Positions 1 to 64,000 are shown, counted from the stretch's first letter. The stretch is DNA of 64,000 nucleotides from Blepharisma stoltei ATCC 30299 (GCA_965603825.1 CBFDEM010000015.1:1-64000), one strand, 5' to 3'. Notes: generated by a model from the sequence alone, not told the origin. Translations and numbers: made by a program.

Positions 1-956
1 CCTAACACCCTAACACCCTAACAACCCTAACACCCTAACACCCTAACACCCTAACACCCTAACACCCTAACACCCTAACACCCTAACACCCTAACACCCT
101 AACACCCTAACACCCTAACACCCTAACACCCTAACACCCTAACACCCTAACACCCTAACACCCTAAACCTAACCCTAACACCCTAACACCCTAACACCCT
201 AACACCCTAACACCCTAACACCCTAACACCCTAAACACCCTAACACCCTAACACCCTAACACCCTAACACCCTAACACCCTAACACCCTAACACCCTAAC
301 ACCCTAACACCCTAACACCCTAACACCCTAACACCCTAACACCCTAACACCCTAACACCCTAACACCCTAACACCCTAACACCCTAACACCCTAACACCC
401 TAACACCCTAACACCCTAACACCCTAACACCCTAACACCCTAACACCCTAACACCCTAACACCCTAACACCCTAACACCCTAACACCTAACACCCTAAAC
501 ACCCTAACACCCTAACACCCTAACACCCTAACACCCTAACACCCTAACACCCTAACACCCTAACACCCTAACACCCTAACACCCTAACACCCTAACACCC
601 TAACACCCTAACACCCTAACACCCTAACACCCTAACACCCTAACACCCTAACACCCTAACACCCTAACACCCTAACACCCTAACACCCTAACACCCTAAC
701 ACCCTAACACCCTAACACCCTAACACCCTAACACCCTAACACCCTAACACCCTAACACCCTAACACCCTAACACCCTAACACCCTAACACCCTAACACCC
801 TAACACCCTAACACCCTAACACCCTAACACCCTAACACCCTAACACCCTAACACCCTAACACCCTAACACCCTAACACCCTAACACCCTAACACACCCTA
901 ACACCCTAACACCCTAACACCCTAACACCCTAACACCCTAACACCCTAACACCCTA
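1..956 (+). repeat. Telomeric repeat tract (CCCTAACA)n, chromosome end
   Basis: Near-perfect 8-mer tandem CCCTAACA from base 1 to ...CCCTA at 956, then an abrupt switch to AT-rich unique sequence. CCCTAACA is the repeat known from the heterotrich ciliates Stentor and Blepharisma. Confidence 0.97.
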
Positions 957-1109
957 TTTGTATTAGCCGCAAATTAATTGAAAAACAAGAAATTTAATTA
1001 ATATTAGTTGACTATTATTTAATAACAAAAATACAGAAATTTAATTTATATCAATTAAATATAAATAAAGAATTGCTTACCATATTCAAAGTCATCTATA
1101 AATTTATTA

Positions 1110-3086
1110 TTATTCATATCTCCTGGAAGGTTTGCTGCTGATTGCTGAGTCAAAGCTAATTGAAAGAGTTTTGGCTTTGCGATCATCTTCTTCTTTAGCT
1201 CTCAGTTGTAATAGATTGCTAGGAATTTTAAATTTATTTGTTCTTGTTCTCCCAGATTTTGCTACAGAAAGCGCAGGTCCATTGCTATTCAAAATTTTTT
1301 CTAAGGTTGCTTGGAGTCTTAAAAATGGGGTTTGATTAGAAAATTTTGATTCTAATGCGCATAAAGCCAATCCATCAATAAAAACTTTTCTGCCAATCGT
1401 AAAAGTATTAGCATGATTTAAAGTTATAAAACCTTCAAATTTGATTGTATCTGTTTGCAACTCAAAACTTAATAAAGCATTAAAAATATGAGTTATTTTC
1501 TGCTTTGATATTAATTCTGGAAAAATACCAAAATCTGAAGTAAATTTAAAAAATGCATTAAAATCATATAGATTTGCTTTATCAGAATAGTTGCAAACAA
1601 ATACTGCGATTGCTTGTTTCCATATGTTATAAATTTTATTTAGCTCTTCCCCTTCAAGAGAAGCCCGCAAATTAATGATCCTATCATACGTTTTCTGATT
1701 CTCACTGACTTGATCAAATTTTTTAATATAATTTTCCATAAATAAGTCGAAAGCTTGGTCTGGTTTCAAATCAGAAAAATGTTTTCTTGCAACTAGCTCC
1801 AATGCTATTTCAAATTGCTCGTAGCTCATTTTCGAGCCTTCATCGTATGATATTTTTCTATTTATAGCGGATGAAGGTGTATTATTTTTTGAAATTTTTC
1901 TGGTCGCTAAAGTATAAATAATTTCAATATCTTCTTTATTAATTTTACTTCCTTGATCACTTTGAATTATTCCTAATACCTCAATGAATTTTACAAACTT
2001 ATTTGATGTGATTCCAACCATTCCAAAATATTCTCCTCTGTTGTATTGATCATATAACTTTTCCAGCTTTTCTGTATGATTCGATCCTATTTTTTTTGGT
2101 GAAAGAGTTATTGTTTGGGACTTTGATAAAGGATCGGCTATTTCTATAGTGGATAAACAATCAGCTATTCTTTGGCTTGATAAAAATGTAGTTTTTCCAT
2201 TAAAAGGTCTATTGGTTTTCATCTGCAAAGTATGAAACCCAGGTGATAATTCCATTCTTTCGAGCAGCATAATAATTTTTTCAGTCAGCTTTACGTGAAT
2301 ATCATGAAATTTTCCAATCACTGCACATCTGCACAAAAAGAGCAAAAACCTTTTAAACGTAAAAGCTGTCCCCATTTCCTCACACATAAAAAGTGACAAT
2401 GATGGTATCACTTCTTGGATTTCTACAAGGTCTTGCCATATTTTTAAAAATTGTGCTCTGTTAATAACTAACGGTGTTACATTATATTCATTTGAAAATT
2501 TATATAGAGCTCTTTCAGATTTTTTGCATAAAATATCGAATGATTCAGATGATTTAATTTCCCAAGGAAAGTAAGATTGATAAATATCAAGTAAAACCGT
2601 TTTTGAATTGAAAATTATTGCTAAAGAATCGTTATCTAAACTGAAATCAATTTGTTCAAAATATTCAATATGATTTGAGCTTCTTAAAGAGTCATATAGA
2701 GGGAAAATTTGCTTGTCTAATAAAATGTATAGAGCCTCTCCAGACTGAATATTTTGGTTTTCATTTGAAAATATTGCCTTTGCAATTTTTGTTAAAATTT
2801 CACAGAAATTTTGAAATAGTATAGATCTATTTCTTTTAAGTTCACCAGATACAATAATATCAATTGTGTTTTTATGTAAAAGTTTTCCTTGGATACCAGC
2901 ATCAACAAAAAGTAAGCTGAGCTTTTGATGCGAAATGGTACTTGTTTTGTTTCTTGTTCCAATACAGGAATAATATAAAAATAATCTTTTCAGCTTAATT
3001 TTTATCTCTTCTGAAGATAAGGAGTAAACATCTGTTGGTTGAAGTTGTAGTTGATTTATTAGAAAAGAGTTTTGCGAAGTTTCCAT
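1110..3086 (-). CDS. Hypothetical 658-aa protein with p25-alpha/EF-hand-like helical repeats
   Basis: Long ATG-TAA ORF. Segments such as LFLYYSCIG..ISHQKLSLLFVDAGI and ITSNKFVKFIEVLGII resemble p25-alpha/EF-like units; the family call is weak. Confidence 0.55.
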   Translation of the reverse strand: METSQNSFLINQLQLQPTDVYSLSSEEIKIKLKRLFLYYSCIGTRNKTSTISHQKLSLLFVDAGIQGKLLHKNTIDIIVSGELKRNRSILFQNFCEILTKIAKAIFSNENQNIQSGEALYILLDKQIFPLYDSLRSSNHIEYFEQIDFSLDNDSLAIIFNSKTVLLDIYQSYFPWEIKSSESFDILCKKSERALYKFSNEYNVTPLVINRAQFLKIWQDLVEIQEVIPSLSLFMCEEMGTAFTFKRFLLFLCRCAVIGKFHDIHVKLTEKIIMLLERMELSPGFHTLQMKTNRPFNGKTTFLSSQRIADCLSTIEIADPLSKSQTITLSPKKIGSNHTEKLEKLYDQYNRGEYFGMVGITSNKFVKFIEVLGIIQSDQGSKINKEDIEIIYTLATRKISKNNTPSSAINRKISYDEGSKMSYEQFEIALELVARKHFSDLKPDQAFDLFMENYIKKFDQVSENQKTYDRIINLRASLEGEELNKIYNIWKQAIAVFVCNYSDKANLYDFNAFFKFTSDFGIFPELISKQKITHIFNALLSFELQTDTIKFEGFITLNHANTFTIGRKVFIDGLALCALESKFSNQTPFLRLQATLEKILNSNGPALSVAKSGRTRTNKFKIPSNLLQLRAKEEDDRKAKTLSISFDSAISSKPSRRYE

Positions 3087-3748
3087 TTAAGTGCTATATG
3101 CATATTGAATAATAATTGTTACAGAATATAAAAAACCAAGAATGTGGTCTATTCATATACATTGGAAATTCCGATATATTAGCCCGATACATCTTTCCTA
3201 ACCCTTAATTGCATTAAGTGTATATATAAGCTAGGGATAAAACTTCAGAATTCCTTTGAGTCGCTCCCAATAAAGACTCTAATAATTAAAGTATTGATCA
3301 TTAATCTGTGTGGAATGGAACTGTTAACTTGGCTCGGCAGCCAAATTAAATTGCCTGAAGATCTCAGAAACTTAAGCAGATACTTAGAATGTGATTTTAT
3401 CATGTATAATGTTTTGCATAGAATTCAATAACTAGAATTCTAATAAACATTTTAAACTTATATTAAAGTTATTAATTATTATAAAGTATTAGACCCAACT
3501 GGGCAATTCAGCTGCAGTAATGATTTATTTCCAGCAGATAGTCTCCCTTCTTGAAATTTATACACAGCTTGCATTGGACTCGATTTCCTTGAGTATAGCT
3601 AATTCTCTGAGGCGCTATTGTTTAAAATACTTTAGGATAAAAATTATAGGATTAGATTGGATACATTTTAATCAGAGAATAATCTTGCATATTAGTCCTG
3701 CTATTCGATTTCTAATAATTATTTTAAAATTATAAAGCTATTGAAATA

Positions 3749-6700
3749 TTATTCTCCAGAAAGGTAATAGATCCACGGAGGCAAGTCGCCTGCAGTGATG
3801 ATCATTCTACCAGTAGGTGGTTTTCCTTCTTGCGGCTTATACACAACTTGTATTGAAATCGATTTCTTTGAGTCCAATCTCACAGGAGATTTCGTTGAAA
3901 TTGTAAAAGCAGGGTTATCAATTCTGATTGTGTACTCCATAGGCTCATAGAACGGATTTCTAAAGTCAATACCAGTCCCTTTTGCAGGAATGCATTTGAA
4001 AGGCCCTTGTGGCATAGGAGACGATGAGTGTCCAAACAATAAGCAAGTATACTCCCCTCCTTCAGGATGGACAACGGTCATCATTGCTCGACTTTCTCCA
4101 AGTGTGCTTGGCTCATATCTGACTGGTAGCGAAATCTCTATACCATCCCAATTCGAACAAATAGGTGCATCAATGACAGGCTTATCTACAAGGAAGTCAG
4201 CTGGGCCTGTGCCATTTATTTTTTCTAGTTTGATTTGGTATTGGACTTGCTTCTTCAAGAAATGCTGGAACCTGAATGCTTGCACAAGCTCAGTGCCAAG
4301 CGAAGTCGCAAAGTGCAGATTTCTATGAGTTGTGTTAGGAATGCCTTTAAGCTGCAAAACATAATTAAATTCCCCAAGCTGGGCCGATTTCACAGACAAT
4401 TTTGACTGCAATTCAGCAACAATGAGTGGCCTGTATATTACTTCGATTCCCGATTCTGATTTTGGAGGGATTTCAAGCCATTCAGGCTCTATTGACACAT
4501 ATTCATTATCACATACAATCATAGCTCTTGTAATTTCTATAGGCGTTTCAAGAGGATTTGCAATCATTATAACTTTTTGAGTGACTTCCCTTACAGGGCT
4601 CACTAGCTCAACAACTCCTTGCTGTTCTTGCTGCAGAGCCCTCATTTCTATATTGAAAAATATGTATTCTTTATTTGCAGGATTTGTAAAGGTAATTTTG
4701 AATTTTGTGACTCCAGTTTTATATGTAAGGAAATTCAGCTTATATTCTTTAGTGCTGTAAGCTGGTACATCAAAAGTGCTAGCTCCTCGAATAAGCACAG
4801 CAGGGTCAGCTTCTCCTTCAATGTCCCATTTCACCTCAAATCGTTGGACTACTTCAAGCCAATTTTTGACAGGCAAAATCAAAATTTTCGCTACCTTTGC
4901 TTTAATTTCTTGGATTACTGTATCGACTGGTCTAGGAGGCTTAGAAGCTCCAATTAGATTGAAAAGCAGAGCAGTGCCGTCAGGAAGAGGGAAGAAAAGT
5001 GTGGCTTGGTGAAGGAGCTCTGGAGTTGTCATCGTGATTGGTTTGTAAGAAACCTCAAAATCAGCAATTGAGTTCGGGTTGATTTCCAAGGCGCTTGCAC
5101 AAGTCCAGTATTTCTTGGTAAAGTCTGAATTCGTGCTTATGCTGGGCTGAATTCGCCATTTGGCCGCTGTAGGGTTTTTGACTTGAACTTTTTGTATCTG
5201 AGATTCTCTCACTATAGCTTCAAATCGCAGGTCTTTTGTGGACTCAGGTGTTGGAGGTATACAAGAGCCATGAAGGGTAAGGAAAATAGGGTCAGAACCT
5301 TGGATATTGCAAGGGATTTTATTAATGCGAATATCAGGGGAGATAAATGCAGGATGGAAAGTGATATCAAAATAAAGCTCGGCATTGGCTTGAATAATTC
5401 CTTGATCTGGAGAAATGGTGAAGTGCTCACTATATTTAGAAGAATCCCATTGGAAATGGCAAGGAATGTCTCCAATATTTAAGAGCTGGATTGCTTTACT
5501 TTGGTGGCTCCCTTGTATGACAACTCCAAAGCTGACTACTTCTTCCATAAGCTTTAGCTCAATCCCATGACAAGCTCCACTAATAGTTAACAGCTTCCTT
5601 GTTTCTCCATTATCAAACTTCACTAATAGATCGTCAGTAAACGGATGAAGTCTTTCTTTTGGCTTAAATCCTATTTCAATCGGCAATGTTTGCTTTGGCT
5701 TTAAGATAACTTCTTTATCAGGGGTATAAGTCACAGAATGCTTTTTAAGAGTATCTAACCCACTACCATCAATAAGAGAGAAATTCACAGACCGTTTGGA
5801 TTTATTGAGCAGCTGAACTGTTTTAGTTTTTTCAACTCCTGCCCTGGACACACCAAAATCGACAATTTCTTGATCTCGGCTCCCAAGCTCAAGCTTAACT
5901 GGGCAGCCTTCACCTTTGACTTTTACCTGGATTTTATGGATATTGTTGATATCGAATTCAATGGTTTCTTGATATACGACGTGATCTCTAGGGGTAAAGA
6001 GAATTGGAACTATAAGCTTTTTCTTCTCAAGCTCAGGATCAGTAGGTGAAGTTGGAAGCAAAACTTGCCCAGGAGCAAGCTGAACATCAATGTGAGGGAG
6101 CCTTTCGAAATTAGTTTCAACAGAAATAGCAGTATTGTCGTAGTTGACGATCTCTAGGTTTGCTGTTTTTGTGAGAAGAGTTCTTAGCACAAAGCAAGGC
6201 CCAAAATCTTTTTCTATAAAGCTGAATTGGACGCCAGGCTTCCTTGCGCTTCCTTTGCAGATAAACGAATAAATAGGTCCACTGACGATGCTAAGCTGGA
6301 ATTTAGCTTTAGAAAGCTTGTGCTCCGTAAGCGGGGAGTATTTGAGATAAATACTTACACTTTCTCCAGATTTAACAGTCCCTTGCTCAGGAGAAATTGC
6401 AACATAGCGAGAAGAGTTTGGCATTTTCCAGGAAAAATCAAAGTTAAATTTGCCTGAATTCGTGATTTTAACTGATCTACTTTGGCATTCATTAATAAAA
6501 ATGTCACCAAAATTCACCTCACAAGGCTCATCCACTAACAAAGCACGTGAATTTTCATAGTGGACTGAATGTGAAATCACATAGCCTACACCTTTAACGT
6601 TTAGCACCAGTTGTCTAGCCTTTCTTTTTACATTACAGACCAAGTTATAGTTAAACCTTGTTTCACGCTTAGGCCTAAAAGTGATCTCTATTGGAATTGA

Positions 6701-9700
6701 GCCTTGAGGAGGGATTTCTCCACTTATTGGAGAAACAACCAATGAGTCTCCATACGATTCTTCTCCTTTAATAGAATCACGGTCAAAAGAGAATATGAAG
6801 GGGATAATTTCTTCGTTAATTAGTTGAATAGTTTCTTTGGCTTTTCCACCTATTAAAAGCTGATTGAAGTCTATCATTCCTTTTTCAAGGGAAACATGAG
6901 GCTCGAGAACAGTCCCAACGATTAGGAATTTTTGAGTGATTTTTTCACCTGGAATTCGGAATTTCCAATAGCTTTCGTGAGTTCCTACAGTTTCAGGGGT
7001 ATATTCAAAAGCCATTTCAAATTTCTTGCCTGACAGAATTACGCCTTTAGGAGTTACACAGCTAAACTGCTTAAGCGAAAACTCGCTGCCTTCAACTTCT
7101 TCAGGCTCCCAGACAAACTCGTAGCCTTGGCTTGTGGGGTTGACGACGTAGAATCGTTTGGTGTTTTTCACTTTCGTCCCCATGCTTTCAAAATCAAGAA
7201 TCTGGTAACTGCTGTCAACTGGGGCCATGTCTTGAGCTTTTTTCTCTCTATAAGTGCTTGGAGGCAGCTCAAAGTGGCAGATAGGCCGTATACTTTTACC
7301 TCTGAGCTCTATAACAAGTGGCTTTAATTCAGGGGCGAGGTTGTTCAAGGAGCAGATTAAGAGGCGCTCATTAATCGACTCTACTTCAGAAGGCGAAAAT
7401 TTGATATTGATGAATTCGACACAGCCAGGGGCAATTACTCCTTCTCTTGGAGAAACACTATACGGGCCTGCATCTAGTTTCCCAGTGGTGGATGAACAAA
7501 TCTTAAATCTATAAGGCATAGCGATTTTAGCTATATTTTTCAAAGGCAACTTATAGCTTCTTGATGCAAACATAAGGGTTGACGCAAACCTGATTTCTTG
7601 AAATTCGCAATTGTACCTTATATAATCAGCGACAGCACTGACCTTTAAAGGTACTTGTTTCTGTGTCTTATCAATTTCTGTGAAAGTTGGCTCTTTTCTT
7701 ACTTCATTAATCTCAATATTCGCTTCTCCATCATCAACTTCTTCTTCCACAACTTCTGCTTTTTTCTCTTCTTTTTTCTTCGCTGCTGGCGCTGCCTTTT
7801 TGGCTCCTTTTTTCAATGAGGCTTCATACTCTTCTTTTTTCCTTTTTTCCTCTTCTTCTTTCCTCTTCATGATTTTCTCATATTGTTTCTGAGTCACCAT
7901 GCGAGTGTCAAACATAGAATTGTCCCAGTCTTCGAAATGCGCTGAGGCTTGATTAATTTGTATAGTCTGGCAGATTAGGTCCAGGTTTTTGTACTCTTGA
8001 GTTTCATCTGCTTTAAAAGTCAAGGTGATTTTTTTGCTAGATTTAGGTGCTAGATGTCCGACTGAAGGGCTGAAAAAGAAGTGAGGTCTTTCAGGCCATT
8101 CGAACTTGATGATTTTGTCTGTGAAGTTATGAAGGTGGAAAGTGAGATATTTTTCTTGCCCAACGATGCAGTCTCCAAAGTTGCACTCGTCTTCTTTGTC
8201 GTCTGGGAGGTGGGTGAACATGACATCTTCTTGGTAGCCTTCTCCGATTAAGGAGTAGAGCTGAGACTCATAAGGATTGCTTAAAGTGGTTATCCTCAGC
8301 TCGTGTGTTGCTTTTTGTACGACGTCTGGAGTGTAAAAGACTTCGAAACTCATGCTGGTTTTTGGCTGAAGAGTTGCACTCATGGTATCCTGGAACTTGA
8401 AATTCTTATGATACTCCATTTCGACTTTTACAGTAGCTGGGATAACTCCTCCATTCATAAGGTTAATCAGGGCTTTCGAAGTCTTTCCAACCCTTGTTTT
8501 AGCAAACTTGACTAGTGACTTCCCATCTTCAGCTAATAAAGGGTTTATTTGAGTGACTGTTGGCAACGTCCCTTCACCTCTGAGCTCAAAGGTAAGTTTA
8601 TGTGTTTTAGGATTAGGTTCTCCAAATTCTACAACTCCTTCAAAGATTCCTCCATATGACAGCATGTCAGTAGGCTTAAAAGTAACTTTCACATATTCGT
8701 GGGAGTGTGGTGGGATATGAACTTTGAGTGGAACTACTTCAAACGCAAATCCTTCAGACTTGCTGGTTGTCCTTGGCTTTACTGAAAAGGTGATATTTGC
8801 TGGCACTTTTGCTGCATTCATTATTTTGAATTTTTCTATAATGCCTTCATGGGTTTTCGCAGAAGTATAAGTCCCGTATAGGAATACATTTTCTTCAATA
8901 GAGAAAATTTTTGAAGGCATAAGTGTGCCTGGGTTTGCACCCTTCGCGAGCTCTAGTGACTGGACCACAGTTTGCTCTTCAAAAATGGCATCGAAGTCCC
9001 ATGTATTTACTCCAGGGATACAGCTTTCACCAGCTAGGACATATGGAATTCCTTGAGGGTTATCAGTCGGGTCTCTGTTTGAAATATTAATTGCAAGAGT
9101 TTTTTCATAGAGCCGAGAGCCATCAGCGTTAAAAGTCACATTAATGAGCACAGAGCTGTTTCTTGGAACAGTCCCTTGGCTAGGAGAAATATTGAATGGG
9201 CCAATGTCAGCTGAAATGACAACTTCTTTTCCTTTTGCAGGTTTCTTTTCAGCTTGTTTTTTCTTGGCTTCTTCTTTTCCTTTTCCTTTGACCTCTTCTT
9301 TAGGCGTTGACTTCCGAGCTGCCCTTTCTTGTGCTCGCTGTCTTTCATCAATAAGCTCAGTTATCGAGAACTCAAAGTCAAATATCCCTTCATTTTTCAC
9401 TTCGAAAGTCCTGCTTCGATTTTCTCCATACCTAAGAGGGCCGAAGTTTATATTTCTTAGCGGATGGATACTATACTTACTGAAGACTGCATTGCACGCG
9501 ACATTTATAGGGAATTCTTCATATTTTTGGCCACTTCCTCCTTCCAAAATTGCAAGTTTTATGCCAGATTCTTCTTTTGCAGGCTCAATTTTTTTTTCTT
9601 TATCAGTCTTAAACTTCACCACGAATGGCTGAGTTTGGTTAGGTAGAATCGAGCCTTCTGTTGGAGAGCAAGCAAACATTTCTCGGGTTTGTTTTTTCTT

Positions 9701-12700
9701 CATAATAAAATTGTATTTGATTTCATATATCCCTTCATTGACTAAGTTAAACCCACGCTGGGCTTCTTCGAAAACTCTAACATCTCCGAAGTTAATTATA
9801 TTGCTTCCAGCGCCAAAGTCCACTTTTGCTTTCACATCAAAAGCTTCAGCTTCAATTGAAATAGGCTTTGGGTCTTGCTTGACTCCTATTTTCTCTACGT
9901 CTGTAACTTCAAGTGTCACTTTCTGCTGGAATTTTTGCTGCTTTATAGCTGTAAACGTGATTGAGACAGTTGCTGTTTCTTGAGGCTTCAAAATTCCTTC
10001 CTTCTTGTCAACCTTAAACTCTGCAGGTAGAGCATCAATTCCTGCTAAGCTCCATTTAAGTGAAATTTTGCAGATGTTTTTGACGGTTAAAGACTTGGTG
10101 ATGTTTTGAGTCAGAAGAATTCTTTCAAAAGAAATCAGCTCTGGGTCAACTTCAGCAGTTGGTTTTTCACCTTGACAGACTAGTGGGAAAATGACTGGTG
10201 TAGGGTTTCCTTGGATTAAAGCTACCAAGGAGTCTGTAAATTCGCCGATAGCTCCTGGGAATGCCCAGACATTCAAGTCTTTCGTTTCGTCACATTCTAA
10301 AGTCATGCTTTCTGGGTCAAAAACAAATACTGATTTTGTGTCTCCTATTGAGCTTGCTAAGGCATAGTCGACTTTAACTTGATAAAGCCCATTGTTTGTG
10401 ATCCTAAAAGATTCGCAATTGGTTTTCTTGATTCCTTCTTCGTCTTTTCTGTCAGGGTTTTTGCCGATAAGCAGTGGTCCGAAGTCAAATCTGCTTTCAC
10501 TCATGATATAGCATTTCGAGATGTAGCAGTCAGGAATTGCGATTGGTCTTGATTTTTTTCGCTTTAGGAAGACGTTTCGAGGGTCTGAGTTTATGACTGG
10601 GAATTGGCAAGAGCAAGAGCAAGGAAGATTGAAGTGCTTAGAGCCTCCCATAATTTCAAACTGTAGAGTATTTTCATAGTTTCCCACCTCTTTTGAGAAG
10701 AATTTTATCAATAAATAAGTGGAGCAATGAGCATCAACAATCCATCTGGCTTTGCTTTTGTCAAGATTTTCATCCCTCACATCCAACTTGACTGCTGACT
10801 CTTCTCCTTCTTTCACTTCTTGAGGGAGTAGAGTCTGATTAATAGGAGTATAAATGCTGAAGCCGTTAACAACTGCCCTCTTATGCCGTTGTCTTGGCTT
10901 ATAAACAATCTGCAAAATTTGTGGAGGAGGAAGAGGCAAGCTTTCTGGGTCAGGAAAGACTGGGAATGGGACAATTTCAAAAGCAGTTGCAAGAACTCTA
11001 GCTTTGCTTTGGCTGGCTCCTATTTCATTTACGAAAATATTTCCAATTCTTCCTGGCTCTTCTGGGTTTTCCTCAGTATCTTTGGCAACCATGTAGCCAT
11101 GAAAAGCAGCCCTTACCTCTTCTTTTTCTTTATTAAAAAGTTCAGTTTCTTTGGGATCTGGCTCTCTGAAGTGGAAGACGTCAGTCTCTGGGTCTTCAAT
11201 TACAATTGACTGAGGCTCTACACGGTGTTCCGAGTCTGTGTCTATAATGATAAGCTGGATGTTTTGTTCTCGGAAAGCTTTAGCAAACAAATGAGCTCCG
11301 AATAATGCATTTGGATAATAGTCGCATTTAAGATCGTCTATTACAACTCCAGCATTGCAGTCTCCATATTTAAGTCTTTCATCAACTAACTTTTCCAACA
11401 TTTCTAGAGGCAGATGGTTGTAGATTTTTTCATCAAATGGCACTTCTTCTACCTTTCTGCGGCCTTTTCTTGCTTTTTCTCTGTCCGCGATGTCCTTTTC
11501 TTTTTTGAGCTTCATCTCATCAAGGAATTTTTGGATTTCTTCTGCTAAGCTTCCGCCTTGCATTAAATGCCACTCAATAATTGAATTCGGAGAAATCAAG
11601 ACTCTACCATGCTTTTGAGCTAAATGCTGGGCTAAGAAGCTTTTGCCTTTCCCTGGTCTTCCCCACACGATCACATTATGTCTGTCTTTTTCAGGGATAT
11701 AACCTGGGAATTTTTCTTCGATTTTTGTCTCTTCGGCTTCTTCACTCCTTTTTTTGAAATAGTCCTCAGCTAGCTTTTTGTCTTCATCTTTTTCTGACTT
11801 CAGCTTTTCTTCCATTTCTTTGTCTTTTTGAGCTTGCTGCAGCTTTTTTTGTTTTCTCTCATAAGAAAGGGCCATGTCTCGCCATACTGGCATGCCAGGC
11901 TTTCTTGGAACTAAATACAGAGGCTTTGCATCTTTCCTTGGCCCTACTTCTGATGCAACAGTTAAAGAAGAAGTCATCTCTTCAGTTCCCTGCTCAAAGC
12001 CTTCAAAGTTTCTCATAATTTCTTCTTCATCTTTGTACTGCCCATCAAAGTCCAGAGAAAATACCTCAATAGGATAGTCTGTAGGGTTTTTCATTTCTAC
12101 TAAACTCCAAGCATCTTTGCTATAAGTGAGCACAGGCCCAAGAACTACTTTATTAGGAATAAACTCTAAGGTTTGGGCTACTCCATTTCCTTTTAGTGTC
12201 AATATTTTATTGACTTGGTTATTGCTGATCTTAAATTCAAGTTTTTGGTTTATTGCTTTTTCTTGGGTAGGTGTAAAGGTGACGTCAATTGTGCATTTTT
12301 GGTTAGGCTGAAGCATACCTGAAGGAGGATTTATCTGGAATCGTTCCCAGTCAGGAGGAGACCCAGCAGCTGCTGATGGGTGTTTCGGTGCGTAGGCCCA
12401 CTCACAAGGGACTTCTCGGATATTTTCGAATCTAATTTTGGCGATAGATAAAGTGCCTATTATAACCCTTCCGAAGTCAATGCTATCACTTGACATGTTG
12501 AAATCTGGGATAGTCAAATTTGCTTTAAAGCATAGTTGGTAACTAAGCCCATTTTTCAATTGAAGTGTGGTAACTGTCTTTATTGGTCCAAATTGCATTG
12601 TTTTCTTATTGCTTTGGAAAGTTATTTTAAAGTTGACACTTTCTCCAGCTTCCAGTCTGTTCACTTTTGCAGGCTCAATTGCTAGACCATTGAACTTCAA

Positions 12701-15700
12701 GAACTTCACATCAAAATTGAAGCTTACTGGTAGCTGTCCAATATTAGTCATCCTTATCCATTTAGTTTTGTCTTTCCCAAGTACCATATTGCCGAAGTTG
12801 CACTCCCACACAGCTCCAGTTACCTTATCATGGACTTCTGCCAGTGCTGTGCATAAGCTTTTGCCTTCATCAGTCATACTCGTGGTTTTTCTTTTAAGCG
12901 TTTTAGAGTAATATTCATCAATAATTTTTGTCAACTTTTGACACACAAATATCCTGTCTGCTTCAGCTTCCACGTCTATTACAATTTGGTCGAATTTGAC
13001 AGCCTTGCCAGCTTTACTTTCATTTTTCGAGGTCTGGAGGACTGAGTCGAAGCTCATGTTGGTGATGTTCCTTCTGGACTTCACCTGCTCTATTAATTCA
13101 TCGTGAAGAGCATTTTCAGGTCTTGGTAAGTGGAAAAGCAAGGCTGGGTAAATTCCTAAAGCTGAGATCTTGAAAAGCAAAGGCTCAAAGTGAGCGACTT
13201 CTATTTGAAGCAGCTCTTCAACTGTATCTGGGATCCCAGGGGTCACTTTTACAGTTATTTTGGCTTTTTCTCCAGCTGCAACTTTTCCTTGAGATGGCAT
13301 TACTTCAACAACTCCAGGTCTTGTGAGTTTTTCTAGGCTGATTGAGTACTCAAAAGATACCTTTCCAGGGTTTTCAATAAAGAATTCTTGTGGGGAAGAC
13401 TCGTTAAATGGGACATTGCCGAAATCAATAGAGTACCTTGAGAGCTGATACCCAACATTAGAAGACTCTCCCATTAGTGTCAGATAGTACTCAGGCCCGC
13501 CTTCTACAGTGCACATGGCAGTTGCGACATGCTTCTTGCCAAGCTGAGAGTGATATGCAAACTCCACAGTTTCTGACTCTCCTGGCTCTAAGTGTCCCAT
13601 AACAGGAAGAATATCAAAATATTGGTTAACTGAACTTTCTGTGCTTGCATCTGCATTTGGCTCTTCTAAAATAAATTTGTTTTCCTCCATAGGAATTTCT
13701 TCAACGAAGGCCCAGTCATAATTTACAGGTAGAATGCTATCATTTGTCATTTTCATGTATACCTTTTTAGATGTATCATTAAGGATGCAGCCGAAGTCAA
13801 CAGACATTGCTTCAAGTTTTACATTAGGGAAGCAGACTTCTCCAATCAGCTCAATATTGTCCTTTTGTGGGTGGTCTTGGTGGATTATTTGCAACTTCTG
13901 TATAGCCTTTCCAGAGATCCTATCATACTTGTGGCCAGGGTCGAAGTCTACTCTTAAGGACTCAGTTTGGCCTGGCTCAAGGGAAAACCTTTCTTTACTA
14001 ATATTGAAAGGTGGGCTGCATTTTAATAAGAAATTAGCAGGCAGTAGCGAGGCACAAGTGATTTCAAGCATTTTCGAGAGAGGCTCTATTTGGACACCTT
14101 TTTCCCAGACATATCTAAAGTGAAGCACTGGCTCAGAAAACTGCAGAAATGGCTCAATGAATTTCCCTTTAAGCTCGCACTCGTAGATGACCCTGTCTTT
14201 CCTTTCATTCCCAACCAAGGATGTACATATTAACTTTTCACTCAGGTCCCCTGCTGTAGCACTATTTGCAGTAAATTCAAAAGAAATTTGGGTTTTGGGC
14301 TGCAGCAGAATTGAAACAGGGCTTACATTGAAGATATAAGCATCTTTGGCATCTTTTTCTTTCGTCACTGAAACTCCGGTAGTGTTGTTTGCGGTTGTTC
14401 CTCTGTAAGTCTGCTTGTTTTGGTTTTCAACAACAGGCACAAGTACCCCTCTTTGGTTTTCCCTGTTCCATTTCAGCCTCTGGGGTTTTCTGCCCTTATT
14501 CTGTATTGTGTACCTCTTTACATGGTTTCTGCAAGAGAAAACAGTTCCAAAGTCAATAATTTTAATATCATCGTCACAATAAGCAGTGGTTCCTGTGCCT
14601 TTGGCCTTTAGTACGATTTCTACGTCTTCTCCTTCCTTGACTACAATATACAAAATTTCATTAAAAGAAATGCATTCGTCAGCACAGCACATTACTGTCA
14701 AATCCCTGACCTCGCCTGGCTTCAAGTTCCCTTCTTTTTCAACGACAGAAAAAACTGAGCCTTTGTTTTTGGTGAAGGCGTGGTACTCAGCTTCAATATC
14801 AGACTTATTGTGAAGAGTTGCCTGCAAAGGATACTTTTCAAGGACTTTTACCTTCCCGAAGTCCAGCTCTGGGGTTAAAACTTCTACTATAGGCCCTGTG
14901 CAATTAGCTACAAGCGTGATCATGTGAGGCTGCTGGTTATCTCCTAAAACTTTTACATGCATTGGGATCCTTATAAGTCCTGCCTTTTGTGGAAACAGCG
15001 TGATTTTTACAATGGTGCTTGATTTTGGGTCAATGAACCCTTCTTCTCTGTCAGGAGTAAAAGCTGCAATAAGTGTGCTTTGCTCGTCCTGTGGGATCAT
15101 CTCAAATTTGGCTTGCAGTTTGCTTCTGTTCTTTAGCTCAAGCTTGTCTTCATATGGGTGCCTCAAAAAGACGCTCTTAAAATCAATTGTATCTGAAGGA
15201 ATCAGTTCGACTTTTGGCACAAAGCATTCAGCCTTGATAGGGAGTGTGTGCATATCTGGGCCGACCCCTTCAATATCTACTACAAGTACTAAGTCATACT
15301 TTTTAACCGTCATCGGCATAAAGTCAATCTGGATATTATGGATTTCTCTAGGCTTTAAATACCCAGAGTTAGGGATTATGTCGAATTCTTTTTTAAGTGC
15401 GGAAGCGTCCCCTGGAACTCTGATGTGGTAAGTGAAGGCTACTCTTGAAGTGTTCTGGATCCTTATAATATCACTATATGGGAACTGGTAGGAAACTTCA
15501 CCAAAGTTAATTTCATCTTTATCAAATTTAAATGAAGGCGGCATTACGTGTCCTTTAAGTGTTAGTGACAGCTCTTCAGACGACCCTACAAGTTGGATTC
15601 TAAAAGTTTCTGAAAACTCGCCCATCAAGTCACTGCAAAATTTAATTTTCAAGGGTTGCTTTCTGTTGTATTCTGAAGTTCCCAGTGTGCCTTCGTACTG

Positions 15701-17212
15701 TTCAAATTTGAATTTCGACCCAAATGGGGTGTCAGACTGCAGAATTGTGTATTTTGCTTCAATTGCGCCTTGGTTTTCGATAAAAATGTGTGGGATGTCT
15801 TTCATGTCGTTCACAAAGACGTCGCCAATATCGTATTCACTTGTGCTCAGCAAGGCTTCTGGACCAATTCCAATAGCTTCAAGCGTCAGCGGGAGTCTTT
15901 CTTCAGAGCACGTCACATTGCAGTATGCTGTGCAGGTATAATGCAGAGCGCTTTGAGGACAGAACATCACAGTAATTTCCAGCTCCCCATTTGGCCAAAT
16001 TTTTCCTTTTTGAGGCTCAATTTTGAAAATATCGTCTTGAAATAGCATAAGGTCGTCTTCCACTGCTTTCCTAATATTCATATATTTCCTTTCTAAGGTA
16101 GCCAAAGCAATTTGTAGCTTTCTTTCTTTTAGATTTTTGTTTTCTAAGTCGTCATATGAGTCATCGCTATCGAGGCTTTCCACTTCTTCTTCGATTTCTA
16201 AGTTTTCTTCAATCATCATCCTTTCTTCAGCTTCTTCTTGGGACAGTTGCAGGATTAGCTTGGTCTTTTTGTCGTACTCTTCTCTGTCGTTTGCAAAAGC
16301 TCTCCATTCAAACTCGACTGGGACATCACTTTTATTAATGATTTTTAGGGAGTCTTGAGAACTCAGGGTGATGTAGGCTTTTTTTAAGTCAATAAAAGTC
16401 TTGCTGAGGTAGACGTTGGGGTCATTCTGGGCTTCTGCAATTATCTTTACATAGGCTTCTAAGGTGTCATAGGACAAAACCATTTCTTCTTCATAAGCTC
16501 TGCTTTCTTGGGCGAAAAACTTCATGATCACTTGGTCTACTTGCCCCACCTCCAAAAAGCCTTCAGTTTTTTCTGCATTAAAAGGTGGCTGCATTTTCAG
16601 CACCCACTTGCTAGCCTTTTCTCCAACATTTCTAATAACCACCGGCCTTTCTGTTACATGCTTAACTGGGCAAACCCCAAAATTGACGACATCAGGGAAA
16701 GAAATCATCGCCCTTTGTCCTAAGCACCTAATAGGGACGACGAATTTTTCTCTCTCAGTGACGACCACAAGGTCATAGGAATAGTCAACTTTGGCCTCTG
16801 GCGTAAACTGAATAATGAAATCAGTGACCATTCCTGGAGCGACCTTGGTGCCTTTGTTCGACTGAGCGTCAGCCTTGGATCGCACAATGGTAAAAAGCCG
16901 AGAATCGGGAGGGATGAGCTTCACCCTGCGGGAAACCTGGTCTTTATTGCGAAGGTGGAGGATGACTTCTTTGGTATCCAGAGGCTCGTAGTTGGCGAAT
17001 TGAATGACGGTGGGTTCGGGCTGAAATAGAGGCTCCTCGAGAGGGACATTGGTATTTGGATAGTTTGAACAGTCTGCGATGTTCAAGAATTGGATGATTT
17101 CTGGGTTTCTGTGAATGTCTGAGAGGGAGCGCCCTGAAAGCTGGTCCTCAATCAGTTTTGAGGGGGTTTTCTTGATTACTGTGCCGCTTTGAGACACTAC
17201 TGAAGACAACAT
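3749..17212 (-). CDS. HYDIN: HYDIN, central-pair axonemal protein (about 4487 aa)
   Basis: Very large ORF of tandem ASH/Ig-like repeats (FG..., L.N....P..F), N-terminal LFQPEPTVIQFANYEP...LRNKD..SRRVK and a central P-loop-like GRPGKGKS. Start placed at the first ATG (17212) rather than the TTG at 17269. Confidence 0.93.
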   Translation of the reverse strand: MLSSVVSQSGTVIKKTPSKLIEDQLSGRSLSDIHRNPEIIQFLNIADCSNYPNTNVPLEEPLFQPEPTVIQFANYEPLDTKEVILHLRNKDQVSRRVKLIPPDSRLFTIVRSKADAQSNKGTKVAPGMVTDFIIQFTPEAKVDYSYDLVVVTEREKFVVPIRCLGQRAMISFPDVVNFGVCPVKHVTERPVVIRNVGEKASKWVLKMQPPFNAEKTEGFLEVGQVDQVIMKFFAQESRAYEEEMVLSYDTLEAYVKIIAEAQNDPNVYLSKTFIDLKKAYITLSSQDSLKIINKSDVPVEFEWRAFANDREEYDKKTKLILQLSQEEAEERMMIEENLEIEEEVESLDSDDSYDDLENKNLKERKLQIALATLERKYMNIRKAVEDDLMLFQDDIFKIEPQKGKIWPNGELEITVMFCPQSALHYTCTAYCNVTCSEERLPLTLEAIGIGPEALLSTSEYDIGDVFVNDMKDIPHIFIENQGAIEAKYTILQSDTPFGSKFKFEQYEGTLGTSEYNRKQPLKIKFCSDLMGEFSETFRIQLVGSSEELSLTLKGHVMPPSFKFDKDEINFGEVSYQFPYSDIIRIQNTSRVAFTYHIRVPGDASALKKEFDIIPNSGYLKPREIHNIQIDFMPMTVKKYDLVLVVDIEGVGPDMHTLPIKAECFVPKVELIPSDTIDFKSVFLRHPYEDKLELKNRSKLQAKFEMIPQDEQSTLIAAFTPDREEGFIDPKSSTIVKITLFPQKAGLIRIPMHVKVLGDNQQPHMITLVANCTGPIVEVLTPELDFGKVKVLEKYPLQATLHNKSDIEAEYHAFTKNKGSVFSVVEKEGNLKPGEVRDLTVMCCADECISFNEILYIVVKEGEDVEIVLKAKGTGTTAYCDDDIKIIDFGTVFSCRNHVKRYTIQNKGRKPQRLKWNRENQRGVLVPVVENQNKQTYRGTTANNTTGVSVTKEKDAKDAYIFNVSPVSILLQPKTQISFEFTANSATAGDLSEKLICTSLVGNERKDRVIYECELKGKFIEPFLQFSEPVLHFRYVWEKGVQIEPLSKMLEITCASLLPANFLLKCSPPFNISKERFSLEPGQTESLRVDFDPGHKYDRISGKAIQKLQIIHQDHPQKDNIELIGEVCFPNVKLEAMSVDFGCILNDTSKKVYMKMTNDSILPVNYDWAFVEEIPMEENKFILEEPNADASTESSVNQYFDILPVMGHLEPGESETVEFAYHSQLGKKHVATAMCTVEGGPEYYLTLMGESSNVGYQLSRYSIDFGNVPFNESSPQEFFIENPGKVSFEYSISLEKLTRPGVVEVMPSQGKVAAGEKAKITVKVTPGIPDTVEELLQIEVAHFEPLLFKISALGIYPALLFHLPRPENALHDELIEQVKSRRNITNMSFDSVLQTSKNESKAGKAVKFDQIVIDVEAEADRIFVCQKLTKIIDEYYSKTLKRKTTSMTDEGKSLCTALAEVHDKVTGAVWECNFGNMVLGKDKTKWIRMTNIGQLPVSFNFDVKFLKFNGLAIEPAKVNRLEAGESVNFKITFQSNKKTMQFGPIKTVTTLQLKNGLSYQLCFKANLTIPDFNMSSDSIDFGRVIIGTLSIAKIRFENIREVPCEWAYAPKHPSAAAGSPPDWERFQINPPSGMLQPNQKCTIDVTFTPTQEKAINQKLEFKISNNQVNKILTLKGNGVAQTLEFIPNKVVLGPVLTYSKDAWSLVEMKNPTDYPIEVFSLDFDGQYKDEEEIMRNFEGFEQGTEEMTSSLTVASEVGPRKDAKPLYLVPRKPGMPVWRDMALSYERKQKKLQQAQKDKEMEEKLKSEKDEDKKLAEDYFKKRSEEAEETKIEEKFPGYIPEKDRHNVIVWGRPGKGKSFLAQHLAQKHGRVLISPNSIIEWHLMQGGSLAEEIQKFLDEMKLKKEKDIADREKARKGRRKVEEVPFDEKIYNHLPLEMLEKLVDERLKYGDCNAGVVIDDLKCDYYPNALFGAHLFAKAFREQNIQLIIIDTDSEHRVEPQSIVIEDPETDVFHFREPDPKETELFNKEKEEVRAAFHGYMVAKDTEENPEEPGRIGNIFVNEIGASQSKARVLATAFEIVPFPVFPDPESLPLPPPQILQIVYKPRQRHKRAVVNGFSIYTPINQTLLPQEVKEGEESAVKLDVRDENLDKSKARWIVDAHCSTYLLIKFFSKEVGNYENTLQFEIMGGSKHFNLPCSCSCQFPVINSDPRNVFLKRKKSRPIAIPDCYISKCYIMSESRFDFGPLLIGKNPDRKDEEGIKKTNCESFRITNNGLYQVKVDYALASSIGDTKSVFVFDPESMTLECDETKDLNVWAFPGAIGEFTDSLVALIQGNPTPVIFPLVCQGEKPTAEVDPELISFERILLTQNITKSLTVKNICKISLKWSLAGIDALPAEFKVDKKEGILKPQETATVSITFTAIKQQKFQQKVTLEVTDVEKIGVKQDPKPISIEAEAFDVKAKVDFGAGSNIINFGDVRVFEEAQRGFNLVNEGIYEIKYNFIMKKKQTREMFACSPTEGSILPNQTQPFVVKFKTDKEKKIEPAKEESGIKLAILEGGSGQKYEEFPINVACNAVFSKYSIHPLRNINFGPLRYGENRSRTFEVKNEGIFDFEFSITELIDERQRAQERAARKSTPKEEVKGKGKEEAKKKQAEKKPAKGKEVVISADIGPFNISPSQGTVPRNSSVLINVTFNADGSRLYEKTLAINISNRDPTDNPQGIPYVLAGESCIPGVNTWDFDAIFEEQTVVQSLELAKGANPGTLMPSKIFSIEENVFLYGTYTSAKTHEGIIEKFKIMNAAKVPANITFSVKPRTTSKSEGFAFEVVPLKVHIPPHSHEYVKVTFKPTDMLSYGGIFEGVVEFGEPNPKTHKLTFELRGEGTLPTVTQINPLLAEDGKSLVKFAKTRVGKTSKALINLMNGGVIPATVKVEMEYHKNFKFQDTMSATLQPKTSMSFEVFYTPDVVQKATHELRITTLSNPYESQLYSLIGEGYQEDVMFTHLPDDKEDECNFGDCIVGQEKYLTFHLHNFTDKIIKFEWPERPHFFFSPSVGHLAPKSSKKITLTFKADETQEYKNLDLICQTIQINQASAHFEDWDNSMFDTRMVTQKQYEKIMKRKEEEEKRKKEEYEASLKKGAKKAAPAAKKKEEKKAEVVEEEVDDGEANIEINEVRKEPTFTEIDKTQKQVPLKVSAVADYIRYNCEFQEIRFASTLMFASRSYKLPLKNIAKIAMPYRFKICSSTTGKLDAGPYSVSPREGVIAPGCVEFINIKFSPSEVESINERLLICSLNNLAPELKPLVIELRGKSIRPICHFELPPSTYREKKAQDMAPVDSSYQILDFESMGTKVKNTKRFYVVNPTSQGYEFVWEPEEVEGSEFSLKQFSCVTPKGVILSGKKFEMAFEYTPETVGTHESYWKFRIPGEKITQKFLIVGTVLEPHVSLEKGMIDFNQLLIGGKAKETIQLINEEIIPFIFSFDRDSIKGEESYGDSLVVSPISGEIPPQGSIPIEITFRPKRETRFNYNLVCNVKRKARQLVLNVKGVGYVISHSVHYENSRALLVDEPCEVNFGDIFINECQSRSVKITNSGKFNFDFSWKMPNSSRYVAISPEQGTVKSGESVSIYLKYSPLTEHKLSKAKFQLSIVSGPIYSFICKGSARKPGVQFSFIEKDFGPCFVLRTLLTKTANLEIVNYDNTAISVETNFERLPHIDVQLAPGQVLLPTSPTDPELEKKKLIVPILFTPRDHVVYQETIEFDINNIHKIQVKVKGEGCPVKLELGSRDQEIVDFGVSRAGVEKTKTVQLLNKSKRSVNFSLIDGSGLDTLKKHSVTYTPDKEVILKPKQTLPIEIGFKPKERLHPFTDDLLVKFDNGETRKLLTISGACHGIELKLMEEVVSFGVVIQGSHQSKAIQLLNIGDIPCHFQWDSSKYSEHFTISPDQGIIQANAELYFDITFHPAFISPDIRINKIPCNIQGSDPIFLTLHGSCIPPTPESTKDLRFEAIVRESQIQKVQVKNPTAAKWRIQPSISTNSDFTKKYWTCASALEINPNSIADFEVSYKPITMTTPELLHQATLFFPLPDGTALLFNLIGASKPPRPVDTVIQEIKAKVAKILILPVKNWLEVVQRFEVKWDIEGEADPAVLIRGASTFDVPAYSTKEYKLNFLTYKTGVTKFKITFTNPANKEYIFFNIEMRALQQEQQGVVELVSPVREVTQKVIMIANPLETPIEITRAMIVCDNEYVSIEPEWLEIPPKSESGIEVIYRPLIVAELQSKLSVKSAQLGEFNYVLQLKGIPNTTHRNLHFATSLGTELVQAFRFQHFLKKQVQYQIKLEKINGTGPADFLVDKPVIDAPICSNWDGIEISLPVRYEPSTLGESRAMMTVVHPEGGEYTCLLFGHSSSPMPQGPFKCIPAKGTGIDFRNPFYEPMEYTIRIDNPAFTISTKSPVRLDSKKSISIQVVYKPQEGKPPTGRMIITAGDLPPWIYYLSGE

Positions 17213-17568
17213 ATTTAAATAACTGTTAATTAGCCCATATTGGGAGCATATTCTGGACTTGACCTCCAAATATGCTGAAAGTGGAATTTATAGATACTCT
17301 ACTTTAAATAATGATTTTTATATTATAGCGAAGGTTAATAATTAGGTATTCCTACATGCTTAACTAGTAATAAGTCAATATTTTTAAGATTTCGCATATT
17401 TTTGTAACTGGAAATTGAAAATTCATGAATTCTGATTCGCCATTTGGCTTTATATTAGTAAACCTTATATTATCTCTATAAAGATAAAAATTCCTTTCTT
17501 ATTCTTAATTTCTATTAAATTATTTATATCTGAAATATCTTATTTAGGCTTAATTTAGATTTTTTGAT

Positions 17569-18495
17569 ATGGCTTTACCAGTTTTCAAGTCAAGATTAGA
17601 AATTATCAATGCAATCAGGACATCTTACCAGCAGACATCTTTGACACTGCGTGCGATGTATGATTCTCGTATCGATGCAATAGTCACAGACAATCTTTTC
17701 ATTCGGATTCCCATTATTGATCAAATTAATGAAGGCTGGGGAGTCTTTGATACTGCAAATGTGTATCAAGGCAATGTTTATCAGCTTGAAAAGCACTTAG
17801 AAAGAATAATGTTTTCAGCAGCAGGTGCAAAAATCCCTGTTCCTCTCACTCTTGGACAAATGAAAGAAAAAGTGCTGCAGTTAATATCTCTATTTGACTG
17901 CAATAATTTAAGGGTTAGAGTATTTCTCTCCAAAGGCTTAGTTGGTGAGTCTTCAGAAGCTCAAGGGATATTTTATGCCTTATTATATACAGACCCAAAT
18001 CAAGTCAAGCCAGAGACAGTAAAGGAGAGAAGTGTATCAATTCCTTTAAAGCCGAGAGAATTAGCAGTGATAAAGACCAATAACTACTTATGCAACACAC
18101 TTTGCTCTTTGGAAGCTAAAGAGAAAGGAGGATATATGGGAGTTATGCTTGACGAAAATGGGTACCTAGCTGAATCTGCAATGGCCAATGTTGCTGTTAT
18201 TCTGCCTGGAGGGCATTTCAGGACTCCTTTCCCTGATAAAATTCTTGAAGGAACAACAATTAAGCGAGTCCTTCTTTTTTGTGAAGAACTTGTGAAAAAT
18301 GGTGAGCTTCAAAGTGCATCCAGAGGAAATATATCATTAGAAGAAGCAAAGCATAGTGAAGAAATGCTAATTGTTGGAGGCGATAATATTGTTGGGATAA
18401 CTGAATTTGACGGAGAGCCTATTGGAAGTGGAGCTATGGGAATAATTACAAGAAAAATTAAAAATTTCCTTCAGCAAGATCATGTAAGTATTTAG
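17569..18495 (+). CDS. PLP-dependent class IV aminotransferase (D-amino-acid transaminase/ADC lyase-like)
   Basis: Motifs GVFDT, HLERIMFSA, catalytic Lys in IKTNNY, GYLAES..ANV and ILEGTT. The N-terminal AMYDS..DAIVTD resembles the plant DAAT/ADCL type. Confidence 0.85.
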   Translation: MALPVFKSRLEIINAIRTSYQQTSLTLRAMYDSRIDAIVTDNLFIRIPIIDQINEGWGVFDTANVYQGNVYQLEKHLERIMFSAAGAKIPVPLTLGQMKEKVLQLISLFDCNNLRVRVFLSKGLVGESSEAQGIFYALLYTDPNQVKPETVKERSVSIPLKPRELAVIKTNNYLCNTLCSLEAKEKGGYMGVMLDENGYLAESAMANVAVILPGGHFRTPFPDKILEGTTIKRVLLFCEELVKNGELQSASRGNISLEEAKHSEEMLIVGGDNIVGITEFDGEPIGSGAMGIITRKIKNFLQQDHVSI

Positions 18496-18681
18496 CATTT
18501 CGTTTTCAAGTAAGCTAAAGTTATATAACTTTTAATTCAAAATTTATAGATGATTTTAACAAAATATTCTATAATTTAGCATTGCGACAGATAATAGAAG
18601 TAATTAAATAAATTTTATGTAGTTTCAGATTGTAATATTTCAAATTCAATTGTAAGGTTAATTAAATTATGAGAAAAAATC

Positions 18682-19648
18682 ATGAGGAAAAATGGGTTTC
18701 GACGCCCTATCAACCCTTATCAAGTATCTAGCTGAGTCTTCACATTTCTCTTCACAGCAATCTTTTATATATTGATGCTCCCTGCGTTCCAAGTAGATCA
18801 GGCAGTTCTTATCGGCGCTGCTTTTAGCATGTTTTTAACCTTATTTTTAATGCTAGGATTTTTATGTACATATTCTGACCCAACAGATCCTGCAGTCATC
18901 CAAGGCTTACAAGCAAGAATAAAATCGTATAGTTCTATTCAGGATTTCAGTCGATGCTAAAAAGTATCCAAAAATTTGTAAACTGTGCAGGACCCATGTA
19001 AGTGCTGGCAGCAAACATTGCAGATTTTGCAATCGCTGTGTAAATGGATTTGACCACCATTGCAAGTGGCTGAATAATTGTATAGGCAAAAAAAATTACT
19101 CAACTTTCGCAAAACTTATCAGTGTCCTTGAAATCATTTTAATAATGATTGTCGGCACAGGCAGCGGTATATTAGCTGGAGTACTCGAAGATAAAGATAT
19201 CAAGCAGAATTTGATTCAAAATTTTAATTTCAGTGAGCTACTAATCAAGATCTACATTGCAATTATTTGTATTACTGTAATTATATGCGGGATTATTACT
19301 ATAGCTAACGCCCAGCTCATCTTACTGCACATTTGGCTCAACTATAAGGGGATGTCTACTTACGAGTATATATTAAAAAAGAGGAAAGCCAAAGCAAGCG
19401 TCTCAAGCGAAAACGCAGTCAAAGGATACTCACTAAATGAGATGTACGAGCCTTATGAAGAAAACCCTGAGTATTCAAAAGACCAAACAATGGTAGAAAA
19501 TAGCCAGGCACATCACAAACAAAACCTCTCGTTTGACTCTCAGTCTGAAGCAAATTTTGAAGAAAGTATGAAATTTGAGAAGAAATGTTTAACAGAAGCT
19601 AAAAATTCACTTGAGCACCATAGCGCGAACAGACTTGCTTCAGCGTAA
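18682..19648 (+). CDS. DHHC palmitoyltransferase, ZDHHC1/11-like (one TGA=Trp, one 16-nt intron)
   Basis: ATG at 18682 gives MRKNGFRRPINPYQVSS(W=TGA 18733)VF. Removing intron 18927-18942 joins it to CKLCRTHVSAGSKHCRFCNRCVNGFDHHCKWLNNCIG and onward to TAA at 19648. Confidence 0.9.
18927..18942 (+). other. 16-nt spliceosomal intron GTATAGTTCTATTCAG
   Basis: GT-AG ends and A at -6. Removal restores the frame between the TM region and the DHHC domain. Confidence 0.88.
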
Positions 19649-19659
19649 TAAATGTGTCA

Positions 19660-20610
19660 TTAATCACTGTCACTCCAATCTGAGCTCTCTTCTTCTAAGT
19701 CGTACTTTGTGAGTTCTGCCCTTCTTTCAGCGATTTTTGCAGCTAGGTAGTTAGTGAACACAACTTCGTCTTCGCTTCTTTCAGGCATTTCTTTCTGCAG
19801 GGTAGCTTTTCTGGCGTTTGACATATGCCTGATCAGCTCCATCTGTGCTTCATACAAAGTCTGCTTTCTTATGATTTCTTCAAACTGCTTGTCTTCTTCA
19901 TCAGGGATTATTTTGATTTCTGGCTGAGGCTCTTTGGATAATGATAAAGTCCTTGTGGCACTTCGAGATCTCACGATTTCTTCCATGATCACTGCAGCTG
20001 TTCTACTATCTCTAAGCTCACTTTTCCTGATTCCTGCATTTTTAAAGATTCTTTTTAGATCTTGAGACAGTTGATCCAGATTGAAGCATTTATTGGTTGA
20101 GTCTCATATAACTCTACCCATTAGTTGGACTGCATAGGGCTGGCTGATTTCGAAGTTTTCTTCTTCATTTTGCTGCTTTTTGGATTTTTTTGTGTTTTTT
20201 GATTTTGAGTCCTCAAACTTTTGGTTTTCAGGCTTGGGAGAAAAGGACCGGATTTTTTGTTTAAAACTTTCTGCTTCGTTTGGACTGCAAAAATAAATTC
20301 CTATCTGGCCGCCGGGTATAGGAAAGCAGAAAAATGACTGAGAAAGCTGGTCATAGAAGTTAAAAAAATCGTAATAAAGCTCTGTCTCAAAAATGAGGTC
20401 AAATGTGTTCAGATCATACATTCTCATTAATGTCGTCTGTAAAATTCTGTCGATTATCAAACAAATAGCCCCGTAAAGCCCCGAATCTCTTCATGACTGG
20501 TTTTTTCCATCATTTGCGTAGAGTTTTGCGCTGGCGGTTGCTATTAATGTGCACGTGCCTGCTATTTTTTCATTTAATTCTTTTATGATTTCTTCAGAAA
20601 TTGTTGACAT
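19660..20610 (-). CDS. WASP-like protein (WH1, GBD/CRIB-like, C-terminal CA), 316 aa, two TGA=Trp
   Basis: LIATASAKLY...QS(W=TGA 20491)RDSGLYGAICL...MRMYDL...FETELY matches WH1. ISQP...RVI(W=TGA 20104)DSTNKCFNLDQLSQDLKRIFKNAGI matches the WASP GBD. It ends LAAKIAERRAEL...EEESSDWSDSD, a central plus acidic-Trp motif. Confidence 0.8.
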
Positions 20611-21336
20611 TTTAATGAAATTAATTATTGGGATATGCAGCTGATATTATAATAGAAGTTTTTAATTGCAACTACTCTTATTTTCATCTTTCTTACTCCA
20701 TTATAAAGTTGATATTTTAATATTATCTAAGTGGCAATAGTTTATCAAGTATAAGATGCAATATTAATTATAGTTTGAATATTGAAATGACTAATTATTG
20801 ATATTTTCTAGTGATGACAATAACGTCTAATTGACTTAATTGAAAATATAATTTTTTAATATTTAATTATATATTGATGCTAATCAATTAGCAGCTAAAT
20901 TGTAGCACAGATAACAGCTTTTGAATTAATATATCGTCAATTTTATTTTTGAATTTCATATAAAAGTAATTTTATGAGTTATCATCTTATTGATTCTTTA
21001 TTTTTTTATCATGATTCTTTAAACTTCTAACTTATTTTATATTTTCTTTACTCTGACTCAATATCTTATGCATAAGTAAGAAGCAACTATCAGTTTTCTC
21101 TAAAATTAAGAAATAAATCTATGTCTATTAGCTAGTAACCTATATTAAATGAAAAAATCTTAATGTAGCGATATGCAATTTTTGTTTAAAAAAGCAATTT
21201 TCGATTTCATTTTATTAAAATTAAGCAATTATTCCTATTAAACCATTCCATCTTTTTTGAATTTGAAAGTTTCTTAAGGAGAAGGCGAAACCAGACGCAA
21301 CTCGTGATTTGGTGGCAAAGCCATATTAATAAATAA

Positions 21337-21348
21337 TTTAGCGGGAAA
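21337..21348 (+). promoter_or_regulatory. Candidate E2F site TTTAGCGGGAAA abutting the MCM3 start codon
   Basis: GCGGGAAA (reverse complement TTTCCCGC) in otherwise AT-rich flank. MCM genes are E2F targets in animals and plants. Confidence 0.35.
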
Positions 21349-23645
21349 TGGAAGTAGAGAACCCTACGAAGGACTGGACCAGGCTTGGAGTCGTTGCAAA
21401 TGACCTTTTCCAAGAAGACCTTTATCAAGAGCGAATTCGCGATATGATTGCAAATGACTCAACCAGACTAGCAGTCTCACTTGACGACATTCGCCAAAAA
21501 GACCCAAATCTGCCAGATATGATTTTTAATGAGCCTATTGGTGCAATCCGCGAGCTGGAGACTGCATTAAAAAATGCTGTCATGAACGAAGTCGAAGCTG
21601 GGAAGAAAGTGACTCAATCCTACCGCATTACTTTTGAAGGCAATTTTGGGGTATTTTACATAACTCCAAGAGGGCTGAAGTCGACCTATACAAATAAACT
21701 CGTAAGAGTCCAGGGGATAGTCACCAGAATGAGCTTGGTGCGGCCTAAACTGATGTCTTCTTCTCATTACTGTGATGCCACCAAAAAATTTGTTGATAGA
21801 GAGTACAGTGACCAATACGACTTGGAGACTCTTAGAGACAGCTCCAGAAGCAATGCGATACCTACGCACGACCCTGATGGTCACCCTTACAGCTTTGAGT
21901 ATGGTTTGAGCAAATACAAAAATCATCAAACTTTAACGATTCAAGAATTGCCTGAACGCTCACCAGTAGGCCAGCTGCCAAGGTCAATAGAAGTTATATT
22001 AGAAGACGATCTAGTTGATAAGGTGAAGCCTGGCGACAGAGTGGATGTGGTCGGTGTTTATAAAACCATCAGCACAGCCTCATCTGGGAGTGTCGGAATT
22101 TTCAAAACAATCATTATTGCTAGCAACGTGGTTACAAGAGGCCTTGAGCTTAGTATGCCTAATATGACAGGTACAGACATCAGAAATATCAAAGAACTCA
22201 GCAAAAAGACCAATTTGTTAGAAATTCTTGGTACTTCTTTTGCGCCTTCAATTTTTGGTCACGACCAAATCAAAAAAGCACTTGTTTTATTACTGCTTGG
22301 AGGAATAGAGAAAAACTTAGAAAATGGCACCCACTTGAGAGGAGACATTAACATCATGTTTATCGGTGACCCATCAACTGCAAAATCGCAACTTCTACGA
22401 AGCATAATGAATATCGCCCCACTTGCCACAAGCACCACAGGAAGAGGTGCCTCAGGTGTAGGTCTAACTGCTGCAGTCTCTAAAGACAGAGAAACTGGTG
22501 AGAGGATTCTAGAAGCTGGCGCTATGGTTTTGGCTGACAGAGGTGTTATATGCATTGACGAATTCGATAAAATGAACGAAGTTGATCGTGTCGCCATTCA
22601 CGAAGTCATGGAGCAGCAAACAGTCACCATTGCAAAAGCAGGAATCCACACCTCACTAAATGCAAGATGCAGTGTTGTGGCTGCCGCAAACCCAATATAT
22701 GGAAGCTATATGAGAGATAAATCACCAGCTTGGAATATTGCACTGCCAGACTCTTTATTGTCTAGATTTGATTTATTATTTGTGGTTCTCGACCAAAAAA
22801 TGCCAGAAATTGATCGACTGATTGCAAGCAGAGTCATCCAAAATCACTGCTACTCAGGAAATGGCAATATTGATGATATGGACTTGGATAACCCAGTAAT
22901 AGAGCCACTGCCCGAAGAAGGAGTGCATGATGAAGAAGACACCCCTGTTTATATCAATTATGAAGGAAAAGATGTCCTTCATAGGAATTTCTTGAAAAAA
23001 TTCATTTATTATGCTAAAAAAACAGTGGAGCCGAAGCTCACCAATGAGTCTAGCAACTATATTGCTCAGTCGTGGGCGACTTTGAGGTCAAAAGAAGAGG
23101 AAGGAGGGAGGCATAGAATCGTTCCTATCACTGTGAGAACACTTGAAACACTTATCAGGCTTTCAACTGCGATTGCTAAGGCTCATCTTTCACAAACTGT
23201 TAAACTTGCTCACTGTGAGGAAGCTTTTAATTTATTGAAATTTGCTATTTTCCAAGAAGAAGAAAAACGAGTTATCCCACAGGCTGAAGAAGACGTAGAA
23301 ATGGCTGATGTTTTGACATCACTTGGAAGCAAATCCAAGAAAAGGCAGAGGAAAAGAGAAGATGAGTCAGGGAAAGTAAGCTCACTAGTGTCAAAGTCAA
23401 AAGCAGGCTCGTCCCGAGTTGCTCTAGAAGAGAGCCAAATATTGGTCTTCAGATGTCTCACAGAAAACGTAAGAAATCTAGACTTACCATCCATGAAGGT
23501 CTCCGACCTGTGGAATCTAGTCAAAGAAATCCCTAACAGCAAGATTGCAAGCAAAAGAGAATTGGTGGAAGTGGTCAAAGAGCTAAACAGCGCTGAAAAA
23601 GTCATGTACAATGAAGAGGACGAATCAGTTATTCTTATACTTTAA
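21348..23645 (+). CDS. MCM3: DNA replication licensing factor MCM3
   Basis: LENGTHLRGDINIMFIGDPSTAKSQLLR, LEAGAMVLADRGVICIDEFDKM and LLSRFDL motifs. Confidence 0.95.
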   Translation: MEVENPTKDWTRLGVVANDLFQEDLYQERIRDMIANDSTRLAVSLDDIRQKDPNLPDMIFNEPIGAIRELETALKNAVMNEVEAGKKVTQSYRITFEGNFGVFYITPRGLKSTYTNKLVRVQGIVTRMSLVRPKLMSSSHYCDATKKFVDREYSDQYDLETLRDSSRSNAIPTHDPDGHPYSFEYGLSKYKNHQTLTIQELPERSPVGQLPRSIEVILEDDLVDKVKPGDRVDVVGVYKTISTASSGSVGIFKTIIIASNVVTRGLELSMPNMTGTDIRNIKELSKKTNLLEILGTSFAPSIFGHDQIKKALVLLLLGGIEKNLENGTHLRGDINIMFIGDPSTAKSQLLRSIMNIAPLATSTTGRGASGVGLTAAVSKDRETGERILEAGAMVLADRGVICIDEFDKMNEVDRVAIHEVMEQQTVTIAKAGIHTSLNARCSVVAAANPIYGSYMRDKSPAWNIALPDSLLSRFDLLFVVLDQKMPEIDRLIASRVIQNHCYSGNGNIDDMDLDNPVIEPLPEEGVHDEEDTPVYINYEGKDVLHRNFLKKFIYYAKKTVEPKLTNESSNYIAQSWATLRSKEEEGGRHRIVPITVRTLETLIRLSTAIAKAHLSQTVKLAHCEEAFNLLKFAIFQEEEKRVIPQAEEDVEMADVLTSLGSKSKKRQRKREDESGKVSSLVSKSKAGSSRVALEESQILVFRCLTENVRNLDLPSMKVSDLWNLVKEIPNSKIASKRELVEVVKELNSAEKVMYNEEDESVILIL

Positions 23646-23697
23646 CAAGGAATTTCATAATTAATTTTAAGGTAATACTCAGACTAATTATTTAAAA

Positions 23698-25527
23698 ATG
23701 AAGTTTTGGGTTTTCATCTTGGCGCTCTACTTTTCCAAAGCTTCCGAAAGCAATGATATTTCTTCAGACGAGGACCCTGGTACCTGTGTGTGCGATTTAA
23801 CGAAAAACTCCTGTGATGCCTTTTGCTGCTGTGACGACGATTGCACATCTGCTGTAATCCAGATGTGGGAAGGAACTGATTCAGACTCAAATATGTGTGT
23901 AAGGTCAAGGTTTGGCAATAGTGATCGGTTTTCTTGTATTGATGACTCGGAAGTCTACAAGATCAACTCGAGAAGAGGCTTGAAAAAGACTGATGATTCC
24001 AGCAATGATTTAATTTGTGTCACTGTTGATAATGCTCAGCCATTTGGCAGCTTTCATACACTAGTAAGTGAGGCATCTACAAGTAAGGCTACTGATAGGA
24101 TAGACTTAACAGTTGGCTACTCTGATGTAATCTACGCACCAAAGCCAACTTATTCGTGATATAGAGATTATCAAGTAGAAGTAAATGTCACGAGCAATGA
24201 AACGACGACAGGGGTAAAAACAATCACTCAGACCCAAACATTTGTATACTTAACTCCTGGGGTTGTGATGGGGTCAGAATATTCAGGATGGGCTCATTAT
24301 CATAATAGATGGACGATCCCTGGCCCTGACAGCTATGGGCTTTGCAATGATATGAACACAATTCAGTGGCTTTATAAGGCAAATCCTGGGCCATGCACAA
24401 GGGCTTATACAGGGAGCACTTTCCAATCAATTTGTGTATCAAGTCTAAGCATTGCCACCTATATGGATTATCTACAAATTGTCCCAGGAGCCACCAATGA
24501 GACCACAACTTCTATAAACTACTACCAAATATACAAGAGGGACACCTCCACCAATACCCAGACCCTGATTCCCATCACTACACTGACAACAACATTTGAT
24601 TCGACCAATTGTATTTGCAAGAATGCCTTTTTGGAAGCTCATTATACAGTATGGACTAACAATAAGCAAAATGCGACTGATCAGATTTATGCAACTGTGG
24701 TTATTGCAGATTTAAGCTTAAGCTCGTGCACTTCAACTGCTATTGGGAACGTTACTCAGCAATTTTCTGTGAAATTTTTAACCACATCTGGGCTTGAGCA
24801 GAAGAGATCTGGGAATCCTGGGTATGTAAAAGGCAAGCCTGTTTTAGCTGGGACTTTGTCTGATAAAGTGATTAGTCAGTTTGATGATGGAATTCAGCTT
24901 TATGGAGCCAGCTCAAAAGGGGCTTGCATTTCGTCATCATCAACTCCAGTAATGGGCGGCATACAAAGCCTGAATTTTGGGCAGGATGCTGTGTATTCTT
25001 GCTATTTAGAGTACACTTTAAGCCAGCTTGAGACTGCCTGCACTACTAGTAACTTGCAAATGAGCATTTTTTCATATCAAGATATTGCTTATATAGGAAT
25101 ATTTGGGGACGCCGATGCAAATACTCTTTCAGACTGGGTTGCAGTTAACACAGATGCGATGGCAAACCCAACTGCTGAATTCAATTCTACATCGAAAACC
25201 TGCAAATTGCCAAACTTGGTCAGTTATGACATTTTTTATACAGAAACAGGAGACTTGACTAACCCACAGCCAAAAATTGTTTATGTGAAAAAATCAGTAA
25301 AAAACAATCCATGGGAATTCAAAAAGCAGCAGTCAGGAGATACACAAATATTTTTAAATACAGTTGTGTTTAGCTTCATTGAGTATACCGAAAAATATGA
25401 TCCCTATGGAAGTCCTCCACTTGACCCTATCAAAGTGATGCCAGATGACGTGATTTACCCATTTAGATACTCTTCTGGGAGTTATTTCAATATATTTTTG
25501 GGAATATGCATTTGTTTAATAATTTAA
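23698..25527 (+). CDS. Tectonic (ciliary transition-zone protein), 609 aa, one TGA=Trp
   Basis: Signal peptide, CVCDLTKNSCDAFCCCDDDC, RSGNPGYVKGKPVLAG and a hydrophobic C-terminus. The two ORF pieces are in frame across TGA 24157-24159. Confidence 0.9.
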
Positions 25528-25715
25528 TATAATTTATAATGCTATATTATATCAAACTTTAACAGTTTTTGAAATAGAGGAGTAGATTAGTCATAAGCTT
25601 TAATTTGGAACCCTGATTCATAGCATTTATCTACTTATTGTTTATTCATAGTATCTTCTAAACAAATGACAATATTTCTTTTAATTATTGCTTCCAAAGC
25701 TGGGGGATATAATTT

Positions 25716-26006
25716 ATGAGCAAAAGTTCAAGGCAAAGTTTGCAAAAAATATTCTTGCTTTACGATGAAATAATCAGTGAGCACCCAATGCTTAAAAAAG
25801 CCATAGCTGAACTGCTTAGGCTTGTTGAAGAGAAGGAAAAAGAAATTGAAGAAATTAAAAGTCAAAATTCTCCTTCAATTTCCCAAAGCACAGAAATCCA
25901 AGAAAGTGAGCCAGAAGTTTCCCATTCACCACCAACTGAGAAAAATGGTTTCATAAAAGATGAAGAAGGTTTTACAATAAATGTTAACAAAAAATGCCAA
26001 GCTTAA
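25716..26006 (+). CDS. Small hypothetical coiled-coil protein (96 aa)
   Basis: ATG-TAA ORF with coding-like composition between AT-rich spacers; no recognised domain. Confidence 0.55.
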   Translation: MSKSSRQSLQKIFLLYDEIISEHPMLKKAIAELLRLVEEKEKEIEEIKSQNSPSISQSTEIQESEPEVSHSPPTEKNGFIKDEEGFTINVNKKCQA

Positions 26007-26081
26007 AATTTAAAAATAAAATAGTTAACATTTATATTAATCTAATTCAAAATGGAATATAATTCATATATTATTTCAATC

Positions 26082-26345
26082 ATGGGCTGTTGTCACAATA
26101 CAAGTATTGATCATGATTTTTTCATGGGTTCATCTCCAAATCAATCAGGAAACGATGCAAGAGACGATGGCGTCGATAATCTCTCAGCCAGCCAAGTTTA
26201 CTTGAAGAAATCAGAAGGGAAACAAATTTTCAGACTCAAAACTCCGAACAGCCAAAAGCCTGTACTCCCAACTCCGACTTTCGGAAGCCTAAACAGTAAT
26301 ACCTCTCCATTTAGATTTGAAGATGGAACTAATAGTGTAAGATAA
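26082..26345 (+). CDS. Small hypothetical protein with N-terminal MGCC acylation motif
   Basis: In-frame ATG at 26082 gives MGCCHNTS (alternative upstream ATG at 26052); ends in TAA. Confidence 0.55.
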   Translation: MGCCHNTSIDHDFFMGSSPNQSGNDARDDGVDNLSASQVYLKKSEGKQIFRLKTPNSQKPVLPTPTFGSLNSNTSPFRFEDGTNSVR

Positions 26346-26428
26346 CTATTTAACGAGATTTTCAATTTTTAAGCTAATTTTTCTTAACTAAGTATAAGTG
26401 GCAAGGATCTTTTCTAAGGAAGCTTGTT

Positions 26429-28079
26429 CTAGCTTTGAGTATGAGTTATACCTGACATTTCTTCAAGGACTTGGCTATTTCTTCTAATTGTAAGCCTTCT
26501 TTGAGACAACCTCTTAGCGGGTGGTCTTTCGAAAACTGCACTTTCATCATCTTCCGTATTATTAACAGTAATCTGTTCAGAAAAGCCTAAATAATTTTTA
26601 CAAGTCATAATTTCTTTGAATTGGCTGAAATCCATATACTCGTTAACCTGCAGTTTGAATTCCTCTATAATATCATTAAAATCATCATCTGATATAAAAC
26701 ACCCTGCTTTTTGCAGCGCATATTTTAAATTTTTAACAGTAATACGTCCCTTATTTTCAATATCAAAATGCTGGAAAATTGCTCACAAGCTTTCCTCATC
26801 CAAAAACCTCCTCCTATCCATTGCAGCGATCAAGAACTGTGTATAGTTTAATTTTCCCTTCCCTAGGTAGCTCATGCCCCTAATAATTAAATCAAACTCA
26901 TCCGCAGCTACATCATACCCGTTTCTCTTCATTGCCTGCACAATATCTTGAGGTGTCACAAAGCCTGTCTTTGATATATCAATTTCATCAAAAGCTGCGT
27001 GCAGATCCCCTAGCTGGTCTTCTGAGAGATTTCTGACTAGCACTTTCATAGCTTCTCTTCACAGCTTGCTTGGAGTTTTAAAGCTTTTAATTGAGTTAAA
27101 TACTTCAAGGTTTATCCGGGCACTCATATCTGCTGAAAAAGAGTTAAGCCACTCATGCTTCAATGCTTGGCTGATTGTAATTCTAAGCTCTGGGTTCAAT
27201 ACAAACATTTTGGCGATCAGATCTTTGGCAGACTCTGATATATTTTGCCATACTGAGTCGTCAAAATTATAGTCCGCAATCATGATTTTTCGGAATAAAT
27301 CGTTTATGTCCAGTCCTTTAAAAGGCTGCTTTCCTGACAATAGTAAATACATGAGCACTCCAAATGACCACACGTCACATTCTTTCCCATATTTTGATTT
27401 GAGGACTTCGGGGGCAAGATAATATGGAGTTCCCACCATAGTAGTCATTGCGTCATCTCCAAATTTAATGGACATCCCAAAATCTACCAGCTTTATTTCT
27501 GCGTTGGGCTCTGAGTTCACCAGCAAGCAGTTTTCAGGTTTTATATCTCTATGTGATATTTTTAGGCTATGCAGGTGGTTGACTGCCCCTAATAAGCTTT
27601 TCATTATTTGGGCTACTTCTGTTTCCAGAAGCGTCCCTTTACTAATTAAATAGTCAAGTAAATCCCCTCCTGTGCAGAGTTCCATGACCATATGTATATA
27701 TTTACTATCCTCAAAAATTTCATAAAGTTTTACTATATTGGGATGGTCCACTAGCTGAAGGATTTCTAGTTCTCTTTTGAGCATCCACAAACCTTTTTTT
27801 ATTTTTTCTTTACTGATTGATTTAATTGCATAATGCTTCCCTTTGAGCATTTCGCTTCGGTCGAAGATAGAGCGGTTGTTATTTTTAATTATTTTAACAG
27901 CCTCCCTTACAGTTCCAAACTGTCCATAGCCTATTATTTTTACGAACTCATAATATTTCCTAATACCTGTTTGGAAGATTACTTTCTAGACGAGTGCATG
28001 CAGAAATGTCTGAGTTTTCGATTGGTTGGCCGAGTTTAGGCACTCTTAGATGATGGTCAGAGACGCAGCACACTCCCAT
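26429..28079 (-). CDS. Calcium-dependent protein kinase (kinase plus EF-hands), 544 aa, one 16-nt intron, two TGA=Trp
   Basis: MGVCC start at 28079. After removing intron 27967-27982 it reads IGYGQFGTV, then HRDIKPEN, DFG, GTPYYLAPE, junction KL(W=TGA 27059)REAMKV, and EF-hands DISKTGFVT and SL(W=TGA 26783)AIFQHFDIENKGRIT. Confidence 0.92.
27967..27982 (-). other. 16-nt spliceosomal intron GTAATCTTCCAAACAG
   Basis: GT-AG ends and A at -6. Removal joins the MGVCC exon to the kinase Gly-loop frame; both frames are otherwise blocked by TAG. Confidence 0.88.
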
Positions 28080-28117
28080 TTTTTAGCTCTTTTATATTTG
28101 GATCATGTTTATAAATA

Positions 28118-29044
28118 ATGATTTGGGTATTATTAACAATAGTAAACTTAATCCTGGGAAAAAGCTACCGGGTGCCAAGCTTTGATGATTTTTTGCAGAA
28201 ATATGAAAAGCACTATGAGAGTACGGAAGAATATATGTTGAGGAAGAGAATATACGAAGAAAACGTGAAATATATAAAAAATATAAATAATGGGGAGAAT
28301 GATGAAGGAATTATAAATTGGTTTTCGGATACAGAAGTTGGCAGTAGAAAAGAAAAGAAGGTATCTGAAGAAAGAGTCGCAAGCTATCCACCAGAATGGG
28401 ACTGGACTTTGATGGAAGCAGTCACAGAAGTGAAAAATGAAAGAGGCTGCAACAGTTCCTATATTTTTGCAGCTGTAGGAGCTGTAGAGTCACTGCTTTA
28501 TCTCCAAGGGAAAACTAATGGAACTCTTTATGAGATGTCTGAACAAGTGATTCTTGACTGTGACAAAAAGGCAACTTGCAAAGGAGAAGATATCGCAGTC
28601 CCGCTTGACTTCATGCAGAGCATGGGAACTGTAATTGAAGCTTTTTACCCATACGAAGGAAACAGCTACCGGTGCCAATTTGACTTGATGCCGCCTGACC
28701 TTTTATTTAATATTTCTGGATATAGGCAAATTCAGCCAAATAATTACACTGCACTATACGAAGCAATTACAATAAATCCGGTTGTGGTCTTTATGAATAT
28801 TGGATCTGAAGACTTTTTCTCATATGAGGCAGGAGTTTATGGTGAAGATCTGTGTCAGGCTTCTCCACTGAACCATGCTATGCTTGCTGTTGGGTATAGT
28901 GAAGGGGAATTTATAAAATTCAAAAATTCTTGGGGTCCAAACTGGGGTATGGAAGGATATGTGCTGATTGAAGTTAATAGTGCTAATGAAAGCAAAGGCG
29001 GGACGTGCGGGATACTAAAATATGGGTTAACCCCATATCTTTAA
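28118..29044 (+). CDS. Papain-family (C1A) protease homologue with catalytic Cys replaced by Ser
   Basis: Signal peptide, I29-like prodomain, YPPEWDW, VTEVKNERGCNSSYIF (canonical QGxCGSCWAF), LNHAMLAVGY and KNSWG. Confidence 0.88.
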   Translation: MIWVLLTIVNLILGKSYRVPSFDDFLQKYEKHYESTEEYMLRKRIYEENVKYIKNINNGENDEGIINWFSDTEVGSRKEKKVSEERVASYPPEWDWTLMEAVTEVKNERGCNSSYIFAAVGAVESLLYLQGKTNGTLYEMSEQVILDCDKKATCKGEDIAVPLDFMQSMGTVIEAFYPYEGNSYRCQFDLMPPDLLFNISGYRQIQPNNYTALYEAITINPVVVFMNIGSEDFFSYEAGVYGEDLCQASPLNHAMLAVGYSEGEFIKFKNSWGPNWGMEGYVLIEVNSANESKGGTCGILKYGLTPYL

Positions 29045-29121
29045 TTTTTTACACTAATTCACCCGTTATTAATTTAAAAATCACTATAGGTTTGTTATAA
29101 AATAGATGCTATTAATATATT

Positions 29122-30150
29122 TTAATTCAATATTATTTTTTCATCGCGATCCTTTAAATATTCATCTTGCTTAACTTCTTTAAACCTTGCATTGTTAAGT
29201 CTTGCTGAATATACATAAGATGGGACTCCAAAGATACAGCCTCCTCCCTGGTGAAGCATTCTTTTGTTATCCAGGAGTAGCAGCTGTGTCATATCAAGAG
29301 GAATCCAAAACCTGCTCATGTCCATAGCTTGCTCAAGCCTATCTATATGCGCAAAGTACTCATTTCCACAGAGCATTACTTCTCTTGACTCCCTAGAATA
29401 ATTAATTTCTCCGTTTTCTCCTAAATGTGGGTGCTCGCCGTAAAACATGAAATTGTCAGTTTTCAGTCTATAAGGGACTTTTGTGTTTTTTAAGTACTCG
29501 TAGGTTTCTGAGCCTTTTAGCTGCGAATGCACTCTAACGCCATCTATTACACCTACTCCAGTGTTTGCTTGTGTAATAGCTAAAACAGAAGGCACTTGCT
29601 CCATAAAGCATCCTTCGTTGTGGAAAAACTCATCACGAACAAAACAACCAGAATAAACCTGCACAAATAATTCTTTAGCGACTTCTTCCACTTGCTTTTC
29701 TTCAATTTTAGGGCCTTCAAATTGGATAATTGCGCCTCCTTTTCTTTGTATTTCAACCAAAATTGTATCAATTTTTTGTTTATCAAAGGTACTGCCTGAG
29801 CCTTTTTTTAGAAATTGTTCATCAAAATGGGAGACTCCTTGGAATGGCAATCTTTCTAGAGGTGGGAAAAAGCTCTTCCCGTGCGAAAGGTGGTAGAGGT
29901 ACTTTGATGGAAAATCGAAGGCAGCAGCATCTTCCCATATAATTTTTATGATTTGTTTTTCTCTGTCAAATAAAATGCCATCTACTCTGAAATTTGGCCA
30001 AAAAATATTTTTTTTGTGAAGAGTGCTTGATCTTCTCAGTCAGTCATAGGTAAAAAGAGTTGGTTTTCCAAATTCCCAGACACATTTGATTCCTGAAGGC
30101 TCCACGATGATGTCAATGATGTGATATTTTCTTATTAGAGCTTTCCACAT
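29122..30150 (-). CDS. Divergent gamma-butyrobetaine/trimethyllysine hydroxylase-like (TauD-fold) dioxygenase, 342 aa, one TGA=Trp
   Basis: ATG at 30150; FTYD(W=TGA 30040)LRR and IIWEDA resemble the GBBH N-terminal domain; FHNEG and LLLDNKRMLH resemble HxD/E...DNxRxLH. Confidence 0.65.
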
Positions 30151-30376
30151 TTATGAAAATATATTCGCATGTGAACAGCATAGGACATAAAATTTAATAA
30201 TTATAGATTCTGAGTACTGTAAGGAAATTCTGGTGAAGCTCTGGCATAAGGGCTAGATCTTTGGTTCTTCCTCACAGAGTTACGAAGATACGGGCTAGAA
30301 GATCTCCGAGACTCCAAAATCCAAAACTCAATAAATATTAGGCCGTTTATTATTAATTTTCTAATATATTAACATA

Positions 30377-31555
30377 TTATTCAGAGCTTTCTGATTCCGT
30401 TCTTTCACTGCCTTCTTCATCGTTTGGCTCTATATCTATGCATTCATTCTGAGCTGATTTTTCTGATTCTAAAATGCTTTGAGTGATCAAACTTACTGGT
30501 TTTTCGGATTCCTGCTCAGCTTCACAATTTTCTTCTTCCTGATCCTCTGTGCTATTGCTTTGTATAGAAGATGTGCTTGCCTTTTTCAAAAACTCAGCTA
30601 AAAGTGACTGGTGATTGTCTATCAGCTCTGCTGACGATTTTACAGTCTTTTTGTGCCTTTTTCTAGGCCCTTCAGTATTTTCTTCAAACTTTTCAATCCA
30701 ATTTTCAATATCCCGGGCATAAACATTGCACATTTCAGCTGAAACGTCGAAGTTGTCAGTTTGATAATAACTAAACAGTGAGTTTCTAATAGTATCCCTG
30801 CCATAATCCCCTTCAGAATGTATTGCATCATTATCGCTTGGCTCTTCTCCTTTCTCTACCTTGTCGATCCAATTCTGAAGCTTATAAATAGGCATGCCCA
30901 GATCTTTGGCGAGAGCTACTTTTGGGACGCCTTCTTTAATTTTGCTGACAATTACTTTTTTAGACTCAGAAGATTTTAATAAATCGCAAGGAGAAATTTC
31001 GCCTAGAATAGTCATGATTTTCTTTTTAGGGAGCTTTAAAGATTTGCTTATGTATTTTACAGGCGTGCCGCTATCGCGGAGTTTTAAGCATTCAGATTTT
31101 AATTCAAGCTTTTGGGTTTTTTCGTCTTCAGGGCATTGGCTATAGTCGCCAATCGAGTGGATAAGGTCAAGCTTGAGGTTGAAGAGTTTGGAAATCAGGG
31201 CAGGGTTAATGTTTTTGGCGTAAAGTTCACGGATATGGGCCTTCATAGTTTCGACATGATTGCTTAGCTGAACTTCAGCATTTTTTATAGGTGTTTTTAC
31301 AGGATTTAAGGCTTCTTTTGGTCTTTTCATGGGAAGAACTGGGTCAGATTTCTTTTCAGGGATCTTACAAGGTTTGAGTTTTGGAGAAGCTATTTTAGTA
31401 ATTGTGAGAGGAAGAAGTTGCTCTTTGAAGAATGTAGTCATTTGTGAGTTGAAGTTTTGGACAAAGCCGTTAAATCTTGACTGAGTTGATTCTTGAATTT
31501 GGAGAAAGCGCTGGAAAGCGTCTAGAACTGCGGCATTCTTTTCATGTCTTGACAT
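30377..31555 (-). CDS. Hypothetical nuclear protein with tandem helix-turn-helix motifs
   Basis: Four HTH-like segments (PALISKLFNL, VKYISKSLKL, KVALAKDLGMPIYKLQNWI, SAEMCNVYARDIENWI), NLS-like PRKRHKK and an acidic tail. Confidence 0.6.
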   Translation of the reverse strand: MSRHEKNAAVLDAFQRFLQIQESTQSRFNGFVQNFNSQMTTFFKEQLLPLTITKIASPKLKPCKIPEKKSDPVLPMKRPKEALNPVKTPIKNAEVQLSNHVETMKAHIRELYAKNINPALISKLFNLKLDLIHSIGDYSQCPEDEKTQKLELKSECLKLRDSGTPVKYISKSLKLPKKKIMTILGEISPCDLLKSSESKKVIVSKIKEGVPKVALAKDLGMPIYKLQNWIDKVEKGEEPSDNDAIHSEGDYGRDTIRNSLFSYYQTDNFDVSAEMCNVYARDIENWIEKFEENTEGPRKRHKKTVKSSAELIDNHQSLLAEFLKKASTSSIQSNSTEDQEEENCEAEQESEKPVSLITQSILESEKSAQNECIDIEPNDEEGSERTESESSE

Positions 31556-31707
31556 TGTAATATTTTTTATAAGCCCCCGACTTTAATAATTATTTATTTA
31601 TAAAATTAAAACAGTTTGGCCATTATTTTTTAATGAAAATTATTTAAAATTTAAATTCTTTATACAATTCTTATTAAAGCACGAAATTAAATAAAGTGAG
31701 TTATTTA

Positions 31708-34700
31708 TTACCAAACTGGCTTCTGGCACAGCAGTGCAACACCTCTCAGTTTCCACAAGTTTTGCTGTGGACTATCGCATCTCAGCTTGACATTGAAAAT
31801 GAAATATTTATCCGTTCGTTGCTTATACTTATAACAAGGACAGCTGTACATACCGAAATCTTCATAGTCTTTTCCTCCCTTAGTCTGTTTATCCTTAACT
31901 CTAGCTCCCACATAAATATTTGGCATATCCACATAAGTGTCTTTTCCAGTCAATTCTTCTAGTCTTCCTCCATCCTTGTTGTTATTCCACCTAGCTCCTT
32001 CCAAGAAGAGCCCTTTAATCAGGACTCCTTTTTCAGGGATATCTTTAGGCCTTTCTGATTTATCTCTGACTTCTGTCCTTTCTTCGACGTCGTCGAGAGC
32101 CCAGTTTTCGCTCTTCATTTGTCGGGTGACTTCTTGTTTGACTGCTGTTAAGAAGCCTTGAGGGTTGAAGAAGAAACCAAGGTTGTAAATTGGAGGTCTG
32201 CCGTCTTTCAACCAGTTTCCAAGTTGGGAGTTTCTGTCTTGGAGGCCACTGACCCAAGAGCCTAAAGTGGAGTCGAGCCATGAAATTTCACTTGCGTTGG
32301 CGTCGTACTGCCACTGCTTTGGCACTCTGGAGTCATAGATGGCGTCAGCTGCTTCTTGGAGTTCAGGGGTCAAGATAATATTACCAGCTCTGACTTCAAT
32401 TAAGTCATTAAGAGTCCTCCTTACGATTCCGATGACGTTTTGAAGCCTCATAATTTCTTGGAACAAGAAAATGTTAAGTGGGATCTTGAATCCGTTTTTC
32501 TCTTTATCAAGCCCTTTTGGCCCTGTAAGTCTTCTGACCATATCTCTGACGTCAGCTTCTATATAGTCTGCAGGCAGTTTAGAAAGATACTCCAATACAT
32601 ACTCATGCACAATATCATCTCTAGATTTGCCACTTGAAGCGTCACTTTCTTTAGGCTGCGTCATCTGGATTGTGGCTAAGACCTCGTTGCCTTCTCTTCT
32701 CCTAAATGTGATATCTGCGTTTTGGTTCAAAAAGAACAGGGATGGGCTTTCAAAGGCTGGAAGCATGCTGATTTGATCTCTGTATCTAGAAATTTCAGTG
32801 GAGTCAATCACTTTGTAAGAGTTATCACCAGTGCTGGGGCCTGAATTAAAGGAGAAACTGGTGCTCATAATACGCTCATCAATCCACTCAGCGCCAAATG
32901 CTTGGATTAGCTCAAAGTCTTTTTCATCAGTGATTCTACCTCCAAATTGGATGTCGCAGACCATAAATCTGACAATGTCCCAGTCTGGCTGGCTGTTTTG
33001 GGCCTCTTTTTGATTGACGTGGCGGTCTAAGAAAGTTAGAGAGGCTTCAAGATCAGAAGTGTTGAACTCGTAAGGGATGCACCAACCTAATGGACCGAAT
33101 TTTCTTCTTTCAATGATGACAGAATGCAGGAAGCAAATGGCGTAGGTTATTTTTCTCCATTTGTCAGTGTCGTGGCGTTCTAAGAAGTCTCCATCAATGG
33201 TGGTTGAAAAAGTCCTGGTAAGGCCAGCTTTAAGACCTTTAGGAGGCTCATCAGTAGCTTTGATAGCCATTTGCAGCAGTCCTATAGGGAAATTAGCTCT
33301 AGGCTCACAAGTAAGCCAAAGTCTGAAGTCGGGGTCAATTTCTTCTCCTTTGCCTAGTAAAGTTTCCATTCTTGCCATGAATTCTAAGCCCAAGTGACAG
33401 TTGTATAAGATGACCCAGCTTCCATTGAAAAAGCTTGCTTTCATAGCTTCTAATGCAATCACGTCTTGTCCTTCACCCATAGACACTTTTTCAATGTTAT
33501 GCTTGCGCTTCTTTTTGGCTAGATCTTCTATTTTGTTGGTAGGATCTGCACCCGGGGACAGCAAGTACAAGATGGGTACTCTGCAAGTACTTTCTTCTAA
33601 GATCTCTTCAATGCTATCAGCTACAGGCACCACAAAGTCTCTCCCTAGCATGCTTTCAATAAAGTCAATAGCACACATGCCGGTTCTGTCTTCTCTTAAA
33701 GACCTTACCAAAGTAAAGTGTATGAATTTGCCTATGCCTTGTTCAGACTCTATTGTTTCTCTATATTTCGGCACTGGTCGTTTTTCAGGAGTGTTATCGT
33801 CAAACCAAGCTTTCCACTCATTTTTCCTTTCTTCAATATCCTGAGGCAGATCGCTGAAAATGCACAAGTGCTCTTTTCCATAGTAATGTTTAGACAGCGC
33901 AATGACGTTTTTCCACACATCAATATCGAATAAATCAGAGCTCTTATTAGGAGGAATTGCGTTTTTATCAAGAGCTTTACCACCTTTCAGCAGCAAATCT
34001 ACATCAGTCTGTGTGAGTTTGCCACCGATGACTAAGATTTTCAGACAAATCATAAGTAGGAAGGTCAGCTTGTCCTTTTCAAAGAGACCTCTGTTAACGT
34101 ATCGGTAGGCGACATAGGTGAGCTTATTGGTGATATTTTTGACTCTGTCCTGGTTTGTGCTGGCTTTTTCAGCGATGTCGATACTTTCGTCGAATTTCTG
34201 CAAAAATTGGTTGAGGGAGGTGTTGTACATCCAGTTGACTGTACTCATTTCGACAATGCTGAAGTACAATAAGGAGCCTCTGGTGGCCACTGGCCTGTAA
34301 ATTTCTCTTTTCTCGTTGATATCGATCTGCTTTTCTTGGGCCTCGTCAAGTTTCACCTGGACTTCTTTAGCTTTGGCTTTGGTGTTGTTTAAGACCTCTA
34401 TAAGCTCAGTATCGTCAATAAGGTTTCCTTCGGTATTGGTCAGCCTTTCTAACAGGTTTTTGTTATATTGTTCAAGGGATTTAGCGTTTGCGGTGACTTC
34501 TTCAAGCAGCTGCTGCAATGATTCTTCTAGTGACCTCTGTTCTTTGCTGAGGACTCTTCCTAGAAGTTGTTGCTCAAGCCCACTAATAGTGACAGTGAAA
34601 TCAATGATGGTAGTTTTAGCAGCAAGCTCAGGCGAGAAGTGAGGATTTCCAAGCCTAGAAGTCATGAAAAGTTTGAACTCATCGTCCCACTCGATGCTTT

Positions 34701-37700
34701 GTCCTGATAAAGTGACGTATTTTTTCTTATTTTTTACAATGATTTGTTTTTCAAGAAGTGGGTCAAGCTCTGGGTCAACTTCGTTTTCAATATTTTCGAT
34801 TAGTAAAGACCTACCATTTTCCAAGCAGTTGCGGACCTGATCCATAAATTTGCCAGTTTGTGTGCAGATTGAAAGGTTTACGCCTTCTTTGCTGAGGATC
34901 CATTTGTAAGCTTGGCCTTGAGGGTCAATCATCAATGGGAATCTGCTAGCTCTGGTAACCATGATGCCATTTTGCGTGCTTAGATCATCTTTTGGAAGAC
35001 CTTGCAAGTTTCATTCTGAGACTGTAGTTTTTTCTACTAAGAAAGAAGTTAAATCGAGATTGTTGGAGACTGGGATTTGGCTAGAGTTGAGATCCTGAAT
35101 GAAATAGTCCTTCATCATCATTGTCCTAAACTCAGAGTTAAAAGGTCCACAGTAAGACATGAATGCGGTAGAGACTGCGACATCTCCAACTAGCCTTTTC
35201 TTCAAGTCTGCGAATCCTTTTGAGTCTTCAGTCCACCTAGCTTTTTCATCAGTAAGTCCTGAAATAAGCTTATTAGCTTGGTCAGTTTTTCTCTTCAGCT
35301 TATTCATATTTTCCTCGAGAGCTTTCTTTTTGCCGAGTTCTGTATTATAGTTGTCCTGCAGCTTAGCCAGCTTGTCTTGGGCTTCTTTCAGCTCTGCTTC
35401 TGCAGCTGCCAGTTCAGTCATAGCCGCTTCTAATCTTTGGTTCTGCACAGTCAAATAGTCCATCTTTGGTTTCACAATTTTAGAAGCTTCATGATACTGA
35501 GTCATAGCCCTGACCCAAATGCACAGCCCTTCAGCAGCTGCACTAGCTGATTTGGCCGCAGCTGCATTAAAGACTTCTAAGTTCAAATATGGTTCCAGCA
35601 GTTCACAAGTTTCATCATTAATATTATCCTTTTCTTTTTCTGAGAAATCAATAAGTTTCTGCAAGAACCTCGGATCAGTGATCATACTTTTGGCTGACTC
35701 ATCAAAGGAGTCTTGTATGAAGTCATAAAGAACGTTCTTTACTTTGATCTGTTTAAATGCGACTGGGACAATTGGAAGACTTAAAATGACCAACACACCA
35801 TCAAAAATAAGTCGAATCATATCGACTGGCGACTTGTTAGTTTTGACTTCATTGATATCTTTAGAGGTAATAGAGTCAACAGCTCTCATGGCGCTGTGCA
35901 AGAAAGGCAAGGCTTCTTGGAGCTCTCTGTCAGCTTCTTCTCTCTGCACACGGATTTCAGCAGCTTGTTGCTCACATTGGTCTTTTCTTTCGGCGACTTG
36001 GTCACTTTGTTTTTGTGCTTTGGATTTTTCGACATCAAGCGTTTTGACGAGCTGGTCTGTCTTTTGTTCAGCCTCGTGGATTTTTACTTTTTCAAGTTCT
36101 AGCTTGGTCTGCATTTCTTTAACGTCAGCTTCTGCTTGTTTTAGCTTGTTTAAGCCTAAGGCGACTCTTCGTTCTTGGCCTTCAAGGACCTCGACTTTCA
36201 TTTGGTAGACGGTTTTGTAAGAGGAAATGAAGGACAGATAGGACTTTGGTGTCACGTAGACGTACCTTCTCATCTTGTTATAATAGAGGGTGCAGACATC
36301 AGTAACCATGTTGTGGACTTTTCCCATGTGGGCTTCTAGATTGCCTTTGACTTCTGGGGTGGCGTGGATAGTGAAGTCAGATATAAAACTTTTAGAGACA
36401 CTAATAAGGGCTTCTTTAGGCCATGGCAAGAACCAATTGATGGTGGAGCCGTTGAAGATGGCTGGGAATTTTCTGAACCTTTCTCTGAACTTGTCACCGA
36501 CTGGACTGAAGCACAGGACAATGTGCAAATTGGCTCTGACTCTGTCTATAAAGTAATTGTAAAGGTCAAGGTTGGTAGGGTCAGGAGCTTGTGGCTTTTC
36601 TTTGCCATAATATGTTCTCATGTCAGCAAGAATAATTTCTCTGTCTTCTTTAGGCAAAAGACCAGCAACTTCTCCAGTTGACAGAATTGAGTTGATGAAC
36701 TCCAAGAAAGTTTCCTGCTTGATTTCAGAGTCAGTCATAATAAAAGTGGTTCTCTTTCCTTCGTGGCCTGACCATTTATAAAGCTGCAATAAATCAGCGA
36801 AAAGCGCGTTTTGGTTATAAGTCTTGGTCAGCTGGATCTGATGGGTTATATGTTTGCCTATAAACGCAGCCAATCTGGTCAAAGACTGTTTTCCAGATCC
36901 ACCTACACCAACGAGAAGCATATTTCCTCTATCCATCTGTATGGTGCGGGAAATCCTCAGCAAGTGTCTTATAGCGTCTTCGAAAAGAACCAAGTTCATA
37001 GTTTTGCCTCTGGAGTTTTCATTATAAGCATCCAAGAACTGCGTGATCTTTTTCTCAATCACAGGTATACTCTTAATGGCTTCGTATACTTTTGGTGCTT
37101 CTTCTTCTAATTCTCCATCTTCATTATACTTGTCTTTCCTTTGGAAATCACAGAAAAGGAGTCCTTCTCCGAGTTGATCTTCAGTTTCAGCTCCAAAGTG
37201 CTGTTCAGTGACATCTTTAAGCATGGCTTTGAGTTCTTCTTTATTGTCAAAGGTCGTCAGCTTGTCTTCAAAAACTCTTTGACACTCATGCTTCCAGAGT
37301 CCTACAAGGAAAACGCCCGGCTTAATGGTCCCAATGTTTTTGGCATTTTTGATGACTTCTCTACCTTCTCTAGTTTTGATGCATTCAAAGACCCCTTGGA
37401 AGACTCTTGAAAGTTCTCTCATGTTGAACAAGTAATGGAACTGCGAAGGAGTCGGCAAGAACCGCTTTTTGACTCTTTCCCATAGGGTAATTGTGCTTCC
37501 AGTAAGTTTATTTGCAATTGTGACGACATCTTCTCCAAAGTTTTTGGTAGTAAAAGCACTTCTGATGATAGTACCATAGATGTTATCGACTGATTCTTTA
37601 GATGGTAGGACCATATTGAAGCTGAAGAAGTGCCGTTTAAGCCTGCTTGGGATATCATTTCTGCCTCCTCCAGGATGGTTCATGGCAGCTATAAAGATCA

Positions 37701-40700
37701 AGTTCTCGATCTTTTTAAGCTCTCCGATCTTGTCTTTTTCTAAGAAATAGTACCCGCCCTGTTCAATCAGCTGTCTTACAATTTCTAGTGTAATCTGGTC
37801 GCCCCATTCATTGACAAACGGCATGCTGATATCATCAATAAACACAAGCAAAGTTTTATTGTTAGGTGGACAGTAGTTTCTGCCTGTTTTCTTTTCTAAA
37901 TCAGAGTCAATGGAGTCTTGGAACATCTTAGGGAGAGTCGCTGAGGAAAAGTTCATCTTCTTCATGACGGTGTTTTCTGGGAGTTTTTGGGTGTACATAA
38001 AGATCGTCGAAGTTTTGGCTGTACCTGCGCCTCCGACTAGCAAGACTTCTTTTCTCTGCTCGTGGGTCTTAGGGAGAGACATGATAAGCTTGATCAGGTA
38101 TTCAGCTCTGGTAGAGTCCATGGTTGGGATTAGCAATTGGGCAAAGGCTTGGCCTGGCTGTCGTTCCCAAGAGTCTGCAACCCATTTAACCCAATTCTTG
38201 GTGTTTGAATCAAACTTGTACTCATATAAGGTTTCGCCAGCTTCTACATTAGGTAGCGGAGCACCCATACCTAGCAGGTAATGATGGAATTTGTGCCTGT
38301 CTTCTGGCTCAAACATAGCGCCAATAGTCCATGTCATTGCGTATAAGAAAAGCCTTTCGTACTGGACTGGCTGCAATTCACCATCAGAAAACTGGTTTAG
38401 TAAAACAGTCAGCAATGTAATTAAGTTTGAAACCTGTACTGCATAGTTCTGAGGCATGACTGGAACCAGTTTATTGCCTGTCTTGTAAAGGTTTACCATG
38501 ATATTTTCATCCTTGAGATATTTCCCGACAAGTCTTTTAATGTGCGACATTTCTTGGACTCTGCCAGTTGTGGTGGCTTTTTGGGAAGATTCTCTGTTGT
38601 TGCACCAAGCTGTGACTATAGGTTCCCAGCCTAAGTCAGACTCAGACAGATAAATGATGCCGCAGCGGGACACAGTAGCTGGGGAGGCGTTTTTCAAGTT
38701 TTCCACCTCAAACACAAGTTTTACGTTATCAGTCATAGGAATTCTATCATTGTTTGCAAGGGTCAAAATCTTGGAGTCGTCAAGGACACTATTCAGTGAC
38801 TCGATCCACAAGGTATCAACAGGTCCATCACAGACAATCCAAGTGTTATATTTGTTAGCTCTGTTGTTATACCTTTGCCAAAGCTTGCTGAAGACCCCAG
38901 GCACCCATTCGTCAGTGACTTCAATTTTTCTGCCATACAATTCTTCAGCAGTCATAGCTTTCGGGTTCAATTTTTGTAGACGATGTGAGGTCCCTTCATT
39001 GGTGAGCACGGTTGTTAAAACATTGATGATGGTACTTTTGCCAGATCCTGTTGGCCCGACGATCATGAAGCCATGCCTGACTAGTGAAGTTTCATAGACC
39101 TGGATGATCTTTAAGAACCAGTCTTCATTTTTGATGATTTCGCATTCTTGAATTGTTTTGATTAAGCCTTGTTCGACATTTCCATGGTGAAGCTTAGGTG
39201 GCTCTGGTTGGTCTGGGAAGATATCTCTTAGTAGCTGTAAGAAAAGCGGCACATCATCAGCTACAAGTTTGGATAAGTTCATATCTCTGAGAGTTCTCAT
39301 CAGCAACATTTCTTCGTCTGCAGTCATTTCGTTACGCTTAATGTTACCTGCACTTCTTAGTACTGAGTTAATGTTTCTAAGTCCGAAATCGTAATGTTTT
39401 TGTTTAGAAAGCTGTTCTTCGCACAAAGCATAAAGGACTGTGAATTTCTTGGAGAGAGGGTCGTATTTATCGTAACCTTGGGCGGCGAGTTTGACTCTAA
39501 TGATGACTCTTCTGTTAGGAACCATCATAGCCACGCCTCTAAATAAGACTTTCATGTTTTCAGGAAGTTCTTGACGGCCGGCATAGCCAGGGTTCATAGT
39601 GATAAAGTAAGCTACAGAAGGGATTAAACTGATTGGCAAGCTTTCTCCAGGGAAAAGACAGGTCTTTTCTCTGTATTTTTTAGCTTTATTGATAGCAGCC
39701 ACTTGCATTGCGACGACAGACAGGACTTCTAGATAGATTCTGTTGAACTCGTCAAAGCAGCCCCATAGCCCAGATTGGCAAAGTCCTTTAAAGATAGTGG
39801 CCATGTCTTTGTATTTGTGCTGATTGGAGCAGTTAGTGACGACAACAAATACACCGAGTGTCCTTCCCATATCTTTGACAGTCTCTGTTTTGCCTGTTCC
39901 TGCAGGTCCAGCTGGCGCCCCTCCATAATTCATACCCAATGCTTGAGCCAATGTAATATAGCACCTATCCGTAAGCGGTGTAATGCACAGCCTTTCCTTA
40001 GTCCCTAAATATTCGTAAAGGTACTCAAAGTCTTGGTCAGTAATTGAAACAGTTAATGTGTCATTTCTCCAGGTTTGCCTTGTCCTCTTAAGCCACTCAA
40101 AGTTATTTTGAGAGTTTCCTTTCGAGCTTGCGTCTTTACCCAAGTTGCTAATTAGCTCATCAAGGACATCTCTTTGATACACATGCACAGTGACGATGGT
40201 CGTAATTTTAGTCCTTATCATGTCATTTGGCAAGTCTCCCAAAATCATATCTCTGATTTGGTCCCAAATTTCAGTCATTTTGTCTCTTTTAGAGTCTGCC
40301 ACTTTTCTGTCCTTAGCTTTTGACAAGCAGTCTTCTACGTGATATGTCCACAGCAGCTGCAGTCCTACAAGTGAAGCTTGGGCACAGTATCTCTGGGCGA
40401 AGTCTTTGTACTGCATCTGCATACAGTCGCGTGAGGCGTTTCTCAGTATATCTTTTACAGTCTTTCTCATTTCGTCTTCAAGTTTCTTCAGCCAGTCTTC
40501 TATGTTGCCTTCTGCTTTGACTGGGTCTGACAGCTCGATTAATTCGTAGTTTTTGCCGATTGAGCTCATCATATGGGTAATTAATTTTCGGTCTTTGGCG
40601 TCAAATTGGACTCTTGTGATAGCGTCAAACAGGTTTTCTAAGAAAGTCTGGATTGAGGTAGGTTCTGATCCTTGACTTAGGATACTCAAAAGGACAGGGT

Positions 40701-43700
40701 CAGACACGAAGAAGAACCTGGCGAACTTGTTTCGTTTGGCTTCTAAGTAGTTATCTAAGGATTTCTGACACGTTTCCAGTTTCTCTTTTAAGCTTGGCAG
40801 CAGGTTTTTAAGCATATCATTCTGACAAGCTGGGATGACCACTTGTGTTTCTACTGCTTTTTCCATGATTTTTACCCACATTTTGTCAGTGTTCTGGAAC
40901 AGTCTGGCTTCAGTAGGCATTTGTCGAGAAATATCACCTCCCATGAAGACAGGCTCTAAGCTTTGCCACATAATTTGGACTCTTTGCCAGAGATCAATGG
41001 TTTCGCTTACATCAGAATACAGGTTGAGACAGCTGACGACTTCAGTCTTGAACGGTGCTACATGCTTCATAGCGTTCATGGTCGTTAAGTCAGCTTGGGC
41101 TTCATCTAGAGCTTCCATGATTTCTGATACTTTTCCGCCTAGTCTACAAAGATAGTCTCTTCCTCTGAAGGTGTCAAAATCAAAGGTCTCTACAGTCCAT
41201 TTCGCTTTGATTTCTCCTAGTTTAATTTCAATTTTCAGCTGTTTGTCAGCTGATTCTATGATTTCTTCAATTTCTTCTTTAGATTTCAGCAGGTCTACTT
41301 CGAGGAGTTTTGATAAATAGAAAACTTCGTCATTTTTCTGTGTTAAATCGTGCCCAGTTACCTGTGACAGCTGATCCCAATGTCTTGGCTTAATTGACGG
41401 CTTACTTAAATCTTCTAGCAAAGGTAAAACTTGGATAAAGGTGTCAATTTCAGTCCTGAGTTCATTGTAAGCGTCCCATTCCTTTAGCTGTCTAGGAAGC
41501 TTCTTGCACATATTGTCGAAGTTAGTGACTTGGTCTGTCATGTCTGTTAGCTTGTCAACGGCATCGCTCCATATCATTTCTTTCCAAGAGTTGACAGTAT
41601 TGATAACTTGAACGTATAAGTCATATAGCTGAGTAAGTAGTCCCAGCTCTTTTTTGGTTTGCTCTAGTTCTGGGTACGGCTGATGTGGCAGGCCAAAGAG
41701 CTCTTCTCCTGCGTAGTAGATTTCGTAGTTTCTTTCTCTGACTGAGTATTCTTCCTTAAATCTTCTAAGTCTTTCGACTGCATCTCCTGGGTTAATTCCT
41801 TTGACCATTGGTCCATTTCTCTCGTAGTCTTTTCGGAAATCCCTTACATCAGAGACCAAAGCGCTGACATTTCTTATGAGTTCTTTCTTAAAGCTGTTTT
41901 GGGTTTCTTGTAGCTGGTTTTGCCTCTGTTCACCTAGTTCTACTAATGATTTCCATTTAGATTTTAGTATATGTCTATGATCTTGTTCATCTTTTTCCAT
42001 GCCAGTGGCAAGATACATGTCTAAAATGTTGTACATTTCTATGATTGGCTTAAATTCCAACTCAATTTCACCTTCTTTTTGCCTGACTTCTTTTAAGGTG
42101 TGCATGACATAACGTAAAGTGTCAATCCCAGTCACGTCTTTTTGGAGTTTTGCTTTAGTTTGGTTGATATACTCTAGGATGTTTTCCAGTCTACTTTTAG
42201 CACGCTTGTGAAGGTCTTTGGAAAACACAGCTTTCCAGTGGTGGACGTACTCTTTGAGGCCGTCTGCAATTGCTTTCGTTTTGAGAGCCATGGCACCGAT
42301 CTGGAAAACATCTTCGACAGTTTCAATATCGTGCTCTACTGAGGTGAAATATTTAAGTTTTTCTTCAAAATCGTCCAATGTAGGGTCTTTTTTATTAAAC
42401 TCTGACAGTTTTTTCTCTGGATCTTGTGTCCACAGCCACGAAAACCTCTGGAAAGATTCTAAATACTGTGTGACTGTATTTTTCGTCCCATGAATAGACC
42501 CAGTCAGGAGCAAAATGACTTTGACGATTTCTTTATCCTGAGCAATCATATCATAAAAGCTGTCCTTTTTCTCATTTTCTGCCTTGTCCTGTTGGAACCA
42601 GTTAACTACACTTTTTGAGCATTTCAATACTGCAATGGCAGCTCTGTTAATATGTTCCTGGACATCTTCAATAGAAGGCGTAATTTTTACCTTAACGTCA
42701 TCAGACCTCGACTCCAGATGCACAGTGACTTCAAAGAACGGCGACAACTGTGCTGGGATTGCAGCTCCCCTAGCTTTTTTCCCACAAACTCTTTCCTTCA
42801 TCGCATTTAGAGAGTTTTTGGTGCAATGTAGCAGTGCTTGGTACATAGTCCAGTTATAGTATTTCTTGAGCTTTACGACTTCATCTTGGTTTATAGGCTC
42901 TACATGCTGGTCAAGTGGGTAAGACTTAATAGTCTGCAGCAAGTCGTCGACCGCTCTTTCCACTTCTATATTTTTGCTCATTAAAAACTCAGTTTGGGTT
43001 TTCGCTGAGTTTCCTTGGAGTTCTACGAATTCGTCCTGGGTAAAAGTTTTGCTGTTTTCTGGCATTTCGACTAGTATAACTTTGCTGATCGCTTTTAGGT
43101 TGTTTTCTACTCTGTTTTCTATGATGTCGTTAATGCTGATAATCAACTGTTCTAATTTTTGAAGGCCGGAGTGGACGTGGTGAAGGTATCCGTCAATATT
43201 CATAGAGGTCCAGGTCAAAGTGACGATCCCAGGCCTGAGCTTATACTCTAAATCTTCCAAATGAGGGCCTAGCAGTGTTTTAGTGATCGGCCTGATTTTG
43301 CCTAGCACTCTTTCATATTCTTTAAGCAAATAGTCAAGCTCGCTATAGTAATGCTTGATTTTTTCTTCTTGGAGTAGTACAATTCTGGCACTTTCAGGGA
43401 TTTCGACGCCCATCCTATCTAAGCATTTAGCTTCTCTGATAAGTTGGAAAATTTCGTCGTCAAGGTTTACATAGAGCTTTTTGTCTTCGCTTGGCCAAAG
43501 TAACAGAGCGTGGAGGCCTGTTTTGCTTCTTTCGATTTCGTCACACCAGGCTCGCAAGTACATATACTCGAATAGGGTTAAGGTTTGTCCAATTCTGTTG
43601 TAAAGAGTTATATATGACCTGTGTTCTTTTCCGGTCTTGATCATATTGGGGAATTTCTCCATTGGGGCTTGGATTCTGTGGAAAAGATGTCTGGCCCAGA

Positions 43701-45510
43701 GAATGTTCCCAGCAACTGTGGGCATGTTTCTGACAAGTGGAGGGGCGGATTTGAACTGGTTGTATTGGGTCTTGATTTCATTCATTTCCATTCCGTAGTT
43801 GTGGAAAATGATGTTGTACTTATTATTAAGCTCAGTCTGCAGACTTCCTCTTTTCAGAATCGTCTCAAACTTTTTCAACAAATTAAGTGCATGATCAATG
43901 CTAGCGATTTTTTCAAAGCTTTTATTAATATAGCCTTGCAAGTCTTGCTCTAGTTTGCTAACTCCTACGTTGAATTCAACGAATCTTCTATCAAAATGGT
44001 TATGTGAGTAATCCAGTAAGTCATATCTGTGGTTTTTAAACTCTTCAATCAAGTTATTGAAGTCTTGAAGTAGCTTGTCCATGTCTTCAAACTTATGTTT
44101 TGCTAAAGACCTGAACTGGCGCACAATGGTGAAAAGGTCAATAAGTTTGGAAAGTCTTCTGCAGAACAAGTCGAATTTTCCAAAAATTTGGTTTTTGCTG
44201 AAATCAAATTGTTTTCCTTTCGGCATCGCCTGGAGTTTTTCTTTAGTAAGCTCGTATTGAGCTTGGTAAGCTTCTTTCAGCTTGATGCAGTTTTGCATGG
44301 TTTCGATCAGTTCGTCAGGGTCTCTCAGCCAAAGTTTGTCGACTGGTTTTCCTTGTAAAATAGTTTTCTTGCAAGTATTTATCATTTGGTTTGTAATTTT
44401 CATGAAAAGTTGGGTCATTTTTTCAGTGGTGTTGTAATATCTTGCAATGGTGTGGATCATTTTGACTGAGTTCATGAGTGCTGGCAAGCTGTCAATGATA
44501 GTCTGTGGAGTCCCTGTGTAGAGTGGCTCTATGAATTTCTCAAGTGTCGTCAAATATTTCACATTATCTTTGGCTTCATTTAAAGCTTCAGTGATCTTTA
44601 TATCTACGTTTTTCCATCTACTAAGCAGCATTGGGATATTTTCTTTAGACCTGCTTTGGTGCTCTCCAGAAGTCTTATTAGCCATATGTAGCACTGACTG
44701 TACATTTTTCACTTCTTTGGTCCTGGTCTGTTCATTGATGCTGGTCAATTTCTGGTTTCTGCTTCTCCAGTATTCTAATTCTGTATGTGGCCCTGCTTCA
44801 TTGCTTTCCCACCTGCTTTCAGTGCTTTCTTCTACATATGCTTCTATCTGTTGAATCCATTCGTCCAATAGTTTTTCATAATAAGACACTAGGACTTCAT
44901 TATCAGCAGCTTCCCTCAATTTTTCACTGATATTTTCAACCTCATATTCTTTGTCTGGTTTTCTCAGCCTTACTCCTCCTGACATGCTTTTTATGGCTTC
45001 TCCTAGCTCACTGGCAAATTTGGCTAATCCTGAGGTCAGCTCTAGCCTTTGTTCCTTATCACAATCTCCCCAGTCTGCCTCATCCATGGCATTGACCATG
45101 GGCACAAACGCTCCTGATATGATGGTATCAAGAGAAGAGATCGGATTGGCACCAATTTCACCGAACATGACTTCAGTATCATTATAAGCGTTGGTGTTGA
45201 CTGCTTTGCCTTCTGGAAGAGTGCGGTAGAAAAAGGCGCCTTTTGACTTAATCCTGACTGTGTCGCCATAAGTGAGGAAAAGGTGCAGCTCTTCTGAGGA
45301 CTCTACGTATTCGTCTTGGCCTGTAGGGATGTCGTTGGTCTGACGGTAGAATAGTAGCTTCGGAGGGCCGGCCCCTTTAAGGAAGTTGTTGATGACTTGG
45401 TATCTTTCTCGGTCTCGGAACCAGTCTTCCATAATGAGGTCGCTCATCTCAAAGCAATCAGCCAGGCATTGAATCATCCATTGGTGACGCTGATGCAGAG
45501 GGTTGGACAT
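31708..45510 (-). CDS. Axonemal outer-arm dynein heavy chain, gamma/DNAH5-8 type (4600 aa), one TGA=Trp
   Basis: P-loops GPAGTGKTE, GPTGSGKS, GGAGTAKT and GVGGSGKQS; C-terminal WKLRGVALLC. The two ORFs join in frame through TGA 35011-35013 in the conserved SE(W)NLQGLP motif. Confidence 0.95.
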
Positions 45511-45749
45511 TTATTATTATTAACTGCCATTCATTTGCGTGAGAAGTCGAGAATGTGCATAACCGTCATGGGAAAATTAAGGAATTTGATGGGGCTTAGA
45601 TTATACTATCAGCATGTCTATATAAGTTTTATAGAGGATTATTATAAATTGTGATAAGAGAAGGATATTATAATTATTAATTGAGGATTCGAAATATAAA
45701 GGGAAGTGTTTATTAAAAAGTTTATAGAAACTCATTAAATTTATTATAT

Positions 45750-46955
45750 CTAGTTAATTTCTTCCAAACTGTTAATTCTCATATTGAGGTGTCTTAAATA
45801 AAAGAACAGCAAAACCAAACAAATCGCATTGAGCAGCAGCAGACTATTGACAGAATCAGGCGACCCTTTCATCAATTTGCTCTTTTTTCTATACTCTTTC
45901 AAGTCCACTTCTTCATATTTCGCGATTTGGTGTATTTGCCTCTCCACTGTTGGCTTTTCAGCTGGGCTCTGCATATCTGAAAAGCACTTTTCTTTAGCCC
46001 TCTTCCACCAGGCTTCTACATCTTTCGTTGAATCTGCTTTGGTTCTGCTTTCAATAGTCCCTCTAAACATCGTAGACTTCAAGAAATTCAGAGCCAAAGT
46101 GCACCTCAACCTTGATTTTTCTGCAGAAACTGGTGTCACAACCCAATCTTGCTCAATCACAAAATAGCTTGAAAAAGGGACATCAAGAGCTTTCGTGGAT
46201 ATTTTTATAACTAAAGCACCCTCTTGGTACTTATAGATCTGAGCAGACTGGATGCGGGTTGTTTTCGGCCCGACTGAAGGTCCGTTGATCTTTGTGCGGA
46301 ACTTCAGTTCCCTGGAGCAGGCCCCAATTTCTTCGTTATCGCCCCATGGGGTAATTTCTATTTCTGTATCTCCACGCTCCTTAAAATAATCTCCATAAGA
46401 GAATGCTGCATTATCAGAAAAGAAGAGCTCAAAAAACTTCTGAGGAGTGCAAGGCACAATCACCTTGAGTGTCTCAAATCCTTCTGAATACTCTTCCTGC
46501 GGGATATCCATCAACCCTTCATTTTGTTCTTCTTCAAGTGGTGGCGGATCTTCACCATCACTCCAATACCCTTTATCTTGGCTCTCATCGCAGTATCCAG
46601 AGTTCCTCCACAAGCTGTAGATAAACTGAAATGCCTCATTTCTACGCAAAAAGGAACCGAAAAAGTATGATTTTTTATTAGCACAGGCAATTTCTATTGA
46701 GCTTGTTATTGTGCCTTTTACCCTTTTGATAGCGACAATGTCTCGGAAAGGAATGACTTGTTTGGTTTTGAAGCCAAGGATGTTGGCATAGAAACACAAA
46801 AAGTTGTCGGTACAGAACAAACGGCCGTGGATGAAAATCTTCTTACGTAAACCACAGCTGAAATCGTCGAGGACATCTTCTTCGTCAGAGAGAGAAAAGA
46901 GGTTCCTAACAACTTGCTGAGAACTTAATCTGGGCTGGGATTGAGACTTTGACAT
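45750..46955 (-). CDS. GRAM plus VASt/StART-like sterol transfer protein with C-terminal TM (GRAMD1/Lam family)
   Basis: FSCGL..KIFIHGRLFCTDNFLCFYANILG (GRAM), DVPFSSYFVIE...FLKSTMFRGTIE (VASt) and a terminal hydrophobic helix. Confidence 0.88.
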   Translation of the reverse strand: MSKSQSQPRLSSQQVVRNLFSLSDEEDVLDDFSCGLRKKIFIHGRLFCTDNFLCFYANILGFKTKQVIPFRDIVAIKRVKGTITSSIEIACANKKSYFFGSFLRRNEAFQFIYSLWRNSGYCDESQDKGYWSDGEDPPPLEEEQNEGLMDIPQEEYSEGFETLKVIVPCTPQKFFELFFSDNAAFSYGDYFKERGDTEIEITPWGDNEEIGACSRELKFRTKINGPSVGPKTTRIQSAQIYKYQEGALVIKISTKALDVPFSSYFVIEQDWVVTPVSAEKSRLRCTLALNFLKSTMFRGTIESRTKADSTKDVEAWWKRAKEKCFSDMQSPAEKPTVERQIHQIAKYEEVDLKEYRKKSKLMKGSPDSVNSLLLLNAICLVLLFFYLRHLNMRINSLEEIN

Positions 46956-47279
46956 AATAGGGAGAATAAATAATGAAATTAAACATAAGATAAATGCAAC
47001 TCAGTTTATTTCTCATTTTTCTCCTCTTATTGAGAGAAAATAAATATATTGTTACCAGAGTCTTTATAATTAAAAATTATATGAGAAATTGAAGTAAAAT
47101 CAGTCAGAGAACTACATTGGGATGAATAATATGGAAATTAATATGCAAAATAGCTCAAAAGCCTTTGTATAATATTTTATTCCAATTATTTTTCTTAAAT
47201 AAAAAAATAATTGTATTTTGCGAACAACCAATTTACAAATTTTGTATAAAGAATTCACATATCACCTATTAATTTTAAA

Positions 47280-48215
47280 ATGGAGCCTGCCAAGCCAAGA
47301 TATCGATATTTTAAACAAATTACACCTGACAAAATCATGCGTCAATTGTCTAAATTAGAGCCTATCGGTGCTGCACAAAGAAGAATATTTGCTTCTAGCA
47401 GAGATTACGATAAGGCACAAAATGAGATCTTAGAAACCCAAAGGATGTATAATGACCAAAGGGAAAAAATACTTTCTAAATTAAACGCAAAATTCACCCT
47501 TCCTTCTTTAACTCCAGACCATAAAAACCAAAATAAAAATGAATTCAAGAAACGAAAACTTGATAAAAGCTTCACAGGGGTTGAAACGAAGCCAGATATT
47601 TGTGTCACAAGTCCACTAGGTGAGCAAAAACTATTTAGTTTCTCTGAGTCTCCACAAGAGTTCAGTACAAATGGGGAATTAGAAAGGCCACCAATAACTA
47701 TACAGCATATTAATAGGATAAAACGGTTTGGAAGGGAAAATCATACTTTTCTCTCAAAAACCCCCACAAAACGTTCAGTCTCTCCAATAGAAATCGCGCC
47801 TTTATCACCCAAATTGAAACCTATAGACGAAGTGATATCTGGATGCGATAGCTTGGTAAATGAGAAAAAATCTACAGAAAGGATGCTTCCTATGATAAAA
47901 GATTTTTATAATAAGCCTTTGATGAAGCTTAAACATATAGTTGATGCTATTGACAGCTGCAAAGGAGATCCTAGCGAAGAAAAGTAAGATTAATATAGTG
48001 TAAAAGAATATAGAAGCTTCCAGAGAAAAGTAAAAAATGCCAACAACCGAATCATTTACGATAACGAATTCTGGGAAAAAGTCAACCAAGAAAACACAAA
48101 ACTCCAAGCCAACATCCTCAAAAACAAAAGAAAATTTTGGAAGCAAACCTCAGAAGTGTTGCCAAAAGAACTAGACAACCCAATTTTAGATTGGCTTTAT
48201 GATAGATACATTTAG
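47280..48215 (+). CDS. Hypothetical basic protein with one 15-nt intron
   Basis: The apparent stop TAA (47985) lies inside intron 47984-47998. The spliced frame stays open for about 70 more codons to TAG at 48215. Confidence 0.7.
47984..47998 (+). other. 15-nt spliceosomal intron GTAAGATTAATATAG
   Basis: GTAAG donor, A at -6 and TAG acceptor; removal extends the ORF. Confidence 0.82.
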
Positions 48216-48232
48216 CTGTTATAATATGAACC

Positions 48233-50086
48233 TTAATTATTACATCTAGCGTCATTCCCAATAAGGCTAATATACTTCATAATTAATTCAACACACTCAT
48301 TTGGGGTATTTTCATTGGAAATTACTAAACGCAAAGGCTGCTTGTCTTTTACGAAGAAAAATGTCACCCTATTTTTCTGCTTCGTTTTTGAGGTCACTCT
48401 GATTAAGTCTGTAATTTTTATGCGTGTTTGGACGTTTCTTTCTGATTTCCTTTCAGAATTTTTAAATAAAATAAGCTCGTCTCTAGCGACGAGGAATGAA
48501 AAAATTTCTTCAGAAAAAGACTTGGTAGACTTATCATAATTTTTGCAGGAAAAGTACCGAATTTCGTCTCATTTTTGTGAGTTTTGCTCTATGGCGATTG
48601 TTCGCCGTTTATTTGTGTCGTCACCGCTGGCGGCAAAGGAATTCTTGATAGTTTTTACTGCTGTTGACAAAAAGTGGGCTTTATTTCTGACTGCTTTTTT
48701 GATTTTTTTGATTTTTTCTCTAATTTTTGATGGAGATCTTGTATAGATACAATAAGGACAATTAGAATTCTTATGGTTATCGATCTTTAGGCTATATTTC
48801 ATACAAAGATTATGGCATTCTTTGAAGCCTCCCTCTATAATGCTTACGTGAGGGAAGCCTTTGGATATAAAGATTTCTAATAGGTTTTCCATCATTATCT
48901 GACACTGGTCATTAGATATTGAAGCTCCATGCTCCATTTCAAAGCCTGAGCCTTGGAATTCCTTATCTCCTAATAAAAAAATATGATAAATTCCTCTAAG
49001 TTCCACATAGTTGTCAGGGATTTCATTTAAAATTTCTTCATCCTCATATATTTTTGTATCAATTGAGGCAGAATTCGGGAAAATCCCATGTTTTTGCTGA
49101 GCTTTTGGTCGGCAATCTAATAAAAGAATAGGTGTTTTATATGTTTCTTCTTTGCAAACACATTGAAATTCAGCACAGCTGCAAGTCTTTTTTTCTGGAA
49201 AAATTACTTCTAGTACATCTCTAGGGGTAGCAGTAAGGCAATATTGATTTGACAGCACATCAAGGGTGCTATTAATTGTTTCCAAGTTAAAAATATCAAT
49301 TGACGCTAATTTCTGCCTTATGGAAAACGGCATATTATTTTTGAGTTTTTTCGCAATTTGAATTATTTTTTCATAGTCTTCGTTATTCTCTAGCATAATT
49401 TGGGAAATGCTTTGCTGTATGATATTGTCCTTGTTAACCATTATCTGTGCTTTAAAGTGAATCAAGAACGCTATCCCTACATAGCAAGGGAAAAGCCTAT
49501 CATTCTCAACAATCATCTCCTCCCAGACTTTATAAATAATCTCGAAATTCGAAATCTTGCCTGCAAAAGCCGTCAGAAATCAAGACGTCGCAAAAAACTC
49601 AGGCGAAATTGAATTAGTCTGAAAAAAATTGCTGATCCAAGGCTCATGATACCTTAAAAGCAGCTTAAATATCACAAAAAATCCTTGCAGAGGCCGAAAA
49701 CTCTATATAAGCTTTACTTTATCTACAAACATCGTAGGTAGAAATCAATTGACGAATTTTTTGAAATAAGTATAAACCATATACAAAGGTATCCCCTGTC
49801 TATGCAAAATCAAGAACGGCGCCATAATTTCATTCATCCCTTGCTTATATGATGTTTTTTCTTCTTTGCAGAACTTCGTTAGCAGGATTTCTAGATTCGT
49901 TTTTTCTTCATTTGTCAAAATCTTTGATCTGGTTCTTTCTGAGTCAGTTTTAATTATACGCTGATTAGGCAAATCAAGTTCTGCTTCAATTGTGAACTCT
50001 TCAATAGCTTCTGGACAGAGTAATAGCTAAATATAGCCTACCAGAAAATTTTCAACATTAAACTGGGGAGAATTCTCTTCTTCCAT
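48233..50086 (-). CDS. TBC1D23-like protein (TBC, rhodanese, PH-like C-terminus), 607 aa, two 15-nt introns, three TGA=Trp
   Basis: IIKTDSERTR, YKQGMNEIMAPF, LLLRYHEP, PEFFATS(W=TGA 49580)FLTAFA, LLDCRP and GFPHVSIIEGGF. Other TGA codons at 49745 and 48569; ends TAA at 48233. Confidence 0.85.
49703..49717 (-). other. 15-nt spliceosomal intron GTAAAGCTTATATAG
   Basis: GT-AG ends and A at -6; removes an in-frame TAG from the middle of the TBC domain. Confidence 0.9.
50027..50041 (-). other. 15-nt spliceosomal intron GTAGGCTATATTTAG
   Basis: GT-AG ends and A at -6; removes an in-frame TAG and links ATG 50086 to the TBC domain. Confidence 0.85.
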
Positions 50087-50119
50087 TTATAACTTATACA
50101 CTTAAAAATACTACCAAAT

Positions 50120-51031
50120 TTATTGAGCTTCTTCAGGGATTTCTTCATATTCTCTCCACAATTTTTTGAATTCTTCACTTATCCTTATTAATTCTTCATC
50201 ATTATGTTTTCTATTCCTAAACATTGGGTCGACCCTTAATATTTCACCAATAATTTGTCTTGAAAAATTTCCCCGAAAATAATTAGAATCTTCAACCACA
50301 TGGGCAAACCCTCCATTTCCGTCAAAATCAATATGAATATAAGGGAATCCTTTGGGTATTGACTTTCTGATCCCTTTTACACTAGTTGGGATGATTTTTT
50401 TATTTTGTGTCCATTCTTCGTCACCTTCACTTAATTCTCTATAAATAATCATTTCTGCGTCTTCTCGAGCTTGAGGGTCAAGTGGGAAGCATTCAATGTA
50501 GGTATGAAGGCACCTTCTGAGGTCAATCACATTTTCCACAAAAATTGCAGTTTTGCCGAGCTCATCTCTGTACATTTTTGATATATCTTTTTGGAGATCT
50601 TGAAGCTCTTGGTACTCATTAGATTCCATCTCAGTAATAGATAAAGTATGGGCGTTTGGGACTAGTAAACAGTGGCCTTTTGATAAATAGCCTGATGAAG
50701 GGATTTCGATATGAAAAGAGCCTCTTATAGAAACAAGCAATTTACTATTGAAATTTTGGCTGTCTATGCAGTGGTCACAATTTTGGTTAGTCTTTTTTGT
50801 TAGACGCTTATAGGTGTCAAGTTTTTCTGCTTTAATTTGAGATTCTGTGATTTCGTATTCTTCGTCTTTGTTTTTCCTTATGTTTCTTATTAGGTGTTCA
50901 TTATAATCTTCGCTTGTAGCTATTTTCTCATTTTTTCTGATTTCGTTTAGTCCGATTTGGCTTTTCTTTTCCTCTTCTTTTGTTTTTTCCTCTTCTTTTG
51001 TCTTTTTCTTATATTTTATCCCTGCTAGCAT
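50120..51031 (-). CDS. CwfJ-domain spliceosomal protein (Cwf19/CWF19L2-like)
   Basis: CDHC, GHCLLVP..H, HTYIECFP, EEWTQNKKII and IPKGFPYIHIDF...GGFAHVVED motifs. Confidence 0.88.
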   Translation of the reverse strand: MLAGIKYKKKTKEEEKTKEEEKKSQIGLNEIRKNEKIATSEDYNEHLIRNIRKNKDEEYEITESQIKAEKLDTYKRLTKKTNQNCDHCIDSQNFNSKLLVSIRGSFHIEIPSSGYLSKGHCLLVPNAHTLSITEMESNEYQELQDLQKDISKMYRDELGKTAIFVENVIDLRRCLHTYIECFPLDPQAREDAEMIIYRELSEGDEEWTQNKKIIPTSVKGIRKSIPKGFPYIHIDFDGNGGFAHVVEDSNYFRGNFSRQIIGEILRVDPMFRNRKHNDEELIRISEEFKKLWREYEEIPEEAQ

Positions 51032-51123
51032 TTATTTAATATCTTATTTATTGTACCTTGTATGATTCATTTTTAACCCTATTAATACATTAATTTCCTA
51101 GCAATTATTTTTATCCTCTAGGC

Positions 51124-52137
51124 TTAAAATGGCTCAGCATCAATAACTTCTTCTAAATTCTTCAAAAAACCACGATTATAAATATTCGGCTGATTCAATA
51201 AATGTGCTTTTTTGTCGTCAATCTGCAAGTCCAGCCTTTTCATCCTTTCATTTGATGTCGTATTATTTTTCACCAGCAGCAAGTGGTATAGGAAAAAGCC
51301 TCCCAGTAAAATTCCTACAACAAGGCACAAGCTTTCAGCGAAAAATAACTTTTGGTGCTCTTGTATCAAATATTGAAAAACCACAATCCAGCTGCCTGAT
51401 ACCCTATTTCCTTCTCTATCTGTAAAAACTGTGGTAAAAAGTCTTTCTGAAAGAGTTATATATGCAAATATCATAAATCCGATCATAGACGCATATAAGC
51501 AGATAACACTGTGTGACAATAGAAAAGCCAGGAAAAATTTGTAATTGCCGTAGCCTACACATTGGTTTATCCAGACACAATGATGATCCATTTTTGGAAC
51601 GCAGCCTTCGCACACTGAGCAATGTTTAGATCTGGCCGGCTTTTGGAGTTTGCAGGTAGTGCAAGAGTTCTCTTTAAATAAAATGTTGTCATATGGGAAT
51701 AAGCTTAAATATTTTTTGTAGTTATTTTGGGTGACTTTTCCTGGAGATTTCCAACAGGCTGCAAAAAAGGTGCATAAAGCCAGTAAGTACATTATAGAGC
51801 CAAGATACATGTGAATAGCTGGAACTAGAGGATTTGGGATAAAAGGGAAAGCTTGAGCGTAGAAAATGTAATAGCCGCCTAAGCTTAATGATAAATAAGT
51901 TAGCTGGAAAAAGGGATTTGGACGATTAAATATGTAAAGAGCATAATAGGAAATTTTTGATTTCCCCATAGGTCCTAAAATTTTAAGAGAGATTCTGTCA
52001 AAAAATGCAGGAAGCTTGACGTAAAAAAATCTGCTTAAGTATGAGAGAGGGCCAGTTCCATGAGGGTTTACACAGAGAAGGACAAATAAGAATGACACTG
52101 AAATGACCATATAGATTGAAAAAAGCCAGAACCCCAT
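51124..52137 (-). CDS. DHHC palmitoyltransferase (SWF1/ZDHHC4-like)
   Basis: CTTCKLQKPARSKHCSVCEGCVPKMDHHCVWINQCVG, TTSNERMK and NIYNRGF..NL. Confidence 0.92.
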   Translation of the reverse strand: MGFWLFSIYMVISVSFLFVLLCVNPHGTGPLSYLSRFFYVKLPAFFDRISLKILGPMGKSKISYYALYIFNRPNPFFQLTYLSLSLGGYYIFYAQAFPFIPNPLVPAIHMYLGSIMYLLALCTFFAACWKSPGKVTQNNYKKYLSLFPYDNILFKENSCTTCKLQKPARSKHCSVCEGCVPKMDHHCVWINQCVGYGNYKFFLAFLLSHSVICLYASMIGFMIFAYITLSERLFTTVFTDREGNRVSGSWIVVFQYLIQEHQKLFFAESLCLVVGILLGGFFLYHLLLVKNNTTSNERMKRLDLQIDDKKAHLLNQPNIYNRGFLKNLEEVIDAEPF

Positions 52138-52226
52138 ATTAGTTTATCATTCCTTTAGATTAGGAATTTTAACCATTTTAATCTTAATTAAGTTGAAGAG
52201 GAAACAAATTTTGGGGGTGTTATAAA

Positions 52227-53114
52227 ATGTCTAAATTATTCAATGAAATGAAATTCTTTATGCTCCAAGGCCCAGAAATAGAAGCAACTTCGAAGATTAT
52301 CATAGCTTATGGAGGTCAAATGTCGTCAACTGTAAATAAAGACTCCATTGTCCTTGTGACCTGCAGAAAAACCCATATAATTAAGGTTACCAAAGCTCTT
52401 GGGTTTAACGTGTTTTCGGCGAGCTTTATTTATGATTCAGTAAAGCAAGCAAGCCGCCAGCAGTTAAGTGACTATCAAATTGTGGTTGAAGCGTCAAAAG
52501 ATTTTCACTTTAAGGATTTTAAATTTTCACAGCAAGATATTCAAAATATCAATAATTATATAAGGCTAAACACAGGCAACCCAGATTCTGATAGCTATTG
52601 ATTTGTAGCGCTATATAATGGGCTTGATGTTCCTTATAGCTCTGAAGTTTTATATGAGTACTACTGCTCTAACATAGCTTTGAATTTAGAGACATATGCG
52701 ACTAACGACGAATCAACAAGTTCAGAAAGAAACGAAGATGCTGACGTTTATTATATTGGCAGAAAAAGACGCTGCTTAGAAGATTTATCTCAAAACTCCA
52801 TAGCAACCTGCTTACAAATATCCATCTTAAATCAAAATCCCACGAAAAAGCAAAATATCCAGCCAGCTTTTAACAATTCTCCAAGGCATCTCGTTATAGC
52901 AGTCAATTCCTCTGAAAGAAGTGTATATGATTTAAAAGACATTGAGAAAAAATCCAAAGAAATAAATATTACTGAAGAGTTTGAGGAATTTTACAGCAAA
53001 TGCAAGTCAATAGTCAATGAAAATTTATCTAAAAGTGAAGTGTTAGGCATTTTAACAAAATTTAATGGTGACATTGAGAAAGCTCTGAATTATTATCAAA
53101 CAGATGTTGTATAA
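52227..53114 (+). CDS. BRCT plus Myb-like plus C-terminal helical protein, Rap1/TERF2IP-like, 295 aa, one TGA=Trp
   Basis: IIIAYGGQ...SASFIYDSVK..RQQLSDYQI (BRCT); FSQQDIQNINNYIRLNTGNPDSDSY(W=TGA 52599)...YSSEVLYEYY (Rap1-type Myb); LSKSEVLGILTKFNGDIEKALNYY (RCT/UBA-like). The pieces are in frame. The CDS is solid; the orthology is inferred. Confidence 0.6.
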
Positions 53115-53149
53115 TTTAATTTAAAATCGCTTCAATTGTTAATTTTTAA

Positions 53150-54349
53150 ATGGGAAATGTATGCTGCATGGGAAGAACAGGCCACACACCGCAAAATAAT
53201 GAAAACAGCATGATAAAGGATAGTGAATTTCATAACAAAAAGAAGAGCGACCATCGCAGATCATTCGAACAAAGCGACTCCCGTAGAGAATCCAAACGGA
53301 TTTCATCCCCAAAAAACTCAAAACCTGCTGTGCAGTGGCAAAATTTATTTAGCCAGCATTCAGAAAACAAAAAATCAGAAGAAAATACTGCAAAAATCCA
53401 GAAGCCGATTCTTGCAAGCAAATTAGAAAAAATTGAAGAAGAAAGAAAATCAATTGAGGATAACTACAAAAGCGACTTATATGAGACACAAGGATTTTTA
53501 ATTGACTATGACCTAGAAGAAGCCACAAACTATACAAAAAGCGATCAGAGAAAAATAATCCAAATTTTAGACAATTATCAAGAAGAGTTAGAAGATGGAG
53601 ATATAGAAGAATTGGACGGGCTGATTGAAGATGCCAATATGAATGGCGTATTAATTACAATGATGTTTACAACACATGCTATATATATACTAAATTCTGA
53701 GGAATGGTCAAGTGTTACTAGAAGAGTGCCATTTGAATCAATAAAAGCTATGAGTCTTGCGGCTAAAGGACTTTCTGTGCTCTTTCATATAGAGCCAGAG
53801 GACGGGAAATATAATGATATTTTGATAAGTAGCGAGAGGTATAATGATATCATTAAAGCTACAGAACAGCTTTATTATGAATGTACAGGAGATTATGTAC
53901 AATGGAATGTAGCTGAATCAAAAAATGATTTATTCACGTTTTTGAATAAGCCAATTAATAAAGAATTCACAAGCGAGGATAAAAATTTGACAAAAGTTTT
54001 TGTGAGATATGGAGAAATTGGAGAGAAAAAGCTAAAACTTCAGCTGTGCTCGACGTCATCTGAATCATTTGAATTTGACAAATATTTTTTATTGACAAAC
54101 AAAGGTATTTATATATTAAAAAAAGATTTTGGGATGATTGATAAAGTGTTTTTAGAAAATATACGAAAAATTGGCAAAGATTCAGTACAGAGATCAATTA
54201 TTGTGTATGATGTAGATAAATCGTTCTATTTTAAGCTTCCGTTGGTGATAGCAGATGATATACAAGAAGCTGCGCTTGCAGTAGGAAATTCGAAGATAAA
54301 AGAACTTGACCTTGACTCGGAGTCTTATTTAAGTGTTACTAATAATTAA
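53150..54349 (+). CDS. Hypothetical acylated protein (MGNVCC) with two PH-like segments
   Basis: N-terminal myristoyl/palmitoyl motif; MMFTTHAIYIL...RRVPFESI and FLLTNKGIYIL...KVFLENI resemble PH/TH1-like folds. Confidence 0.6.
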   Translation: MGNVCCMGRTGHTPQNNENSMIKDSEFHNKKKSDHRRSFEQSDSRRESKRISSPKNSKPAVQWQNLFSQHSENKKSEENTAKIQKPILASKLEKIEEERKSIEDNYKSDLYETQGFLIDYDLEEATNYTKSDQRKIIQILDNYQEELEDGDIEELDGLIEDANMNGVLITMMFTTHAIYILNSEEWSSVTRRVPFESIKAMSLAAKGLSVLFHIEPEDGKYNDILISSERYNDIIKATEQLYYECTGDYVQWNVAESKNDLFTFLNKPINKEFTSEDKNLTKVFVRYGEIGEKKLKLQLCSTSSESFEFDKYFLLTNKGIYILKKDFGMIDKVFLENIRKIGKDSVQRSIIVYDVDKSFYFKLPLVIADDIQEAALAVGNSKIKELDLDSESYLSVTNN

Positions 54350-54455
54350 TCTAAGTGCATCGATAGATTTTAATAATTAATATCTACTTCTACTTAGAAA
54401 ATTAAGCTTAACTTATCTCAGTATAATTTTAGAAATCCATAGAGGGAATAAATAA

Positions 54456-56513
54456 ATGGAGCGCACTCAGGTAATTAAAGAAATGCTTGGAATTTCCCAA
54501 AATCACGAGTCAATCGACACAAAAGTCCACAAAGTTGACGAAGAAACACCATTCCACGAAATTTTGTCCCAAAATCTGCACAAGCTTCAAGGCGAAAACA
54601 TAATAGAAAATGCTGTTGGGGCTATTCAGTCTAATTCTCAGCTTACAGCTTTTACAAGGGATAATCAATTATTTTTATTAAAAGACAGAAATAAAGAAAA
54701 AGAGGAATCCCCTTGTAAGACCCATTCATCAACAATTATCTCAATGTCTTTATCAATCTCCAATAAGCTTGCATCATTAAGCAGTACTTTCGAACTGTTT
54801 ATAGGAGTAGTTTCAGATGGTGAGTATTCTTTTTTACAGAGTTTTGAAGGTCTTGAATATCAGCCTAAGAGGATAATCTGGGATCCTCTAGATGATAATA
54901 TGCTGTACCTTATTTCAGAAAGAAATATCTATACTTTTGAGACTCTGTCAGGAGAAATAAAGGTTTTGTATTCTACAGAGGAAGAAATTGCTGGATTTCA
55001 TATAAATCCAAGTGGTAGGAATTACACAGCTCTCCTTTCTTCGAAAAAAGCAATTTTAGTGTCTTTTGATGGCTATACAGAAATTCCATATGAAAATATT
55101 GATGAAATCTGCTATATAAAAACTGAGAGCTTGGCTATTTATTGTCTTCAAGAAAATAAGCTTCATATCTGGAATATTTCACAGCAAAGAGAACTCTGCT
55201 CAGCACACTGCACACTATCAGACCCAATTCTCAAGCACTGTGAGGATTCTGACCAAATATTCGCATTCAGCCAAAAACGGCAAAAATTGATTATTTTTAC
55301 TTTTGACGAAGAAGATAATATAGTATCCAGCCTCCAAATTAGACTGCAAAATTCTTTCCAAGACATCAATATTGTCTTCCACTATAATACAATTGCAGGC
55401 CAGCCTCCAGCTAAAGGAAACAGTCGAATAGAAATTATTACTTTAGGGGATGATAAAGTTACTAGCTATATAATTTGGTCAGAACAGTCAAAAAAAATTG
55501 GGGAAAAATACATTCTATTTTCAGACAATATTGAGGAAAATAAAGAAGATCAAAATTTTCATACCCCTGTGAAATATGTAAAAAGTGAAGAAATTAAATG
55601 GGCAAGAAAACAGATGCTGGAAAATCAATATGAAGTAAAATTTATAGAAAAAGCTAATAAAAATGACGAAAGTAAGGCTAAGATTGACAATAAGAAAAAA
55701 CTTGAAATCTGCCAGGTAATAAGTTTTGATATACTTCCTTCAAAACCTATAGAAAATTTCTGTTGAGAAGTAAAAAGCTCTGGGGTTATGACAGAAATCA
55801 ATTCTCAGCAGCTTTCAGAAAGCCTAGAAAAAAACTATCAGTCAATGCTTAAAAATATGCATGAATTAGTCTCAGAAAGCCGCATAAAAAGCATAATTTC
55901 TTCTGCAGTCGATGCAAGTATCCCTAAACTTATAGAAAATTACATAATGAGAGTTGTTACCAAAGTTATGGAAGAAATTACCCCACTTGCAACAGAGCTA
56001 ATCAAACAAGAAATGGCAGCAATTCGGCAATATGCGGAAAACTCTTTTATTGAAATAATAGAAGAGCAAAGGACCCATGAAATGAAGCTGCAATCCATAG
56101 AAAAGCATCTCTATGAAGAATACAAAAAAAGAGAAAAAAATTTTAAAGAAAAAAAAATAATCAAAAATATTCCAAAGTATGAGGAAGAATTTGAGAAAAA
56201 AAATTACGAAAGAGGCATAATTGAGCTGCTGGCGACCAAAGATCTGCAATTAATTTCTAGCAAGCTTGCAACACTAAATCCTGAAGTAGTTTTCAGCACC
56301 CCGCTTGCATATGATACTTATTTTGACTTGTGCTTTGTGTTGATTGATTTAATGAAAGCTGGAAAATTTGAGTGCAGCAATTTAATGGAAAAACTATGCC
56401 AAATAATTCCTCTAAATGGTACACAAAGACGAAAGCAGCTTTTCAGAGTATTTCTTGACCGAAATAACCATTTAGAAAGATTTGAAGAAATCATCCATAA
56501 TCGAATGCTATAA
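54456..56513 (+). CDS. WD40-like N-terminus plus helical C-terminus, possibly EDC4/Ge-1/VARICOSE-like, one TGA=Trp
   Basis: Two ORFs in frame across TGA 55764-55766. Beta-propeller-like N-terminal half; the C-terminal NYERGIIELLATKDLQLISSKLATLNPEVVFSTPL resembles the EDC4 C-terminal domain. Confidence 0.55.
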
Positions 56514-56531
56514 ATTCTTATAATTAATCTC

Positions 56532-57566
56532 TTATTCAATTAGCACGTTTTTCTCGAATTTTCCTTCTTTAACACCTCTTTTGTCAGGGAATGAAATTTT
56601 TCCCATTCCCTGTTGGACCCCTTCTGCCCATTGTCCTTCATAAACAGTCCCATCATTCCATTTCATCATTCCTTTTCCATGTCTTAAATCATTTAAAAAC
56701 TCCCCACGATACTCATTCCTTGATGCCCAAACAAAGCATCCTATTCCAGATTTTTTGTCATTTTTGAAATTTCCTATATATTTATGGCCTTCTTTTAAAA
56801 AAATTATTCCAATTCCATCCTTTTGGCCGTCAACAAAATTTCCTTGATAAAAGGTGTTTTTGCTGTAAATGTATTTTCCATACCCATTTGGTTTACCGTC
56901 CACGAAATTTCCTATATATTTTCCTCCAGTTTCAGCATAATGAGCCATACCTTTACCATTTGGGATAAAATCTTTCCATTCTCCTTCATATGAGTTTCCA
57001 TTGGAATAAACATGTTTTCCCCATCCATTTGCTTTTGAATTTACCCAATCGCCAATATAGCTTTCATTATTAAATCCAAACCACATTCCTTTGCCTTCTT
57101 GCTGGCCTTCTACCCAATCTCCTTCATAAGTTTCTCCAGTGCTTCAAAATAATTTTCCTTTTCCATTAGCTTTCCCGTCGAAAAATTCTCCTACGTATTT
57201 ATTTCCATTTAAATAATACTCGATTCCATTGCCTTGGCGTCTATCATTTCTCCATTCTCCGAAATACCATCTTCCAGAATGGTAGAGCATTCTTCCTAGT
57301 CCATGCCTTTTACCATTAAAAATGCTTCCTTCGTATATGCTGTCATTATATTTTATGCTGGCTTCAAGGTCAAGTTGGTTTCTTTCTTCTTCAGTTAAAT
57401 TTTCCTTATATTCGCTTTTAATTTTATCTTCAAAATAATCACAGTCAAAAATAATTTCTTCAAGTTTTTTCGATTTAATTTTTACTATTGCTTTTTCATT
57501 ATCTTCCACAAATTTCTTGATTTCCTCCAGTTTTTGATCTGACATAAACTCTTCCCACTCAACCAT
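56532..57566 (-). CDS. MORN-repeat protein, one TGA=Trp
   Basis: Tandem YEGEW..G...G.G repeats; GKGKLF(W=TGA 57144)STGETYEGDW fits the repeat consensus. Confidence 0.92.
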
Positions 57567-57602
57567 ATTTTAATCTATTTTTCTTATAATCTTAATATAT
57601 AT

Positions 57603-58238
57603 TTAATTTCGCTTCTCATAGTTGAGAGGCAAAGAAACATTATTTTTGTCGTTTTCAAGGCCTTTAAGTGCATCCGCTTGCACTTTGGTAACAAATCTTC
57701 CCTTAATTCTGATTCTGCTATCAGCTACCCTTTTTCTGCATGCATACGCAATTCTCTTTGAAAAAGTTCTCCTCTTTCTTTTTTCTAAGTACCTTTCGAT
57801 TTTTATTTTTCTTTCTTCTAGTGTTAAGGTTCCAATCTTTTTGGTGTTATCATATATAATTTGCGGTTTTGGTAAAAACTGATTTTCGCTCTCGACTTTT
57901 TCCTTCTGATTTCGATACTGCTGGTCGATATTTTCTGGGTTCATCATCGGGTAATAATCAAACGGCTGAGACATCAGGCGTCTCATTTCTTGTGAATCTT
58001 TTGGCATAAAGTTTGGATCTAGCAAAAAAAGAAAATTCGGGTCCCATCCTTCCATCTCCGGCATTGGCATCATGAAGTTGTCAGCCATGTCTTCGCGTTT
58101 CGGCATTTCAGGGTTTTCAGGGTCAAAAAAGACGCTAGGAAAAAACAATTGGGCCATTTCTGGAGGCACAAACGGGGGTTCTTGTCCATCTGTTTCAAAA
58201 GTGTCACGATCGCCTGCAAATGAATTGGGATCAAACAT
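57603..58238 (-). CDS. CCT-domain protein
   Basis: ERKIKIERYLEKRKRRTFSKRIAYACRKRVADSRIRIKGRFV; Met/Pro/acid-rich N-terminus. Confidence 0.9.
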   Translation of the reverse strand: MFDPNSFAGDRDTFETDGQEPPFVPPEMAQLFFPSVFFDPENPEMPKREDMADNFMMPMPEMEGWDPNFLFLLDPNFMPKDSQEMRRLMSQPFDYYPMMNPENIDQQYRNQKEKVESENQFLPKPQIIYDNTKKIGTLTLEERKIKIERYLEKRKRRTFSKRIAYACRKRVADSRIRIKGRFVTKVQADALKGLENDKNNVSLPLNYEKRN

Positions 58239-58864
58239 AATAAGAATTTATTATAAGAAGTCTTTTTTTACAAGCACTTTGGTTATTTAAAGGCCTTAAT
58301 TAGCTTAATTTGGATTAAAGTGGAGAAAAGGGTTATTGTTTGTGGTGTTTGTTGCAAGTTGTATGATTGGCTATAAACTTTTAAATATGAGATTTTTGAA
58401 AATCCCATTTATTAGTGGAGTTTGAGGAAAAATTTAAAGAGCTGGAAATGTTGGAATTTTAATGAATTTGCAAGCTGGGTGCTTAATAGTTGAAAAATAA
58501 TTTTATTAAATACAAAAATCCTTTATACAGAGTTTAAATATTTTGAGGAATAAAAGAATTATGAGATAGATTTTCGTTAATTGAAAAATAGTAATATGAA
58601 ACAGCTTACAATAGAAGACACTAAATTTCTTTGAAATTATACAATTTAATATTCAAATACCTCATGATTCTTTAATGCTATTGAAACTGGCTATTTAATG
58701 GCTATTTTAATATGCCGAAATTTTTTAGAAACCTAACAGATCTTCTTTATATCCTATAATAAGGCAACCAGAACTAGCAGTCTGATATTGCTATCTCAAA
58801 ATAGATCTGCTCAAAGGACTTGACACTCTATTACTAATTTATAATCATTAATCCTTAATAATTC

Positions 58865-59650
58865 TTAAATTACAACGCATACACAATTGGTTTTTTTGAG
58901 GGTCGGCCTGGCATCTTCCAGCTTAATGTAGCTCTGTGCAACATTTTCCAAGGACTTCAGCTGTGTTTTCAACATCAGGTTTTCTTCCTCTTTGTATTCT
59001 ATTTCCTTTTCACTACTTACAAGCTGAGCAGAAATTTCATGCATTTCTTTTTGTAAATCATTAATTCTGTCGATGATGTGCGCCAAATCGTAATTTTCTC
59101 TGTGGCAGTCTGGGATTGGGCTTTCGTCGAATTCAGGATAAGAAATCCTTGAATGGTATTTTTTGGAAACTGATGAATCTTCGATTAATTCGAAAATCGT
59201 CTTTTTCATGTTGTCAAGTTCAGAAAAAAGGATTGAAATTTTAGCAGAATCCACGTTCGCAAAATCAGCTAAGCTTTGAGAAGCTGTTCGAAAAGCTGAT
59301 AATTTTTCATTAATTGCTTTGTACATCTCTTTGGTTTGCTTTTTAATTGACTTAGCCATATCTACAGGTGACTGATGAAAATCAGTCGAATCTAAGCTCA
59401 CTGACAGCAAGCTGTCATCGATCGGAGACTTAGCGTCTCCTATTTCTTGTACTGGAGCTACAACTGGTGACTCTATGATTGATCCGAACTGATCGTTTTC
59501 TTCTTTATGGTGAGAGAGCTCAAGGTTTGTGAGATTTTGAAACAGCAGGTGAGTTACATCTTCTCCTGTCACTTTGGAGTATTCTTGGATCTTGCAAATC
59601 CTCTGAGTCACGTCGTCAATCAATTCTTGGTTAACCCCTTTGTTGTTCAT
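58865..59650 (-). CDS. Coiled-coil protein with C-terminal CaaX (CVVI)
   Basis: 261-aa ATG-TAA ORF with heptad-rich C-terminal half, ending LKKTNCVCVVI. Confidence 0.7.
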   Translation of the reverse strand: MNNKGVNQELIDDVTQRICKIQEYSKVTGEDVTHLLFQNLTNLELSHHKEENDQFGSIIESPVVAPVQEIGDAKSPIDDSLLSVSLDSTDFHQSPVDMAKSIKKQTKEMYKAINEKLSAFRTASQSLADFANVDSAKISILFSELDNMKKTIFELIEDSSVSKKYHSRISYPEFDESPIPDCHRENYDLAHIIDRINDLQKEMHEISAQLVSSEKEIEYKEEENLMLKTQLKSLENVAQSYIKLEDARPTLKKTNCVCVVI

Positions 59651-60556
59651 ATATATATCCTATTCAATCAATGAATATGGATAATTTAATAAAATAAATA
59701 TCTAGGCCTGCATACTTGATTTAGCTAATATCAAAGTCTAATTCTTCTAAGTAGTAAAAGAAGATATGCTGTAACAGCGGTAAAATTATATTAATTCTTG
59801 TAAGCTCTAATTTGATAAAATGGTTTTGCCTTTTATAAGCTTACACCGAAGTATACCGAGACGAAAACCCGACTTGATGCTATTGCTATAATATTGGATT
59901 AGATAATATAGAAATGAAAAGATCACAAATTTAGATTTACTTTAGCTTAAGGCCATAAATTAATCTCTTTTGGCCTAGAGGCTTTATATCTAGTTTTTTT
60001 GAAAATTCCGACTGCGAACTCTGATATAATGATCCAAGATTAGAGCGCTAATCATATTAATTAATAGCATATTAGTCAAGCAAAGGAAACTTAATGCCAA
60101 TTTTCGGATTAACTATAGATCAAGGTTATTATACTATTTGGAATTTCTGAAGGCTAAATATTAAAAATCATTTATTTTTAAACAAATTATCATCAAGCTC
60201 ATGAAATCATAAAAATCTTGGGAAATGCCATTTCTTTATATCTCTAACTTCTACTAGCTTATATCAATCTACAATTGTTTTGCTATTTTCTTATAAGAAA
60301 GTTATCTTTATGAGTATCCTGATATAGATAATTTTATTCTATCATTGTGTAAGCTCCTTATTTTTTAATTTTGGATTTTGTATACTTTTTGAATGCTAAA
60401 ACGAGCTATTTCTGCTTATAAGATTCCATTTCTGTTTTTTATAAATAATTAGAAATTATTTTGGTAAAAATGCATAAATTAAAGCATTAGAACTTTAAAT
60501 TGGCTCTTGCCTAGCTAAGGAACATATCATTCTTAGAGAGAAAATCATAAAAAGCA

Positions 60557-61171
60557 TTAATCAACCATTTTAAGCACCATTAAATTCATATCCTCCGATA
60601 TTAGCCCTTCAGCAATTTTTGATTTTACTAACTCAAAAAATCCTACACAAAATTCTCCTTGAATATCGAGCTGGACTGGACTTTGATTTCCCCCATCAAA
60701 AAGGATAAACCCAGGAAGAACAGCAACAAAATGGTGTGTAATTGGAGTAGTTGTTGGGTTTGTTTGGCCCTCAGCTGCAAATGCTTGGTGTGACTGCTTT
60801 ATTTCTTGGCTTCCAGCCATTATATTAGCTGTCTCTAATGGGGATTTATTAAAAATGTTAGCTTTTAATTGCTGAATAAGGCTTCCTTCTATTAAATCAG
60901 CCTCTGCATTAAAAATTGCATGAATTGCTGCCAAAATTCCACAGGCAGCGTCTAGTTCACTGATCTGCTTTATAAAATAAGGAGCAGAAACTTCAGTGCC
61001 AGTAAAAATAGGCCCAGGCAGATGTGTTCTAAAAGCCAAAACAATCGCAGCAGCAGGCATTTCAAAATCCATGCTATAAATTTCAGAAAATTCCCAAAAT
61101 TCAGCTAGCCCTATTGTTCGTAAATAATTTGTAAAAATTGTAGGATCACTTTCCAAAGCTGGCCAATTCAT
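60557..61171 (-). CDS. Ubiquitin C-terminal hydrolase, peptidase C12 (UCHL1/3-like)
   Basis: WPALESDP, KQ...AACG, HFVA and LFDG catalytic motifs. Start placed at MNW (61171); an upstream in-frame ATG exists at 61216. Confidence 0.88.
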   Translation of the reverse strand: MNWPALESDPTIFTNYLRTIGLAEFWEFSEIYSMDFEMPAAAIVLAFRTHLPGPIFTGTEVSAPYFIKQISELDAACGILAAIHAIFNAEADLIEGSLIQQLKANIFNKSPLETANIMAGSQEIKQSHQAFAAEGQTNPTTTPITHHFVAVLPGFILFDGGNQSPVQLDIQGEFCVGFFELVKSKIAEGLISEDMNLMVLKMVD

Positions 61172-61468
61172 TTTGAAATTAAATTTATAAATATGGGAAA
61201 ATGAAATAGAAGACATCAGATTTTATATTAATTGTAATAAAAATATAAATAATTTTGGATAAAATGCATTTAAATGCTTAATAAAATTGCAAGCTAATGA
61301 AGATGATAAATAATTTTTGTGTATTCAAAACAAATAAAATTCAATTGATTAGTTTAAACGAATTCAATAGTAATTTTGTAGTATATAACTATAGGGCTCT
61401 GTCTTCTAAAACCTAATTCTATTTTATTTTATCTTTTATAGTTTCATATATTCCTAACATTAATAAAT

Positions 61469-63184
61469 ATGAATGCTTCGATTTCATCACTAAGTTTTTC
61501 TGCATTAGAAAGGAAATACTATGTGGCTGAATTCGATAGATTGACAGAAAAGCAAGAAAATTCTATAATTGACAGAACTTTATCAAGGGAAGAATACATG
61601 AATTTCTTGAAAAGATTGAAAATTTCAAGAACAGATTGCGATGATATCTGAAATTTAGTAAATGAAAACCAAAATGTATTAAAATTGCCAAATTTTATGG
61701 CAGCTATGAGATTGTGTAGTGTTTTGAAGCAAGGATTACGAGTTGGAAAGGAAAATTTAATTAAGGAACAAAGCGTTTTAGCAAGAAAATCTAAAGATAA
61801 AGATACAAAAAATACTGAAGATTCAAAGCCAGGAGGAATGCCAAATAAAAAGACTGAGAATGGGAAGGGTAAAAACACTAATGATAGGCTGAGTGACATA
61901 CCAGCTATGCAAGAAACTGCTCAAAATATTTTACCCAAGATGCCAGCATTGCCTGATGATAAGAAATTTCCTGCGTTTGAAAAACCAATTGAAAATATTT
62001 ATACTGGGAATAAGTCACCATTAAAAAACTTTGAAGAAAAAACCCCAACTCCTGCTTTAACTGAAAAATCGATATTCCAGGCACCTTTAAACCTAATCAA
62101 TGTTCCAGAGCCTTCAGCATTTAACAAGCGAGAAATCTCAGTAGAAACTCCAACACAGGTGATCAGTGGGTGGTTTGGGAGTTCATCATATCACACTTAT
62201 CCGATCATCACACAAATAAATGACCAAATTTATAGAGTAACTAGAAGATTCAGCGACTTAGATTGAATGCATAACTTATTAGTCAAAAATTATTGCGGAT
62301 TCCTTATACCTCCACGACCGGATAAAAGAATTATTAACAATAACAATGACAAGTTTATTGAAGAGCGAAGATTGCAGATTGAAAAATACTTAAACATTAT
62401 TTTAAATAACCCAGTATTAGGCATGTCACTCCCATTTAAAGTTTTTACACAAGCCCGTGATGAAAACTTCGAAATTGAAAAAAAATCAGCAGAAGATCGT
62501 CAAGAAAATCTTCAAGCTAAAAGTTTTGAAGATATAATTGACAGCGTTTATGCAAAATTCCAAACAAATTATCAAAAATTATTTACTGATATTCCTATAA
62601 AAGAAGACATTGAAAATATAGTAGAAAATATAATAAAGCTGGATTCTCCTACACAGTCTTGTATTAATTCTTTTCAAAATTGGACAAATCAGCAGAAATT
62701 GACGATAGATGCATTTCGCGAATTCGAAATCCCAGAAGAGCCAGATATTTCTGATATTTTTCAGCAGCATTCAAAGAACTGCCAACAGAATTTCGAAGAG
62801 CTTGACCAATTTCATTCAGATTTTTCTAATGAACATTTACGATTGGAAGGGTTAAAACAAGCGATAAATTCATATAAAGGATCAATTAGTAAATATCATG
62901 AGCAAGAAGCTTTAATTTCAAGAAAATATGCAAAGCATAAGAATTCATATGACGAAGAAACAGCGTCAAGATATTTACAAGAACTGGAATCTGCTGAAAT
63001 AGATTTGGAAAAATTAACTAAGTCATTGAGTAAAATAGAAAGCAATTTAATTCAAGAAAACATGAGATTTGAAGCAACAAGGAGTGAAGAAATTATGAAA
63101 ACTGTTATTGGGATTACTAAAAAGCAAAGAGAATTTTATGAAAAAGAATGTGTATTTTGGCAAAATGCCCTTGAAAAATTTTAA
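61469..63184 (+). CDS. Sorting nexin with N-terminal EH-like domain, PX and BAR, 571 aa, two TGA=Trp
   Basis: DCDDI(W=TGA 61649)NLV...NFMAAMRL (EH-like); VTRRFSDLD(W=TGA 62264)MH...IPPRPDK...FIEERR (PX); helical BAR-like tail. All three ORF pieces are in frame. Confidence 0.85.
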
Positions 63185-63362
63185 AATAAATATCCGCGTC
63201 AAAAATTAATTTAGACCATTAATCTCCTTTTAAGTTTCCACGTATAGATAATAAAATGGGATTATAATTATTTATACTCTAAATTATATCATAAAATTAA
63301 TAATAAATTTATATGAAATACCAATTAATATTTTCTATAAAATTCTACCTTATATAATCTCA

Positions 63363-64000
63363 TTAAATTAATCCTAACTTTGTTGATGCAATTAAAGATG
63401 ACAAAAATTGTTCAATTGAAGACCCTCCCGTTCCTTTTTGATCTTTCCCTTGCCCAGGTGCTAAAACATAATGATAAGCAAGCTTTAAATGAGCCTCTCT
63501 AAGTTTACATATTTTTTCTATTGCATTATTCCATTCTTCTACTGCTCCAAGCTCTATTATTTTTTCTTTCATATCCCTAGGCCTTATCGTTCCAATATAG
63601 CTTATAAAATTCCTATGCTCAGTTTTCATATAATTTCACATTTTCTGAATAAATTCATCATTTTTATTTAAATTAAATACTTCATCTATATATTTCACTA
63701 TAGGAATTTGAGCAGCTGAAGCCCCTGCATAAATTTCTGAATTCTCACTAACCCCTTCAAAAATGACTCCTGTTTCAAATGATTTCAACTTTTTCCGAAA
63801 TCCAAAATAAAATATTTTTGGGTCAACCTTTTGATAAATTAGCTTAAATGTTTTTGTCATTATTTCTATTGTGTCCTTAAATGCATCTAAAGCTTCAATA
63901 ACCTGAAATTTATTGCTATTTTCTAGCCCTGAATAAAGCTTATAGCATGCATCTATAAGTGGAGTTCCAAGATACTCAATATACATAGGAGTCAAATAAA
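63363..64000 (-). CDS. Indoleamine 2,3-dioxygenase (5' part outside the window), one TGA=Trp
   Basis: DPKIFYFGFR, YAGASAAQ, FIQKM(W=TGA 63636)NYMKTEHRNFI, heme-ligand His in LREAHL and GTGGS. Confidence 0.88.

Follow-up and report, generated by a model that had tools for sequence, protein, structure and literature searches.

UGA encodes tryptophan in the genes at the telomeric end of a Blepharisma stoltei macronuclear contig

The stretch of DNA analysed here (the window) is 64,000 nt long and begins with a telomere, behind which lie the following genes and introns:

1..956, no strand: telomere, the 8-nt unit CCCTAACA repeated ~119.5 times, at the contig end
3749-17287: HYDIN/ASH-like gene, a frame of 4512 codons
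18682..19648, plus strand: DHHC palmitoyltransferase gene; TGA at 18733, 17 codons past the first ATG
19660..20610, minus strand: WH1-domain gene; TGA at 20491 and 20104
23698..25527, plus strand: Tectonic/DUF1619 gene; TGA at 24157, separating two domains
26429..27850, minus strand: calcium-dependent protein kinase gene (Pkinase and EF-hands); TGA at 27059 and 26783; stop codon TAG
29122..30150, minus strand: gene without a Pfam match; TGA at 30040, then 305 open codons
31708..45510, minus strand: axonemal dynein heavy chain gene of 4600 codons; one in-frame TGA, at 35011
48233..50086, minus strand: TBC (RabGAP) and rhodanese gene of 607 codons; TGA at 49745, 49580 and 48569
49703..49717, minus strand: 15-nt intron, GTA...TAG, absent from RNA contigs
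50027..50041, minus strand: 15-nt intron, GTA...TAG, absent from RNA contigs
52227..53114, plus strand: BRCT-domain gene; TGA at 52599, with the same letters in an RNA contig
54456..56513, plus strand: gene without a Pfam match; TGA at 55764, then 248 open codons
56532..57566, minus strand: MORN-repeat gene; TGA at 57144, in an aromatic repeat column
61469..63184, plus strand: EH and PX gene; TGA at 61649 (EH I-W) and 62264 (PX RRFSDLD-W)
63363..64000 and beyond the window edge, minus strand: indoleamine 2,3-dioxygenase (IDO) gene; TGA at 63636

The 4512-codon frame was also considered as a second dynein, that is, as a paralogue within the window, but it gave no alignment to dynein.

An earlier note on this DNA had listed 17 in-frame TGA codons in 12 genes, and this count was reproduced: TGA stands on the coding strand at 17/17 coordinates, and all 17 codons lie inside frames bounded solely by TAA or TAG, with UGA making up 0.09% of in-frame codons. 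The open continuation reported behind each TGA was recovered as 90-1100 further open codons at 15 of the 17 sites. The other two sites are 49745, which is followed 13 codons downstream by a 15-nt intron (proven by RNA) with a TAG in it, and 18733, where 74 open codons precede a change of frame. TAA plus TAG make up ~4.3% of off-frame codons, a rate at which all of these frames would stay open by chance with a joint probability of ~1e-91. The frame change lies upstream of the DHHC domain (PF01529, 2.7e-30, on 18923-19648) and is probably an intron; 18733 is the least secure of the sites, and could fall in the 5′ leader if a downstream ATG is used. Elsewhere, Pfam domains run across or after the TGAs (WH1, Pkinase with EF-hands, RabGAP-TBC, PX, IDO, MORN, and dynein AAA_9). 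The WH1 profile match (35-108) starts 6 residues past the 20491 TGA, the EF-hands of the kinase carry on past both of its TGAs, and the IDO profile flanks the 63636 TGA, with positions 157-280 before it and 298-363 after it.

The behavior of TAA and TAG is that of ordinary stops, as had been proposed. Of the 26 frames of the window, 22 end in TAA and four in TAG; within the limits of the window, this agrees with the statement that TGA terminates no recognisable gene. No in-frame TAA or TAG was found outside introns in ~18,000 codons, including those of two frames, 4512 and 4600 codons long, that are free of both. The single in-frame TAG of the TBC match is contained in the intron at 49703..49717. 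The C terminus of the dynein, as set by its stop, falls 2-4 residues from the end of the Tetrahymena chain. None of the 26 window genes carries an in-frame TGA within 90 codons of its TAA or TAG stop; some 2 would be expected in these last 90 codons, and the observed zero is not significant.

The identity of the inserted amino acid is indicated by homologues, in which TGG or Trp is found where the window has TGA. The dynein site 35011 corresponds to position 3 of the AAA_9 profile, in the motif E-W-N-L-Q-G-L-P. When the dynein pieces on either side of this codon are aligned with solved dyneins, a single residue is left between them, and it is Trp in both Chlamydomonas (8glv_Fm, residue 3101) and human DNAH6 (8j07_g5, residue 3051). 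Among 20 other paralogues from the same genome the column holds TGG in 17, TGA in two, and ACA in one. Taken together, 21 dynein paralogue segments contain 26 TGA codons in 17 alignment columns, and the cells opposite these codons are Trp in 168/324 cases (52%), compared with a background of 1.4%, and Cys in 3/324 (1%). The EH site at 61649 is TGG in the homologue L073, and the PX site at 62264 is TGG in the homologues L072 and P0003 and Trp in P0006. The exchange also runs in reverse, a window TGG in S-G-W-F-G-S being TGA in L073. The same interchange extends to two eRF1 paralogues, in which an invariant Trp is encoded by TGA. Genome-wide, 91 TBC-domain matches hold 119 in-frame TGA codons, against only 20 TAA or TAG, and eight solid PiggyBac loci have 1-4 TGA per match.

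Many of the TGAs had been suggested to occupy family-invariant Trp positions. This does not hold for all of the sites cited: the MORN codon at 57144 lies in a column that is aromatic in character, filled in the nine other repeats of the protein by Tyr (four), Trp (two), Phe, Leu, and Gly (one each), and a ~92% identical relative, whose transcripts retain TGA at 4/5 compared sites, has TTA (Leu) at 49745. Only 3/17 window sites (35011, 61649, and 62264) are directly linked to Trp or TGG in homologues, the basis for the other 14 being open frames, domain continuity, presence in mRNA, and genome-wide behavior. A word search with the WH1 piece gave no match, and one with the TBC/rhodanese piece found a close relative's ORF, in truncated form, and nothing else; 20491, 20104, 49580, and 49745 are for this reason not tied to Trp in distant homologues. 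Comparison of the kinase EF-hand pieces with solved structures returned generic calmodulin-type matches only, which do not inform the residue at 27059 or 26783.

RNA contigs place several of these codons in messages. The introns at 49703 and 50027, 15 nt each, are missing from contigs X8 and X9 and retained in the DNA runs, and X8 shows no other letter differences across 48400-50073 and 52352-53673. Because X8 is both spliced and otherwise identical in its letters, UGA is present at 48569, 49580, 49745, and 52599 in mature mRNA.

The assembly comprises 41,464,486 b (41.46 Mb) in 64 contigs, with about eight PiggyBac loci. The published B. stoltei genome is 41 Mbp in 64 telomere-to-telomere contigs, with CCCTAACA telomeres, 15/16-bp introns, and UGA=Trp (PMC9942806). 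The assignment to Blepharisma or a relative made in the earlier note is thus borne out by the telomere, the 15-nt introns, the eRF1 trio, the tRNA-Trp stem, and the PiggyBac count, all of which fit published B. stoltei. Since the Blepharisma identity holds, the proviso that the reassignment would be new if the DNA came from another taxon does not apply.

The genome has six or more tRNA-Trp(CCA) genes, identical to one another, each with a 4-bp anticodon stem and an A27:C43 mismatch. Of the two tRNA variants that had been named for a search, the shortened stem is the one to be expected, and it was found; a tRNA-Trp(UCA) was not: a limited scan with one anticodon-loop/T-loop pattern gave 22 UCA-type hits, 0 of which were called as tRNA by ARAGORN. 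The absence of a cytosolic tRNA-Trp(UCA) rests otherwise on a preprint (10.1101/2023.10.09.561518). There are three eRF1 paralogues, 61-72% identical, with Ala, Ala, and Ser at position 67, and the eRF1 at L056 bears the motif NIKS-RIVRQ-A. The same preprint describes a 4-bp-stem tRNA-Trp, three eRF1 paralogues that are 60-72% identical, and Ala67/Ser67; it further reports that B. japonicum eRF1 recognises UGA weakly in vitro and that UGA is depleted 25-30 codons ahead of stops (10.1101/2023.10.09.561518). From the genome and this literature, we infer that UGA would be decoded by the ordinary tRNA-Trp(CCA), the A27:C43 mismatch cutting its anticodon stem to 4 bp and so making the near-cognate UGA readable, while the main eRF1, which has Ala at yeast position 67, would, in keeping with the published in vitro work, recognise UGA weakly. 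As to codon use in the release factor genes themselves, the main eRF1 avoids TGA and the two divergent paralogues use it at invariant Trp.

Several other readings of these codons were weighed. UGA specifies cysteine in Euplotes and selenocysteine in selenoproteins, and open frames by themselves are silent on which amino acid is inserted. The dynein columns that face TGA, however, are 52% Trp and 1% Cys, and the EH, PX, and eRF1 sites interchange with TGG. Selenocysteine is further opposed by the abundance of the codon, which, with 119 TGA in 91 TBC domains and 17 in 12 unrelated genes, at Trp columns, is far too common. An insertion of either residue is accordingly exceedingly improbable. We give equally little credence to the view that the TGAs are true stops, with the genes being pseudogenes, the letters sequencing errors, the messages edited to UGG, or the stops passed by programmed read-through. 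In favor of this view, the genes are indeed broken up by gene callers that apply the standard code, and public ORFs found for relatives start at the first Met past a TGA. Against it, contigs from several DNA runs and the RNA contigs concur on TGA, with no editing; the ~92% identical relative keeps the codon at most compared sites; and the domains extend past the codons through open frames that chance would hardly supply.

A context-dependent code of the Condylostoma or karyorelict type, in which UGA would be Trp internally and a stop near some 3′ ends, is very unlikely, albeit the least improbable of the alternatives. The published depletion of UGA before stops and its weak recognition by eRF1 (10.1101/2023.10.09.561518) are in its favor, and the lack of window TGAs within 90 codons of a TAA or TAG stop fits such avoidance. 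Yet 0/26 frames need a TGA terminator, TAA and TAG are never sense in the ~18,000 codons, unlike in Condylostoma and karyorelicts, and the authors of the B. stoltei genome report translation of UGA only. That the DNA derives from another heterotrich, and so represents a new taxonomic occurrence of the reassignment, is more improbable still. The best match to the main PiggyBac gene lies on C44 rather than on the Contig_49 of the published work, so that contig numbers do not serve as a check of identity, but the 64 contigs, the 41.46 Mb, the telomere, the introns, the eRF1 and tRNA-Trp genes, and the PiggyBac loci all match the papers on B. stoltei ATCC 30299. We therefore regard it as nearly certain that the window comes from the telomeric end of a B. 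stoltei macronuclear contig, by its descriptors from the ATCC 30299 assembly, and that UGA encodes Trp in this genus, with UAA and UAG probably the only stops. The use of UGA for Trp in Blepharisma, its genome, and the mechanism based on a 4-bp-stem tRNA-Trp are real and already published.

The TGA codons are unevenly distributed among the window genes. In the two giant genes (HYDIN-like and dynein heavy chain, ~9,100 codons) TGA accounts for 1/103 Trp codons, whereas in the remaining genes it accounts for 15/87 (odds ratio 0.047, p=7e-5, giant versus rest). Other pairs of codons ending in A or G differ far less, with odds ratios of 0.83-0.91 for four pairs and 0.50 for TTA/TTG. Across the dynein paralogues the TGA share ranges from 0/20 to 7/12, and this wide range means that expression or constraint, and not length alone, may drive TGA avoidance. 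We tentatively suggest, at somewhat less than even odds, that UGA-Trp codons are under graded selection within the genome. Graded avoidance would be expected if, in near-cognate decoding, UGA remained subject to competition from eRF1. Were this the case, each UGA would carry a termination cost, heaviest in genes of great length or high expression. The unequal shares of TGA among genes offer a small, testable lead on residual competition between eRF1 and tRNA. In practical terms, annotation and database searches of the B. stoltei genome require a UGA=Trp table; gene callers using the standard code truncate genes at each TGA, as public ORFs of relatives show.

The code described here can be set beside several others. 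NCBI transl_table 15, the "Blepharisma nuclear code," assigns UAG to Gln. This table finds no support here, as TAG ends 4/26 frames and the lone in-domain TAG seen sits inside a spliced 15-nt intron. Stentor coeruleus is likewise a heterotrich with tiny, 15-16-nt introns, but it uses the standard code. It also shares the CCCTAACA telomere. In Stentor, UGA is a stop and the tRNA-Trp genes have only 5-bp stems (10.1101/2023.10.09.561518). The codes of Condylostoma magnum and the karyorelicts, in which UAR is Gln and UGA is Trp or stop, resemble the present one in reading UGA as Trp via a tRNA-Trp(CCA) with a 4-bp stem, and likewise belong to heterotrichs or ciliates related to them; they differ in that TAA and TAG are never sense here and no window frame depends on TGA to terminate. 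In the unrelated trypanosomatid Blastocrithidia nonstop, as far as the work of Kachale et al. 2023 is relayed in 10.1101/2023.10.09.561518, the same mechanism, a shortened tRNA-Trp(CCA) anticodon stem together with eRF1 Ser67, has been proposed, with UAA and UAG reassigned as well. In B. japonicum, UGA has a frequency of 0.13% (10.1101/2022.04.12.488043). No difference was found from the Blepharisma code itself (B. stoltei ATCC 30299 and B. japonicum; NCBI transl_table 4), with which the window and its genome share UGA at Trp sites, TAA and TAG as the stops of all 26 frames, a low frequency of UGA, a tRNA-Trp(CCA) with a 4-bp stem, and three eRF1 paralogues.

All 17 coordinates at which the earlier note had placed in-frame TGA codons, in 12 genes, are TGA on the coding strand, and an independent tally gave the same result. 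Each lies within a frame bounded by TAA or TAG and open between them. The statement that an open in-frame stretch follows every TGA also holds: 15 of the 17 continuations stay open for 90 to 1100 codons, and both exceptions are explained. At 49745, in a TBC gene, a 15-nt intron containing a TAG lies 13 codons on, and its removal is seen in RNA; at 18733, the frame runs on for 74 codons and then changes upstream of the DHHC domain. With off-frame TAA plus TAG at ~4.3% of codons, the joint chance of such open continuations is ~1e-91. Homology and domain searches used separate protein pieces, and Pfam domains span or follow TGA codons: WH1, tectonic, protein kinase with EF-hands, RabGAP-TBC, BRCT, MORN, PX, IDO, and dynein AAA_9. 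The RabGAP-TBC piece upstream of the TGA at 49580 stops at profile position 168-169, the PX profile picks up again at position 22, one residue past the TGA at 62264, and the AAA_9 profile picks up at position 4, directly past that at 35011.

The claim that these codons specify tryptophan is supported by dynein paralogues, solved dyneins, and EH and PX homologues, where TGA faces W or TGG; the direct tie to W in homologues covers three sites of the window. When the pieces flanking 35011 are aligned to solved dyneins, exactly one residue is left uncovered: they end at 3502 and restart at 3504 of Tetrahymena 7kek_A, and end at 3575 and restart at 3577 of human DNAH5 8j07_n0. A same-genome paralogue with TGG identifies this uncovered residue as W, at 3101 of Chlamydomonas 8glv_Fm and 3051 of human DNAH6 8j07_g5. 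Among 21 dynein heavy-chain paralogues of this assembly, the window's own included (about 1100 codons each), this column holds TGG in 17, TGA in three (one being the window's), and ACA in one. The 26 TGA codons of the alignment occupy 17 columns, in which W fills 168 of the 324 cells of other paralogues (52%, vs. a background of 1.4%). The EH site at 61649 (motif I-W) is TGG in L073, a homologous locus of another public assembly; the PX site at 62264 (RRFSDLD-W) is TGG in L072/P0003 and W in the homologue P0006, and remains TGA in L073, L074, L075, and L077. The reverse swap also occurs, a TGG of the window (S-G-W-F-G-S) being TGA in L073. Two-way TGA/TGG exchange at conserved Trp positions is the pattern of synonymous codons. 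Two of the listed sites call for correction. The MORN site (57144) is an aromatic column in which the protein's other nine repeats have Y (four), W (two), F, L, and G (one each). At 49745, a ~92% identical relative has TTA (Leu).

Read data bear on the same codons. Four public runs were compared over 48400-54399. At 49703 and again at 50027, 15 nt are missing from the contigs of runs X8 and X9, both segments being introns of GTA...TAG form; the DNA runs retain them, so X8 and X9 are RNA. X8 is identical in letters to the window over 48400-50073 and 52352-53673, so the UGA codons at 48569, 49580, 49745, and 52599 are present, unedited, in spliced mRNA. The DNA contigs are concordant with the window, and some may derive from the sample it came from. 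In a relative, transcript contigs (L076 and L077; about 91-92% nucleotide identity) retain TGA at 49580, 48569, 61649, and 62264.

Termination was attributed to TAA and TAG, no gene ending in TGA, and this holds as far as the window can show: of 26 frames treated as genes, 22 stop at TAA and 4 at TAG. Frames of 4512 and 4600 codons contain zero in-frame TAA or TAG and hundreds in their off-frames, and the dynein C-terminus falls within 2-4 residues of the end of the Tetrahymena chain. None of the 26 genes has an in-frame TGA within 90 codons of its stop, which is not significant at this number and agrees with the published UGA depletion ahead of stops (10.1101/2023.10.09.561518).

The assembly encodes three eRF1 paralogues, 61-72% identical, and a fourth, Pelota-like match:

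L056 (contig G000:C11): main eRF1; NIKS, Ala67; no TGA
L057 (G000:C37) and L058 (G000:C28): divergent eRF1 paralogues; SIKS; Ala67 in one and Ser67 in the other; each with TGA at the N-terminal Trp

Yeast position 67 is Ala in two of the three paralogues and Ser in the third, and the set matches the preprint's description for Blepharisma (10.1101/2023.10.09.561518), in keeping with the assignment to Blepharisma or a relative. Weak UGA recognition by eRF1 is reported in the literature, and Blepharisma is reported to have no nuclear tRNA-Trp(UCA); its tRNA-Trp(CCA) genes have an anticodon stem of 4 bp, the mechanism proposed by Kachale et al. for near-cognate UGA reading (both per 10.1101/2023.10.09.561518). 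The shortened stem, one of two tRNA-Trp variants suggested as checks, was found here. A pattern scan of the assembly turned up a set of no fewer than six identical tRNA-Trp(CCA) genes; C4 has three of them, and C14, C44, and C46 have one apiece. Their anticodon stem has four pairs, with A27 facing C43 (ARAGORN; e.g. L028:1488-1561, minus strand). In this narrow scan, none of the matches with a UCA anticodon was a tRNA. UGA would then be decoded by an ordinary tRNA-Trp(CCA) with a 4-bp anticodon stem, alongside a main eRF1 carrying Ala67. The three C4 copies (L028-L030) stand in tandem inside 2 kb at G000:C4:914610-916617, at spacings of about 0.8 and 1.2 kb. ARAGORN gives a tRNA-like gene on G000:C33 near 56.6 kb (L054:1489-1560, minus strand) an anticodon loop of 8 nt (uucca; "Gly|Trp") and a badly paired anticodon stem; the gene is perhaps a degenerate tRNA, or else belongs with the preprint's tRNA-like sequences (10.1101/2023.10.09.561518).

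Use of TGA extends across the macronuclear assembly (41,464,486 b, 64 contigs), in which the window covers the opening 64 kb of contig 15:

1-956: telomere array, about 119.5 CCCTAACA units, a few of them variant

The first gene frame begins about 150 b beyond the array. Full-length 18S rRNA genes lie at no fewer than 12 scattered places on 11 contigs (e.g. L001-L003), not in one rDNA unit. The assembly's 91 TBC-domain matches contain 119 in-frame TGA codons, across 67 matches, and only 20 TAA/TAG; eight solid PiggyBac-type loci have 1-4 TGA per match, and in two of the three eRF1 paralogues the invariant Trp near the N-terminus (E-Q-W-K) is itself encoded by TGA. Two giant, intron-poor genes lie on the minus strand of the window, a HYDIN/ASH-like gene (3749-17287, 4512 codons) and the dynein heavy chain (31708-45510, 4600 codons). 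TGA makes up 1 of 103 of their Trp codons vs. 15 of 87 in the window's other genes (odds ratio 0.047, p=7e-5), a far larger difference than for AAA/AAG, GAA/GAG, CAA/CAG, and AGA/AGG (odds ratios 0.83-0.91). Among dynein paralogues the share ranges from 0/20 to 7/12. This unevenness might come from selection acting, in genes that are long or highly expressed, against a codon that still carries a slight risk. Over 790 aligned codons, the paralogue L023 (G000:C41:609953-613396) has 7 TGA vs. 5 TGG; it carries Thr (ACA) in the otherwise invariant Trp column of 35011, and may be evolving fast or in decay.

Public ORFs of relatives (P0001, P0002, P0004, P0005, P0007, and P0008; loci L073-L077) begin at the first Met past an in-frame TGA, some under the label "complete"; standard-code gene calling breaks up this lineage's proteins in databases. 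Other variant codes do not fit the window. Opposite TGA in the dynein paralogues, Cys fills only 3 of the 324 cells and W 52%, which excludes Cys and Sec as meanings of UGA; the Euplotes code is rejected on the same Cys count. NCBI table 15, in which UAG is Gln, is rejected because TAG ends genes here. The ambiguous code of Condylostoma and karyorelicts is rejected because TAA and TAG never serve as sense codons here. The code of the window is the published Blepharisma code, and since the organism is taken to be Blepharisma itself, its reading of UGA as Trp is already known and not new.
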